Assembly (NCBI RefSeq): GCF_000382305.1
Contig: NZ_KB908021.1
Span: 134,293 to 166,292 of the forward strand
Length of the DNA: 32,000 nt
Direction: 5' to 3'
DNA from: Vitreoscilla stercoraria DSM 513
GTDB taxonomy: Bacteria > Pseudomonadota > Gammaproteobacteria > Burkholderiales > Neisseriaceae
The notes beneath the pieces are model-generated. The model was not told the DNA's origin. It made no database searches and worked only from the letters and a program-made list of their open reading frames with translations. The stretch's first letter is position 1. Every line of letters starts with the position of its first letter. Position numbers and translations under genes: made by a program. Shown piece by piece: positions 1 through 32,000 of the stretch.

Positions 1-1004
1 AAGTGGTTGGTTTGGAAGTCAAATCAAATGGCCAAAACCGCAAAATATTCGCCAAGCACGGTGTGGTGATTGCCAGCGGTGGTTTCTCGCATGATAAAGA
101 ACGCCTGAAAAAAATGTATCCACATGTTGCCAGTGGTGGTGAACACTTCTCACCTGTGCCAACAGGCAATACCGGCGATGGTTTGCGTTTGGCTGAAAGT
201 GCGGGAGGTCGTGTGAGCACTGAGTATGCAGACAATTCAGCATGGATGCCTGTATCGCGTGTGCCAATGAAAAATGGAGGCTTTGGCGTGTTTCCACATT
301 TATTGGACCGTTACAAACCCGGCATTATTGGTGTGTTGAAAAATGGTCAGCGTTTTTGCAATGAATCTGAATCTTATCACGATGTCGGTGCGGCTTTGAT
401 GCGGGCGTGTGCGGGTGAAAAAGAAACCGCTATGTGGTTGGTTTGCGATGCCAAAGCCTTGGCGAAATATGGCTTGGGTTATGTGAAGCCTGCACCTTTG
501 CCACATGGCAAATTCATCAAACAAGGTTATTTGTTTAAAGGCGCAACTTTAGAAGCGTTGGCACAAACCATCGGCATGGATGCACAAGGTTTACGCCAAA
601 CAGTTGAAAACTACAATTTACATGCCGTTCATGGTGAAGACCCACAGTTCAATCGGGGTACTACTTCCTTCAATCGCTATTTGGCCGATCCTGAAAACCA
701 GCCCAATCCATGCGTGGCACCTATTTCTCAAGGACCGTTTTATGCGGTGAAAGTGTATATGGGCGATTTGGGTACGTTTAATGGCATTGAAACCACGGCT
801 GTGGGTGAGGTGATGGATGCTGACAACCAAGTGATTGAAGGCTTGTATGCAGTGGGTAATGACCGTAAGAGCGTGATGGGTGGCAATTATCCAGGTGCTG
901 GCATTACATTGGGGCCGATTATGACTTATGGCTATGTCACTGGCAATGTGATTGCCGATAAAGCGCAGATTCAACACTTACAGGACGCTTCTGTTGAAGC
1001 TTAA
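1..1004 (+). CDS. FAD-dependent oxidoreductase, 3-ketosteroid dehydrogenase / fumarate reductase flavoprotein family (C-terminal part, 5' end outside window)
   Basis: The ORF is open from the window edge. The C-terminal motif YMGDLGTFNGIETT...GLYAVGND...YPGAGITLGP is typical of FAD_binding_2 / KstD-like enzymes. Confidence 0.75.
   Translation, partial: VVGLEVKSNGQNRKIFAKHGVVIASGGFSHDKERLKKMYPHVASGGEHFSPVPTGNTGDGLRLAESAGGRVSTEYADNSAWMPVSRVPMKNGGFGVFPHLLDRYKPGIIGVLKNGQRFCNESESYHDVGAALMRACAGEKETAMWLVCDAKALAKYGLGYVKPAPLPHGKFIKQGYLFKGATLEALAQTIGMDAQGLRQTVENYNLHAVHGEDPQFNRGTTSFNRYLADPENQPNPCVAPISQGPFYAVKVYMGDLGTFNGIETTAVGEVMDADNQVIEGLYAVGNDRKSVMGGNYPGAGITLGPIMTYGYVTGNVIADKAQIQHLQDASVEA
978..990 (-). 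repeat. Single reverse copy of the uptake-sequence-like motif (TTACAGGACGCTT) inside coding sequence
   Basis: Exact reverse complement of AAGCGTCCTGTAA, read directly from the sequence. Confidence 0.8.
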
Positions 1005-1031
1005 ATTGGAACCATAAGGAATAAAAAAAAC

Positions 1032-1364
1032 ATGAACGAACAAAAATATCCAGTGGTTGATTTACGCTTTTATCACATTGCACCACGTGGCATGAATGAG
1101 TTTTTAAAACATTTCAATGAATTGGCGATGCCTTTATTGATGAAGCATTTGGGGCAACCTGTTGGATTTTATACCACCACCATCGGTACATTAAACCAAT
1201 TTGTACACATTTGGGAATACGAAAGTTTGGCAGATTATGAGCGCCGTAGCACGGCTCGTGACAGTGATCCTGAGTTTTCAACTTACTTGCAAGCAACAAA
1301 AGGTTTGGTGGTATCACAACACAATCAAATCATTAAAAAAGTGGCAATGAATACCAAAATTTAA
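1032..1364 (+). CDS. NIPSNAP family protein
   Basis: 110 aa. The pattern LRFYHI...FYTTTIGTLNQFVHIWEYESLADYERR resembles the NIPSNAP domain. It sits 27 nt after the upstream stop. Confidence 0.6.
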   Translation: MNEQKYPVVDLRFYHIAPRGMNEFLKHFNELAMPLLMKHLGQPVGFYTTTIGTLNQFVHIWEYESLADYERRSTARDSDPEFSTYLQATKGLVVSQHNQIIKKVAMNTKI

Positions 1365-1399
1365 GCCGCATCTACAAATGGAGAAAAGGAGTAGTAACG

Positions 1400-2764
1400 A
1401 TGAATAATCAGAATGTGATTGATGTCCGTGAGGTCATCAATGCCGAAAAAATCAGTGGGCTACAAAAACTGGTGGTCTTTTTTTGTTGTGCCATCATTGC
1501 CATTGACGGTTTTGATGTGGTGGTCATGGGCTTGTCTGCGCCACAAATCATTCAAGAATGGGGTGTGTCTGCCACAGACATGGGACCGGTATTGAGTGCG
1601 GCTTTATTTGGTTTGGCCATCGGTGCGTTGACTGCAGGACCTTTGTCTGATCGGTTTGGTCGCAAGTGGGTTTTGATTATCAGTGTATTCTTTTTTGGAC
1701 TGATGACATTGGTAACGGCTTTTGCGCAAGATGTGACTCAATTGGTGATTTTCCGCTTTTTAACAGGTTTGGGTTTGGGTGCTGCTGCGCCCAATGCCGC
1801 TACCTTGGCTGCTGAATATGCCCCTGTGCGTCGCAGAGCCTTTTTTGTGACTATCGCTTATGCAGGGTTTTCATTGGGTGCAGCAGGAGGTGGTTTTATT
1901 TCGGCATGGATGATTCCTGAGTTTGGCTGGCGTAGTGTGTTTGTATTGGGTGGCATCTTGCCGTTGGTATTGTTGCCATTCATGATTTTAAAAATGCCTG
2001 AGTCTTTGTCTTTTTTGGTTGCTAAAAAAGGCAATCCTAAAACCATCCGCTCCATTGTCAACCGTATGATTCCCAATACCGCCACAGAAAAACACACCTA
2101 TACTGTTGGACCGATTGCAAGCAAGCAAAAAAGTGCGTTGGGTATTGTGATGTCTAAAGAGTACCGCTTGGGCACTTACATGTTGTGGTTAAGCTATTTC
2201 ACTGCCTTGTTCTTGATTTATTTGTGCAGCAGTTGGCTGCCAACCATCATCAAAATGAATGATTTCACCATTTCACAAGCAGCAATAGTGACATCTATTT
2301 TTCAAATTGGAGGACCTATTGGTAGTTTGTTCTTTGGTTGGGCGATGGATAAGTTCAAACCACATGCCGTTTTGATTAGTGGTATGTTGGTGGGCGCGGC
2401 AGCTACTTATGCATTGGGTCAATTTGGTCACAATTTGGTATTGTTATCTATTTGTGCATGGATTTTGGGCTTTTGTTTCAATGGCGGCTCTGTGGGTATG
2501 TCGGCTTTGGCAACCAATTACTACCCAACCGAAGCGCGTGCTACGGGTGCTAGCTGGATGAATGGTATTGGTCGATTCGGTGCAATTTTAAGTGCATTTG
2601 CTGGTGGTTATATGATTACACAAGGGTATTCATTACAAACCATGTTCACTTTATTGATGATTCCAGCATTGTTGGCAGGTTTGGCCATCTTTATTAAAGG
2701 TGCTAAAGCCAAAGAGGTATCAGTGCCATCTCCTGTGACGGCTCAAACACAAACTGAGGTTTGA
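1400..2764 (+). CDS. MFS transporter, aromatic acid:H+ symporter (AAHS, PcaK/MhpT-like) family
   Basis: 454 aa with about 12 hydrophobic segments and the MFS loop motif GPLSDRFGRKWVL. A strong SD (AAAGGAG) precedes the ATG. Confidence 0.8.
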   Translation: MNNQNVIDVREVINAEKISGLQKLVVFFCCAIIAIDGFDVVVMGLSAPQIIQEWGVSATDMGPVLSAALFGLAIGALTAGPLSDRFGRKWVLIISVFFFGLMTLVTAFAQDVTQLVIFRFLTGLGLGAAAPNAATLAAEYAPVRRRAFFVTIAYAGFSLGAAGGGFISAWMIPEFGWRSVFVLGGILPLVLLPFMILKMPESLSFLVAKKGNPKTIRSIVNRMIPNTATEKHTYTVGPIASKQKSALGIVMSKEYRLGTYMLWLSYFTALFLIYLCSSWLPTIIKMNDFTISQAAIVTSIFQIGGPIGSLFFGWAMDKFKPHAVLISGMLVGAAATYALGQFGHNLVLLSICAWILGFCFNGGSVGMSALATNYYPTEARATGASWMNGIGRFGAILSAFAGGYMITQGYSLQTMFTLLMIPALLAGLAIFIKGAKAKEVSVPSPVTAQTQTEV

Positions 2765-2779
2765 TTTAGCATGATGATA

Positions 2780-2813
2780 AAAGCCTCATTCTTTGTATAA
2801 GAGTGAGGCTTTT
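2780..2813 (+). terminator. Rho-independent terminator after the MFS gene
   Basis: Stem AAGCCTCA / TGAGGCTT with a 15-nt loop, followed by TTTGTATT. Confidence 0.6.
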
Positions 2814-2823
2814 GTATTGCAGC

Positions 2824-2837
2824 AAGCGTCCTGTAAA
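2824..2837 (+). repeat. Single forward copy of the uptake-sequence-like motif AAGCGTCCTGTAAA
   Basis: Exact motif match. No inverted partner nearby. Confidence 0.8.
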
Positions 2838-3099
2838 CATTAAAAGGAGCAATATCGTGGTTTAAAACTGACAAAATGCTTTTTTAAGGATGTAGTCATT
2901 TCTTTTGTAAAGTCAGAATCATGGTAAAAAAAATCGTGTCATGATTCAATATTGATATTGTCTAAGAATTTAGTTTCGATCATGTTGAAGTCTTGCATTG
3001 ACCACACTATGCCAATCGTATGTGAAGTGATTGGATAGCTGCAACATCTGTCTCGTATATTTTTAAGGATGGTAACCATTTCACGATTGGTTCGGCATT

Positions 3100-3121
3100 A
3101 ATGACCGCTTAAGCGGTCATT
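3100..3121. repeat. 22-bp perfect palindrome AATGACCGCTTAAGCGGTCATT
   Basis: Read directly. It lies 70 nt downstream of the minus-strand oxidoreductase stop and has no clean U-tract on either strand. Confidence 0.6.
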
Positions 3122-3191
3122 TGTGAGTCAGATTGTTGATATAAAACCTAGCAGTTTTAAAATAGTAACCCCATGATATAGTGTAACTATC

Positions 3192-4589
3192 TTACTTAAT
3201 GCCACAAAAACCATACACTTGTCGCGCTAACCAAGTCGTTTTATCAGGTTTTTGAGTATGTTCCTTGGCATCTGCAATTTTTAATAATTTGTACATCGTA
3301 TGAATTCCTGTCCAACGCAAAGGCTCAGGTTCCCATTTGGGATTGATGAAATTATTCCAAGGCAAACGATTCAATGCCGTATCTTGTTTCAAAATGCGTG
3401 AACACAAAGTTCTTGCTGCCAAATTGGTTCCTGCTACACCGCTGCCGCCAAAACCATAAACACTGCCTATTTGGGTATTAGAATCATAACTGACGCTTGG
3501 ACACCAATCTCTGGTTAAACCGAATGAACCCCGCCAAGAGTGCTCAATTTTCATTGGAAAATATGGGAACAATTGCGTTAAACGACCATATAAAAAATCT
3601 AAAGTAGGGCGATCCAATTCACCATGACCCACTGTCTGAGAGTTATATTGATAAGGCTTGCCACGACCACCGATGACAATACGATTATCCTCAGTGCGTT
3701 GCGCATAAAAAAACAAATGTGATGCATCACTGAATAATTCACGACCGTGCCAATTGGCTTGTTGCCAAAATGAGTCTGGTAAGATTTCTGTTGCAATGAC
3801 AGAGGAGTTCATTGGCACCACTTTACCAGAGCGCACCAATGCTTCAGTGTATCCTTCAGTACAACACATCACATGGTCGGCCTGAATATGAAAACCAGCC
3901 ACTTGAACATGCTTGGGACTGAAACCGCTCACTGGAGTATTTTCATACATGAATACGCCCAACTGAGACAAGACATTTTTCAAGCCAAATGCCAATTTTG
4001 CAGGTTGAATACGAGCACCTTTGCGATACCATAGACCTGAATCAGCATGGGCAACGTTGATTTTTTCCTTCACTTGTAGCCCTGTGAGCAAAACCATATC
4101 ATCAGTATCAAAGCCTAAATCCAAATCATGCTTGTAAGTTTCACGTAAACGATAACTTTGGGCGCGATTGGTCGACATAGTTAACATTCCGCCTTCATAT
4201 AAATCACAATCAATATCTTCTAGCTGACAAATGTGTTTGACTTCATCCACCGTTCGAGTGATTTCTTTCTGAAACAAACGCACATCATCCAAAGAAGATC
4301 CCGATTTTTGAAATACAGAACTTAAACCCGGTATATGCGATGAAAGCCAACCGCCATTGCGTCCAGATGCTCCATATGCAATTTGATTGGCTTCAAAAAT
4401 AGCAATACTCCATTCCGGCTGGGCTTTTTTCAAATAATATGCCAACCATAAGCCTGTAAAACCACCTCCAATAATGGCAACATCAAATTGACTTTGCCCA
4501 TGCAAAGGTGGCGGTATTTGAGCATCTTGATAATGACCATTGGAAACGGCTGATTTCACCCAAAATGAAATATTATCTTGTTCTAACAT
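3192..4589 (-). CDS. FAD-dependent oxidoreductase, DAO family (PuuB/OrdL-like gamma-glutamylputrescine oxidase type)
   Basis: 465 aa. It has the N-terminal dinucleotide fold DVAIIGGGFTGLWLAYYL, and its length and overall pattern match PuuB/OrdL-like enzymes. Confidence 0.75.
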   Translation of the reverse strand: MLEQDNISFWVKSAVSNGHYQDAQIPPPLHGQSQFDVAIIGGGFTGLWLAYYLKKAQPEWSIAIFEANQIAYGASGRNGGWLSSHIPGLSSVFQKSGSSLDDVRLFQKEITRTVDEVKHICQLEDIDCDLYEGGMLTMSTNRAQSYRLRETYKHDLDLGFDTDDMVLLTGLQVKEKINVAHADSGLWYRKGARIQPAKLAFGLKNVLSQLGVFMYENTPVSGFSPKHVQVAGFHIQADHVMCCTEGYTEALVRSGKVVPMNSSVIATEILPDSFWQQANWHGRELFSDASHLFFYAQRTEDNRIVIGGRGKPYQYNSQTVGHGELDRPTLDFLYGRLTQLFPYFPMKIEHSWRGSFGLTRDWCPSVSYDSNTQIGSVYGFGGSGVAGTNLAARTLCSRILKQDTALNRLPWNNFINPKWEPEPLRWTGIHTMYKLLKIADAKEHTQKPDKTTWLARQVYGFCGIK

Positions 4590-4619
4590 GTGTATGCCTT
4601 ATTCGATTGTAATTTTAAG

Positions 4620-4656
4620 GCCACTTACTTCAATGTAATCTATTGGGGTAAGTGGC
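4620..4656 (-). promoter_or_regulatory. Intercistronic hairpin between the SBP gene and the oxidoreductase gene
   Basis: Perfect 9-bp stem GCCACTTAC / GTAAGTGGC with a 19-nt loop and no U-tract. It could be an mRNA-stabilising or decoupling structure. Confidence 0.45.
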
Positions 4657-4665
4657 GATGATCAC

Positions 4666-5778
4666 TTAGCTACCCACCCAAGCATTAAAGCGTTGTGTTA
4701 ATTCTTCCGAATTATCAATCCAAAAATCAGCATCTAATTCAATAGCTTGTTTGAGATTGTCTTCTGTGGTCGGCAAATTCAAGGCTATTTCAGGTTTGAT
4801 TTGGCTAGCTGCCTCTTTGTTGGCAATACCATAGTCCATGTAATCAGGCAGTTTAACTTGGTTTTCAGGCAAGCTTGCAAAGGCCAAAAATTCCATTGCC
4901 AAATCTTTGTTAGATGCGCCTTTTAAAATGGTCCAACTGTCTACCGAATAAATACTTTGAGGCCACACAATTTTGAAATGACGGTTGTTTTCACGATTCA
5001 AACCGGCAATCCGACCATTGTAAGCTGCAGCCATGACCACTTCATTTGAAGCCAAAAACTGCAAAGGCTGAGCACCAGCATCCCACCAAACAACATGTGG
5101 TTTCAATTCATCTAATTTTTTAAATGCTCTATCAACACCTTCTGGTGTACGCAATACTTGATAAAGCGCTTCATTTTTAACGCCATCCGCCAAGAGCGCG
5201 AATTCCAAAGCATATTTGGCCGTACGACGCATGGTACGTTTGCCTGGGTATTTTTGAACATCCCAAAAATCCGCCCAAGATTGTGGTGCATCTTTGATTT
5301 TTTCAGAATCGTAAACCAATGCGGTTGACCAGAAAATTTGTCCCACGCCACAATCACTCACAGCCGCAGGCAAATATTTTTCTTTGCCGCCAAGTTTGTC
5401 CCAATCAATTTTTTCTAATAAACCATCACTACAAGAACGTGCCAAATCTTCGGCTTCCATCTGCATGATGTCCCAATTTGGATTACCACTTTGTACTTTG
5501 GCTTGTGCAATACCATAACTGCCCGAGTCAGCATTGTCTTCCAAAACAGGCTGCCCAATTTTTTTTGCAAATGGCTCAAAATAAATGGTGCGTAACGCAT
5601 CTTGGAATGTGCCGCCAGAAGCGGCAATGGTTAAGCCTCGTTGAGAACTGCTTGAGTTGTTGGTTGAGCTGGCATTACTGGTATCAGTTTTGTGATTGCT
5701 AGCAGTAGTACTGTCACCACCACAAGCACTCAAACCTATTGAAATGGCTGCTACCATGGTTAAATATTTCAATCTCAT
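4666..5778 (-). CDS. Extracellular solute-binding lipoprotein, PotD/PotF-like (polyamine-type ABC substrate-binding protein)
   Basis: 370 aa. It has a signal peptide with the lipobox LSAC and a Ser/Asn-rich linker. The body resembles the SBP_bac_1/PotF family. Strong SD (AAGGAGAG). Confidence 0.8.
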   Translation of the reverse strand: MRLKYLTMVAAISIGLSACGGDSTTASNHKTDTSNASSTNNSSSSQRGLTIAASGGTFQDALRTIYFEPFAKKIGQPVLEDNADSGSYGIAQAKVQSGNPNWDIMQMEAEDLARSCSDGLLEKIDWDKLGGKEKYLPAAVSDCGVGQIFWSTALVYDSEKIKDAPQSWADFWDVQKYPGKRTMRRTAKYALEFALLADGVKNEALYQVLRTPEGVDRAFKKLDELKPHVVWWDAGAQPLQFLASNEVVMAAAYNGRIAGLNRENNRHFKIVWPQSIYSVDSWTILKGASNKDLAMEFLAFASLPENQVKLPDYMDYGIANKEAASQIKPEIALNLPTTEDNLKQAIELDADFWIDNSEELTQRFNAWVGS

Positions 5779-5845
5779 TACTCTCTCCTTGTATTGTTAT
5801 CATTTGAAATTCTTATGATTACGCAATGCTTTGAACTTAAGCCAA

Positions 5846-5859
5846 ATGCGTCCTGTAAT
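5846..5859 (+). repeat. Single forward copy of the uptake-sequence-like motif (ATGCGTCCTGTAAT)
   Basis: Exact match to the 11-mer core GCGTCCTGTAA. Confidence 0.8.
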
Positions 5860-6202
5860 CTGTTAAATTCTTTTTAGTTTGGGTAAGAGCATACGAGAAT
5901 GATTTGTAAAAAATCAACTAAAAATTTTACTTTTAGTGTTATTTTTTATATCAAAAAAATAATGTATTTTTTATATATATTTATATTTCAATCTTAAATA
6001 TCAGTATGAGCGTTTTTAAAAAATGAGCTTGATTTGAATATGATTGGAATATAAAAAAACCTAATATCATCATTTTTATAATAGATTTTTATTAGAATAA
6101 TAGCCTACGATTTATATCTAAATTACTATGAATATAGATATTGCATATATAAATAATATAATTATTAGTTACTTTTAAAGTTTCTTGGTGAAAAGGTGCT
6201 TT

Positions 6203-6322
6203 ATGGGATTAACAAGTCTAAGTTGTATTGTACTCATGAAGGGCAATGCTAATTCCCGCAAGAATCAAACAGTCATTAATGGCAGCTTGTCATCGTTAGT
6301 TGGCTGCGGCTTTGAGATGTAA
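6203..6322 (+). CDS. Hypothetical 39-aa small ORF (MGLTSLSCIVLMKGNANSRKNQTVINGSLSSLVGCGFEM), or alternatively part of an sRNA
   Basis: An SD-like AAGGT lies 5 nt upstream of the ATG. The ORF sits in the only normal-GC islet of a 775-bp AT-rich spacer. Its stop lies between the arms of the hairpin GGCTGCGG/CCACAGCC (6302-6332). Confidence 0.2.
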   Translation: MGLTSLSCIVLMKGNANSRKNQTVINGSLSSLVGCGFEM

Positions 6323-6509
6323 AACCACAGCCAGTGTTGTTGTATATCGTTCTTAAATTTGGCCATAGTAATAGATATGAGAAAATTCTACTTTTTGTTT
6401 TATTGAAAGTAGGAGAATTATCGTGAAATTAATTTTCTAAATAAGGAGTGTTTTATTAAATCTTAATTTAACATAATGCCAATATGATAAATATCATTTT
6501 AAAAAATAT

Positions 6510-6540
6510 AAACAAAAAAACCGACTATAAAAGTCGGTTA
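6510..6540 (-). terminator. Rho-independent terminator of pyrE
   Basis: Stem AACCGACT / AGTCGGTT, followed on the minus strand by a long T-run. Confidence 0.75.
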
Positions 6541-6553
6541 AAAAACTAAAAAA

Positions 6554-7198
6554 TCAATAATCCACACCATATCGATCACGATAATCTTGCACAGAATCCA
6601 AATAAGTCTGCAAAGATACATCACCACCCAACATTGCCAACAAGTCTTTTAAATTGGCAATTGATACCACTGGTAAACCATATTGATGTTGTACTTCTTG
6701 TACTGCCGAAGTTTCAGCTGTACCTTTTTCCATACGATCTAATGCAATCACGACACCAGCAGGTATTGCACCTTCATTTTCAATCAATTTTACTGATTCA
6801 CGTACAGATGTGCCCGCAGAAATTACATCATCAATAATCAAAACTTTACCTTTAACGGGCGAACCCACCAATACGCCACCTTCACCGTGATCTTTGGCTT
6901 CTTTGCGGTTGTAAGCAATTGGCACATTGATACCTTTCTCCGCCAAAGCCATACTGGTTGCAGCTGCCAAAATAATGCCCTTATAAGCAGGACCGAATAA
7001 CATGTCAAATTCAACACCACTGGCAATAATCGCATCTGCATAAAAACGCGCCAATTGCAAAATACCATTGCCATCATTGAACAAACCCGCGTTGAAAAAA
7101 TACGGTGATTGACGGCCGGCTTTGGTGGTGAATTCACCGAATTTTAATACTTCTTGTTCCAACGCAAATTTGAGAAAGTCTTGGCGAAAATCTGACAT
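6554..7198 (-). CDS. pyrE: Orotate phosphoribosyltransferase
   Basis: 214 aa. The N-terminus FALEQEVLKFGEFTTKAGRQSPYFFNAGLF and the PRPP motif VLIIDDVISAGTS identify it. Confidence 0.95.
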   Translation of the reverse strand: MSDFRQDFLKFALEQEVLKFGEFTTKAGRQSPYFFNAGLFNDGNGILQLARFYADAIIASGVEFDMLFGPAYKGIILAAATSMALAEKGINVPIAYNRKEAKDHGEGGVLVGSPVKGKVLIIDDVISAGTSVRESVKLIENEGAIPAGVVIALDRMEKGTAETSAVQEVQHQYGLPVVSIANLKDLLAMLGGDVSLQTYLDSVQDYRDRYGVDY

Positions 7199-7214
7199 GA
7201 ATAATCCTTAAATC

Positions 7215-7268
7215 GGTACAATAGGGCTGAAGACAGACGGCAAAAGCCGTCATTTTGCATATTGTACC
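7215..7268. promoter_or_regulatory. Nested inverted repeats in the pyrE-xthA divergent region
   Basis: Outer arms are GGTACAAT (7215-7222) and ATTGTACC (7261-7268). The inner hairpin is GACGGC-AAAA-GCCGTC (7236-7251). Confidence 0.35.
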
Positions 7269-7279
7269 CGAGGAAGCCC

Positions 7280-8056
7280 GTGTTTAGAATCATCAGCGCC
7301 AACGTCAACGGCATACGCTCTGCCGCCTCTAAAGGTTTTATTGAATACATACAAGCCACTAATGCAGATATTGTGTGTGTACAAGAATTGAAAGCCAAAG
7401 AGGACAAGCTCACCGATCAATTAAAAAATCCGAATGGAATGCACGGCGTTTGGCATTGTGCCGAAAAAGCAGGTTATAGCGGCGTTGCCATTTACAGCAA
7501 ACAAACGCCAGACCGTGTGCAATATGGTTTGGGTATCGAACAATTTGACAACGAAGGTCGCTTTATTCGTGCTGACTTTGATGATAAAAATTTGAGTGTG
7601 ATTTCCTTGTATTTGCCGTCGGGAACCAGTGCTGAAATTCGCCAAGAATACAAATACCAATTTTTAGATGCTTTCTTGCCTGTTTTGCAAAATATGTTAG
7701 TAGAAGGCCGGCATGTGGTTGTGTGTGGCGATTGGAATATTGCCCACCACAATATTGATTTGAAAAACTGGAAAGGCAACCAAAAAAATTCAGGTTTTTT
7801 ACCCGAAGAACGAGCTTGGTTAACCAAACTTTTGAATGAAGTCGGTTGGGTCGATACTTGGCGCACATTGTATCCATTGGAGCCAGGCTATACATGGTGG
7901 AGCAATCGTGGCCAAGCATATGCCAAAGATGTGGGTTGGCGCATTGACTACCATATCACCACGCCAAATTTAGCCGCTTTAGTCAAGTCTGCCCACGTGT
8001 ACAAAGACGAAAAATTTTCTGACCATGCACCTTTGGTCGTAGATTATGATTTGTAA
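7280..8056 (+). CDS. xthA: Exodeoxyribonuclease III
   Basis: The start MFRIISANVNGIRSA and the end SDHAPLVVDYDL are typical of ExoIII. I prefer the GTG at 7280 (preceded by GAGGA) over the TTG at 7262 in the ORF track. Confidence 0.9.
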   Translation: MFRIISANVNGIRSAASKGFIEYIQATNADIVCVQELKAKEDKLTDQLKNPNGMHGVWHCAEKAGYSGVAIYSKQTPDRVQYGLGIEQFDNEGRFIRADFDDKNLSVISLYLPSGTSAEIRQEYKYQFLDAFLPVLQNMLVEGRHVVVCGDWNIAHHNIDLKNWKGNQKNSGFLPEERAWLTKLLNEVGWVDTWRTLYPLEPGYTWWSNRGQAYAKDVGWRIDYHITTPNLAALVKSAHVYKDEKFSDHAPLVVDYDL

Positions 8057-8142
8057 ATTTTCAAAGCATCTGATTTGTATTTGAACCTTTTGTAAACCAT
8101 GGTTGACTAATAAAACTTATTGGATATTTGAAATGACAGGTC

Positions 8143-8664
8143 ATGATGATGAATGAAGCCCAAGCCGCCATTGAAAAAGCCCAACAAACCAAGGCCCCGA
8201 AAGATGTGGTTTTGGCATTTTTGCTCAATTCATCCAAAGAACTGGTTCAAAATGGTGCCGAGCAAATGGTGGCTGAAGACGCTACTTACGTGTCTTTGAA
8301 TTTTAACAGTCCAGAACTGAAGCAAATTGAGCCATGGGCAGGTACGTCAACAGGCCGCCAAATTTACATTGATACTTTTTCCAATGTTGGCACATATTGG
8401 CGAGTGGATGATTTTCAAGTTTCAGACATGATTGCCGAAGACAGTTTGGTGGCGGTATTTGGCCAATTCACATATACATCGGTGGTGGCCAACAACACTT
8501 TTACCTCACCTTTTGCCATCAAAGCCATAGTTGAAAATGGTCAAATCACGTATTTCCAATTCATGGAAGACACCTATGCTTCGGCAGCATCGTTTCGAGT
8601 TGGCGGACATTGGGTGATTCAACAAGATACAGATCCAAGCAAACAATTCAATGTGGGCGAATAA
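8143..8664 (+). CDS. Hypothetical protein, possibly NTF2/SnoaL-like fold
   Basis: 173-aa ORF with host-like composition and its own terminator. The fold assignment is only an impression from size and pattern. Confidence 0.5.
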   Translation: MMMNEAQAAIEKAQQTKAPKDVVLAFLLNSSKELVQNGAEQMVAEDATYVSLNFNSPELKQIEPWAGTSTGRQIYIDTFSNVGTYWRVDDFQVSDMIAEDSLVAVFGQFTYTSVVANNTFTSPFAIKAIVENGQITYFQFMEDTYASAASFRVGGHWVIQQDTDPSKQFNVGE

Positions 8665-8705
8665 GCTGTGTTTTAGAGCTTTTACAACTTTAATCCATTA
8701 AAAAA

Positions 8706-8736
8706 AGGCGTCCTGTAAACATTTACAGGACGCCTT
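8706..8736. terminator. Inverted pair of the uptake-sequence-like motif forming a bidirectional terminator hairpin
   Basis: AGGCGTCCTGTAAAcaTTTACAGGACGCCT flanked by A-run and T-run, between convergent genes. Confidence 0.8.
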
Positions 8737-8751
8737 TTAGATATTGCTAAC

Positions 8752-9495
8752 TTATTTTTTCAATTCACGTTGGCGGCGGGTTTCAGACAAAACCATGCCA
8801 GAACTTACCGACACATTCAAGCTTTCAACCGTACCAAACATCGGAATTGACACCAAAGCATCGCAATGCTCGCGCGTCAAACGGCGCATGCCTTCGCCTT
8901 CGTTACCCATTACCCACGCCACCGACTGCGGCACATCGTAATGGTACAAATCGGCTTCGCCTTCCATATCCGTGCCGACAATCCAAATGCCTTCGTCTTT
9001 CAATTGGCGCATCGTGCGTGCCAAATTGGTCACGGTGATGTAGGGCACCACTTCAGCGGCACCACACGCCACCTTGCTGACAGTTGCATTCAAGCCAGCT
9101 GATTTGTCTTTCGGTGCAATCACCGCATGCACGCCCATCGCATCGGCCACACGCAAACACGCGCCTAAATTATGCGGATCGGTAATGCCATCCAAAATCA
9201 ATAAAAATGGCGGCTCGTTCAAGTTTTCCAATACATCATCTAAATCAACATGGTTTTTAGACGCATCGATAAAGCCCACTACACCTTGGTGGCGAGCGCC
9301 TTTGCTCAAAGTGTTCAAACGGTCCATATTGGCCAAAATCACACGCACGTTTTCAACGCCAGCTTTTTCCAACACATCACGCATGCGCGCGTCTTGTTTG
9401 CCTTCTAAAACGTACAATTCAATCACAGATTTTGGGTTTTGCCACAAACGGGCATTGACGGCATGAAAGCCGAAAATAAGGCGCGAATTCGCCAT
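8752..9495 (-). CDS. rlmB: 23S rRNA (guanosine-2'-O)-methyltransferase, TrmH/SpoU family
   Basis: It starts [13 protein letters not shown] and carries SpoU motifs ([30 protein letters not shown]). I trimmed the start to the ATG at 9495, which has the SD AAGGAA. Confidence 0.85.
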
Positions 9496-9633
9496 GGTGA
9501 TTCCTTTAATGCTTAACAAGCGCCATCTTAACATATTTGCAGCAGCATCTTGAATTTGCATGCTGGCTATTTCAGTTTGCGCATCAGGCAGGTCTTGTTA
9601 AAATGTTTGTCATAACAAAACAAGGTGCACAAC

Positions 9634-10170
9634 ATGACACAAATACACACAGAAAAAGTTTTGGTTTGGGATATTTTCATTCGCATATTCCATTGGAGCA
9701 TGGTGGCGATTGTGGTTTGTAATTTGTTTTTATTGGAAGAAGGTGGGCAGTGGCACCAATATTTGGGCTATGCCGCTTGTATCTTGATGTTGCTGCGCAT
9801 TGTTTGGGGCTTTATTGGTAGCCCTTATGCTCGCTTTAAAGATTTTTTTCCGACACCAAGCAAATTCAAAGCCCATTTTCAAGCCATCCGCAACAAGCAA
9901 GCTGATGAGCATCTAGGACACAATCCTATGGGTGCGTTGATGATTTTTGCGTTAATAGCGGTTGTTTTGGGTTTGGGCTTTACAGGGTGGTCACAAACCA
10001 TGGAGTCTCCCTTTTATTTGGATTCTTGGCCAGCTGACCTACACGAATGGTTGGTCACTGTCTTACAAATTTTGGTGGTTTTGCATATTGCGGCAGTGAT
10101 GTTGATGAGTGTGTGGACGCGCACAGATTTGGTCGGTGCCATGCTGACAGGTCGTAAGAAAAAACGTTAA
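9634..10170 (+). CDS. Cytochrome b561 / Ni-Fe hydrogenase b-type cytochrome family membrane protein
   Basis: About 178 aa with 4 TM segments and conserved His in FHWSMV and HIAAV contexts. I prefer the ATG at 9634 over the GTG at 9625. Confidence 0.7.
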   Translation: MTQIHTEKVLVWDIFIRIFHWSMVAIVVCNLFLLEEGGQWHQYLGYAACILMLLRIVWGFIGSPYARFKDFFPTPSKFKAHFQAIRNKQADEHLGHNPMGALMIFALIAVVLGLGFTGWSQTMESPFYLDSWPADLHEWLVTVLQILVVLHIAAVMLMSVWTRTDLVGAMLTGRKKKR

Positions 10171-10189
10171 ACGTGATGAGATTAAAAAT

Positions 10190-10220
10190 AAGCGTCCTGT
10201 AAACATATTACAGGACGCTT
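10190..10220. terminator. Inverted pair of the uptake-sequence-like motif (bidirectional terminator)
   Basis: AAGCGTCCTGTAAAcataTTACAGGACGCTT between convergent genes. Confidence 0.8.
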
Positions 10221-10235
10221 ATTCAATTGGTTTTA

Positions 10236-11255
10236 TCATTCATGTGGTTTATAACGAGGCAAAGCCTTGCGATACGGTAAACGAATATCTACCCGAAACA
10301 AATTGCCTTGTTTGCCTGTTTTCAAAACCGCATCGGCGTCATACATCAGATGCAAACGCTCCGCCAAATTACCCATGGCCATCTGATTGCCTTTGCGTTT
10401 GTGTGGAATTGGATTTTCAGGAATGGGATTGTCAATGCGGATGTAAATCCAATCTTTTTGCATGCGAATATTGACGACAATTTCACCCGGCCTGTGGCTG
10501 GTTTCAATGCCGTGGTAAACCGCATTTTCCAATAAAGGCTGCAATAGCAAATGTGGCACTTCAGCATGTTCAGGTGCATCCACAGTCCATTTGCTTTTTA
10601 AGCGTTCCGCACCCATGCGTATGGTTTCAATGTCCAAATAGCCTTGCGCCAATTCAATTTCCCGTCCCAAAGTGCTCGATTGATTGGCATCTTTCAATTG
10701 CGCCCGAAACAAATCCGCCAAATTTTCTAAGACCATTTCAGCATCCGTCGGTCTGCTACGCACCAAAGCGATAGCGGCATTGAGGCTGTTAAACAAAAAA
10801 TGTGGGCGAATGCGTGCTGTTAAGGCCGCCAATTTCGCTTCGCTCAAAGCCGGCGACAGCGATTTTTCTAACAAGCCTTGGTAATGCATCAAGCCCCACA
10901 TATAAATGGACACCAAGAGCATGTCTACCAACCAATATTGGCGTGGAAACTCAAAAATTTTGGCGCAAAACATAAAAGACAACAAACTCACGCCCCATGT
11001 TAAAAACACACCATAACGATTGGCCATCAACCAACGATTACACAAAACCAAACTGGTCACGGTAATGATGACAAATGGCGCAATCCAAGAGCTCGATGAC
11101 AAGACATTTTCAAAATAATATCGTTGAAAATCAGAACGTAATAAGGGTGTGAGCAAGACCAAGATGCTTACTGAAAAAAAGATTCTTAAAATCACACCCA
11201 AATTTCTGAAGTCAGGCACTGCAAACAACACAGCAGGTTGGCGTATAATGCCCAT
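10236..11255 (-). CDS. Sensor histidine kinase, LytS/AlgZ/FimS family
   Basis: H-box RIRPHFLFNSLN and N-box LLLQPLLENAVYHG, with an N-terminal multi-TM region beginning MGIIRQPAVLFAVPDFRNLG. I trimmed the start to 11255 because the longer ORF would overlap the argH start. Confidence 0.85.
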   Translation of the reverse strand: MGIIRQPAVLFAVPDFRNLGVILRIFFSVSILVLLTPLLRSDFQRYYFENVLSSSSWIAPFVIITVTSLVLCNRWLMANRYGVFLTWGVSLLSFMFCAKIFEFPRQYWLVDMLLVSIYMWGLMHYQGLLEKSLSPALSEAKLAALTARIRPHFLFNSLNAAIALVRSRPTDAEMVLENLADLFRAQLKDANQSSTLGREIELAQGYLDIETIRMGAERLKSKWTVDAPEHAEVPHLLLQPLLENAVYHGIETSHRPGEIVVNIRMQKDWIYIRIDNPIPENPIPHKRKGNQMAMGNLAERLHLMYDADAVLKTGKQGNLFRVDIRLPYRKALPRYKPHE

Positions 11256-11282
11256 TTTGGCTAACTTTCGCAGGATAACAGC

Positions 11283-12662
11283 ATGCATGATAACAAAACT
11301 TGGTCGGGTCGTTTCAACGAGCCTGTCTCTGAATTGGTGAAAAAATACACGGGTTCTATTGATTTTGACAAACGCTTGGCCACTTGGGACATTCAAGGCT
11401 CTTTGGCACATGCGCAAATGTTGCAAAAAGTAGGCGTTTTGTCTGAGCAAGATTTGGCTGATATTCAGCAAGGCATGGCTGAAATCTTAGAAGACATCCA
11501 AAATGGTCGCATCGAGTGGTCTTTGGATTTAGAAGACGTGCACATGAATATTGAGCGTCGCTTGACCGACAAAATTGGTGACGCGGGCAAACGTTTGCAT
11601 ACAGGCCGCTCACGCAATGACCAAGTGGCAACCGACATTCGTTTGTGGTTGCGCGATGAAATTACTGTGATTCAAGACTTGATTCGTGCTTTGCAAACAT
11701 CTTTGTTAGATTTGGCTGAAGAAAACGTGGATGTGGTGATGCCAGGCTTCACGCATTTACAGGTCGCTCAACCAGTGAGTTTTGGTCATCACATGCTCGC
11801 TTATGTGGAAATGTTAGGTCGCGACTTTGAACGCATGGTCGATTGCCGCAAACGTGTGAACCGCATGCCTTTGGGCGCGGCAGCATTGGCGGGCACCACT
11901 TACCCAATCGATCGCACGATTACAGCTGAATTGTTGGGCTTTGAGCAAATTTGTCAAAACTCATTGGACGCGGTGTCAGATCGTGATTTTGCGATTGAAT
12001 TTACCGCAGCTGCCAGCTTGGTGATGGTGCATTTGTCGCGTTTGAGCGAAGAATTGATTTTGTGGATGAGCCCGCGCGTGGGCTTCATCGACATTGCTGA
12101 CCGTTTCTGTACGGGTTCATCCATCATGCCACAAAAGAAAAACCCAGATGTGCCAGAATTGGTGCGTGGCAAATCAGGCCGTGTAGTAGGTCATTTGATG
12201 GGCATGATAGTATTGATGAAATCGCAACCTTTGGCCTACAACAAAGACAACCAAGAAGACAAAGAGCCTTTGTTTGATACGGTTGACACTTTGGTCGACA
12301 CTTTGCGCATTTACGCTGACATGATGCGCGGTGTGACGGTGAAAGCGGACAACATGCGTGCGGCAGTGATGCAAGGCTTTGCGATGGCCACCGATTTGGC
12401 TGATTACTTGGTGAAAAAAGGCATGCCATTCCGTGACAGCCACGAAGTGGTGGCTTTGGCAGTGCGTTTTGCCGATGGCAAAGGTGTGGATTTGAGCGAA
12501 TTGGCGTTTGAAGAATTGGCACAATTCAGTGATTTGATTGCCGAAGATGTGTTTGAATATTTAACACCAGAAGGCGCTTTGAATGCGCGTGACCATGTGG
12601 GTGGTACGGCACCGAACCAAGTGCGTGCACAAATTGCCCGTTGGCGTGAACTGATGGCTTAA
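11283..12662 (+). CDS. argH: Argininosuccinate lyase
   Basis: 459 aa with [20 protein letters not shown] and the signature [12 protein letters not shown]. Confidence 0.95.
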
Positions 12663-12690
12663 TCGATTGATTTAAGCCAATCAACCATAT

Positions 12691-12719
12691 AAGCGTCCTG
12701 TAATCTTTACAGGACGCTT
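12691..12719. terminator. Inverted pair of the uptake-sequence-like motif (bidirectional terminator)
   Basis: AAGCGTCCTGTAAtcTTTACAGGACGCTT followed by a T-run, between argH and sixA. Confidence 0.8.
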
Positions 12720-12743
12720 TTTTGCCATCATTGCTGTCCAAAT

Positions 12744-13211
12744 TTATCCATGATTTAAAAAAGCAGGTGTTAAAGACGCCACCAATGTGGTGTCCAAACG
12801 CTCTAAATTCATCTGCACACGCAACCACACAAACCCGCCTTTTTTAATTGTCCAATAATCATTGTGTTGTACGCCACCGTTCATACAATGTTCCCACACT
12901 TGCCCCAACCACGGTTGATGACCGATGACCAGCAAATTGGTTTTGTGTTGCGCCAGCAATAAAGGCAAAATATCTTGGTAATGGCTATCAGGATTGAGCT
13001 CGCTTTTGACATGGGTATGGTCGGTTAAAAAAGCGGCTGTTTCAATGCTGCGGTCGGCTTCTGAAGTCCATACAACGGTGTTTTTAGGCAAACGAGGTGC
13101 CAAATAAGCAGCCATGTCTTGTGCTTGTTGTTGTCCTTTACGGGTCAGCTTGCGACGGATGTCTGGTGTGCCATCAACGGCTTGGGCATGTCGCCATAAA
13201 ATCAAGTCCAT
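12744..13211 (-). CDS. sixA: Phosphohistidine phosphatase SixA
   Basis: The MDLILWRHAQA start carries the RH catalytic motif, and the size is about 155 aa. I trimmed the start to the ATG at 13211. Confidence 0.75.
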   Translation of the reverse strand: MDLILWRHAQAVDGTPDIRRKLTRKGQQQAQDMAAYLAPRLPKNTVVWTSEADRSIETAAFLTDHTHVKSELNPDSHYQDILPLLLAQHKTNLLVIGHQPWLGQVWEHCMNGGVQHNDYWTIKKGGFVWLRVQMNLERLDTTLVASLTPAFLNHG

Positions 13212-13263
13212 ATTTGCTCCAAAAAGGTTTGCTTTAATTGATGTGCAAGGCATAATGTTTGTC

Positions 13264-13767
13264 ATGAACCCATTGAATATTTGGTTATCATGTCAAGGCT
13301 TTAAGCTTGATGATAACATGACTTATCTGAACACATTATTACCAGCCATTCCTCTCACCCAAGCCTTACAACAGCTGCATGCGGATTTTTCAGTGCAAGT
13401 GTTGCATTTGGGTGTGGATGATGTGTGGCATGATGAACAAGATTGCATTGGCACCCACCGTGGTTTTAGCCGCGAAGTGTGTTTGTCTTTACAAAATCAT
13501 GCTGTGGTGTGGGCGCGCAGTGTCTGTGCTCACGATGCGCATCCGTGGCATGAAATTGTGCAATGTGGCACGCAGCCATTAGGCATGCGCTTATACCAAT
13601 TGCCGCTTAAGCGCACTGAATTTGAATATGCTTATTTATCGCCTGAGCATCCAGCCAATCCCAGCAATCAAACCATCGTCTCACGCCGTTCGTGTTTTTA
13701 TTTACAGGACGGCTCACCTTTATTATTGACCGAAAGTTTTTTACCTTCTTTGAAAAATTATGAATGA
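13264..13767 (+). CDS. ubiC: Chorismate pyruvate-lyase
   Basis: The C-terminal [22 protein letters not shown] matches E. coli UbiC [20 protein letters not shown]. It overlaps and precedes ubiA. The start is uncertain (13264 or 13318). Confidence 0.7.
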
Positions 13768-14644
13768 TTCTACAAAGGCTTTGACTTGGAAGCAAAAGTT
13801 ACAAGTGTATGGGCGCTTGATGCGCGTGGAAAAACCCATTGGCACGCTGCTGTTGTTGTGGCCGACTTATTGGGCGTTGTGGATTGCCTCTGATGGAAAC
13901 CCAGATTGGTTAATTGTCTTCGCCTTTACCTTGGGTACATTTTTAATGCGCAGTGCTGGCTGTGTGATTAATGATTATGCTGACCGTGATATTGATGGCG
14001 CAGTGGCACGTACTAAGGCACGCCCATTTGCGCAAGGTCAAGTGACTCAAAAAGAAGCCTTGCTTTTGACAGCTGCATTGTGTTTGATAGCAGGATTGTG
14101 TTTGTTGCCTTTAAATACATTGACATGGTGGATGAGTTTGCCTGCGGTATTTTTGGCAATCACTTACCCATTTACCAAACGCTTTTTCCCCATTCCTCAA
14201 TTGTATTTAGGCTTTGCTTTCTCGTTTGGTATTCCTATGGCGTTTGCGGCGGAAACCAATGCCGTTCCTGCCTTGGCATGGTTGTTGTTCAGCGCCAATG
14301 TGATTTGGACGATTGCTTACGATACGTGTTATGCGATGGCAGACAAAGAAGATGATTTAAAATTAAATATCAAAACATCAGCCATCACTTTTGGTGATTA
14401 TGATGTTGCTGCGGTCATGTTATGTCATGCTATCTTCATTTTATTGATGGTGATTGTGGGCATTCAGATTGATGCAACTTGGCCATATTGGTTGGCTTTA
14501 ATGGCGTGTGTGGCGCATCAGTATTGGCAATACACACAAATTAAACATCGTGACAGACAAAAGTGTTTTGAAGTGTTTTTGAAAAACAATCGCATCGGTT
14601 TGATGATCTTTATTGGCTTGGTTTTACATTACTGCTGGTCTTGA
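13760..14644 (+). CDS. ubiA: 4-hydroxybenzoate polyprenyltransferase
   Basis: 294 aa with the UbiA motifs [13 protein letters not shown] and [13 protein letters not shown]. It overlaps the ubiC stop by 8 nt. Confidence 0.9.
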
Positions 14645-14679
14645 GCATGCTTTTGCGTTAAAAGTCAACATTGTCAATA

Positions 14680-14707
14680 CGGCCTGAAACGCATAGAATT
14701 CAGGCCG
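14680..14707 (+). terminator. Hairpin after ubiA (weak terminator or ptsN leader structure)
   Basis: 9-bp stem CGGCCTGAA / TTCAGGCCG with a 10-nt loop. Only a weak T-tract follows. Confidence 0.4.
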
Positions 14708-14730
14708 CATTGTTAAGAAAGTGAAAAAAC

Positions 14731-15186
14731 ATGGTAATGAATGTGATAGGTGACATCCTACCTCTAGACCACATTGTGTTAGATTTGCCCGTTAGCAGTA
14801 AAAAACGTTTGTTTGAACAAATTGGCTTGTTGATTGAAAATCGTGCTGACATTGCCCGAGGCAATGTTTTTGAATGTTTGTTTGCCCGTGAAAAACTGGG
14901 CTCTACCGCGCTCGGTCACGGCGTTGCTATCCCACATGGTCGCTATGCTGGCTTAAGCCAACCCATTGGTGCTTTTATCCGTACCCAAGAGCCAATTGGT
15001 TTTGATGCACCTGATACCAAGCCAGTTAATCTTATTTTTGCTTTATTGGTGCCTGAAGGTGCCAACAGCATCCATTTAGAAGTATTGTCCCATTTGGCCA
15101 CCCGTTTTTCATCCAAAACCGTGCGTGAGCAATTGCTGCAAGCCAACGATGCCCAAACCATTCAAGCCATTTTGATGGCCGAATAA
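14731..15186 (+). CDS. ptsN: PTS IIA-like nitrogen regulatory protein PtsN
   Basis: 151 aa with the active-site context [10 protein letters not shown]. It lies upstream of hprK and rapZ. Confidence 0.85.
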
Positions 15187-15197
15187 GCGAGATTTCT

Positions 15198-16160
15198 ATG
15201 CCCAGTATTTCAGTACGCCGCCTGTATCAAGACAACCAACACAAATTAAAATTGGCATGGGCTGCAGGCACTGCAGGCATAGACAATCGCATCAGCATTG
15301 AGGCGGATAAACCTTTACTGGCTTTGGTCGGTCATTTGAATTTCATTCATCCAAACCAAGTGCAGGTTTTGGGCAGTGCTGAAGTGAATTACTTAAATGA
15401 TTTGGAAGCCAGTAAAGTTCGTACCAGTTTGAATGAATTGTTTGGTCGAACCATTGCCGTGGTGATTGTGGCCAATGATTTGCCCGTACCTTTTTTATTG
15501 CGTGATTATTGCCATACCCACAACGTGCCTTTATTGACATCTAAGCTAGAAAGTCCCTACTTGATGGACGTCTTGCGCATTTATTTACAGCGCGCTTTGG
15601 CAGCTTCAACCGTCATGCATGGTGTGTTTTTAGATGTATTTGAAGTCGGTGTGCTGTTGATGGGCAAATCAGGCTTGGGTAAAAGTGAGTTGGCACTGGA
15701 GTTGATTTCGCGTGGTCATGGTTTGGTGGCGGACGATGCAGTGGAATTGTACCGCATTGGTCCTGAAACCTTAGAAGGGCGTTGTCCGCCTGTATTGCGA
15801 GACTTTTTAGAAGTTCGTGGTTTGGGCGTCCTGAATATTCGTGCCATTTTCGGTGAAACAGCCATTCGTCCTAAAAAACCCTTAAAACTGATTATCAACT
15901 TGGTCAATGCCGATGACCAGTTGATGCAAAGTTTGGACAGATTGAGCATACAAAGCGAAAAACAAGACATTTTGAATGTCCACATTCGCAAAGTCAGCAT
16001 TCCTGTTGCGGCAGGTCGAAACTTGGCGGTTTTGGTAGAAGCGGCTGTACGCAATTTTATTTTGCAAAGTCGTGGTTTAGACAGCACCAAACAATTTATT
16101 GAGCGTCATACCCAAGTCTTGAAAGAGGATCAATTGAACGATGAGAGTCATTCTGATTAG
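15198..16160 (+). CDS. hprK: HPr kinase/phosphorylase
   Basis: 320 aa with the Walker [16 protein letters not shown], followed by LVADD and LEVRGLG. Confidence 0.9.
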
Positions 16161-16983
16161 TGGTTTGTCCGGTTCTGGCAAATCCATTGCTTTAAAGTCA
16201 TTGGAAGATTTGGGTTTTTTTTGTGTTGATAATTTGCCATTGGAATTATTACCACATTTGGTGATGTGGTATCAATCCAAATCAGACACCAAACATTTGG
16301 CCATTTGCTTGGACATGCGCGCTGGCATGAGTCAGGAACATTTCTTACCCATGTTAGAGGCCATTAAAAAATCAGTGCGTCAATTTGATGTATTGTATTT
16401 GGAAGCCAAAACCGAAATACTGCTCAATCGTTTTTCAGAAACCCGTCGCCGTCATCCTTTAACCCATGATAATTGTACCTTAGCCGAGGCTTTAAAATAC
16501 GAGCGAGAATGGTTGTATCCTTTGCGTGAACATGCGCATGTTGTAGACACCAGTGCTTTGTCCACACCTAAATTGCGCCAATACATTACAGCATGGGTCA
16601 ATTTGCCTAAAAGCAATTTGCAAATCGTGTTTCAATCGTTTGGTTTTAAATATGGCATACCCAGCGATGCTGATTTTGTTTTGGATGTCAGAAGCTTACC
16701 CAACCCTCATTACGAAGCCTCATTACGCGCTTTAACAGGGAAAGATAAGCCAGTAGCCATCTATTTTAAAGCCAACCCTGTGGTGCAAGACATGATTAAT
16801 GACATCACAGCATATCTCAATAAATGGTTACCACGCATTGAACAAGAGAATCGCAGTTATGTTACCGTTGCCATAGGCTGTACAGGTGGGCAACATCGTT
16901 CTGTCTATATCGTAGAACAATTGGCGTTGTCGTTCAAAGCGGCCAGTAAAAATGAAGTTTTAATACGCCACCGTCAGTTATAG
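16141..16983 (+). CDS. rapZ: RNase adapter protein RapZ
   Basis: [16 protein letters not shown]-loop and the C-terminal CTGGQHRSV motif. It overlaps hprK by 20 nt. Confidence 0.9.
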
Positions 16984-16987
16984 TCTT

Positions 16988-17017
16988 TTGCCGAAGCCAA
17001 ACCAATTCAGGTATAAT
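16988..17017 (+). promoter_or_regulatory. Candidate sigma70 promoter for rbgA
   Basis: TTGCCG (16988-16993), an 18-nt spacer, then a perfect TATAAT (17012-17017), 30 nt upstream of the ATG. Confidence 0.35.
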
Positions 17018-17046
17018 AATCGGTTTTGATACGAAAGCAGTGATTT

Positions 17047-17979
17047 ATGGCTATCCAATGGTTTCCCGGTCACATGAACAAGGCCAAAAAGGCGATTATT
17101 GACCGCATGAAGTCGGTTGATATGGTGATTGAGGTGTTGGATGCCCGTCTGCCTGGCTCTAGTGCCAATCCTTTGCTCGAAAGCATCTCTGCTCGCAAAC
17201 CCAAGCTTAAAATTTTGAACAAACGAGATTTGGCGGATGATGCGCGTACGCAGTTGTGGTTAGATTATTACAACAGCCAATTTCAAACCCAATCGATTGC
17301 TTTGGATGCATCGGAACGTGGCAATGTCACCAAAGTGATTCAAGCGAGCCGCCAATTGGTACCTAGTCGCAATGGTTTAGACAAGCCTTTGCGTGTGTTG
17401 ATTTGTGGTATTCCTAACGTAGGCAAATCGACCTTAATCAACAGCATGATAGGCAAAAAATCGGCTAAAACAGGCAATGAGCCAGGCATTACCAAAGCCG
17501 AACAACGCCTGTTTTTAGCTGATGATTTTTGGTTATACGATACTCCAGGCATGTTGTGGCCTAAAATTATTGTGCCTGAAGGTGGCTACAATCTTGCGGC
17601 AAGTGGTGCAGTCGGTCGCAACGCTTTGGATGAAGAAGAAGTCAGCTTGGAATTGATTAAATATTTAAGCAAACACAAACATTATCGCGACTTATTGGCA
17701 GCACGTTATAAAATTGATGAAGACGATGCGGAGCTAGACACATGGCGTGAGGAAACATGGTTAGAAACCATTGCCCGTCGCCGTGGTACGATTTTAGGTG
17801 GTGGTCGCATCGATTACCAAAAAGCTTCTGAGATTGTATTGACTGATTTTCGCAGTGGCTACATGGGCAAAATCACGTTGGAATTGCCAAATGAATGGCT
17901 TAAATGGTTGGCAGATGCACGTGTGGCAGAGACAAAGCTGCATGAAGAGCGTGCTCGTCGTGAAGCTGAACGCAAATAA
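17047..17979 (+). CDS. rbgA: Ribosome biogenesis GTPase A (YlqF/RbgA)
   Basis: MAIQWFPGHM start with circularly permuted G motifs (NKRDL, then GIPNVGKST, then DTPG). Confidence 0.85.
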   Translation: MAIQWFPGHMNKAKKAIIDRMKSVDMVIEVLDARLPGSSANPLLESISARKPKLKILNKRDLADDARTQLWLDYYNSQFQTQSIALDASERGNVTKVIQASRQLVPSRNGLDKPLRVLICGIPNVGKSTLINSMIGKKSAKTGNEPGITKAEQRLFLADDFWLYDTPGMLWPKIIVPEGGYNLAASGAVGRNALDEEEVSLELIKYLSKHKHYRDLLAARYKIDEDDAELDTWREETWLETIARRRGTILGGGRIDYQKASEIVLTDFRSGYMGKITLELPNEWLKWLADARVAETKLHEERARREAERK

Positions 17980-18530
17980 TGGCTTTACAAGCAGAATGTT
18001 TGCTTGAAGCTTTGCTATTGACGCAAAACCGAGCCATTACAGAGCGTGAATTACGCCAGCAAACCGAGCCGATGCTCCATCAACAGCAATTAGATGTCAT
18101 TATGGCAGTCTTACAACAACGCTGGCGTGATCGTGGTTTGGCATTGGTGAAAACGGCTGAAGGTTGGCGTTTTCATGCTGTGGCAGAAGTCACAGAGCGT
18201 TTGGAGCATTTGCATGCTGAAAAACCGCCACGATATTCCCGCGCCGTCATGGAAACTTTGGCCATCATTGCTTATCAACAACCTGTCACCCGTGGCGACA
18301 TTGAAGCCATACGTGGTGTCAATGTCTCTAGCCAAGTCATACAAACTTTGACTGAACGTGGTTGGATAGAGTGCATTGGTCACAAAGACAGTTTGGGTAA
18401 ACCTGCTTTGTGGGCAACCACAGGCCAATTTTTGGCGGATGTACAATTACAAGATTTAGGCGAATTACCGCCTTTAACCGAATTAGGGCATTTGATTGTG
18501 CCCGAAACCAGCAACCCTGCCGCTGAATAA
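17979..18530 (+). CDS. scpB: Segregation and condensation protein B
   Basis: 183 aa containing LSRAVMETLAIIAYQQPVTRGDIEAIRGV. Its start overlaps the rbgA stop (TAATG). Confidence 0.85.
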   Translation: MALQAECLLEALLLTQNRAITERELRQQTEPMLHQQQLDVIMAVLQQRWRDRGLALVKTAEGWRFHAVAEVTERLEHLHAEKPPRYSRAVMETLAIIAYQQPVTRGDIEAIRGVNVSSQVIQTLTERGWIECIGHKDSLGKPALWATTGQFLADVQLQDLGELPPLTELGHLIVPETSNPAAE

Positions 18531-18568
18531 GCCGCAGAAGAACCTCATTAGAGGGTTAGGAGATGAAT

Positions 18569-19738
18569 ATGGCCAAACCAGCTTTGACCAAGCGCCAAAT
18601 GCGTGACGGCGTGAGCACTACCAGCAAACGCAGCAACAATAACAGTAACAGCAAAGCCGCTGTAAAAGCCGGCTATGTGAAAGCTGCCAAAGCCGAACGT
18701 GAGCGCTTACAAGTAGAGCGTTACGAACGCGCACAACGCCAAGACCAAAAACAAACTGGCAAACCTGCCAATCACAAAGCAGAAGCTCGCCCACAAAGCG
18801 GCAATGCCACGACGACCCATGTCACTCGCAGCGAAACACCACGCCCAATGCGCAATCCTAAAGTGCGTGTAGAGCGTGCTAAAAAATTGGCGGTGCGTCA
18901 ACCAAACCAAGAGATTCAAGAAAAAGTGCGTTTTTTCCGTGAAAAACGCTTGGATTTTGAAAAAATTGAGCCAGTTCGCATTCAAAAAGCCTTATCAGCC
19001 TCTGGTGTGGGTTCACGTCGCGAAATGGAACAGTGGATTTTACAAGGTTCAGTGAAAATCAACGGTAAAGTGGCACAAGTGGGCGACAAAGTCGGTCCAC
19101 AAGACCATGTGGAAGTGCGCGGTAACAATATTAAATTGAAATGGCCAGACCGTTTGCCACGCATTTTGTTGTATTACAAACAAGAAGGCGAAATTGTCAG
19201 CCGTGACGATCCACAAGGCCGTGTGACGGTATTTGACCGTTTACCACAAGCCGCTTCTAGCCGTTGGGTCGCGATTGGTCGCTTGGATGTGAACACCAGT
19301 GGTTTGCTCATCATCACCACATCGGGCGCATTGGTGAACCGCTTTGCCCATCCATCGTTTGAAGTAGAACGCGAGTATTCTGTGCGCGTGTTGGGTGAAG
19401 TGACCACCGAACAAATGCAAGAATTGACCGAAGGCGTGGAATTAGAAGACGGCTTTGCCAAAGTAGAACGCATTTTCCAACAAGGCGGCGAAGGTGCCAA
19501 TAAATGGTATAACGTGGTCTTAAAAGAAGGCCGTAACCGTGAAGTACGTCGTTTATTCGAACACTTGGGCTTGACGGTGAGCCGTTTGGTGCGTGTGCGT
19601 TTTGGTCCTATCGGTTTGCCAGCACGTTTGAAACGTGGCAGTTTTTACGAATTGAACGAGTTTGAAGTGGCCAACATCATGCGTTGGTCTGGCTTAGGTG
19701 TACCGGGTGACAAACAAACGCGCGATACAACCAAATAA
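18569..19738 (+). CDS. rluB: 23S rRNA pseudouridine synthase RluB with a long basic N-terminal extension
   Basis: S4 domain (RIQKALSASGVGSRREMEQWI) and RsuA/RluB core (IGRLDVNTSGLLI, KVERIF, NREVRR). The ATG at 18569 has better SD spacing (AGGAG 18558-18562) than the one at 18563. Confidence 0.85.
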   Translation: MAKPALTKRQMRDGVSTTSKRSNNNSNSKAAVKAGYVKAAKAERERLQVERYERAQRQDQKQTGKPANHKAEARPQSGNATTTHVTRSETPRPMRNPKVRVERAKKLAVRQPNQEIQEKVRFFREKRLDFEKIEPVRIQKALSASGVGSRREMEQWILQGSVKINGKVAQVGDKVGPQDHVEVRGNNIKLKWPDRLPRILLYYKQEGEIVSRDDPQGRVTVFDRLPQAASSRWVAIGRLDVNTSGLLIITTSGALVNRFAHPSFEVEREYSVRVLGEVTTEQMQELTEGVELEDGFAKVERIFQQGGEGANKWYNVVLKEGRNREVRRLFEHLGLTVSRLVRVRFGPIGLPARLKRGSFYELNEFEVANIMRWSGLGVPGDKQTRDTTK

Positions 19739-19763
19739 TTATTTTTCATATTCATAATGAAAT

Positions 19764-19793
19764 AAGCGTCCTGTAAATATTTACAGGACGCTT
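19764..19793. terminator. Inverted pair of the uptake-sequence-like motif (terminator of rluB)
   Basis: AAGCGTCCTGTAAAtaTTTACAGGACGCTT followed by TTTATTT. Confidence 0.8.
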
Positions 19794-19932
19794 TTATTTA
19801 TCTTGGGTTATATAAAATTTCATTGACTTGGTCTAAACATATAACTTTTTATTATTGCGACATTTTTTATTCTTCAGTATGGTTAGATTTTGTACGTCAA
19901 AATATACCAAAACCATAATACGGAGAAACAAA

Positions 19933-21204
19933 ATGCGTCATGAAACCGCTGCTTTACATGCAGGTTATGAAATCGATCCAACGACCAAAGCCGTAGCAGT
20001 TCCGATTTACCAAACCACCAGTTATGCTTTTGACAATACCCAACATGGCGCAGATTTATTCAATTTGAATGTCGCGGGCAATATTTATACCCGCATCATG
20101 AATCCGACCACTGCGGTTTTAGAAGCGCGTTTGGCGCAATTGGAAGGCGGCATTGCGGCTTTGTGTGTGGCCTCAGGCATGGCAGCAATCACTTATGCGG
20201 TACAAACTTTGGTCAGCGCAGGCGACAACATCATCGCCACCAAAACCTTATACGGTGGCACTTACAATTTGTTTGCGCATACTTTGCCACACCAAGGCGT
20301 GGAAGTTCGTTTTGTCGATCCTAACCGTCCTGAAGACATCGCAGCATTGACCGATGCCAAAACCAAATTGGTATATTGCGAAAGCATTGGCAATCCTGCC
20401 ATCAATGTCGTGGACATTCCTGCTTTTGCTGATGCGGCACATGCACAAGGCTTGCCATTGGTGGTGGACAATACCGTTGCCACGCCATTGTTGTGTCCTG
20501 CTTTGGCATTGGGTGCGGACATTGTGGTGGAATCGTTGACCAAGTATATTGGTGGTCATGGTAACAGTATTGGTGGTGCGATCATTGATGGCGGCAAATT
20601 CGATTGGGCGGCGCATGCTGAGCGTTTTCCACAATTGACCACGCCTGATGCGTCGTATCATGGCGTCAATTACAGCGAGCATTTTGGTGCAGCAGCGTTT
20701 ATTGCTCGTGCGCGTGTGGTGCCGCTGCGCAATATGGGTGCGGCTATCAGCCCGATGAATACATTTTTGATTTTACAAGGTTTGGAAACTTTGGCTTTGC
20801 GCATGGAACGCCATTGTGACAATGCTTTGAAAGTGGCTCAATTCTTACAAAACCATGAGCAAGTGGCGTGGGTGAATTATCCGGGTTTGGATAACAGTCC
20901 TTACAAAGCTTTGATTGAGCGTGATTTTGGCGGTAAAGCGTCGGGCTTGCTCAGTTTTGGTTTGAAAGATGGTCGTGAAGCTGGTGCACGTTTCATTGAT
21001 GCTTTGCAATTGTTCACCCGTTTGGTCAATATTGGTGATGCGAAATCTTTGGCGTGTCATCCTGCCACCACCACACACCGCCAATTGAGCGATGAAGAGT
21101 TACAGGCCGCTGGCGTGAGTGCCGATTTGGTGCGTTTGAGTGTGGGTATTGAGCACATTGAGGATTTGCTGGCGGATTTAGAGCAGGCTTTGGCGGCGGT
21201 TTAG
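19933..21204 (+). CDS. metY: O-acetylhomoserine aminocarboxypropyltransferase (sulfhydrylase), PLP-dependent
   Basis: MRHETAALHAGYE start with the PLP lysine context ESLTKYIGGHG. I trimmed the start to the ATG at 19933, which has the SD GGAGA. Confidence 0.85.
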   Translation: MRHETAALHAGYEIDPTTKAVAVPIYQTTSYAFDNTQHGADLFNLNVAGNIYTRIMNPTTAVLEARLAQLEGGIAALCVASGMAAITYAVQTLVSAGDNIIATKTLYGGTYNLFAHTLPHQGVEVRFVDPNRPEDIAALTDAKTKLVYCESIGNPAINVVDIPAFADAAHAQGLPLVVDNTVATPLLCPALALGADIVVESLTKYIGGHGNSIGGAIIDGGKFDWAAHAERFPQLTTPDASYHGVNYSEHFGAAAFIARARVVPLRNMGAAISPMNTFLILQGLETLALRMERHCDNALKVAQFLQNHEQVAWVNYPGLDNSPYKALIERDFGGKASGLLSFGLKDGREAGARFIDALQLFTRLVNIGDAKSLACHPATTTHRQLSDEELQAAGVSADLVRLSVGIEHIEDLLADLEQALAAV

Positions 21205-21231
21205 TGTATTTTTAATGTTGAGGAAATTTTT

Positions 21232-21441
21232 ATGTATGAAGAAAGTAAACAACGAGCCATTAAACATGGCTATATAAGATATGAGAACTATCTCGGATAT
21301 AATGGGGAAGTATATGTTAAGAATAAGAAAATTTGGATACATAATATTGAGGCGCTAAAACATGAGCTTGGTTATACAAACGATAATAATCTTATAGAGC
21401 TTGGATATAACGTAGACGATTATTATCGATATAATGTTTGA
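21232..21441 (+). CDS. Hypothetical 69-aa Tyr/Asn-rich protein, markedly lower GC than its neighbours
   Basis: SD GAGGAA sits 7 nt upstream. It uses ATA/AGA/TTA codons that are rare in flanking genes. It lies between the metY stop and the motif-pair terminator. Confidence 0.5.
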   Translation: MYEESKQRAIKHGYIRYENYLGYNGEVYVKNKKIWIHNIEALKHELGYTNDNNLIELGYNVDDYYRYNV

Positions 21442-21471
21442 AAATTTAGATGAGATTTTAAAGTAGTTAAC

Positions 21472-21500
21472 AAGCGTCCTGTAACATTTACAGGACGCTT
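21472..21500. terminator. Inverted pair of the uptake-sequence-like motif (bidirectional terminator)
   Basis: AAGCGTCCTGTAAcaTTTACAGGACGCTT between convergent genes. Confidence 0.8.
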
Positions 21501-21515
21501 GTTTATATCTTAAAT

Positions 21516-22637
21516 TTATATCGTTGTCACTTGTATGTCTTTGCGCACCAACACGCCTACTGTTTCGTAATGCTGCGTGGCTGGAAACAAATCAAACAAA
21601 TCCACTTGCACCAATTCATATTCATCCAAACAAGTCACCATATCACGAGCAAAACTGGTCGGCTCACAAGCGATGAAAATCACTGCTTTGGGTTGGAATG
21701 CGGCGACAAAGTCTTTTAAGTTTTTCAAGCCTGAACGTGGTGGGTCGATAATTAAGCACGTTGGTTGCTGCAAATGTGTGGGAATAGCGGCCTGTAAACG
21801 TGTTAAAGCATCTTTGGCATACAGGTTTTGTGAAACAAATGTTTGAGTCTCGGTATTTTCAGGAGTATTGTCGCCATATTGATCCACGACCAAAGTTTGT
21901 TTGCCCAAAGGCAAGCTCAAATTGCCATTGCCGCCAAACAAATCATAAATGACCGCATCTTGTGGCAAATATTGCGTTGTCAAATGTGCCAACCATGTGG
22001 TGAGATAATGGTTCATGTGTGGGAAAACTTGCGTAAAACCACCATTGGCATAAGGACGGTTGACGCTGATGTGTATTTCATCGTCACGCCAATACAATTC
22101 AATGTGACCGCGTACAGGTTCTTGTTCGACCAATTGTAGCCATGCTTGGTTTTCATACAAACCTAAAACCGCTTCACGCACTTGTGCTTGCATCAATTGG
22201 CATTGAGAAACGGCAAACGGTTCATAATTAACATCCATCAGACCCAAAATTTGTTTGTCTTTTTGGTAATGCAATTGCACGCGGTTGCGATAATGAAAAC
22301 GCTGTGGTGCAGCATGTACGGTAATATCCACAGGTGGGAATTTGCGTAGGTGGCGTTGTAAGGCTTGTTGCTTGAAATTCAATTCGGTTGGATAGTCCAC
22401 ATGTTGGTAATCACAACCACCACATTGTGCATAATGAGGACAAGGCACATCTTGGCGTTTGGGTGAAGCTTGAATGATGTCGATGACATGGGCAAAGTGG
22501 ATGTTTTTTTTGCTGCGATAGACTTTGGCCTCTACTATTTCTTCAGGTAAGGTTTTGGCAATAAATGTAATTTGTCCATCGTCTTTGGCCACGCCTTGCC
22601 CCATGGTGTCCAAATCTATGATTTTGTAGTGCGTCAT
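21516..22637 (-). CDS. rlmD: 23S rRNA (uracil-5)-methyltransferase, RumA/RlmD family
   Basis: 373 aa with a short TRAM-like N-terminus, the Fe-S cysteine cluster CPHYAQCGGCDYQH, the SAM-binding region DLFGGNGN and the catalytic IACEPTS. Confidence 0.75.
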   Translation of the reverse strand: MTHYKIIDLDTMGQGVAKDDGQITFIAKTLPEEIVEAKVYRSKKNIHFAHVIDIIQASPKRQDVPCPHYAQCGGCDYQHVDYPTELNFKQQALQRHLRKFPPVDITVHAAPQRFHYRNRVQLHYQKDKQILGLMDVNYEPFAVSQCQLMQAQVREAVLGLYENQAWLQLVEQEPVRGHIELYWRDDEIHISVNRPYANGGFTQVFPHMNHYLTTWLAHLTTQYLPQDAVIYDLFGGNGNLSLPLGKQTLVVDQYGDNTPENTETQTFVSQNLYAKDALTRLQAAIPTHLQQPTCLIIDPPRSGLKNLKDFVAAFQPKAVIFIACEPTSFARDMVTCLDEYELVQVDLFDLFPATQHYETVGVLVRKDIQVTTI

Positions 22638-22791
22638 AATATTGTATAAGTCTTTATTGAAGCGAATTTGCCGCTATTGTACGCTAAAATAGGCAGGGTT
22701 TTAGCTGCATTATGGTACATCCATGCTAAAGCACGTAAATTTCAAAATAACATCACAACATATTTTTGGGCAGTAGAAAGCATAAGTACAC

Positions 22792-24012
22792 ATGGCATTG
22801 ACAGAATCTTGGTTAAAATCCCACCACCAAAAACCACATGACAAAGTCACAGAAGTGGCAGACAGGGACGGTATGAGTGTGCGGGTATCGCCTAAAGGGA
22901 AAATTGTGTTTCAATTGCGCTTTCGCTGGCGTGGGAAAGCGCAACGTTTGGATTTAGGCGTTTATCCTGACATGTCATTGAAACAAGCACGCTTACACAC
23001 TTGGGAGATGCGGGAGCAAATCGCTCAAGGCATAGACCCCAAGCAAGGCTTACAGGCCGCTTCTGATGATGATTTGCCTGCGGTTTTCGAGCGTTGGTAT
23101 CAGGCTTATTGTGTTGTAAACAAGAAAAACCATGCCGATATCAAACGCTCTTTTGAAATTCATGTCTTTCCGCATTTTCAACGTCAATGTTTTGGTGACA
23201 TCAGTTTGCAGCAATGGATGTTGTTATTGGACGATTTGGCTTTGCACAAAGAATCGATTGCCGCGCGGATTTTGTCCAATGCGCAACAATTGTACAAATG
23301 GGCGATGAAACGTGAATATGCCAAGCACAATGTCTTATTGGGTATTTCTGCCAAACATGATTTGCAAGTGAAAAAACGCAGTGGTGATAGGGTATTGAGC
23401 CAGACTGAAATTCAATGGCTGTGGCATGCTTTGAGTCATTCGCGCATGATGCTGAAAAACCAATTGTTTGTGAAACTGTGTTTGTTGTATGGTTGTCGCA
23501 ATGGTGAATTGCGCTTGGCTAAAAAAAGCGATTTTGATTTTCACACCAAAGTCTGGACTGTTCCACAAGAAAATCACAAAACAGGTGCTATCAGCGGTAA
23601 AGCTTTGTTGCGTCCCATAACCTCGCATACCGAGGCTTTATTGCATTTGGCCATGGATTTGAATGACAGTGAATTTTTGTTTTGTAATGCAGGTGGCGTA
23701 GAAGCGATGTCACGTTCTGTGCCTTTGTCTTTACCAACCAATATCATGCAATGGTTGAAATCTCAGCACCAAATAGACATGCCATATTGGTCTATGCATG
23801 ACTTGCGCCGTACCGCCCGCACCAATTTTAGCCGTTTGACCACGTTTGAAGTGGCTGAAATCATGTTAGGTCATGCATTACCTAAAATACAGGCCACTTA
23901 CGATCATTATGATTATTTGAGTGAGCAAACGGTGGCGTATGAAAAGTGGCATGAATGTGTTTTGGGATGGGTTAGCCATCATGATTTAGAAAAGCTGGCG
24001 TCCATCTTTTGA
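22792..24012 (+). CDS. int: Tyrosine-type site-specific integrase, P4/CP4-57/SXT-like with an N-terminal arm-binding (DUF4102-type) domain
   Basis: 406 aa. N-terminus DRDGMSVRVSPKGKIVFQLRFRWRGKAQRLDLGVYPDMSLKQAR, catalytic region HDLRRTARTNF...LGHALP...TYDHYDY. Confidence 0.9.
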   Translation: MALTESWLKSHHQKPHDKVTEVADRDGMSVRVSPKGKIVFQLRFRWRGKAQRLDLGVYPDMSLKQARLHTWEMREQIAQGIDPKQGLQAASDDDLPAVFERWYQAYCVVNKKNHADIKRSFEIHVFPHFQRQCFGDISLQQWMLLLDDLALHKESIAARILSNAQQLYKWAMKREYAKHNVLLGISAKHDLQVKKRSGDRVLSQTEIQWLWHALSHSRMMLKNQLFVKLCLLYGCRNGELRLAKKSDFDFHTKVWTVPQENHKTGAISGKALLRPITSHTEALLHLAMDLNDSEFLFCNAGGVEAMSRSVPLSLPTNIMQWLKSQHQIDMPYWSMHDLRRTARTNFSRLTTFEVAEIMLGHALPKIQATYDHYDYLSEQTVAYEKWHECVLGWVSHHDLEKLASIF

Positions 24013-24103
24013 TACATAGTCAGTATCATAAAATTAGTTTTCTATTTTCAAATTTCAAAACGAGTTAGGTTACTGAATGAATTGAGGGCAGTCATTAATG
24101 AAT

Positions 24104-24113
24104 CATCCCGATG
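24104..24113 (+). repeat. att-like core CATCCCGATG, copy 1 (direct repeat of prfC codons 20-22)
   Basis: Exact 10-mer, 92 bp after the integrase stop. The only other copy in the window is at 27138-27147. Confidence 0.45.
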
Positions 24114-24177
24114 ACTTTTAGCAATGGTTTCGTTACTTTTAACTTTTTTGCCAACAATCAATAATGCAGCACAGACA

Positions 24178-24207
24178 AAGCGTCCTGTAAATGTTTACAG
24201 GACGCTT
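24178..24207. terminator. Inverted pair of the uptake-sequence-like motif inside the integrase island
   Basis: AAGCGTCCTGTAAAtgTTTACAGGACGCTT followed by TTATTTTT. Confidence 0.8.
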
Positions 24208-24226
24208 TTATTTTTACAATTTTGAT

Positions 24227-24379
24227 TTATGTGCTGGTATCACAAAGCAACACAGCTTTGTTTTTTTGTGTATCTAAGCTCGCTTGATATGTCGTGTCCA
24301 TCTCTATATTTACCTCTGTTTGATATTGAACCGATTTCAGCGTGTTTTTGACGCTGGCATATGGTGCATCAAACGTCAT
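24227..24379 (-). CDS. Hypothetical 50-aa ORF abutting the IS3 left end (possible gene remnant)
   Basis: My own translation is MTFDAPYASVKNTLKSVQYQTEVNIEMDTTYQASLDTQKNKAVLLCDTST. The ATG lies 2 nt from the IS end. I saw no SD. Confidence 0.2.
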   Translation of the reverse strand: MTFDAPYASVKNTLKSVQYQTEVNIEMDTTYQASLDTQKNKAVLLCDTST

Positions 24380-24431
24380 GATGAACCGCCCCGGGTTTCT
24401 CGGAGACCTAACTTTCTGAGAGAATATCCGA

Positions 24432-24737
24432 ATGAAAAATACTTACTCACCTGAAATCCGTCAACGAGCGGTTCGCCTTTATCAAGAACAGCGCAGTGAA
24501 TATCCAACTCAGTGGGCCGCCACAGTGTCCATTGCCAGCAAGTTTGGCTGTACACCAGAAACACTGCGCACTTGGATTAAGAAGTTTGAAGCTGATCTGG
24601 CCGATAATGGGGCAGCGGCTGATCAAGCTCAACGCATTAAACAGCTCGAAAGAGACAATAAAGAGCTGCAACGCGCCAATGAAATTCTGCGCAAAGCTGC
24701 CGCTTTTTTCGCCCAGGCGGAGCTCGACCGCAAATAG
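24432..24737 (+). CDS. IS3-family transposase OrfA (HTH)
   Basis: 101 aa. The HTH region is followed by a leucine-zipper-like segment, LERDNKELQRANEILRKAAAFFAQ. Confidence 0.9.
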   Translation: MKNTYSPEIRQRAVRLYQEQRSEYPTQWAATVSIASKFGCTPETLRTWIKKFEADLADNGAAADQAQRIKQLERDNKELQRANEILRKAAAFFAQAELDRK

Positions 24738-25642
24738 GCGATTTGTTGGATTTTATTCATGAACACAAAATGGTGTATGGGGTCGAGTCAATTTGCCGAG
24801 TATTGCCGATTGCGCCATCCACTTATTATCGACATGCGCAAAGATTGAAACAGCCTGAATTGCGAGCCAAACGGTGCGTGTCGGATAAATGTTTATTGGC
24901 TCAAATCAACACTGTTTGGGAAGATAGTTTGCAAGTTTATGGTTACCGCAAAGTCTGGCACCAATTACAACGTGAAGGCGTTCAAGTTGCCCGCTGTACA
25001 GTTGCCAGACTGATGCGCAAACACAGCATACAAGGGGTTTGGCGGGGTAAAGGCAAACGCACTACAGTGTGTGATCCAGAGTTGCAACGGGCCGATGATT
25101 TGGTGAATCGGCAGTTTACAGCCAGTCGGCCAAATCAATTGTGGGTAGCCGATTTCACCTATGTGTCTACCCACCAGGGCTTTGTGTATACGGCTTTCAT
25201 CATCGATGTGTTTGCTCGGCGCATTGTTGGTTGGAAGGTGGCAAAACGGATGGATACCGACTTGGTGATGGATGCATTGGAGCAGGCTTTGCATGCCAGA
25301 AACAAGCCCAAACACCTCATTCACCACAGTGATCGAGGCAGCCAATATCTGTCGATTCGTTACACCGAACGTTTACAGGCCGCTCAAGTGAAGGCTTCGG
25401 TCGGAACAACTGGTGATTCGTATGACAATGCTTTGGCTGAAACGGTGAATGGTTTGTACAAAACTGAGGTCATCCATCATCAAAAACCATGGAGGCGGAT
25501 GATTGATGTTGAATTAGCAACACTAAACTGGGTGGATTGGTTCAATCATCGACGTTTGTTAAGCTCGATAGGTTATGTTCCACCAGCCGAATTTGAAATG
25601 GCGTATTATCGCCAATTGGAAGAGTCAGCCAAAGTGGCATGA
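24704..25642 (+). CDS. IS3-family transposase OrfB (DDE), expressed as OrfAB by -1 frameshift
   Basis: The slippery heptamer T_TTT_TTC sits at 24704-24710 in the orfA frame. The -1 frame is open from 24683. DDE motifs are WVADFTY, HSDRGSQY and DNALAE. Confidence 0.85.
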   Translation, partial: FFRPGGARPQIGDLLDFIHEHKMVYGVESICRVLPIAPSTYYRHAQRLKQPELRAKRCVSDKCLLAQINTVWEDSLQVYGYRKVWHQLQREGVQVARCTVARLMRKHSIQGVWRGKGKRTTVCDPELQRADDLVNRQFTASRPNQLWVADFTYVSTHQGFVYTAFIIDVFARRIVGWKVAKRMDTDLVMDALEQALHARNKPKHLIHHSDRGSQYLSIRYTERLQAAQVKASVGTTGDSYDNALAETVNGLYKTEVIHHQKPWRRMIDVELATLNWVDWFNHRRLLSSIGYVPPAEFEMAYYRQLEESAKVA

Positions 25643-25776
25643 CTCAAGATAAACTGTCTCCGAAATACTTGGGTCGGTTCATTCAACTTGGCATCATCGC
25701 TTTAAATCTTTATTGAATGAATTTCCTGATATTGATATTGACAGTTGGAAACTATGGAGTTCTTAAAATGAGAAAG

Positions 25777-25824
25777 CCCCCATTCTTGTTTTTCCTAGCC
25801 AAAAAAGCTAGGCAAAAATGGGGG
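25777..25824. other. Nested double hairpin just right of the IS3 element
   Basis: Outer stem CCCCCAT / ATGGGGG encloses the inner stem CCTAGC-CAAAAAA-GCTAGG. Confidence 0.5.
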
Positions 25825-25860
25825 AGTTATTAGAATGAATTATATTTTTATCAGCCTTGA

Positions 25861-25888
25861 TTGTCAACGTATTTCTATTGACTAATAT
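25861..25888 (+). promoter_or_regulatory. Candidate sigma70 promoter
   Basis: TTGTCA (25861-25866), a 16-nt spacer, then TAATAT (25883-25888). Confidence 0.35.
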
Positions 25889-25936
25889 TGTAAATTCTGT
25901 TAATTCAAAAGCCTAAGAAATAATATTTACATAGGG

Positions 25937-25961
25937 AACGGTCCGAAAAGGCCGTTTTTTT
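25937..25961 (+). terminator. Rho-independent terminator about 40 nt upstream of the three-gene cassette
   Basis: Stem AACGG(T)CC / GGCCGTT with a GAAAA loop. The T-run is 7 nt, its first two T's completing the stem. Confidence 0.65.
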
Positions 25962-26002
25962 ATTCTTACAATGGATTCACTTTTAATTGAAAGGTGAAAC
26001 CG

Positions 26003-26236
26003 ATGCAACAGATTACTTTAACGGCCCAAGAGGCTGTAAAAGTCCAAGATTTGAACGTGGCATGGATGCAAAAATGGCTGAACGTACATGGCGCTTATCC
26101 TGCTCTGATTGTTGATGGCGATGGTGGCAGTTTAACCCGTGCAGCCATCATTCAATTATTCGCCAACAAAAATGCCATGCCGATTCTGGAATTCCAACTA
26201 CAACACATTGCTGAGCAGTTGGGTGATACCAAATGA
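26003..26236 (+). CDS. Small protein with a peptidoglycan-binding-like (PG_binding_1-type) repeat and no catalytic domain
   Basis: MQKWLNVHGAYPALIVDGDGGSLTRAAIIQLF fits the LQ..L...GY.p..vDG.fG..T..Av..FQ pattern. SD AAGG lies 8 nt upstream of the ATG at 26003. Confidence 0.5.
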   Translation: MQQITLTAQEAVKVQDLNVAWMQKWLNVHGAYPALIVDGDGGSLTRAAIIQLFANKNAMPILEFQLQHIAEQLGDTK

Positions 26237-26598
26237 CTCTTATCGGATCTTTGCCAGCTGAATGTTTTTTTGCAGGTTGTTTTTTAGGGTTTTGTTTGGT
26301 GGGTGTACACAGCCGCGTGACCCGTTGGAACAGCGTGGCCACAATCGTGATTACCTCATTAATCGTGATTACCTCATTTGTGGCAGGCAGTTTGCCGCCA
26401 TTTTTTGGGATGTGGTTAGGCTTGCCGCGTGAAGGCTATTTATTTGTAGCAGTATTCTCAGCCATTGCTTGGCCATTTATTTCGTTGCGACTACATGAAG
26501 CATTTTTTGTAGCGTGTAACAAATTGATTTTGGCCATGCCTGATATATTGCCGGATGTGATTAAAAAGCTGTTGAGTAAGAAATGGGGAGGTGGCTGA
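26233..26598 (+). CDS. Hypothetical 121-aa membrane protein (about 3 TM), holin-like in size and topology
   Basis: ATGA start/stop overlap with the upstream ORF. It has three hydrophobic segments and a basic C-terminus, KKLLSKKWGGG. Confidence 0.6.
   Translation: MTLIGSLPAECFFAGCFLGFCLVGVHSRVTRWNSVATIVITSLIVITSFVAGSLPPFFGMWLGLPREGYLFVAVFSAIAWPFISLRLHEAFFVACNKLILAMPDILPDVIKKLLSKKWGGG
26343..26378 (+). repeat. Perfect 18-bp tandem duplication (AATCGTGATTACCTCATT x2), in frame
   Basis: Read directly. It encodes IVITSL-IVITSF within predicted TM2 of the 121-aa protein. Confidence 0.95.
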
Positions 26599-26599
26599 G

Positions 26600-26866
26600 A
26601 TGGTGATTTTACAATTCGTCATCTTGGCCGTGATGTTTGTTTTTTCTGCGTGCGTGGTGGCCAAAGAACGTTTTTGTTTGAATTGCCAACATGAAGTGGT
26701 GCGTTTGCTGTTTCATGCATCGTTTGGTACTTATGCCATGGCCCGAATCTATTGTTTGTTAAGATTTGATCCCTTGGTGCCGTGGTGGCTAATAGGAATA
26801 GAGGTTATATTAGCCATAATCATTTGTCTGCGTTTTTTGATAAAGTTATTCAAAGAGGAGAATTGA
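26600..26866 (+). CDS. Hypothetical 88-aa membrane protein (2-3 TM) with a charged C-terminus, holin/antiholin-like
   Basis: Strong SD GGAGG lies 8 nt upstream of the ATG at 26600, which is 1 nt after the upstream stop. Hydrophobic N- and C-terminal segments end in KLFKEEN. Confidence 0.55.
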   Translation: MVILQFVILAVMFVFSACVVAKERFCLNCQHEVVRLLFHASFGTYAMARIYCLLRFDPLVPWWLIGIEVILAIIICLRFLIKLFKEEN

Positions 26867-26981
26867 ATAATTAAGGGATATCTTCATTTAATAACAATAC
26901 AGCAATGAAAAACTCAGTACAAATGAATCTTGATGCACTTTAGTGGTAGTGCTAAAATGTTTTTATTCTCAAGTTACAAAA

Positions 26982-27017
26982 GAAGCCCTGTTTTAGATGC
27001 AGGGCTTCCGTATTTTT
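26982..27017 (+). terminator. Rho-independent terminator after the three-gene cassette
   Basis: Perfect 9-bp stem GAAGCCCTG / CAGGGCTTC followed by CGTATTTTT. Confidence 0.7.
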
Positions 27018-27080
27018 AAAAATTAGCCAAATTTTTTATTTGTACATAATTGTGTACATATCACTATCAAAGACAGCAAG

Positions 27081-28682
27081 ATGATTGAAAAAATCCAAGA
27101 AGAATCAAAGCGAAGAAGGTCATTCGCAATCATTTCACATCCCGATGCGGGTAAAACCACTTTAACAGAAAAATTATTGCTGTTCTCGGGTGCTATCCAA
27201 TCAGCAGGCACGGTCAAAGGTAAGAAGTCTGGCAAGTTTGCCACTTCAGACTGGATGGAAATTGAGAAACAACGTGGCATTTCGGTGGCATCATCAGTGA
27301 TGCAATTTGATTACCGTGAACACGTTGTCAATTTGCTCGACACTCCCGGACACCAAGACTTCTCAGAAGATACTTATCGAGTATTAACAGCCGTAGACAG
27401 CGCTTTGATGGTGATTGATGCTGCCAAAGGTGTGGAAGAACAAACCATCAAATTGTTGAATGTTTGTCGTATGCGCAATACGCCGATTGTGACATTCATG
27501 AACAAATATGACCGTGAAGTACGTGATTCTTTAGAATTGTTGGATGAGGTTGAAAGCGTCCTGAAAATTCGCTGTGCACCTGTGACTTGGCCAATTGGTA
27601 TGGGCAAAAGTTTCCGTGGTGTGTACCACATGCTCAACGACGAAGTGTATTTGTTTGAAGCGGGCGCACAAAAACTCAGTCATGAGTTTGAAGTGATTCA
27701 AGGTTTGGACAACCCTCGCTTGGACGAATTGTTCCCTATGGAAATGGAACAATTGCGCATGGAAATTGAATTGGTACAGGCCGCTTCCAATGAGTTCAAT
27801 TTGGAAGAATTCTTGGCAGGCGAATTAACACCGGTATTCTTCGGCTCAGCAATTAACAATTTTGGTGTGCGTGAAATCTTGGATGCCTTGATTGATTGGG
27901 CACCAGCTCCGCATGCACGTGCAGCCATTGAACGCGTGGTAGAGCCAGACGAGGCAAAATTCACAGGTTTCGTGTTCAAAATTCAAGCCAATATGGACCC
28001 GAAACACCGTGACCGCATTGCATTTTTGCGTGTGTGTTCAGGCCAGTTTACCCGTGGCATGAAAATGAAACACATCCGTATTAACCGTGATATTGCAGCG
28101 TCTAGCGTGGTGACATTCATGTCACATGATCGCGAATTGGTCGAAGAAGCTTATTCAGGTGACATCATCGGCATTCCAAACCATGGCAATATTCAAATTG
28201 GTGACAGCTTCTCTGAAGGTGAAATTTTGACCTACACCGGCATCCCATTTTTCGCGCCTGAAATGTTCCGCAGTGTCCGTATTAAAAACCCTCTGAAGAT
28301 GAAGCAATTGCAAAAAGGTTTGCAACAATTGGGTGAAGAAGGTGCGGTACAGGTTTTCAAACCACACAATGGCGGTGATTTGATTTTGGGTGCGGTGGGT
28401 GTGCTCCAGTTTGAAGTGGTTGCCGCTCGTTTGGCGGGTGAGTATGGTGTGGATGCGGTATTTGATTCTGCCAGCATTTGGTCGGCTCGTTGGGTGTCTT
28501 GTGACGATAAGAAAAAACTGGCTGAGTTTGAACGCGCCAATGTGTTGAATTTGTCTACCGATGCTGGTGGTAATTTGGCTTACTTGGCACCGAATCGGGT
28601 CAATTTGAATTTGACCCAAGAACGTTGGCCTGACATCACATTCCATGAAACCCGTGAATTGAACCATACATTCAATGATTGA
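27081..28682 (+). CDS. prfC: Peptide chain release factor 3
   Basis: 533 aa with [27 protein letters not shown] and NKYD GTPase motifs across a full-length RF3 pattern. Confidence 0.95.
27138..27147 (+). repeat. att-like core CATCCCGATG, copy 2 (His20-Pro21-Asp22 of prfC)
   Basis: Exact direct repeat of 24104-24113. Confidence 0.45.
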
Positions 28683-28702
28683 TTGGAACTGAAACAGTTC
28701 TC

Positions 28703-28732
28703 AAGCGTCCTGTAAATGTTTACAGGACGCTT
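28703..28732. terminator. Inverted pair of the uptake-sequence-like motif (bidirectional terminator, prfC/sstT)
   Basis: AAGCGTCCTGTAAAtgTTTACAGGACGCTT between convergent genes. Confidence 0.8.
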
Positions 28733-28764
28733 CTTTAATAAGGTGGCGTTATAATTAAAATGAT

Positions 28765-29982
28765 TTAGCCACGCTCTTTGGCAGCAATGTCTGCTGCTGC
28801 GGTGAACAAAACATCGGTAGATGAATTCAACGCAGTTTCTGCAGAATCTTGTATTACGCCGATAATAAAGCCGATGGCGACCACTTGCATGGCAATGGTA
28901 CTATCGATGTTAAATAGACTACATGCCAAAGGAATGAGCAACAAAGAGCCGCCTGCGACACCTGATGCACCACAAGCGCATATTGCCGAAATCACACACA
29001 ATAATAATGCCGAACCAAAATCGACGGTGATGCCCAAGGTATGTGCCGCAGCCAAGGTCAAAACACTGATAGTACAAGCTGCACCTGCCATATTGATGGT
29101 CGCACCCAATGGGATAGACACAGAGTAGGTGGCGTAGTCCAAATTCAAACGTTTAGCCAAATTCATGTTCACAGGAATGTTTGCTGCTGATGAACGGGTA
29201 AAAAATGCGGTGATACCACTTTCACGCAAACATATGAATACCAACGGATAAGGGTTGCAGCGAATTTTCCACCATACCAATAATGGATTAATGACCAAAG
29301 CCACAACCAACATGGAACCTAATAATACCGCTAATAAATGTGCATAGCCTAATAATGCACCCAAACCTGAATCGGCAACAGTGGTAGCAACCAAACCAAA
29401 AATACCCAAAGGGGCAAAGCGAATCACGCCTTTGATAATCCAGCCGATACCATCAGACAAATCATTGACCACTTTTCGTGTGGTTTCGCTGGCGTGACGT
29501 AAGGCGATACCTAAGCCAATGGCCCACGCTAAAATACCAATGAAGTTGGCATTGGCAATCGCTTTAACTGGATTGTCTACCACGCTCAAAACCAAAGTAT
29601 TCAAAACATCCGCAATATTGGTCGGTGGTGCAGTGGCTGTTTCAGCAGCTTGGCTCAAAACCAATTGTGATAGGAACATCATACTGGCTATTACAGCAAC
29701 CACAGCAGCACCAAACGTACCAATTAAATATAACCATAAGATGGGTTTGATATGGTTGGGTTGGTTGCTATCGTAATTTGATATGGCCGCAGTCACCAAA
29801 ACAAATACTAAAATAGGAGCCACCGATTTTAAAGCGGTGATAAATAATTGGCCTAAAATTTCAATTTTTCCCGCCCAAGCAGGCATGACCAAAGCTAAAA
29901 TCACACCAGCTATCAATCCAATAAAAATTTGGACGACCAAACTGGTACGATTAAGCACATTAAAAAAATCGTTGAGTTTCAT
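28765..29982 (-). CDS. sstT: Serine/threonine:sodium symporter
   Basis: 405 aa, DAACS-family pattern. The N-terminus [16 protein letters not shown]...[18 protein letters not shown] is typical of SstT. Confidence 0.9.
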
Positions 29983-30256
29983 GATGTCTTTGATTTAGTT
30001 GTTAATAAAACAATCATATTGTAACGTATTTAATATAAATAACGGTATGAAGATGTTTTTATAATATATTTTACAATTTTCAATAATTAGCTAGAAATCA
30101 TTTTAATTATTGAAACATATAAATATTTATATAAATTTTTTATATGTTTTATGAAATATAATTTCAATTTATAGAAAAATAAATACTCCATAAAAGCTAG
30201 ATTATTGTGAATAAATCAGAATGGAATGAAGTTTTTTGATTACAAATAAGTATTGA

Positions 30257-30285
30257 ATTACGCATAATATCTTGTTATGTAGCAA
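30257..30285 (+). other. dif-like XerC/XerD recombination site candidate
   Basis: ATTACGCATAA-TATCTTG-TTATGTAGCAA compared with canonical dif GGTGCGCATAA-TGTATA-TTATGTTAAAT. The XerC arm is good (CGCATAA exact), the spacer is 7 nt, and the XerD arm matches TTATGT and then degenerates. Confidence 0.3.
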
Positions 30286-30474
30286 AGTCTTATTATTTCG
30301 CATCTATACAACAAAAAAATACCTCAAGTTCATTGTCATATAAATAATATTCCATACTAATATTTTATAGCTATACATAAAGCTTTACAAATATTCAAAG
30401 ATGCGGGAGAACCCGCACCCCTTGCACCTTTTTTCATTTCACTTCGCCAAAGCGAAGCAAAACAAAAAAAGGCA

Positions 30475-30828
30475 CTATGTCTTCAAATTCTGAAAATCTT
30501 GTTTCATCTGAAAAGGTGTCGGCTCTACTGGATATACTGCAATAAGAATCTTGGATTTAAAGGATAAATTCTTACAAACAGTAGGATCAATACGAATAAT
30601 GACCAATTCAATCGGTTCATTTCTAATATCGGGTTCACAAATCATAATTGATTGACTGCGATTCAAAACAATGTAATTCGGAAAAGTATCTTGAACAATT
30701 TGTTTAAAATTACCATTTTTTGATGACTTTTGAAAAATTTGCTTAAATGGTTTTTTAGGACGAATAGCCATAAACAAACAAAAAGCAATTGCAGAAAAAA
30801 TGATTAAATCATATGTATCTTTAGACAT
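30475..30828 (-). CDS. Hypothetical 117-aa protein with an N-terminal TM anchor, directly downstream of zot
   Basis: ORF with the hydrophobic segment LIIFSAIAFCLFMAI and AT-rich composition like the zot remnant. Confidence 0.55.
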   Translation of the reverse strand: MSKDTYDLIIFSAIAFCLFMAIRPKKPFKQIFQKSSKNGNFKQIVQDTFPNYIVLNRSQSIMICEPDIRNEPIELVIIRIDPTVCKNLSFKSKILIAVYPVEPTPFQMKQDFQNLKT

Positions 30829-30836
30829 GATAAAGC

Positions 30837-30877
30837 CCTACAAATAAAGAATAATGACATTATTCTTTATTTGTAGG
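30837..30877. repeat. 41-bp near-perfect palindrome (20-bp arms) overlapping the zot stop codon
   Basis: CCTACAAATAAAGAATAATG-a-CATTATTCTTTATTTGTAGG, read directly. The right arm encodes the last 5 codons and the stop of zot. Confidence 0.95.
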
Positions 30878-31722
30878 CTGTTGGATAGTAGATTGATTTA
30901 CAGACTGACTTGATGACTTATAAGGATTGTAACGACCTTCTTTCAACCACTTTTTACAAAATGCTTGTGGAATATCTAATAAAGTACCCTGGTCAGAATA
31001 TGCTTTGCAAACACCATTGGATTCAATCAATGCAACAGGATATTCAAAAGACTGAACCTTACGCACATCATCATAAATGGGCTTAGACTCGGGCATTTCA
31101 GGTAATACAGGCGTAAAATGCTGAGGTGTCAAAGATTTGGAAAGAGTTGCAGAAGAGGTTCCAGAGCCCACCGGAACAGGCTGTAAAACATCATTATTCA
31201 TTTGAGCTTCAATTTTATTTTGAGGTGCAACATCTACAACAGTAGGTTTCTGTGTGGTTTCTTTTATACGATTAGATATATGCCAAGCAGACAATAAAAT
31301 CATGCCGATACACGCAAATAAAACATAGACCATCGGACTAACACGACGTTTATGCTTAACGTGTACAGATGAGCTTTTATAATAATCAAAAGCCTTTTTA
31401 GGCGGTTTATAAAGTCTAGACGTAGCTTCTTTAAGCATCATAGGACTAAAGCTAGTCACACATTCATTCCATTCATAAAGCCTCGTAGTGGCTTGTTTGC
31501 GAGCTAAATGAATGTGTCTTGAAACCAAGTTTCTAACATACGAATCAATATTGCTAGGGTGTTGCGTCATGATAATGAGCGTATGACCCTGATGACGTAA
31601 TTCCGTCAATTTTGAAATGTAATCAGGCACAGCCTTAGTTGATGGGCGTACTGGATACACATAATGACATTCATCTACAATAATCAAAGACCCAACAGGA
31701 AACAAATTTTCTAAAGTATCAG
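30860..31722 (-). pseudogene. zot: Zonula occludens toxin-like / filamentous phage assembly protein pI, N-terminally truncated
   Basis: The Walker B region SLIIVDECH is present with a downstream TM (VYVLFACIGMILL) and a C-terminal domain. The Walker A P-loop is missing. The reading frame runs into the IS21-type end at 31722/31723. Confidence 0.8.

Positions 31723-32000
<278 letters not shown>

What the first reader, a model, noticed from the sequence alone, without database searches (positions are those of the whole stretch)
978..28732. Over-represented 11-14-mer AAGCGTCCTGTAAA arranged as inverted-pair terminators: a candidate DNA uptake sequence dialect
Seen in sequence:
- The 11-mer GCGTCCTGTAA occurs 17 times. 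Nine copies are forward, with the G at 2826, 5848, 8708, 10192, 12693, 19766, 21474, 24180 and 28705. Eight copies are reverse.
- For one fixed 11-mer in 2 x 32 kb with equal base use, the chance expectation is about 0.015.
- Fourteen copies form 7 inverted pairs with 2-4 nt between the arms (8706-8736, 10190-10220, 12691-12719, 19764-19793, 21472-21500, 24178-24207, 28703-28732). Each pair sits just after a stop codon, mostly between convergent genes.
- Three copies are single (978, 2824, 5846).
- One-mismatch variants sit inside genes: GCGGCCTGTAAA at 21787, and its reverse complement at 23050 (int) and 25372 (IS3 orfB). CCGTCCTGTAAA occurs at 13701 (reverse) and AAGCGTCCTGAAAA at 27554.
- The two AT-rich tracts and the phage/IS21 end have no copies.

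Established knowledge: Neisseriaceae DUS and Pasteurellaceae USS occur roughly once per 1-2 kb and frequently as inverted pairs that double as terminators. All published DUS dialects share a CTG core, for example AAGCAGCCTGCA and AGGCAGCCTGAA.

Inference: this motif (xxGCxxCCTGxA format) is a DUS-type signal, but it is not one of the eight published dialects as I remember them.
Basis: partly seen in the sequence, partly recalled or inferred. Interest (0 to 1): 0.75.

Follow-up and report, generated by a model that had tools for sequence, protein, structure and literature searches.

The report
Vitreoscilla DNA uptake sequence, already described
The repeated 12-14-mer is real and is the DNA uptake sequence of Vitreoscilla stercoraria, which marks the cell's own DNA for import and, as inverted pairs, ends transcripts; a 2025 preprint already describes this motif in this species.

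Summary
GCGTCCTGTAA occurs 17 times where about 0 are expected. Fourteen copies form seven perfect hairpins (-20 to -26 kcal/mol), each a short distance past a stop codon.

The window is Vitreoscilla stercoraria, family Neisseriaceae. The motif has the AA prefix, the CTG core at +6 to +8 and A at +10. It occurs paired at terminators and singly inside genes. It is scarce in mobile DNA: 2 copies in 21.9 kb against 22 in 34.2 kb of core DNA. No larger repeat unit surrounds it.

It is not new. bioRxiv 10.1101/2025.10.24.684340 names GCGTCCTGTA "vit3DUS" in V. stercoraria (1,291 copies of CGTCCTGTAA) and GCGGCCTGTA "vitDUS" in V. massiliensis.

One nuance may go beyond the preprint. The G-at-+4 variant AGCGGCCTGTA is the second most enriched word in the window. 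All six copies lie inside genes, and five encode [L/V]QAA with rare codons. By contrast, 16 of the 17 exact copies are intergenic.

I could not locate comP in this genome, so that point rests on the preprint. No transformation data exist.

The parts
977..990 (-). Single DUS (AAGCGTCCTGTAAG) inside the 3' end of the FAD_binding_2 gene. The coding strand reads TTA CAG GAC GCT, which is L-Q-D-A.
2824..2856 (+). Single DUS (AAGCGTCCTGTAAA, 2824-2837), 62 nt after the MFS gene stop, followed by an eroded inverted partner.
   Evidence: family D1 (69% identity to an intact pair)
5846..5859 (+). Single intergenic DUS (ATGCGTCCTGTAAT) at the edge of the AT-rich tract.
8706..8735 (.). Inverted DUS pair between convergent genes (hyp173 and SpoU methylase). 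The A7...T4 flanks suggest a bidirectional terminator hairpin.
   Evidence: (-25.8 and -25.6 kcal/mol, z about -8.4)
10190..10220 (.). Inverted DUS pair between convergent cytochrome b561 and LytS-type histidine kinase genes.
   Evidence: terminator-like; -24.2 and -25.4 kcal/mol
12691..12719 (.). Inverted DUS pair 31 nt after the argH stop, followed by T6. A pair sits at the same place in a relative with 85% nucleotide identity in argH, although the flanks do not align.
19764..19793 (.). Inverted DUS pair 28 nt after the RluB-like gene stop, between co-directional genes.
   Evidence: (terminator-like on both strands)
21472..21500 (.). Inverted DUS pair 18 nt from the stop of the RNA U5-methyltransferase gene, which is convergent with metY.
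24178..24207 (.). Inverted DUS pair 168 nt after the integrase gene and just before the left end of the IS3 element (24381). It is also present in strain C1.
28703..28732 (.). Inverted DUS pair between convergent prfC and the SDF symporter gene.
11600..11610 (-). G-at-+4 variant AGCGGCCTGTA inside argH, in the frame ACA GGC CGC (T-G-R).
   Evidence: frame worked out from the gene start at 11283
21101..21111 (-). G-at-+4 variant inside metY. It encodes LQAA as TTA CAG GCC GCT.
21786..21796 (+). G-at-+4 variant inside the RNA methyltransferase gene (a minus-strand gene). It encodes LQAA. The identical 12-mer sits at the orthologous codons of a relative that uses the G4 dialect.
23051..23061 (-). 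G-at-+4 variant inside the integrase gene. It encodes LQAA.
25374..25384 (-). G-at-+4 variant inside IS3 orfB. It encodes LQAA.
27775..27785 (-). G-at-+4 variant inside prfC. It encodes VQAA as GTA CAG GCC GCT.
27554..27567 (+). A-at-+9 variant AAGCGTCCTGAAAA inside prfC. Taken together, the non-G4 one-mismatch variants (also at 11758, 13703 and 15826) are not clearly above chance.

Best explanation
The motif is the DNA uptake sequence (DUS) of Vitreoscilla stercoraria. Its core is GCGTCCTGTA and its extended form is AAGCGTCCTGTAAA. A 2025 preprint has already named it vit3DUS.

The mechanism below is inferred by homology with Neisseria, Kingella and Eikenella:
1. The type IV minor pilin ComP binds double-stranded DNA that carries the motif.
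2. Pilus retraction pulls the DNA through the PilQ secretin.
3. One strand enters the cytoplasm and recombines through RecA.
4. Because fragments carrying the motif are imported preferentially, copies accumulate across the core genome wherever they are tolerated.

The most permissive places are just past stop codons. There, two inverted copies form a 13-16 bp hairpin, and the GCTT end of the second arm runs into a T-rich tail. The pair therefore also serves as an intrinsic terminator, often bidirectional between convergent genes.

Inside genes the motif sits mainly on the template strand, because that orientation has no stop codon in any frame. There it appears mostly as the G-at-+4 variant, which codes Leu/Val-Gln-Ala-Ala.

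Shown here: the over-representation, the anatomy, the hairpins, the host, the core-versus-mobile bias and the codon bias. Inferred: ComP dependence, the effect on uptake, and actual termination.
For: - **Abundance.** 17 exact copies against 0 expected. The word family is the top k-mer of the window.
- **Conservation.** It is confined to positions -2 to about +12, with A at -2 in 17 of 17 copies and A at -1 in 14 of 17. No longer repeat unit surrounds it.
- **Hairpins.** All seven pairs fold at -20 to -26 kcal/mol, with z-scores of -4.9 to -8.5 against shuffles. Four are picked up by the simple terminator scan. Pairs lie 18-44 nt from a stop codon, except the one after the integrase gene.
- **Host.** The window matches V. 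stercoraria CP091512.1 with 3 mismatches in 14.9 kb, and the encoded methyltransferase is named as from V. stercoraria. The species belongs to the Neisseriaceae.
- **Prior description.** The identical motif is reported genome-wide in this species: CGTCCTGTAA 1,291 copies, observed/expected 49, and the genome is stated to encode ComP.
- **Similarity to known dialects.** CTG at +6 to +8 and A at +10, 9 of 12 positions shared with AA-king3DUS, and no copy of any other dialect or of a USS in the window.
- **Core versus mobile DNA.** 22 copies in 34.2 kb of core DNA against 2 in 21.9 kb of prophage, IS and island DNA; Poisson P = 9e-5.
- **Copies inside genes.** Single copies in coding sequences show selection on the word itself, not on the hairpin.
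- **Conservation across species.** An uncultured relative (73% amino-acid identity in the methyltransferase, 85% nucleotide identity in argH) has the same dialect and a pair at the orthologous site after argH, although the flanks do not align.
- **Control.** In 80 metagenomic comP loci, the most frequent 10-mer of the flanking 6-12 kb was a known DUS dialect whenever the locus was long enough, at densities comparable to this window.
Against: - There is no experimental evidence that V. stercoraria is naturally transformable or that this motif enhances uptake. I found no report, and the preprint is purely bioinformatic.
- I could not independently find comP (Pfam PF16732) in this genome. No hit from two profile searches, one exhaustive representative search or one metagenome scan could be tied to Vitreoscilla.
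- 14 of the 17 exact copies are in hairpins, so within this window alone a terminator-palindrome family would explain most copies.
Confidence: 0.85

Rival explanations
1. It is a family of intrinsic-terminator or REP-like palindromes with no role in DNA uptake. On this view the word is abundant only because one successful hairpin sequence has been copied to many 3' ends, for example by a REP-associated tyrosine transposase or by gene conversion.
For: 14 of the 17 exact copies form hairpins next to stop codons. 16 of the 17 are intergenic.
Against: - The unit of conservation is the 12-14-mer half-site, not the palindrome. Loops and flanks vary.
- Unpaired copies and the G4 variant occur inside coding sequences, where rare codons are recruited to spell the word.
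- The motif aligns position by position with experimentally validated DUS dialects in the same family.
- There is no GTAG-type REP head.
- The depletion in mobile DNA is what uptake bias predicts.
Confidence: 0.08
2. It is the recognition site of some other sequence-specific DNA or RNA protein. Examples would be a site-specific ssDNA nuclease of the Ssn type that acts on abundant Neisseria repeats, a nucleoid protein or a regulator. Uptake would be incidental.
For: Neisseriaceae carry other abundant short repeats with dedicated binding proteins; a paper on the Ssn nuclease family appears in the literature search. Nothing in the window excludes a second reader of the motif.
Against: The motif has the DUS architecture and the CTG core. 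No such protein is encoded next to the copies. The distribution (terminators plus permissive coding frames, absent from mobile DNA) matches DUS behaviour described.
Confidence: 0.04
3. It is the terminal part of a miniature mobile element (MITE or Correia-like) that has spread through the genome.
For: The copies are inverted repeats scattered in intergenic DNA.
Against: The arms are only 1-3 nt apart and have no internal sequence. There are no target-site duplications, and no similarity extends beyond about 36 nt, which includes the T-tail. Copies also occur in frame inside genes.
Confidence: 0.01

Closest known systems
vit3DUS of Vitreoscilla stercoraria (bioRxiv 10.1101/2025.10.24.684340)
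   Same: It is identical: 10-mer GCGTCCTGTA, 12-mer AGCGTCCTGTAA, the same species, and the same density (0.49 per kb genome-wide against 0.56 per kb here). The preprint also reports inverted pairs in terminators.
   Different: Nothing differs in the motif itself. The preprint does not, in the text I could read, describe the G4 variant being partitioned into coding sequences. Its dialect labels in the reading-frame analysis also look swapped: QDA can only be spelled by the T4 motif.
vitDUS of Vitreoscilla massiliensis (GCGGCCTGTA)
   Same: It shares 11 of 12 positions, the AA prefix and the TGTAA tail. It is the dominant word in V. massiliensis locus L004 (9 copies in 8 kb) and in metagenomic relative L012. 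It is also the second most enriched word in this window.
   Different: It has G instead of T at +4. In V. stercoraria it is confined to coding sequences (6 of 6 here, 7 of 7 with the flank), whereas in V. massiliensis it also builds the terminator pairs.
AA-king3DUS of Kingella kingae and K. denitrificans (AAGCAGCCTGCA)
   Same: It shares 9 of 12 positions, including the AA prefix, GC at +1/+2, CCTG at +5 to +8 and A at +10. It was shown experimentally to favour transformation in K. denitrificans.
   Different: It differs at +3, +4 and +9. No transformation data exist for Vitreoscilla.
Dual kingDUS/simDUS of Simonsiella muelleri
   Same: Two dialects that differ by one nucleotide coexist in one genome. 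Frye et al. suggested that this widens the amino acids that intragenic DUS can encode.
   Different: In S. muelleri the two occur in about equal numbers and differ at +3. Here the ratio in the window is about 3:1, the difference is at +4, and the two are split between intergenic DNA and coding sequence.
Pasteurellaceae USS (AAGTGCGGT / ACAAGCGGT)
   Same: It has the same biological logic: an abundant self-marking uptake signal, often in inverted pairs at terminators.
   Different: The sequence is unrelated, the family and the receptor differ, and there are 0 copies in the window.

Membership tests
Neisseriaceae DUS | The host belongs to the family Neisseriaceae | tested here: met
   The window matches V. 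stercoraria CP091512.1 / GCA_022870945. P0121 is 100% identical and is named as from V. stercoraria. The lineage is Neisseriales; Neisseriaceae.
Neisseriaceae DUS | A 10-12-nt word is hyper-abundant, at roughly one copy per 1-2 kb across the genome | tested here: met
   0.56 copies per kb in the window, and the top k-mer there. The same holds in about 24 kb of extra flanks in two strains. Genome-wide there are 1,291 copies with observed/expected 49, according to the preprint.
Neisseriaceae DUS | CTG core at +6 to +8, A at +10, and a semi-conserved dinucleotide at -2/-1, alignable with known dialects | tested here: met
   GCGTCCTGTA aligns with 9 of 12 positions of AA-king3DUS. A is present at -2 in 17 of 17 copies and at -1 in 14 of 17. 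The rule is taken from Frye et al. 2013.
Neisseriaceae DUS | Occurs as non-overlapping inverted pairs at transcript ends and also as single copies, including inside genes | tested here: met
   There are 7 pairs with strong hairpins and 3 singles. Intragenic exact copies are at 979 in the window and at 3118 and 5868 in L007.
Neisseriaceae DUS | Enriched in the core genome and depleted in recently acquired DNA | tested here: met
   22 copies in 34.2 kb of core DNA against 2 in 21.9 kb of prophage, IS and island DNA; P = 9e-5. The sample is small, about 56 kb.
Neisseriaceae DUS | A cognate ComP minor pilin (Pfam PF16732) is encoded in the same genome | tested here: inconclusive
   It is not in the roughly 80 kb of this genome that I could read. 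No hit from the profile searches, the exhaustive representative search or the metagenome scan could be tied to Vitreoscilla. The preprint states that the genome encodes ComP.
Neisseriaceae DUS | The motif increases DNA uptake or transformation in the host | not testable with these tools
   No published assay was found.
REP / RAYT-associated palindromes | An imperfect palindrome of 20-40 nt as the conserved unit, strictly extragenic, with a conserved GTAG-type head | tested here: not met
   The conserved unit is the 12-14-nt half-site. Copies lie inside coding sequences and there is no GTAG head.
MITE / Correia-like element | Terminal inverted repeats flank an internal segment, with target-site duplication and conservation over tens to hundreds of nt | tested here: not met
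   The arms are 1-3 nt apart and no similarity extends further.
Pasteurellaceae USS | A 9-nt core, AAGTGCGGT or ACAAGCGGT, in a Pasteurellaceae host | tested here: not met
   There are 0 copies and the host is in the Neisseriaceae.

The most novel reading that the evidence does not exclude
V. stercoraria may maintain two DUS variants in different genomic compartments. T at +4 builds the terminator pairs. G at +4, which is the main dialect of V. massiliensis, is actively kept inside genes, where it spells [L/V]-Q-A-A or T-G-R.

That would mean one of three things:
- its receptor accepts G or T at +4;
- it has two receptors;
- there is ongoing gene flow from lineages that use the G4 dialect.

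In any of these cases, the genus would show a dialect switch that coding constraint has left incomplete.
Probability: 0.35. Interest if true: 0.4.

Novelty: already known. Interest (0 to 1): 0.2.

Why it matters
- **For the scan.** The first-stage reader correctly recognised a DUS dialect from raw sequence alone.
- **For annotation.** The motif is a practical marker in this genome. It flags native versus imported DNA: the filamentous prophage remnant, IS21 and the toxin-antitoxin island have none. It also marks transcript ends.
- **For the field.** It adds little. The dialect, its host and its terminator association are already in a 2025 preprint.
- **What is still open.** There is no experimental proof of transformation in Vitreoscilla. 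It is also unknown whether the G4 variant kept in coding sequences is functional, which bears on how DUS dialects and ComP specificity co-evolve.

Tried and rejected
1. **Species range.** I scanned genome contigs for the inverted pair. That spent the only scan, so I got no species survey and no access to the rest of the genome.
2. **ComP from memory.** The sequence I recalled turned out to be PilX and was discarded. Real ComP sequences came from Table S1 of PMC12061091.
3. **ComP searches.**
   - The seven-species profile returned only Neisseria, Kingella and Eikenella-type hits in the 120 listed.
   - The exhaustive representative search gave 18 proteins with E-values of 1e-30 or better. Cluster look-ups named Kingella, N. 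weaveri, Snodgrassella and Crenobacter, but not Vitreoscilla.
   - A profile of the basal representatives gave 44 hits, none from Vitreoscilla.
   - The hosts of the two unnamed representatives use ATGCCGTCTGCA and AAGCTGCCTGAA, so they are not Vitreoscilla.
   - A metagenome scan returned only loci carrying other, known dialects, and none carries the Vitreoscilla motifs.
   - A local HMM search of all loci I held found nothing.
4. **V. massiliensis orthologues.** I tried to reach them through the RNA methyltransferase. That gene has no close Neisseriaceae homologue beyond three metagenomic relatives; the next hits, at about 50% identity, include several named Bacteriovorax or Bdellovibrionales. 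Two of the metagenomic relatives nevertheless proved useful.
5. **Earlier publication.** I checked whether the 2024 Neisseria leonii paper had listed the motif. It is not in the supplementary text that is held.
6. **Other readings.** MITE, REP and USS readings were rejected, as set out in the membership test.

Full report
**1.

GCGTCCTGTAA occurs 17 times, 9 on the + strand and 8 on the - strand, at exactly the reported coordinates. None of 100 dinucleotide-preserving shuffles gave a match. With up to two mismatches the 14-mer AAGCGTCCTGTAAA has 25 matches against 0.16 expected. An unbiased strand-collapsed k-mer count makes this word family the most frequent 8-, 10-, 11-, 12- and 14-mer of the window.

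Fourteen copies form seven inverted pairs. RNA folding gives perfect 13-16 bp stems of -20 to -26 kcal/mol on either strand, with z-scores of -4.9 to -8.5 against shuffles. Four of the pairs are also picked up by the simple terminator scan.

I annotated the genes with Pfam. Five pairs lie between convergent genes. Each pair lies 18-44 nt from the nearest stop codon, except the one 168 nt after the integrase gene.

Conservation runs from position -2 to about +12: A at -2 in 17 of 17 copies, A at -1 in 14 of 17, and A at +12 in 12 of 17. Loops and outer flanks vary, and no longer repeat unit exists. The single copy at 2824 has an eroded inverted partner.

**2. Whose genome this is**

- The RF3 protein encoded in the window is found, identical in sequence, on CP091512.1 (GCA_022870945, 2,631,213 bp) and on CP019644.2.
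- The window matches CP091512.1 with 3 mismatches in 14.9 kb. All three lie inside IS3 orfB.
- GCA_022870945 is listed as Vitreoscilla stercoraria in PMC11436785. CP019644 is Vitreoscilla sp. C1.
- The RNA methyltransferase of the window is 100% identical to a protein that NCBI names as from V. stercoraria.
- NCBI taxonomy places the species in the Neisseriaceae.
- Logan assemblies of three sequencing runs are 99.8-100% identical to the window.

**3. What the motif is**

A full-text search for the word found bioRxiv 10.1101/2025.10.24.684340, posted in October 2025. That preprint reports:
- in V. stercoraria SAG 1488-6, CGTCCTGTAA at 1,291 copies (observed/expected 49) and AGCGTCCTGT at 1,234 copies;
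- the 12-mer AGCGTCCTGTAA as a new DUS dialect, with the 10-mer GCGTCCTGTA named vit3DUS;
- the one-nucleotide variant GCGGCCTGTA, named vitDUS, in V. massiliensis SN6;
- that both genomes encode ComP.

The window density of 0.56 per kb agrees with the genome-wide 0.49 per kb, so the motif is not a local peculiarity.

The motif obeys the rule that Frye et al. 2013 found in all dialects, namely CTG at +6 to +8 and A at +10; they showed the CTG core to be functionally essential. It shares 9 of 12 positions with AA-king3DUS. No other dialect and no USS occurs in the window.

**4. Further DUS behaviour tested here**

*Core versus mobile DNA.* I combined the window with flanks from V. stercoraria and strain C1. 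Core segments carry 22 copies (T4 plus G4) in 34.2 kb. The filamentous-prophage DNA, IS21, the resolvase/toxin-antitoxin island and the C1-specific phage island carry 2 copies in 21.9 kb, where 14 would be expected (Poisson P = 9e-5).

*Conservation across species-level divergence.* A Logan contig (L011) has 44% GC, 73% amino-acid identity in the methyltransferase and 85% nucleotide identity in argH. It uses the same T4 dialect and has an inverted pair directly after argH, as the window does, although the surrounding intergenic DNA does not align.

*Control.* In 80 metagenomic loci around comP homologues, the most frequent 10-mer of the 6-12 kb flank was a known dialect whenever the locus was long enough (king3DUS, kingDUS, eikDUS, AT/AG-DUS, mucDUS). 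The densities were comparable to this window. The top-k-mer signature seen here is therefore the signature of genuine DUS genomes.

**5. A detail that may go beyond the preprint**

The second most enriched word of the window is AGCGGCCTGTA, the V. massiliensis dialect. It has 6 copies against 0.01 expected.

- All six lie inside genes: argH, metY, the methyltransferase, the integrase, IS3 orfB and prfC. All six have the motif on the template strand.
- By contrast, 16 of the 17 exact T4 copies are intergenic.
- Five of the six G4 copies encode [L/V]-Q-A-A as TTA/GTA CAG GCC GCT.
- CAG is only 17% of Gln codons and GCC only 27% of Ala codons in these genes. Yet 5 of 9 QAA tripeptides, and 5 of 5 [L/V]QAA, are spelled this way, against about 5% expected.
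- The sixth window copy is in the T-G-R frame (ACA GGC CGC), by my hand calculation from the gene coordinates. In that frame T4 and G4 are synonymous. A seventh copy in the upstream flank of strain C1 appears to use the same frame (for its position).
- At the methyltransferase site, a relative that uses the G4 dialect (L012, 50% GC) has the identical 12-mer at the orthologous codons, although neighbouring synonymous sites differ. The T4-dialect relative L011 encodes the same LQAA as TTG CAA GCA GCC.
- V. massiliensis locus L004 shows the mirror image: nine G4 copies, including terminator pairs, plus one T4 pair. That locus was ascertained through its T4 pair.

The template-strand orientation bias has a simple cause. 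TTACAGGACGC has no stop codon in any frame, whereas the forward word contains TAA.

My reading, which is inference: Asp is rarely tolerated where Ala is, so coding constraint forces the G4 spelling inside genes. Its maintenance at sites where synonymous positions are otherwise saturated argues that G4 still has uptake activity in V. stercoraria, or that it is replenished by exchange with G4-dialect lineages. Frye et al. made a similar argument for the two dialects of S. muelleri and described "peregrine" DUS. In N. meningitidis a transversion at +4 cuts transformation to 5%, so tolerance at +4 cannot be assumed.

The sample is about 56 kb, so this needs a whole-genome count.

**6. What I could not establish**

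I could not independently locate comP in V. stercoraria.
- My recalled ComP sequence was in fact PilX.
- With true ComP sequences from PMC12061091 Table S1 I ran two profile searches, one exhaustive representative search, cluster look-ups and a metagenome scan. The named or traceable hits were other Neisseriaceae; none could be tied to Vitreoscilla.
- The roughly 80 kb of this genome that I hold contains no ComP-like ORF.

ComP presence therefore rests on the preprint's statement. I found no report of natural transformation in Vitreoscilla.

**7. Verdict**

- Rival readings fail on anatomy. For a terminator or REP family, MITE or USS, the problem is that the conserved unit is the half-site, it occurs in frame inside genes, it has no internal segment, and it aligns with validated dialects.
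- The finding is already known: the same motif, species and terminator association are described in a 2025 preprint.
- The residual open points are experimental proof of uptake and the status of the G4 variant in coding sequences.
- Interest is low.

Noticed in passing
window 24381-25682: An IS3-family element with 27-nt terminal inverted repeats (81% complementary), orfA at 24432-24737, orfB at 24743-25642, and an ALIL frameshift pseudoknot (Rfam RF01497, 80.9 bits) at 24701-24817. The only 3 mismatches between the window and CP091512.1 lie in its orfB (24964, 24991, 25010), which suggests a multi-copy IS or a different assembly. Strain C1 has different content at this spot.
   Followed up: partly
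window 30475-32000; L001 12903-19800; L002 14700-16500: A filamentous-prophage remnant. The Zot-like gene (30860-31705) is 281 aa here. Strain C1 has a 360-aa Zot within a full prophage (Rep_trans, coat, TspB, DUF2523, Zot). In V. stercoraria the rest is replaced by an IS21 element (IstA/IstB), followed by resolvases and toxin-antitoxin genes including HipBA. The whole region carries no DUS.
   Followed up: partly
window 21516-22637 (- strand): This class I SAM-dependent RNA U5-methyltransferase has only three close relatives, all metagenomic (73-79% identity). Its next homologues, at about 50% identity, include several named Bacteriovorax or Bdellovibrionales rather than other Neisseriaceae. 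That suggests an old horizontal acquisition or a patchy family. It nevertheless carries a G4 DUS and sits next to the integrase gene.
   Followed up: partly
window 5860-6550 and 29990-30470: Two AT-rich intergenic tracts. The 1-kb windows that contain them have 33% and 27% GC, against about 43% elsewhere. They have no ORF of 80 aa or more, no Rfam hit at gathering score, and no DUS. I did not determine their function (promoter or regulatory region, or foreign remnant).
   Followed up: no
window 30837-30877: A perfect 19-bp AT-rich inverted repeat with a 3-nt loop (CCTACAAATAAAGAATAAT...ATTATTCTTTATTTGTAGG), between orf117 and the Zot-like gene. It may be a phage terminator or a regulatory site.
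   Followed up: no
L013-L015 (Logan SRR35188745, SRR19906188, SRR19906121), comP at 10001-10522 in L013 and L014 and at 6402-6923 in L015: An uncultured Neisseriaceae-like organism (42% GC) with a 173-aa ComP (PF16732). It carries ATGCCGTCTGCA at about 1 copy per kb (23 copies of GCAGACGGCA in 20 kb). This is the aniDUS core with an AT prefix, at high density.
   Followed up: partly
L016 (Logan SRR32406233), comP at 3149-3604: Another uncultured ComP host (42.5% GC). Its top word is AAGCTGCCTGAA, 4 copies in 4.8 kb, with 5 copies of the overlapping GCTGCCTGAAAA. This is a simDUS core with an AA prefix instead of AG.
   Followed up: no
bioRxiv 10.1101/2025.10.24.684340, Results and Discussion: The preprint's labels are inconsistent. 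It assigns vitDUS = GCGGCCTGTA (V. massiliensis) and vit3DUS = GCGTCCTGTA (V. stercoraria), yet reports vitDUS as dominated by frame QDA and vit3DUS by QAA. QDA can only be spelled by the T4 word. The Figure 1 panel letters also disagree between the legend and the text.
   Followed up: partly
L007 3600-9965 (strain C1, upstream of the window) and window 3-1364: A tandem series of FAD_binding_2 flavoprotein genes, two of them each followed by a NIPSNAP-domain gene, then an MFS transporter gene. Some flavoprotein genes are split into fragments in some assemblies, which suggests pseudogenes or frameshifts.
   Followed up: no
L005 920-949 (Eggerthellaceae MAG) and L006 1226-1251 (Runella limosa): Single occurrences of the same inverted pair in unrelated genomes. 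Neither locus shows further enrichment of the word. They are most likely chance palindromes from a scan of 596 Gb.
   Followed up: yes

Follow-up and report, generated by a model that had tools for sequence, protein, structure and literature searches.

The conserved backbone of SXT/R391 ICEs spans ~47 kb and includes genes for conjugative transfer, the setCD/setR regulon and xis. The SXT attP consensus is ATcATcTCtCACCCtGA (PMC9058013), and in an SXT-type att region (L111) a TGTACA-N6-TGTACA pair lies before the leader and a GTACA pair after the core. In E. coli, integration of Stx2c phages in prfC has been reported (PMC10132054). The Stx1a/Stx2c-converting lambdoid prophages at this gene (LC727877.1; PMC10132054) are complete and ~50 kb long, with a displaced native leader and with TGTACA pairs upstream of int; their two cores are a 14-bp duplication, ATTATTTCTCACCC, which is annotated in LC727877.1 in the IISHP codons at both prophage ends. 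Tandem arrays at prfC have been documented for SXT/R391 (PMC5812530) and proposed for Stx phages (PMC10132054), and lepA is a prophage site in Salmonella (PMC3603311). A prfC-targeting element of such a kind is already known.

We have analysed a window of 32 kb (the whole stretch of DNA examined here) from the betaproteobacterium Vitreoscilla stercoraria DSM 513 (Neisseriaceae), in which an island of 4.5 kb lies between rlmD and prfC. Very probably, positions 22638-27141 are a fossil temperate phage inserted at the start of prfC, of which int has been retained while the interior has decayed, and in which a 10-bp repeat copy at 24104 is due to chance. The island shares with the E. coli Stx prophages a homologous Int, an int that lies at the left end and is co-oriented with prfC, phage late genes beside the right end, a P arm (TTTGTACATATGATTGTACATAATCAAAGAGACAACAATTATG in E. 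coli, TTTGTACATAATTGTGTACATATCACTATCAAAGACAGCAAGATG in the window), and an apparently phage-supplied leader that ends in the IISHP core. Unlike them, it is a remnant, lacks attL, P' arm and xis, and has become fixed across lineages. With the SXT/R391 ICEs it shares the prfC target codons and a homologous integrase, and like these ICEs and the Stx phages, the proposed phage would supply a new promoter and 5' end. On the other hand, the window has no conjugation, setCD/setR or xis genes and its cargo is phage-derived, while its Int is nearer to phage integrases (44-57% identity) than to the SXT type (37%). The features of the locus are as follows.

21516-22637, minus strand: rlmD, 23S rRNA U1939 methyltransferase (Pfam and NCBIfam matches), the left host flank
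22638-22791: truncated left junction, rlmD-int intergenic, without att core, displaced prfC leader or P'-arm TGTACA pair
22792-24012, plus strand: tyrosine integrase int, 406 aa, intact, of a phage clade targeting the 5' ends of prfC, lepA or lysC
24013-24378: spacer after int, without xis, holding the second copy of CATCCCGATG (24104-24113)
24098-24121: mini-ORF MNHPDDF-stop in this spacer, containing the 24104 copy
24177-24208: terminator-forming inverted repeat, like a host-type uptake sequence (terminator scan; 12-mer repeat)
24379-25685, plus strand: IS3-family insertion sequence (Pfam; NCBIfam transpos_IS3, 323.6 bits)
24432-24737, plus strand: IS3 orfA
24743-25642, plus strand: IS3 orfB
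24701-24817, plus strand: IS3 frameshift pseudoknot (Rfam ALIL, 80.9 bits)
25686-25993: non-coding prophage remnant (blastn to L013 16967-17549 of strain C1, ~96% identity)
25933-25960: terminator-like hairpin (terminator scan), earlier taken as a small RNA-like unit
25994-26236, plus strand: truncated endolysin gene, N-terminal part (peptidoglycan-binding-like similarity)
26233-26866, plus strand: two short ORFs (121 aa and 91 aa) with hydrophobic products, behind the endolysin as in strain C1
27041-27058, plus strand: paired TGTACA sites of the putative phage P arm, TGTACATAATTGTGTACA, presumed Int arm-type sites
27081-27141, plus strand: putative phage-supplied prfC leader, Met1-Pro21 (alignment with the E. 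coli attR)
~27128-27141, plus strand: att core equivalent ATCATTTCACATCC (homology with the 14-bp duplication in LC727877.1)
27081-28682, plus strand: prfC, release factor 3 (NCBIfam prfC, 890 bits; 90% identical to V. massiliensis PrfC)

The integrase and its family

The product of int has the N-terminal arm, central and catalytic domains of a tyrosine recombinase (Pfam Arm-DNA-bind_3 PF13356, Phage_int_M PF22022 and Phage_integrase PF00589) together with the conserved catalytic residues; the columns invariant across 28 integrase homologues include His336-x-x-Arg339, His361 and Tyr370 (window numbering). No tRNA or tmRNA is present anywhere in the window. Both results agree with the initial annotation, which had placed at 22792-24012 a tyrosine integrase with no tRNA beside it.

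The best homologues of this Int show 50-57% identity, and its closest relatives (44-57%) include E. coli Stx2c phages annotated as residing in prfC, whose Int is 43.9% identical over 96% of the length. The SXT-type Int (413 aa), which we located via a published SXT int primer, is more distant at the value given above. That is, the window Int is homologous to integrases with documented insertion in prfC. In three further sequences (L001, L004 and L041), an int of 51-54% identity lies 174-212 bp downstream of prfC leader fragments, and L002, L084 and L091 have an intact attP with leader. The sisters that target lepA or lysC (IMG/VR L040, L096; L020, L027, L051 and others), with Int 45-51% identical to that of the window, share with the prfC-targeting relatives the TGTACA pairs and a displaced gene start upstream of int ('IRNFSIIAHI' for lepA, 'MALIVQK' for aspartokinase); the window differs from these sisters in that its P arm is fused to prfC.

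As the integrase tree has a star-like shape, with polyphyletic use of the targets prfC, lepA and lysC, the target is not assignable at clade level or from phylogeny alone. The integrase comparison suggested earlier has confirmed homology to prfC-inserting enzymes, but the tree gives no target. Overall, sequence comparison supports the view that the window integrase is a member of a clade that uses the IISHP(D) codons near the prfC 5' end as its insertion site, and the earlier proposal of prfC targeting is borne out by the leaders and attP sites of the family and by the E. coli Stx2c phages, not by the 10-mer.

The 10-bp repeat and the island interior

As described initially, CATCCCGATG occurs exactly twice in the window, both times on the plus strand: at 24104-24113, 92 nt past the int stop, and at 27138-27147, beginning with the first base of His20 in the His20-Pro21-Asp22 codons of prfC. 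This repeat had led to a proposal of tandem accretion, with a decayed attL at 22718 ahead of an int module, a further att at 24104 and, between it and attR at 27138, an int-less CIME of 3 kb; 24114-27137 would then be mobilisable by Int in trans. In favour of it, the repeat is exact and direct, one copy stands close behind int, the sequence falls partly within the family's att region, and the tandem arrays at prfC cited above provide precedents. In addition, the 24104 copy is in frame with an ATG, with GAGGG 9 nt upstream, and the resulting mini-ORF resembles the end of the L084 attP leader ('HPDD...'), so that this copy may be a relic att. Nevertheless, we consider such an accretion unlikely. 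The copy at 27138 overlaps the mapped core (27128-27141) by just 4 nt, the other 6 nt belonging to the host B' arm, and the leader-coding left half, ATCATTTCA, matches at only 3/9 positions at 24104. To the left of 24104, a stop codon stands 7 codons away, and neither a leader with RRTFAIIS codons nor a promoter or TGTACA pair is present; to the right there is no TGTACA pair or other sign of a P' arm, no int and no continuation of prfC. An internal att with core and arms, as a CIME should have, is thus not seen at this place.

Statistically, the repeat carries no weight. Exact direct pairs of 10-mers number 2009 in the window as a whole. When the island was simulated with a first-order Markov model, 51% of the simulations showed a recurrence of at least one 10-mer from the first 100 nt of prfC, and 17% a recurrence of a 10-mer that overlaps the att core region. 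The local alignment between 24013-24378 and the prfC 5' end is equalled by 105 of 2000 shuffles. The recurrence at 24104 is therefore probably a matter of chance (P 0.17-0.5), and the earlier caution about the limited statistical weight of a 10-mer match was justified. As to the supposed decayed attL, the letters of a gapped CATCC--ATG are indeed present at 22718-22725, but this interpretation of them is unsupported: the alignment of 22638-22791 with the prfC 5' end is equalled by 1464 of 2000 shuffles, no match at 22718 and no leader in the window besides prfC's own emerged from a relaxed F-A-I-I-S-H-P peptide scan, and the equivalent site in the related lineage L099 reads TGGCGATG, with both flanks conserved.

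Alignment of the locus with relatives, the check proposed earlier, did reveal polymorphism within the island. The breakpoints lie at 23974/27038 for L099 and at 24383/25691 and 26232/26233 for strain C1, but none at 24113/27137, and L099 has a single CATCCCGATG copy. Because the breakpoints of the relatives never fall at the 10-mers, tandem accretion is unsupported. No Vitreoscilla sequence showed an empty site or a displaced native prfC leader, so we infer the integration event from architecture and homology rather than from a before/after pair.

The content of the island also differs among the lineages. Strain C1, with an island of 8.9 kb, has an antirepressor (Ant), PHROG tail proteins and an endolysin, as well as IS elements, in the interval from the same int to prfC; in L099, int is directly followed by the P arm. 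Taking the window and C1 together, the gene content of the island amounts to int, IS elements and phage genes for Ant, tail proteins and endolysin, which is not the gene set of an SXT/R391 ICE. As strain C1 keeps antirepressor, tail and endolysin genes, the island should be a degraded prophage, and the earlier analogy with ICEs finds no support.

In the window, the spacer after int (24013-24378) is 99.9% identical in C1 and absent in L099. The element behind it has the orfA/orfB pair, programmed -1 frameshift and imperfect terminal inverted repeats (TGATGAACCGCCCC and TGAATGAACCGACCC) of the IS3 family; no clear target duplication is seen at its ends, and it stands in place of ~5.4 kb held by C1. 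The remnant at 25686-25993 has no Rfam family match. The truncated endolysin is 92% identical to the first 76 aa of a C1 ORF (L013:17320-17697), with a PG_binding_1 match (E = 0.001) below the curated cut-off, and lacks 347 bp that carry the muramidase domain in C1, where its neighbour matches PF11860 Muramidase and a PHROG endolysin. The 121-aa and 91-aa ORFs, with no match in Pfam, NCBIfam or PHROG, may be holin- or spanin-like remnants of the lysis cassette.

The two ends of the island

At the right end, TGTACA-N6-TGTACA has a single match in 32 kb even at 1 mismatch, and starts 40 nt before the prfC ATG. Since this motif marks P arms and occurs only once, at this place, 27041-27141 is best read as the phage P arm (attR). 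The region aligns with phage P arms. In the E. coli Stx2c attR, the L002 attP, V. massiliensis and L099, a TGTACA pair stands 37-39 nt ahead of the leader's ATG; for the degenerate pairs in the L084 and L091 attP the distances are 47 and 26 nt, respectively. These pairs are presumably Int arm sites. Further downstream, prfC reads ATCATTTCACATCCCGA, a 13/17 match to the SXT attP consensus. The junction thus has the form of an attR, with a promoter and leader of the element fused to prfC at the IISHP(D) codons, which supports the reading of prfC as a hybrid, its 5' end derived from the phage and its body from the host. It had been suggested earlier that the element supplies a new prfC 5' end with the right junction in those codons; this suggestion stands, on the strength of the TGTACA signature instead of the 10-mer.

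A different reading is that the island merely sits between rlmD and prfC, the promoter and leader being native and the TGTACA pair a host operator. In its favour, V. massiliensis has the pair and a similar leader, with an rlmD-prfC interval free of integrase and phage genes. We nevertheless regard this reading as quite improbable, since the motif recurs, with almost equal spacing from the leader, in E. coli Stx2c prophages, metagenomic attP and SXT-type att regions, i.e., in unrelated hosts, and TGTACA pairs are also present upstream of int in the integrase family. Moreover, native prfC genes (E. coli, L001, L004 and Snodgrassella) have no such pair upstream, and the uniqueness of the pair in the window does not suit a host operator.

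At the left end, the host flank is preserved, with an rlmD product 75% identical to V. massiliensis RlmD. V. massiliensis also has, upstream of its rlmD, conserved counterparts of the blocks 22664-22683 and 22724-22740. Among the 17 relatives with sequence upstream of int, 15 have an exact GTACA pair ~54-69 nt before the gene (28-40 in L004) and the remaining 2 have degenerate pairs. The window int has no P'-arm TGTACA pair upstream, only a single GTACA at -8. The relatives carry xis after int, and tblastn found no xis homologue here. An attL, with a core matching that of the right end and a displaced native prfC 5' fragment upstream of int, is not present. The window element is a truncated relic, not an intact member of the prfC-targeting modules, and as attL and xis are absent, no excision is predicted. 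The truncation should be ancestral, because 22638-22791 is collinear with L099 at ~88% identity. That a functional minimal island of int and att still excises and reintegrates is hardly credible: the int ORF is intact, under purifying selection and next to an intact P arm and core, but the island has no second core copy, P' arm or xis, its left junction became fixed before the window and L099 parted and is collinear in the two, and a scan with close-relative patterns found this Int in 0 of 185,579 species-representative genomes.

Selection on int and the proposed history

We have calculated dN/dS between the window and L099, and in this one pairwise comparison the values are 0.049 for int (dS 0.77), 0.030 for prfC and 0.056 for rlmD. 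The int gene is intact and under purifying selection, even in a lineage without any other phage gene; this was the unexpected result of the analysis. In principle, related phages acquired on two separate occasions could have given rise to the two ints, although the truncated junction that both lineages have in common speaks against this.

On the fossil-phage reading, a temperate phage would have entered the start of prfC in a Vitreoscilla ancestor and supplied a new gene start. Its integrase would have recombined the IISHP(D) codons at the prfC 5' end with a phage attP carrying a surrogate promoter and ~20 leader codons, preceded by the paired TGTACA (presumed Int arm-binding sites). Integration would have pushed the native prfC start to the int side and joined the host prfC body to the phage leader. 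The attL core, displaced native leader, P' arm and xis should have been lost before the window and L099 lineages diverged, and the element would no longer have been able to excise. Afterwards, the interior would have decayed in a lineage-specific manner: C1 keeps phage genes and IS, L099 keeps nothing, and the window strain has the IS3 with an adjacent deletion and a truncated lysis cassette. What is retained would be int at the left end and, at the right end, P arm, leader and core (27041-27141), which are probably the working prfC 5' end today. As int seems to have been kept by selection after immobilisation, it may now be of some use to the host.

Probable fossil prophage at the 5' end of prfC

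The element between rlmD and prfC (22638-27141) is the fossil of a prophage, and elements of this kind are already known. The initial annotation regarded it as a prfC-targeting integrase element that supplies the 5' end of the gene, and this core inference is right, although the evidence that supports it is other than the 10-bp repeat proposed there as the att site. The features needed for the argument are as follows.

22792-24012, int, tyrosine integrase ORF of 406 aa with the domains Arm-DNA-bind_3, Phage_int_M and Phage_integrase
24104-24113 and 27138-27147, both + strand, the two exact copies of the 10-mer CATCCCGATG
24379-25685, IS3 element
27041-27058, TGTACA-N6-TGTACA
27081-28682, prfC (NCBIfam prfC, 890 bits)
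27128-27141, ATCATTTCACATCC, putative equivalent of the att core

That the SXT/R391 elements insert into the prfC 5' end and provide a surrogate gene start is textbook knowledge, and the same has been documented for E. coli Stx phages (PMC10132054), among which Stx2c-converting phages are reported to be integrated at prfC. In a tblastn search against GenBank phages, the window Int is 43.9% identical, over 96% of the protein, to the Int of Stx2c-converting phages. In LC727877.1, a 14-bp duplication, ATTATTTCTCACCC, is annotated at both prophage ends. The left end consists of the native E. coli prfC start, the core, TGTACA pairs and int, while the right end reads TTTGTACATATGATTGTACATAATCAAAGAGACAACAATT-ATG, phage leader, core and prfC body. 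The SXT/R391 attP consensus ATcATcTCtCACCCtGA falls in the same prfC codons as the Stx2c duplication (PMC9058013).

The TGTACA-N6-TGTACA motif occurs once in the window, even if one mismatch is allowed. Its first base lies 40 nt before the prfC ATG, and the corresponding distance is 38 nt in the E. coli attR, 37 nt in the attP of a phage contig with an integrase homologue (L002), and 39 nt in Vitreoscilla massiliensis. The pair is absent from native prfC upstream regions, i.e., the E. coli attL B arm, two loci of integrase homologues (L001 and L004) and Snodgrassella, whose PrfC is 86% identical. From these sequence comparisons we have concluded that 27041-27141 should be the phage P arm plus leader, and that the core should correspond to 27128-27141. 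Of the 10-mer, 4 nt fall in this core and the rest in the host B' arm.

V. massiliensis, the nearest species in the representative-genome scan (RlmD 75%, PrfC 90% identical), carries TGTACATAACCGTGTACA 39 nt before the prfC ATG (L005 5778-5830, minus strand relative to the locus). Between its prfC and rlmD lie BenE, an HTH-cupin regulator and a 565-aa ORF without a PHROG or Pfam match, and no integrase or phage gene. The conservation in this species of the TGTACA box and of the rlmD upstream blocks was also considered as the mark of a native prfC 5' end; for prfC this reading was rejected on finding the same box in phage P arms and before int in unrelated hosts. The V. massiliensis prfC start thus looks like a phage-derived one that has outlived its phage, and since the pair and a related leader are present there with no int at the locus, int is not required in this species for prfC expression.

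With the published SXT int primer as query, SXT-type loci were recovered from metagenome contigs, and no match was found in viral contigs. The SXT-type Int of these loci (413 aa) is 37% identical to the window Int. The att region of one such contig, L111, has TGTACAAATAGTTGTACA before the leader and a GTACA pair after the core, so that paired TGTACA sites flank the core on both sides (6196-6465), as in the phage family; unlike in the phage layout, its int is ~2.7 kb away on the opposite strand.

Repeats and the left end

The initial annotation correctly described the integrase ORF, the lack of a tRNA beside it (ARAGORN finds no tRNA or tmRNA in the 32 kb), and the 10-mer, which is exact only at its two positions, the second being His20-Pro21-Asp22 of prfC. 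The repeat itself is statistically weightless. There are 2009 exact direct 10-mer pairs in the window, and six exact 10-mers are common to 24013-24400 and 25686-27160. When random islands were simulated with a Markov model, 51% of them repeated a 10-mer of the first 100 nt of prfC, and 17% repeated one overlapping the att core. The gapped third copy proposed near 22718 does not hold either, as the score of that region is reached by 1464 of 2000 shuffles. At this position L099, a contig of a related lineage, reads TGGCGATG, and its single copy of CATCCCGATG is located in prfC. Three alternative att repeats, AAATTTCAAAA (22737/24050), TAAGTCTTTATTGAA (22647/25703) and TGAATGAATT (24074/25714), were rejected as AT-rich matches at chance level.

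The copy at 24104 could alternatively be a relic att site. It is in frame with an ATG that has GAGGG 9 nt upstream, and it encodes HPDD as in L084, a locus of the integrase family. On the other hand, a stop codon stands seven codons to its left and the RRTFAIIS codons are absent, while on the right neither a TGTACA pair nor int nor a prfC continuation follows, but a host-type palindrome resembling an uptake sequence. Nor do relatives show a consistent core-like copy 3' of int; their post-int regions hold dispersed 7-9-mers with no fixed position and no more of them than expected by chance, and a family feature at this place was rejected accordingly. We consider a relic very improbable, and the 24104 copy is regarded as a chance match. 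The mini-ORF that contains it (24098-24121, ATG AAT CAT CCC GAT GAC TTT TAG, MNHPDDF*) recalls the 'HPDD' at the end of the attP leader in L084. If the two 10-mers recombined, the product would be an in-frame prfC shortened at the N-terminus, though the mini-ORF context is probably a coincidence.

The palindrome type is common in this DNA: the 12-mer GCGTCCTGTAAA occurs 22 times in 977-28730 with at most one mismatch (0.14 expected), mostly as inverted pairs forming terminators 3' of genes (e.g., 8708-8733, 10192-10218, 12693-12717, 19766-19791, 21474-21498, 24180-24205 and 28705-28730). It looks like a DNA-uptake-sequence dialect of this lineage, and the island contains one of the pairs, 165 nt 3' of int.

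In relatives, the core is ~200 bp upstream of int, with repeats and, nearer to int, TGTACA pairs between the two, and a convergent xis-like HTH gene directly follows int. In the window, the start codons of rlmD and int are only 154 bp apart, and we have found no TGTACA pair at the left end, no leader-like peptide in the whole window except in prfC, and no xis remnant 3' of int by tblastn. The rlmD upstream region of V. massiliensis shares two conserved blocks with the rlmD-int intergenic region (22664-22683 and 22724-22740). Two Logan contigs, L099 and L100, represent a further lineage, in which prfC shows 97% identity at the protein level and about 88% at the DNA level. Their order is rlmD, an intact int (400 aa), 148 bp with a terminator hairpin, the TGTACA pair and prfC; they are homologous to 22328-23974 and 27038-28736, and 23975-27037 is absent. 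The window and L099 are collinear across the left junction, so attL and the P' arm were lost before the two lineages split.

Differences among relatives end at 23974/27038, 24383/25691 or 26232/26233, and never at 24113/27137, where the initial annotation had placed the borders of an int-less segment accreted in tandem. As the 24104 copy lacks att context too, this CIME-like layout is unsupported.

Decayed interior of the island

From rlmD through int, the window and Vitreoscilla sp. strain C1 (CP019644.2; PMC6256453) share 99.9% identity. C1 has the same int and prfC with a rlmD-prfC distance of 8.9 kb. Besides IS remnants, the C1 interior contains a Bro-N/Ant antirepressor, PHROG 4333, two tail proteins, an endolysin (PF11860) and two small membrane ORFs, and late genes adjoin the P arm in L002 as well. 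The analogy with an integrative conjugative element is therefore unsupported, as the interior is that of a prophage.

The IS3 element stands where C1 has its positions 11593-16966. A matching target-site duplication is absent, and the flanks of the element are non-contiguous in C1, where 5.4 kb of IS and phage DNA separate them. By this arrangement an IS-associated deletion is likelier than a simple insertion. The window also lacks 347 bp of C1 that carry the muramidase domain, so that the 80-aa ORF at 25994-26236 retains no more of the endolysin region than its N-terminal part; what had been described as a three-gene cassette is a broken lysis cassette. No Rfam family matches the supposed small RNA-like unit, and no PHROG or Pfam entry matches the two small membrane ORFs or the 66-aa ORF beside IS3. 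A perfect 18-bp tandem duplication (26343-26378, two copies of AATCGTGATTACCTCATT) adds six in-frame codons to the 121-aa membrane ORF.

Among species-representative genomes, the integrase query gave no match and the RlmD query retrieved V. massiliensis as the sole close relative; no true empty prfC site was obtained from these scans. Outside the island, a filamentous-prophage remnant lies downstream of the SDF transporter gene (~30475-32000, mapped from L011 11395-13487). Its C1 counterpart (L010 11399-17222) carries Zot-like, TspB, DUF2523, Phage_Coat_B and Rep_trans genes, and an IS21-family element (IstB/IstA), which runs past the window end, truncates the Zot gene of the window strain.

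Integrase family and conservation of int

The best int homologues are only 50-57% identical, and no tRNA lies near them in the three contexts examined. Truncated gene starts, which are displaced prfC 5' ends, are found 204 bp upstream of int in L001 and 174 bp upstream in L004 (Alcanivorax sp. IL3), and at the same position L002 has an intact attP, i.e., terminator, TGTACAAAACTGTGTACA, promoter-like stretch and leader, with further TGTACA sites ~130 bp past the leader and then int. Searching IMG/VR with the family alignment recovered 80 loci. The GTACA pair with 12-nt spacing is exact in 15 of the 17 loci overall that have int-upstream sequence and degenerate in the other two, and the exact pair is ~54-69 nt from int (28-40 nt in L004).

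Besides prfC leaders in three further loci (L041, L084 and L091), lepA starts (IRNFSIIAHI) lie upstream of int in L040 (1-331) and L096 (150-484), and an aspartokinase start (MALIVQK) lies ~330 nt upstream in eight (L020, L027, L051, L057, L060, L062, L078 and L080); these sister integrases are 45-51% identical. The displaced starts imply that members of the clade integrate at the 5' ends of genes, which receive a new start from them. We read the IRNFSIIAHI codons of lepA as paralogous to the FAIISHPD codons of prfC. One phage-integrase clade thus switches between the 5' ends of several genes, two of which encode translational GTPases and are entered at an apparently equivalent position. A neighbour-joining tree for target specificity was star-like and uninformative.

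The orphan conserved integrase is the one unexpected feature of the element. Although attL, the P' arm and xis are gone, and one lineage has no other phage gene left, it has stayed intact under purifying selection like that on housekeeping genes.

Nei-Gojobori estimates, window versus L099
Gene; dN/dS; dS
int; 0.049; 0.77
prfC; 0.030; 0.68
rlmD, N-terminal part; 0.056; 0.44

The divergence of int is in step with that of its host neighbours and its constraint is equal, while the remaining prophage has decayed or vanished. This single pairwise comparison suggests that int has been kept by selection after immobilisation. It adjoins the phage-derived prfC promoter, which still carries the paired TGTACA sites, the presumed targets of the arm-binding domain of the family. 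Domestication is possible rather than probable; int might then act as a prfC regulator, or as a resident recombinase deciding whether arriving phages or int-less satellites can use the prfC site.

In itself the finding is ordinary and of modest value, as prfC 5'-end insertion is known from both SXT/R391 and Stx phages. It extends this integration module to Neisseriaceae, and one clade, with TGTACA arm pairs in common with SXT-type elements, serves prfC, lepA and lysC. In several Vitreoscilla lineages, including the int-less V. massiliensis, the working promoter and the first ~20 codons of a translation factor gene are phage-derived and fixed, and the orphan integrase, with its housekeeping-like conservation, is a candidate exapted tyrosine recombinase.

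Follow-up and report, generated by a model that had tools for sequence, protein, structure and literature searches.

The 5′ End of prfC

RF3 is a core translation factor. In the DNA analyzed here, a stretch of 32,000 nucleotides from Vitreoscilla stercoraria DSM 513 (the window), its gene prfC starts with a cluster of arginine codons unlike those in the remainder of the gene. Where does this 5′ end come from? An earlier, sequence-only reading had attributed the promoter and the first codons to a mobile island of the SXT type. All features are given in window coordinates, and all of them lie on the + strand.

The prfC gene occupies positions 27081-28682 and encodes 533 aa. Its product hits the NCBIfam RF3 equivalog NF001964 with 890.9 bits (cut-off 473), residues 3-526 being aligned with model positions 3-527; the match is full length, N-terminus included. 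Pfam reveals the domains GTP_EFTU, EF-G_D2, and RF3_C. Codons 11-13 (27111-27119) are CGA AGA AGG, and the codon count bore out this part of the sequence-only reading. It had also described the other Arg codons as CGN, mostly CGT or CGC, and this is true for all 29 of them: 18 are CGT, nine are CGC, one is CGA (codon 100), one is CGG (codon 506), and AGA or AGG is found in none. Codons 1-20 (GC 0.33, GC3 0.30) form the 20-codon window of lowest GC in the gene. However, the AT-richness claimed for the first 19 codons is confined to codons 1-10 (GC 0.27, counted from the sequence), while codons 11-19 reach 0.41.

An Integrase Family at prfC Junctions

At 22792-24012, in the same orientation as prfC, whose start codon follows 3.07 kb further downstream, the window encodes a full-length tyrosine integrase of 406 aa (Pfam Arm-DNA-bind_3, Phage_int_M, and Phage_integrase; PHROG phrog_1 integrase). 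Between the two genes there is island DNA only. Eight homologues were examined, namely the integrase of the prfC prophage in E. coli EC2341 and those from Vibrio diabolicus, Pseudomonas, Acidovorax, Alcanivorax, Marinomonas, and two metagenome contigs. The EC2341 integrase shares 43% identity with that of the window end to end (E 1e-113) and approximately 70% over the first 60 residues; the other seven are 50-57% identical.

All eight homologues (43-57% identity) reside at prfC attL junctions, where a truncated 5′ fragment of prfC precedes them by about 200 nt; in every case this fragment ends at ATYATYTCNCACCC. The distance from the core to the ATG of int ranges from 174 to 230 nt (174 to 217 nt in the seven besides EC2341). 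Pieces of prfC displaced by these elements measure only about 60 nt and are unannotated; in four cases with neither prfC nor a tRNA annotated nearby, they were found by re-scanning the DNA. Relative to the int ATG, the homologues carry a GTACA pair at approximately -76 to -53, and a third GTACA is placed between -26 and -14. In the seven beyond EC2341 the pair before the ATG has a period of 12 nt, and the third GTACA is found in six of them. By these shared junctions the window integrase is shown to belong to a family that targets the 5′ end of prfC. Searches for close homologues were negative in 150 species of Neisseriaceae (threshold E 1e-40) and in 200 genomes that represent the families of the class by one genome each (threshold E 1e-60).

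Occupied and Empty Sites in E. coli

In EC2341, yjjG is followed by a native prfC fragment ending GCCATTATTTCTCACCC (attL), by the P′ arm with its GTACA repeats, and by int. The order continues with a lambdoid prophage of approximately 30 kb and ends with the P arm and attR. This P arm is composed of ATGTACAAT ... TTGTACATATGATTGTACATAAT ... ATG ... AAA AGA AGA ACC TTT GCA ATTATTTCTCACCC/GGAC, the slash standing before the first bases past the core at attR, and its GTACA-N7-GTACA pair is located 85 nt before the core. The E. coli prfC prophage has the pair on both of its arms, P and P′; in the seven other elements it is located on the P′ arm. In K-12, which represents the empty site, the start of prfC contains AAG CGC CGC and is devoid of a GTACA pair. 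The comparison of both strains shows that elements of the EC2341 type replace the prfC start and supply the pair together with AGA AGA. A phage-type prfC start occurs in 700 of the 5426 E. coli genomes surveyed, and a contiguous K-12-type start is absent from about 708 of them.

The Probable Front Arm of prfC in Vitreoscilla

In the window, a hairpin resembling an intrinsic terminator (26982-27018; 10-bp stem with six G-C pairs, followed by a T-run) is situated between the island cassette and the putative prfC arm. It is followed by the GTACA pair GTACATAATTGTGTACATA (27042-27060), with GTACAWA repeats at 27042 and 27054 and hence a period of 12 nt. Judging from sequence and codon counts, the next segment (27061-27128) comprises an element-type 5′ UTR, the start codon (27081), and codons 1-16 of RF3; the SD-like element in this leader, AAAGAC, is weak. 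The predicted recombination core ATCATTTCACATCC (27129-27142) covers codons Ile17-Pro21 and marks the junction between presumably element-derived DNA and the chromosomal rest of prfC, which extends from inside the G1 P-loop motif to the stop codon (27143-28682). This core matches ATYATYTCNCAYCC, the final bases common to attL and attR of EC2341, and all eight displaced prfC fragments end at the same core. The pair precedes it by 87 nt. As a side observation, the first residues of the G1 P-loop motif of RF3 are encoded by the core itself.

The GTACA pair is found once in the genome, at prfC, and in the four Neisseriaceae genomes that possess a pair it is likewise confined to prfC. With this distribution, a role of the pair as operator of a regulon was ruled out. 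No Rfam family matched the pair or the prfC leader. We infer that the pair represents arm-type integrase sites of the element's P arm, to which binding is predicted; the arm around it may carry a surrogate prfC promoter.

The switch in codon usage had been placed at a 10-mer, CATCCCGATG, at codons 20-22. This 10-mer has exactly two copies in the window, at 24104 and 27138; the latter, within prfC, overlaps with the core at its 3′ end. The crossover core comprises codons 17-21 and is not confined to the 10-mer. The second copy (24104-24113), 92 nt past the int stop codon, is a possible relic core or a chance occurrence: the 99 nt flanking it resemble the prfC arm no better than shuffled sequences or other windows do (p ~0.06-0.15), and there is no RF3-like reading frame beside it.

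The Upstream Island

The left end of the island seems to be a truncated P′ arm (22742-22791) directly 5′ of int. It contains one GTACA (22786-22790), 6 nt ahead of the int ATG, and homology to the promoter region of an rlmD-like gene of V. massiliensis ends at about 22741. Neither a core-like sequence nor a GTACA pair is located 5′ of the island int, and a second, displaced prfC 5′ fragment exists nowhere in the genome. We read this as a deletion of the island's attL. Consequently, the swap of the prfC start would be fixed, since excision could not reverse it, and the two ends of the island cannot be matched with each other. In V. massiliensis, benE and a regulator are located between the rlmD-like gene and prfC; both sit elsewhere in the present genome, and therefore no simple deletion history can be reconstructed.

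Downstream of int, an IS3-family insertion sequence (24384-25690) encodes orfA (24432-24737) and orfB (24743-25642), whose products contain the Pfam domains HTH_Tnp_1 and rve. Its frameshift pseudoknot was recognized as Rfam ALIL (24701-24817, 80.9 bits). According to the boundaries obtained by blastn against strain C1, the insertion sequence stands in place of 5.4 kb of prophage genes that C1 still retains, among them genes for an Ant/Bro-N protein (anti-repressor), a tail protein, and an endolysin fragment. Three small ORFs follow at 25994-26866 (80, 121, and 91 aa); they are 99% identical in C1 and have no match in Pfam, NCBIfam, or PHROGs. Altogether the island has a size of 4.3 kb here and of approximately 9.7 kb in C1. 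Judged by its gene content, it is a decayed prophage and not an SXT ICE. An SXT/R391 ICE was rejected, as the island lacks a conjugative backbone and the extra genes of C1 are phage genes.

In composition the island is host-like: the integrase gene has a GC content of 0.436 and 8% AGR among its Arg codons, and variants of the host's candidate uptake sequence are present. 'Foreign' codon usage, to which the AGR codons of prfC had been ascribed, thus does not account for them; the AGR pair would be a feature of the prfC arm rather than of a foreign composition in general.

Distribution of the Pair and of the Rare Arginine Codons

A set of at least 120 metagenome loci, grouped into 55 clusters by gene body, was collected with a search pattern that allowed a range of 30 nt. 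Among the matches listed, the period of the pair is 12 nt in 118 of 120 loci, and the distance from pair to core remains within 83-87 nt across the 120. At pair-bearing prfC starts, AGR accounts for 46% of the Arg codons in the N-terminal cluster versus 4.5% in the gene body, and this applies to all GC3 classes. At least one AGR is found in 47 of 57 pair-bearing representatives versus 25 of 131 genomes in a sample with one genome per family (odds ratio ~20). On the strength of these counts, the rare Arg codons (CGA AGA AGG in the window) are to be regarded as a conserved trait of the arm across the element family.

Native prfC starts appear to be free of the pair. It is missing from K-12, from six of the seven displaced fragments, and from 130 of the 131 family-level genomes, and it was not found at prfC in 147 of 151 Neisseriaceae. 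In G273, the sole pair-positive genome of the class sample, the 12 kb upstream encode no integrase; the pair there could be a relic or belong to a long element. The pair is also located next to prfC in unrelated Gammaproteobacteria. Serial or tandem integrations were observed elsewhere, at the loci L041, L118, and L132. Since some displaced prfC fragments carry the pair themselves, old arms evidently persist and get re-targeted.

Relatives without the Island

V. massiliensis, for which a complete genome is available, and two MAGs of a neighboring genus share the same pair at the same distance and possess no integrase of the family. In all three, the distance from the pair to the codons for SHPDAGKTT is 73-74 nt, and the length of the N-terminus is similar. 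The DNA upstream of the arm differs among them, and no integrase is located nearby in any. The Arg cluster of V. massiliensis is CGC AGA AGA, the rest of its gene being free of AGR.

Similarity to the relatives is lower before the core than after it. After the core, prfC is 81-84% identical to its counterparts in V. massiliensis and the g17 MAGs at the nucleotide level. Compared with V. massiliensis alone, identity amounts to 83% over the first 60 nt past the core and to 74% in codons 10-18; upstream of these codons the similarity is poor. The window arm is 64-66% similar to the arms of its relatives (about 64% in case of V. massiliensis) and 60-63% similar to those of unrelated lineages, the respective values for the gene body being 81-84% versus approximately 70%. 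V. massiliensis bears the same type of arm, so it does not represent a true empty site. The arm signature in V. massiliensis and both MAGs is probably a relic attR. It had been proposed that finding the same first codons and upstream region in island-free relatives would speak against an acquired 5′ end. The signature is indeed shared, but by what are likely relic arms. Because relatives without the integrase keep such arms, the island-free comparison is unsafe as a refutation, and the donor may have been an earlier element.

Origin of the prfC Front End

The 5′ end of prfC is probably an attR arm, belonging to an integrative element whose target is the 5′ end of this gene. According to the mechanism we propose, an arm-binding tyrosine integrase would recombine the 14-bp core ATYATYTCNCAYCC (RF3 codons Ile17-Pro21) with the identical core of the element, so that integration cuts prfC at about codon 20. 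The P arm would thereby be placed before the gene body, bringing along the GTACAWA pair, a surrogate promoter (presumably within the arm), the ribosome-binding region, the start codon, and 16-17 codons ending K/R-R-R-T/S-F-A. Fused in frame, the arm would yield an RF3 of full length whose N-terminal tail is different, while the original promoter and first codons of prfC would be left at attL. In Vitreoscilla the attL side would since have been lost, and prfC would now depend on the element-type front end.

Three other explanations were weighed against the attR arm. One is that the rare codons and the low GC mirror nothing more than the AT-richness and weak folding common at gene starts, no mobile element being involved. 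The background of this tendency was assessed with 844 long ORFs of this genome with an SD-supported start; this SD-filtered set was used instead of a set starting at the first ATG, which overstates the N-terminal enrichment of AGR. The tendency is real in that AGR constitutes 11.8% of the Arg codons in codons 1-5 versus 3.8% past codon 60 (about 5-6% in codons 6-25). In the folding test (216 synonymous variants, three windows, two species), moreover, the native Arg codons belong to the 2% least structured variants for the window from -15 to +45. However, this result changes with the window and fails in V. massiliensis, two or more AGR within the first 20 codons are reached by just three of the 844 genes, the GC drop of prfC codons 2-20 ranks in the lowest 4% of these ORFs, and the presence of AGR in the cluster goes with that of the GTACA pair in lineage after lineage. 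As a full account we consider it highly improbable. A native 5′ end was initially favored: the pair would be an ordinary promoter or operator of the clade, AGR an inherited quirk, and the prophage remnant merely adjacent, ending before 27036. It agrees with the pair, spacing, and N-terminal length common to the integrase-free V. massiliensis and two MAGs, with the AGA AGA of V. massiliensis in a gene otherwise without AGR, and with the terminator that divides the island cassette from the pair. We dropped it once the pair was seen in unrelated Gammaproteobacteria, in metagenomes, and on the phage arm of E. coli. The same repeat in fixed phasing on both attP arms of the family's elements, its general absence from native starts as surveyed above, and an arm similarity to relatives no higher than to unrelated lineages all count against a native origin, and the displaced fragments that do bear a pair can be understood as old arms that persisted and were re-targeted. 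Accordingly, we rate a native origin as improbable, although less so than the gene-start tendency.

The remaining alternative retains the attachment arm but changes its donor: an earlier element of the same family would have delivered the 5′ end to an ancestor of this clade, and the island now present would have arrived later or have nothing to do with the swap. The relic-like arms of integrase-free relatives, the serial and tandem integrations at other loci, and the missing attL, which leaves the ends of the island unpairable, are consistent with such a history. On the other hand, int has an intact ORF and the island borders directly on the arm, the layout expected of a single element, and an arm at 64% beside a gene body at 84% to V. 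massiliensis is explained more readily by separate acquisitions than by one old event. We regard an earlier donor as possible but rather unlikely. An element-derived start, the central point of the sequence-only reading, agrees with the integrase family, with EC2341 and K-12, and with the geometry of pair and core; the odds that it came from the present island and not from an earlier relative are slightly better than even.

A broader extension of the attR arm is that a phage-like family repeatedly overwrites prfC starts, that arms outlive their elements, that whole lineages without the integrase, such as V. massiliensis and the related MAGs, express RF3 from a fossil attR arm, and that the (A/C)GA-AGR codons are functional. 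We put it forward tentatively, at a little under even chances. If it were true, the AGR codons would be a recombination site for an accessory protein or a translational throttle on RF3, and not mere foreign codon usage.

Relation to Known Systems

Integration of SXT reportedly gives a hybrid prfC with the promoter and first codons from the element, a finding ascribed to Hochhut and Waldor in 1999. The backbone of SXT/R391 ICEs comprises 52 conserved core genes in about 47 kb. Their integrase IntSXT is an arm-binding tyrosine integrase with its attB in the 5′ end of prfC (PMC2791158, PMC4344509, PMC5812530). The Vitreoscilla island resembles these ICEs in targeting the 5′ end of prfC with a putatively arm-binding tyrosine integrase. 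Unlike them, it carries neither conjugation nor SetR/SetCD genes, consists of 4.3 kb of prophage debris, has lost attL, and resides in a betaproteobacterium of the Neisseriaceae. The best match of the window integrase in a collection of 5.8 billion sequences, its own cluster aside, is 57% identical; judged by this, it would not be a near-identical counterpart of IntSXT. While the mechanism itself is known from SXT, the present locus would extend SXT-type prfC targeting to prophages of the Neisseriaceae.

In E. coli, prfC is a listed integration site of prophages and Stx phages. It has been described as disrupted by such phages (PMC3603311); in contrast, the EC2341-type lambdoid prophages re-make prfC by means of the phage arm. 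The Vitreoscilla island agrees with the EC2341 prophage in its homologous integrase (43%), the order int-phage-arm-prfC, the core, the position of the pair 85-87 nt before it, and AGA/AGG in the Arg cluster. It differs in being a small remnant without attL, whereas the EC2341 prophage has approximately 30 kb, attL, and a displaced native fragment. As in lambda-type attP, each of the two arms carries short direct repeats at set distances from the core, and the N-terminal part of the integrase forms an arm-binding domain of its own. The GTACAWA repeat and its spacings, however, are particular to the prfC-targeting family, with integrase binding predicted from sequence.

Elements that target dusA restore the start of this gene. 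These islands and prophages at the 5′ end of dusA form a family named in PMC8409611. They differ from the present case in target gene and integrase family.

If the attR arm is correctly recognized, the housekeeping gene prfC appears to be permanently wired to phage-derived control DNA, i.e., promoter, ribosome-binding region, and N-terminal tail. Relic attachment arms can, moreover, make comparisons with 'island-free' relatives misleading. A GTACA-N7-GTACA pair 83-87 nt before ATYATYTCNCAYCC, combined with AGR in the Arg cluster, may serve as a signature of element-made prfC starts. This signature picks out the 700 phage-type starts among the 5426 complete E. coli genomes, and it also flags genomes whose element is gone.

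The start of prfC

The gene prfC (27081-28682, forward strand; 533 aa) encodes RF3, and its product fits the equivalog model for this factor starting at residue 3. As the sequence-only reading had claimed, its codons 11-13 are CGA AGA AGG, and counting bears out that the remaining 29 Arg codons are CGN (18 CGT, 9 CGC, 1 CGA and 1 CGG), none being AGA or AGG (AGR). The description of the first 19 codons as AT-rich has to be narrowed: codons 1-20 are the GC minimum of the gene among 20-codon windows (0.33), but a direct count gives a GC of 0.27 for codons 1-10 and 0.41 for codons 11-19, which confines most of the low-GC stretch to the first ten codons. As a within-genome background we used 844 long ORFs whose starts are backed by an SD motif. 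AGR makes up 3.8% of their Arg codons past codon 60, two or more AGR within the first 20 codons occur in only three of the 844 genes, and the GC drop at the prfC start ranks in the lowest 4%. The rare-Arg, AT-rich start is thus a real observation, and its pattern is rare in the genome.

Occupied and empty prfC sites in E. coli

E. coli K-12 prfC starts with ATG ACG TTG ... AAG CGC CGC ACT TTT GCC ATT ATT TCT CAC CCG, and two GTACA repeats (hereafter the pair) are absent there. This contiguous K-12-type start is missing in about 708 of 5425 E. coli genomes; an alternative start with the pair and AAA AGA AGA is present in 700 of 5426 complete genomes. In strain EC2341, the order is yjjG, a native prfC fragment ending in ...GCCATTATTTCTCACCC, a P' arm with the GTACA repeats TGTACATATGCTTGTACATAATGTACAAAG ... 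TTGTACAAGgtgagtaATG, the integrase gene, a lambdoid prophage of ~30 kb, and a P arm with prfC. The P arm reads ATGTACAAT ... TTGTACATATGATTGTACATAAT, then ATG ACA AGC ... GCG AAA AGA AGA ACC TTT GCA ATTATTTCTCACCC, the latter joined to the remainder of prfC. Compared with K-12, this layout indicates that the pair and AGA AGA belong to the phage arm and that the core is ATTATTTCTCACCC. The GTACA repeat is found on both arms at fixed distances from the core, and from this layout we infer binding at these putative arm-type integrase sites. prfC has been listed as an E. coli prophage site and described there as disrupted (PMC3603311); contrary to that listing, the prophage arm rebuilds the gene.

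At its attR end (4537-6761 of the EC2341 locus), the EC2341 prfC prophage also carries two genes, one annotated as a TIR-domain anti-phage reverse transcriptase and one DinI-like, the latter with a LexA-box-like CTGT-N8-ACAG. These look like defence cargo beside the attachment arm.

The integrase family and its junctions

The tyrosine integrase of the window (22792-24012, forward strand), which has an arm-binding N-terminal domain, shares 43% identity with the EC2341 integrase over the full length (E 1e-113), a figure that rises to about 70% across residues 1-60, the arm-binding domain. Its closest database relatives reach 50-57% identity. We examined seven, from Vibrio diabolicus, Pseudomonas, Acidovorax carolinensis, Alcanivorax, Marinomonas and two metagenome contigs. 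In all seven, the sequence ATYATYTCNCACCC terminates a cut-off 5' piece of prfC at 174-217 nt ahead of the integrase ATG, and the pair with its 12-nt period follows. These displaced fragments are about 60 nt long. Relative to the ATG, six of the seven carry the pair around -76 to -54 plus a third GTACA at -26 to -15; at locus L039, the pair lies at -40/-28 and a third repeat was not seen. By these junctions, the window integrase belongs to a family that evidently targets the prfC 5' end.

The pair is absent from six of these seven displaced fragments, and five of the seven are CGN throughout, with one AGA each at loci L040 and L192. The fragment at locus L041 has both the pair and AGA AGG, and the displaced fragments beside the integrase gene at the metagenome loci L118 and L132 likewise bear the pair. 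Such fragments suggest that old arms persist and are targeted again, and at the three loci prfC seems to have received integrations in series or in tandem. Phage tail-like genes lie upstream of the L041 fragment.

The window prfC start as a probable element arm

In the window, the pair lies at 27042 and 27054 (period 12), and the core ATCATTTCACATCC at 27129-27142, 87 nt from the first GTACA. The integrase gene is upstream on the same strand, with only island DNA between it and prfC. Pair, core, spacing and integrase position together support assigning the 5' UTR and the coding sequence from the start codon through codon 16, with CGA AGA AGG in it, to a putative element-type P arm. The interpretation that a mobile element supplied the prfC start is thus supported with corrections. 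The switch had been placed at an att-like 10-mer in codons 20-22, which overlaps the true core, but the core covers codons 17-21; the flanks of another copy of the 10-mer, at 24104, resemble the arm no more than controls do. Against V. massiliensis, the first 60 nt past the core are 83% identical and codons 10-18 are 74% identical. For the arm as a whole, similarity is about 64%, no higher than the 60-63% to arms of unrelated lineages, while prfC gene bodies show 81-84% to relatives vs about 70% to unrelated lineages.

The left end is damaged. Similarity to the promoter of the rlmD-like gene runs to about 22741, leaving 50 bp with one GTACA ahead of the integrase gene, and neither core, pair nor displaced prfC fragment was found upstream of that gene or elsewhere in the genome. 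This damage would preclude further site-specific excision and leave the start swap fixed.

The tract GTACATAATTGTGTACATA (27042-27060), 20 nt before the prfC ATG, also precedes prfC in three other genomes, complete V. massiliensis and two MAGs of a neighbouring genus, with the same 73-74 nt to the SHPDAGKTT codons; the DNA upstream of it differs in every tract-bearing genome compared. V. massiliensis prfC has CGC AGA AGA with AGR nowhere else in the gene, and its upstream neighbours are an unknown 565-aa gene, an HTH-cupin regulator gene and benE; its complete genome holds no integrase of the window's family. The sequence-only reading would have counted the same first 20 codons and upstream region in relatives without the island as refuting it; all three share the tract and V. 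massiliensis also AGA, which at first seemed to be such a refutation. We first took this for a native, inherited 5' end, and dropped that reading after the pair was found at unrelated prfC genes and in the E. coli phage arm. A strict pattern scan with one genome per species gave seven matches, five directly before prfC, two of these in unrelated gammaproteobacterial MAGs. The shared starts are instead read as relic attR arms. This bears on the donor: an earlier element may have supplied the present arm, since the integrase-free relatives have arms of the same type, yet we lean slightly towards the present island.

Pair-bearing prfC genes without a family integrase within 10-27 kb are those of V. 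massiliensis (L031), the two MAGs (L032/L055 and L056) and genome G273 (L195). Their starts are candidate fossil attR arms.

Survey of pair-bearing prfC starts

Metagenomes were scanned for GTACA-N6-8-GTACA followed 55-85 nt on by FAIISHP codons, which gave at least 120 loci. The 120 matches listed group into 55 gene-body clusters; the 12-nt period is seen in 118 of the 120, and the first GTACA lies 83-87 nt before the core in all of them, in a pattern that permitted a 30-nt range. AGR amounts to 46% of Arg codons in the cluster before T-F-A vs 4.5% in the bodies of the same listed genes, an excess present in every GC3 class. In a comparison sample of one genome per family of the class (131 genomes), one has the pair, and 25 show any AGR at the two Arg codons, vs 47 of 57 representative pair-bearing starts. 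The conservation of the (A/C)GA-AGR pattern among arms extends to the nucleotides. The window integrase gene has 8% AGR and a GC content of 0.436, and island codon usage is host-like, so the pattern is specific to the arm. mRNA folding was considered as its cause, and the outcome varied with the stretch folded; other candidate ideas are a site for an accessory protein or an effect on translation.

Relation to known elements

Hochhut and Waldor reportedly described in 1999 that a prfC-targeting SXT element gives the gene a new promoter and new first codons. The window element does not qualify as an SXT/R391 ICE: such ICEs have a conjugative backbone, whereas it has none, and its integrase has no near-identical database protein outside its own cluster. 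The element appears to be a new, decayed member of the group targeting the prfC 5' end, in Neisseriaceae. In the literature searched, we found no description of the prfC-start sequence signature or of relic arms lasting in element-free genomes.

The island and its neighbourhood

The island lies between the rlmD-like methyltransferase gene (21516-22637, reverse strand) and prfC. Past the integrase gene it holds an IS3-family element including a frameshift pseudoknot (24384-25690), three small ORFs without family match (25994-26866) and a terminator-like hairpin with a T-run (26982-27018); the window has no tRNA gene. An RF3 identical to the window's is also encoded in CP019644.2 (Vitreoscilla sp. 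C1) and CP091512.1. Exactly in place of the IS3 element, strain C1 carries 5.4 kb made up of IS fragments and phage genes (867-6240 of its locus) for an Ant/Bro-N anti-repressor, a tail protein and a baseplate-spike-like protein, and by these genes the island is apparently a decayed prophage. A 347-nt C1 stretch with an endolysin fragment (6824-7170) is also absent from the window. Erosion of the island takes a different course in the two strains, which belong to one species. Inside the island's 121-aa ORF, AATCGTGATTACCTCATT stands twice as a perfect 18-bp tandem duplication (26343-26378).

Two short blocks before the rlmD-like gene, at 22726-22741 and 22663-22687 (reverse-strand sense), are kept in V. 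massiliensis; TTTACSTGCTTTAGCA and the -10-like box CGTACAATA are probably promoter elements of the rlmD-like gene. Past prfC and an SDF transporter gene follows a filamentous-phage-like block (30475-32000; 11399-17600 in the C1 locus), comprising Zot, DUF2523, TspB-like, coat-B-like and Rep_trans genes in C1. The Zot-like gene of the window strain is shorter (281 vs 360 aa), and IS21-type genes (IstB, rve transposase) after it replace the remainder of the C1 block.

The commonest 11-mer of the genome, GCGTCCTGTAA, has 1231 copies in 2.58 Mb, the variant GCGGCCTGTAA 245, and the Neisseria GCCGTCTGAA only 4. Inverted pairs of GCGTCCTGTAA stand at expected terminator places (e.g., 24177-24208, 21471-21500), and this 11-mer appears to be a Vitreoscilla dialect of the DNA uptake sequence of Neisseriaceae.
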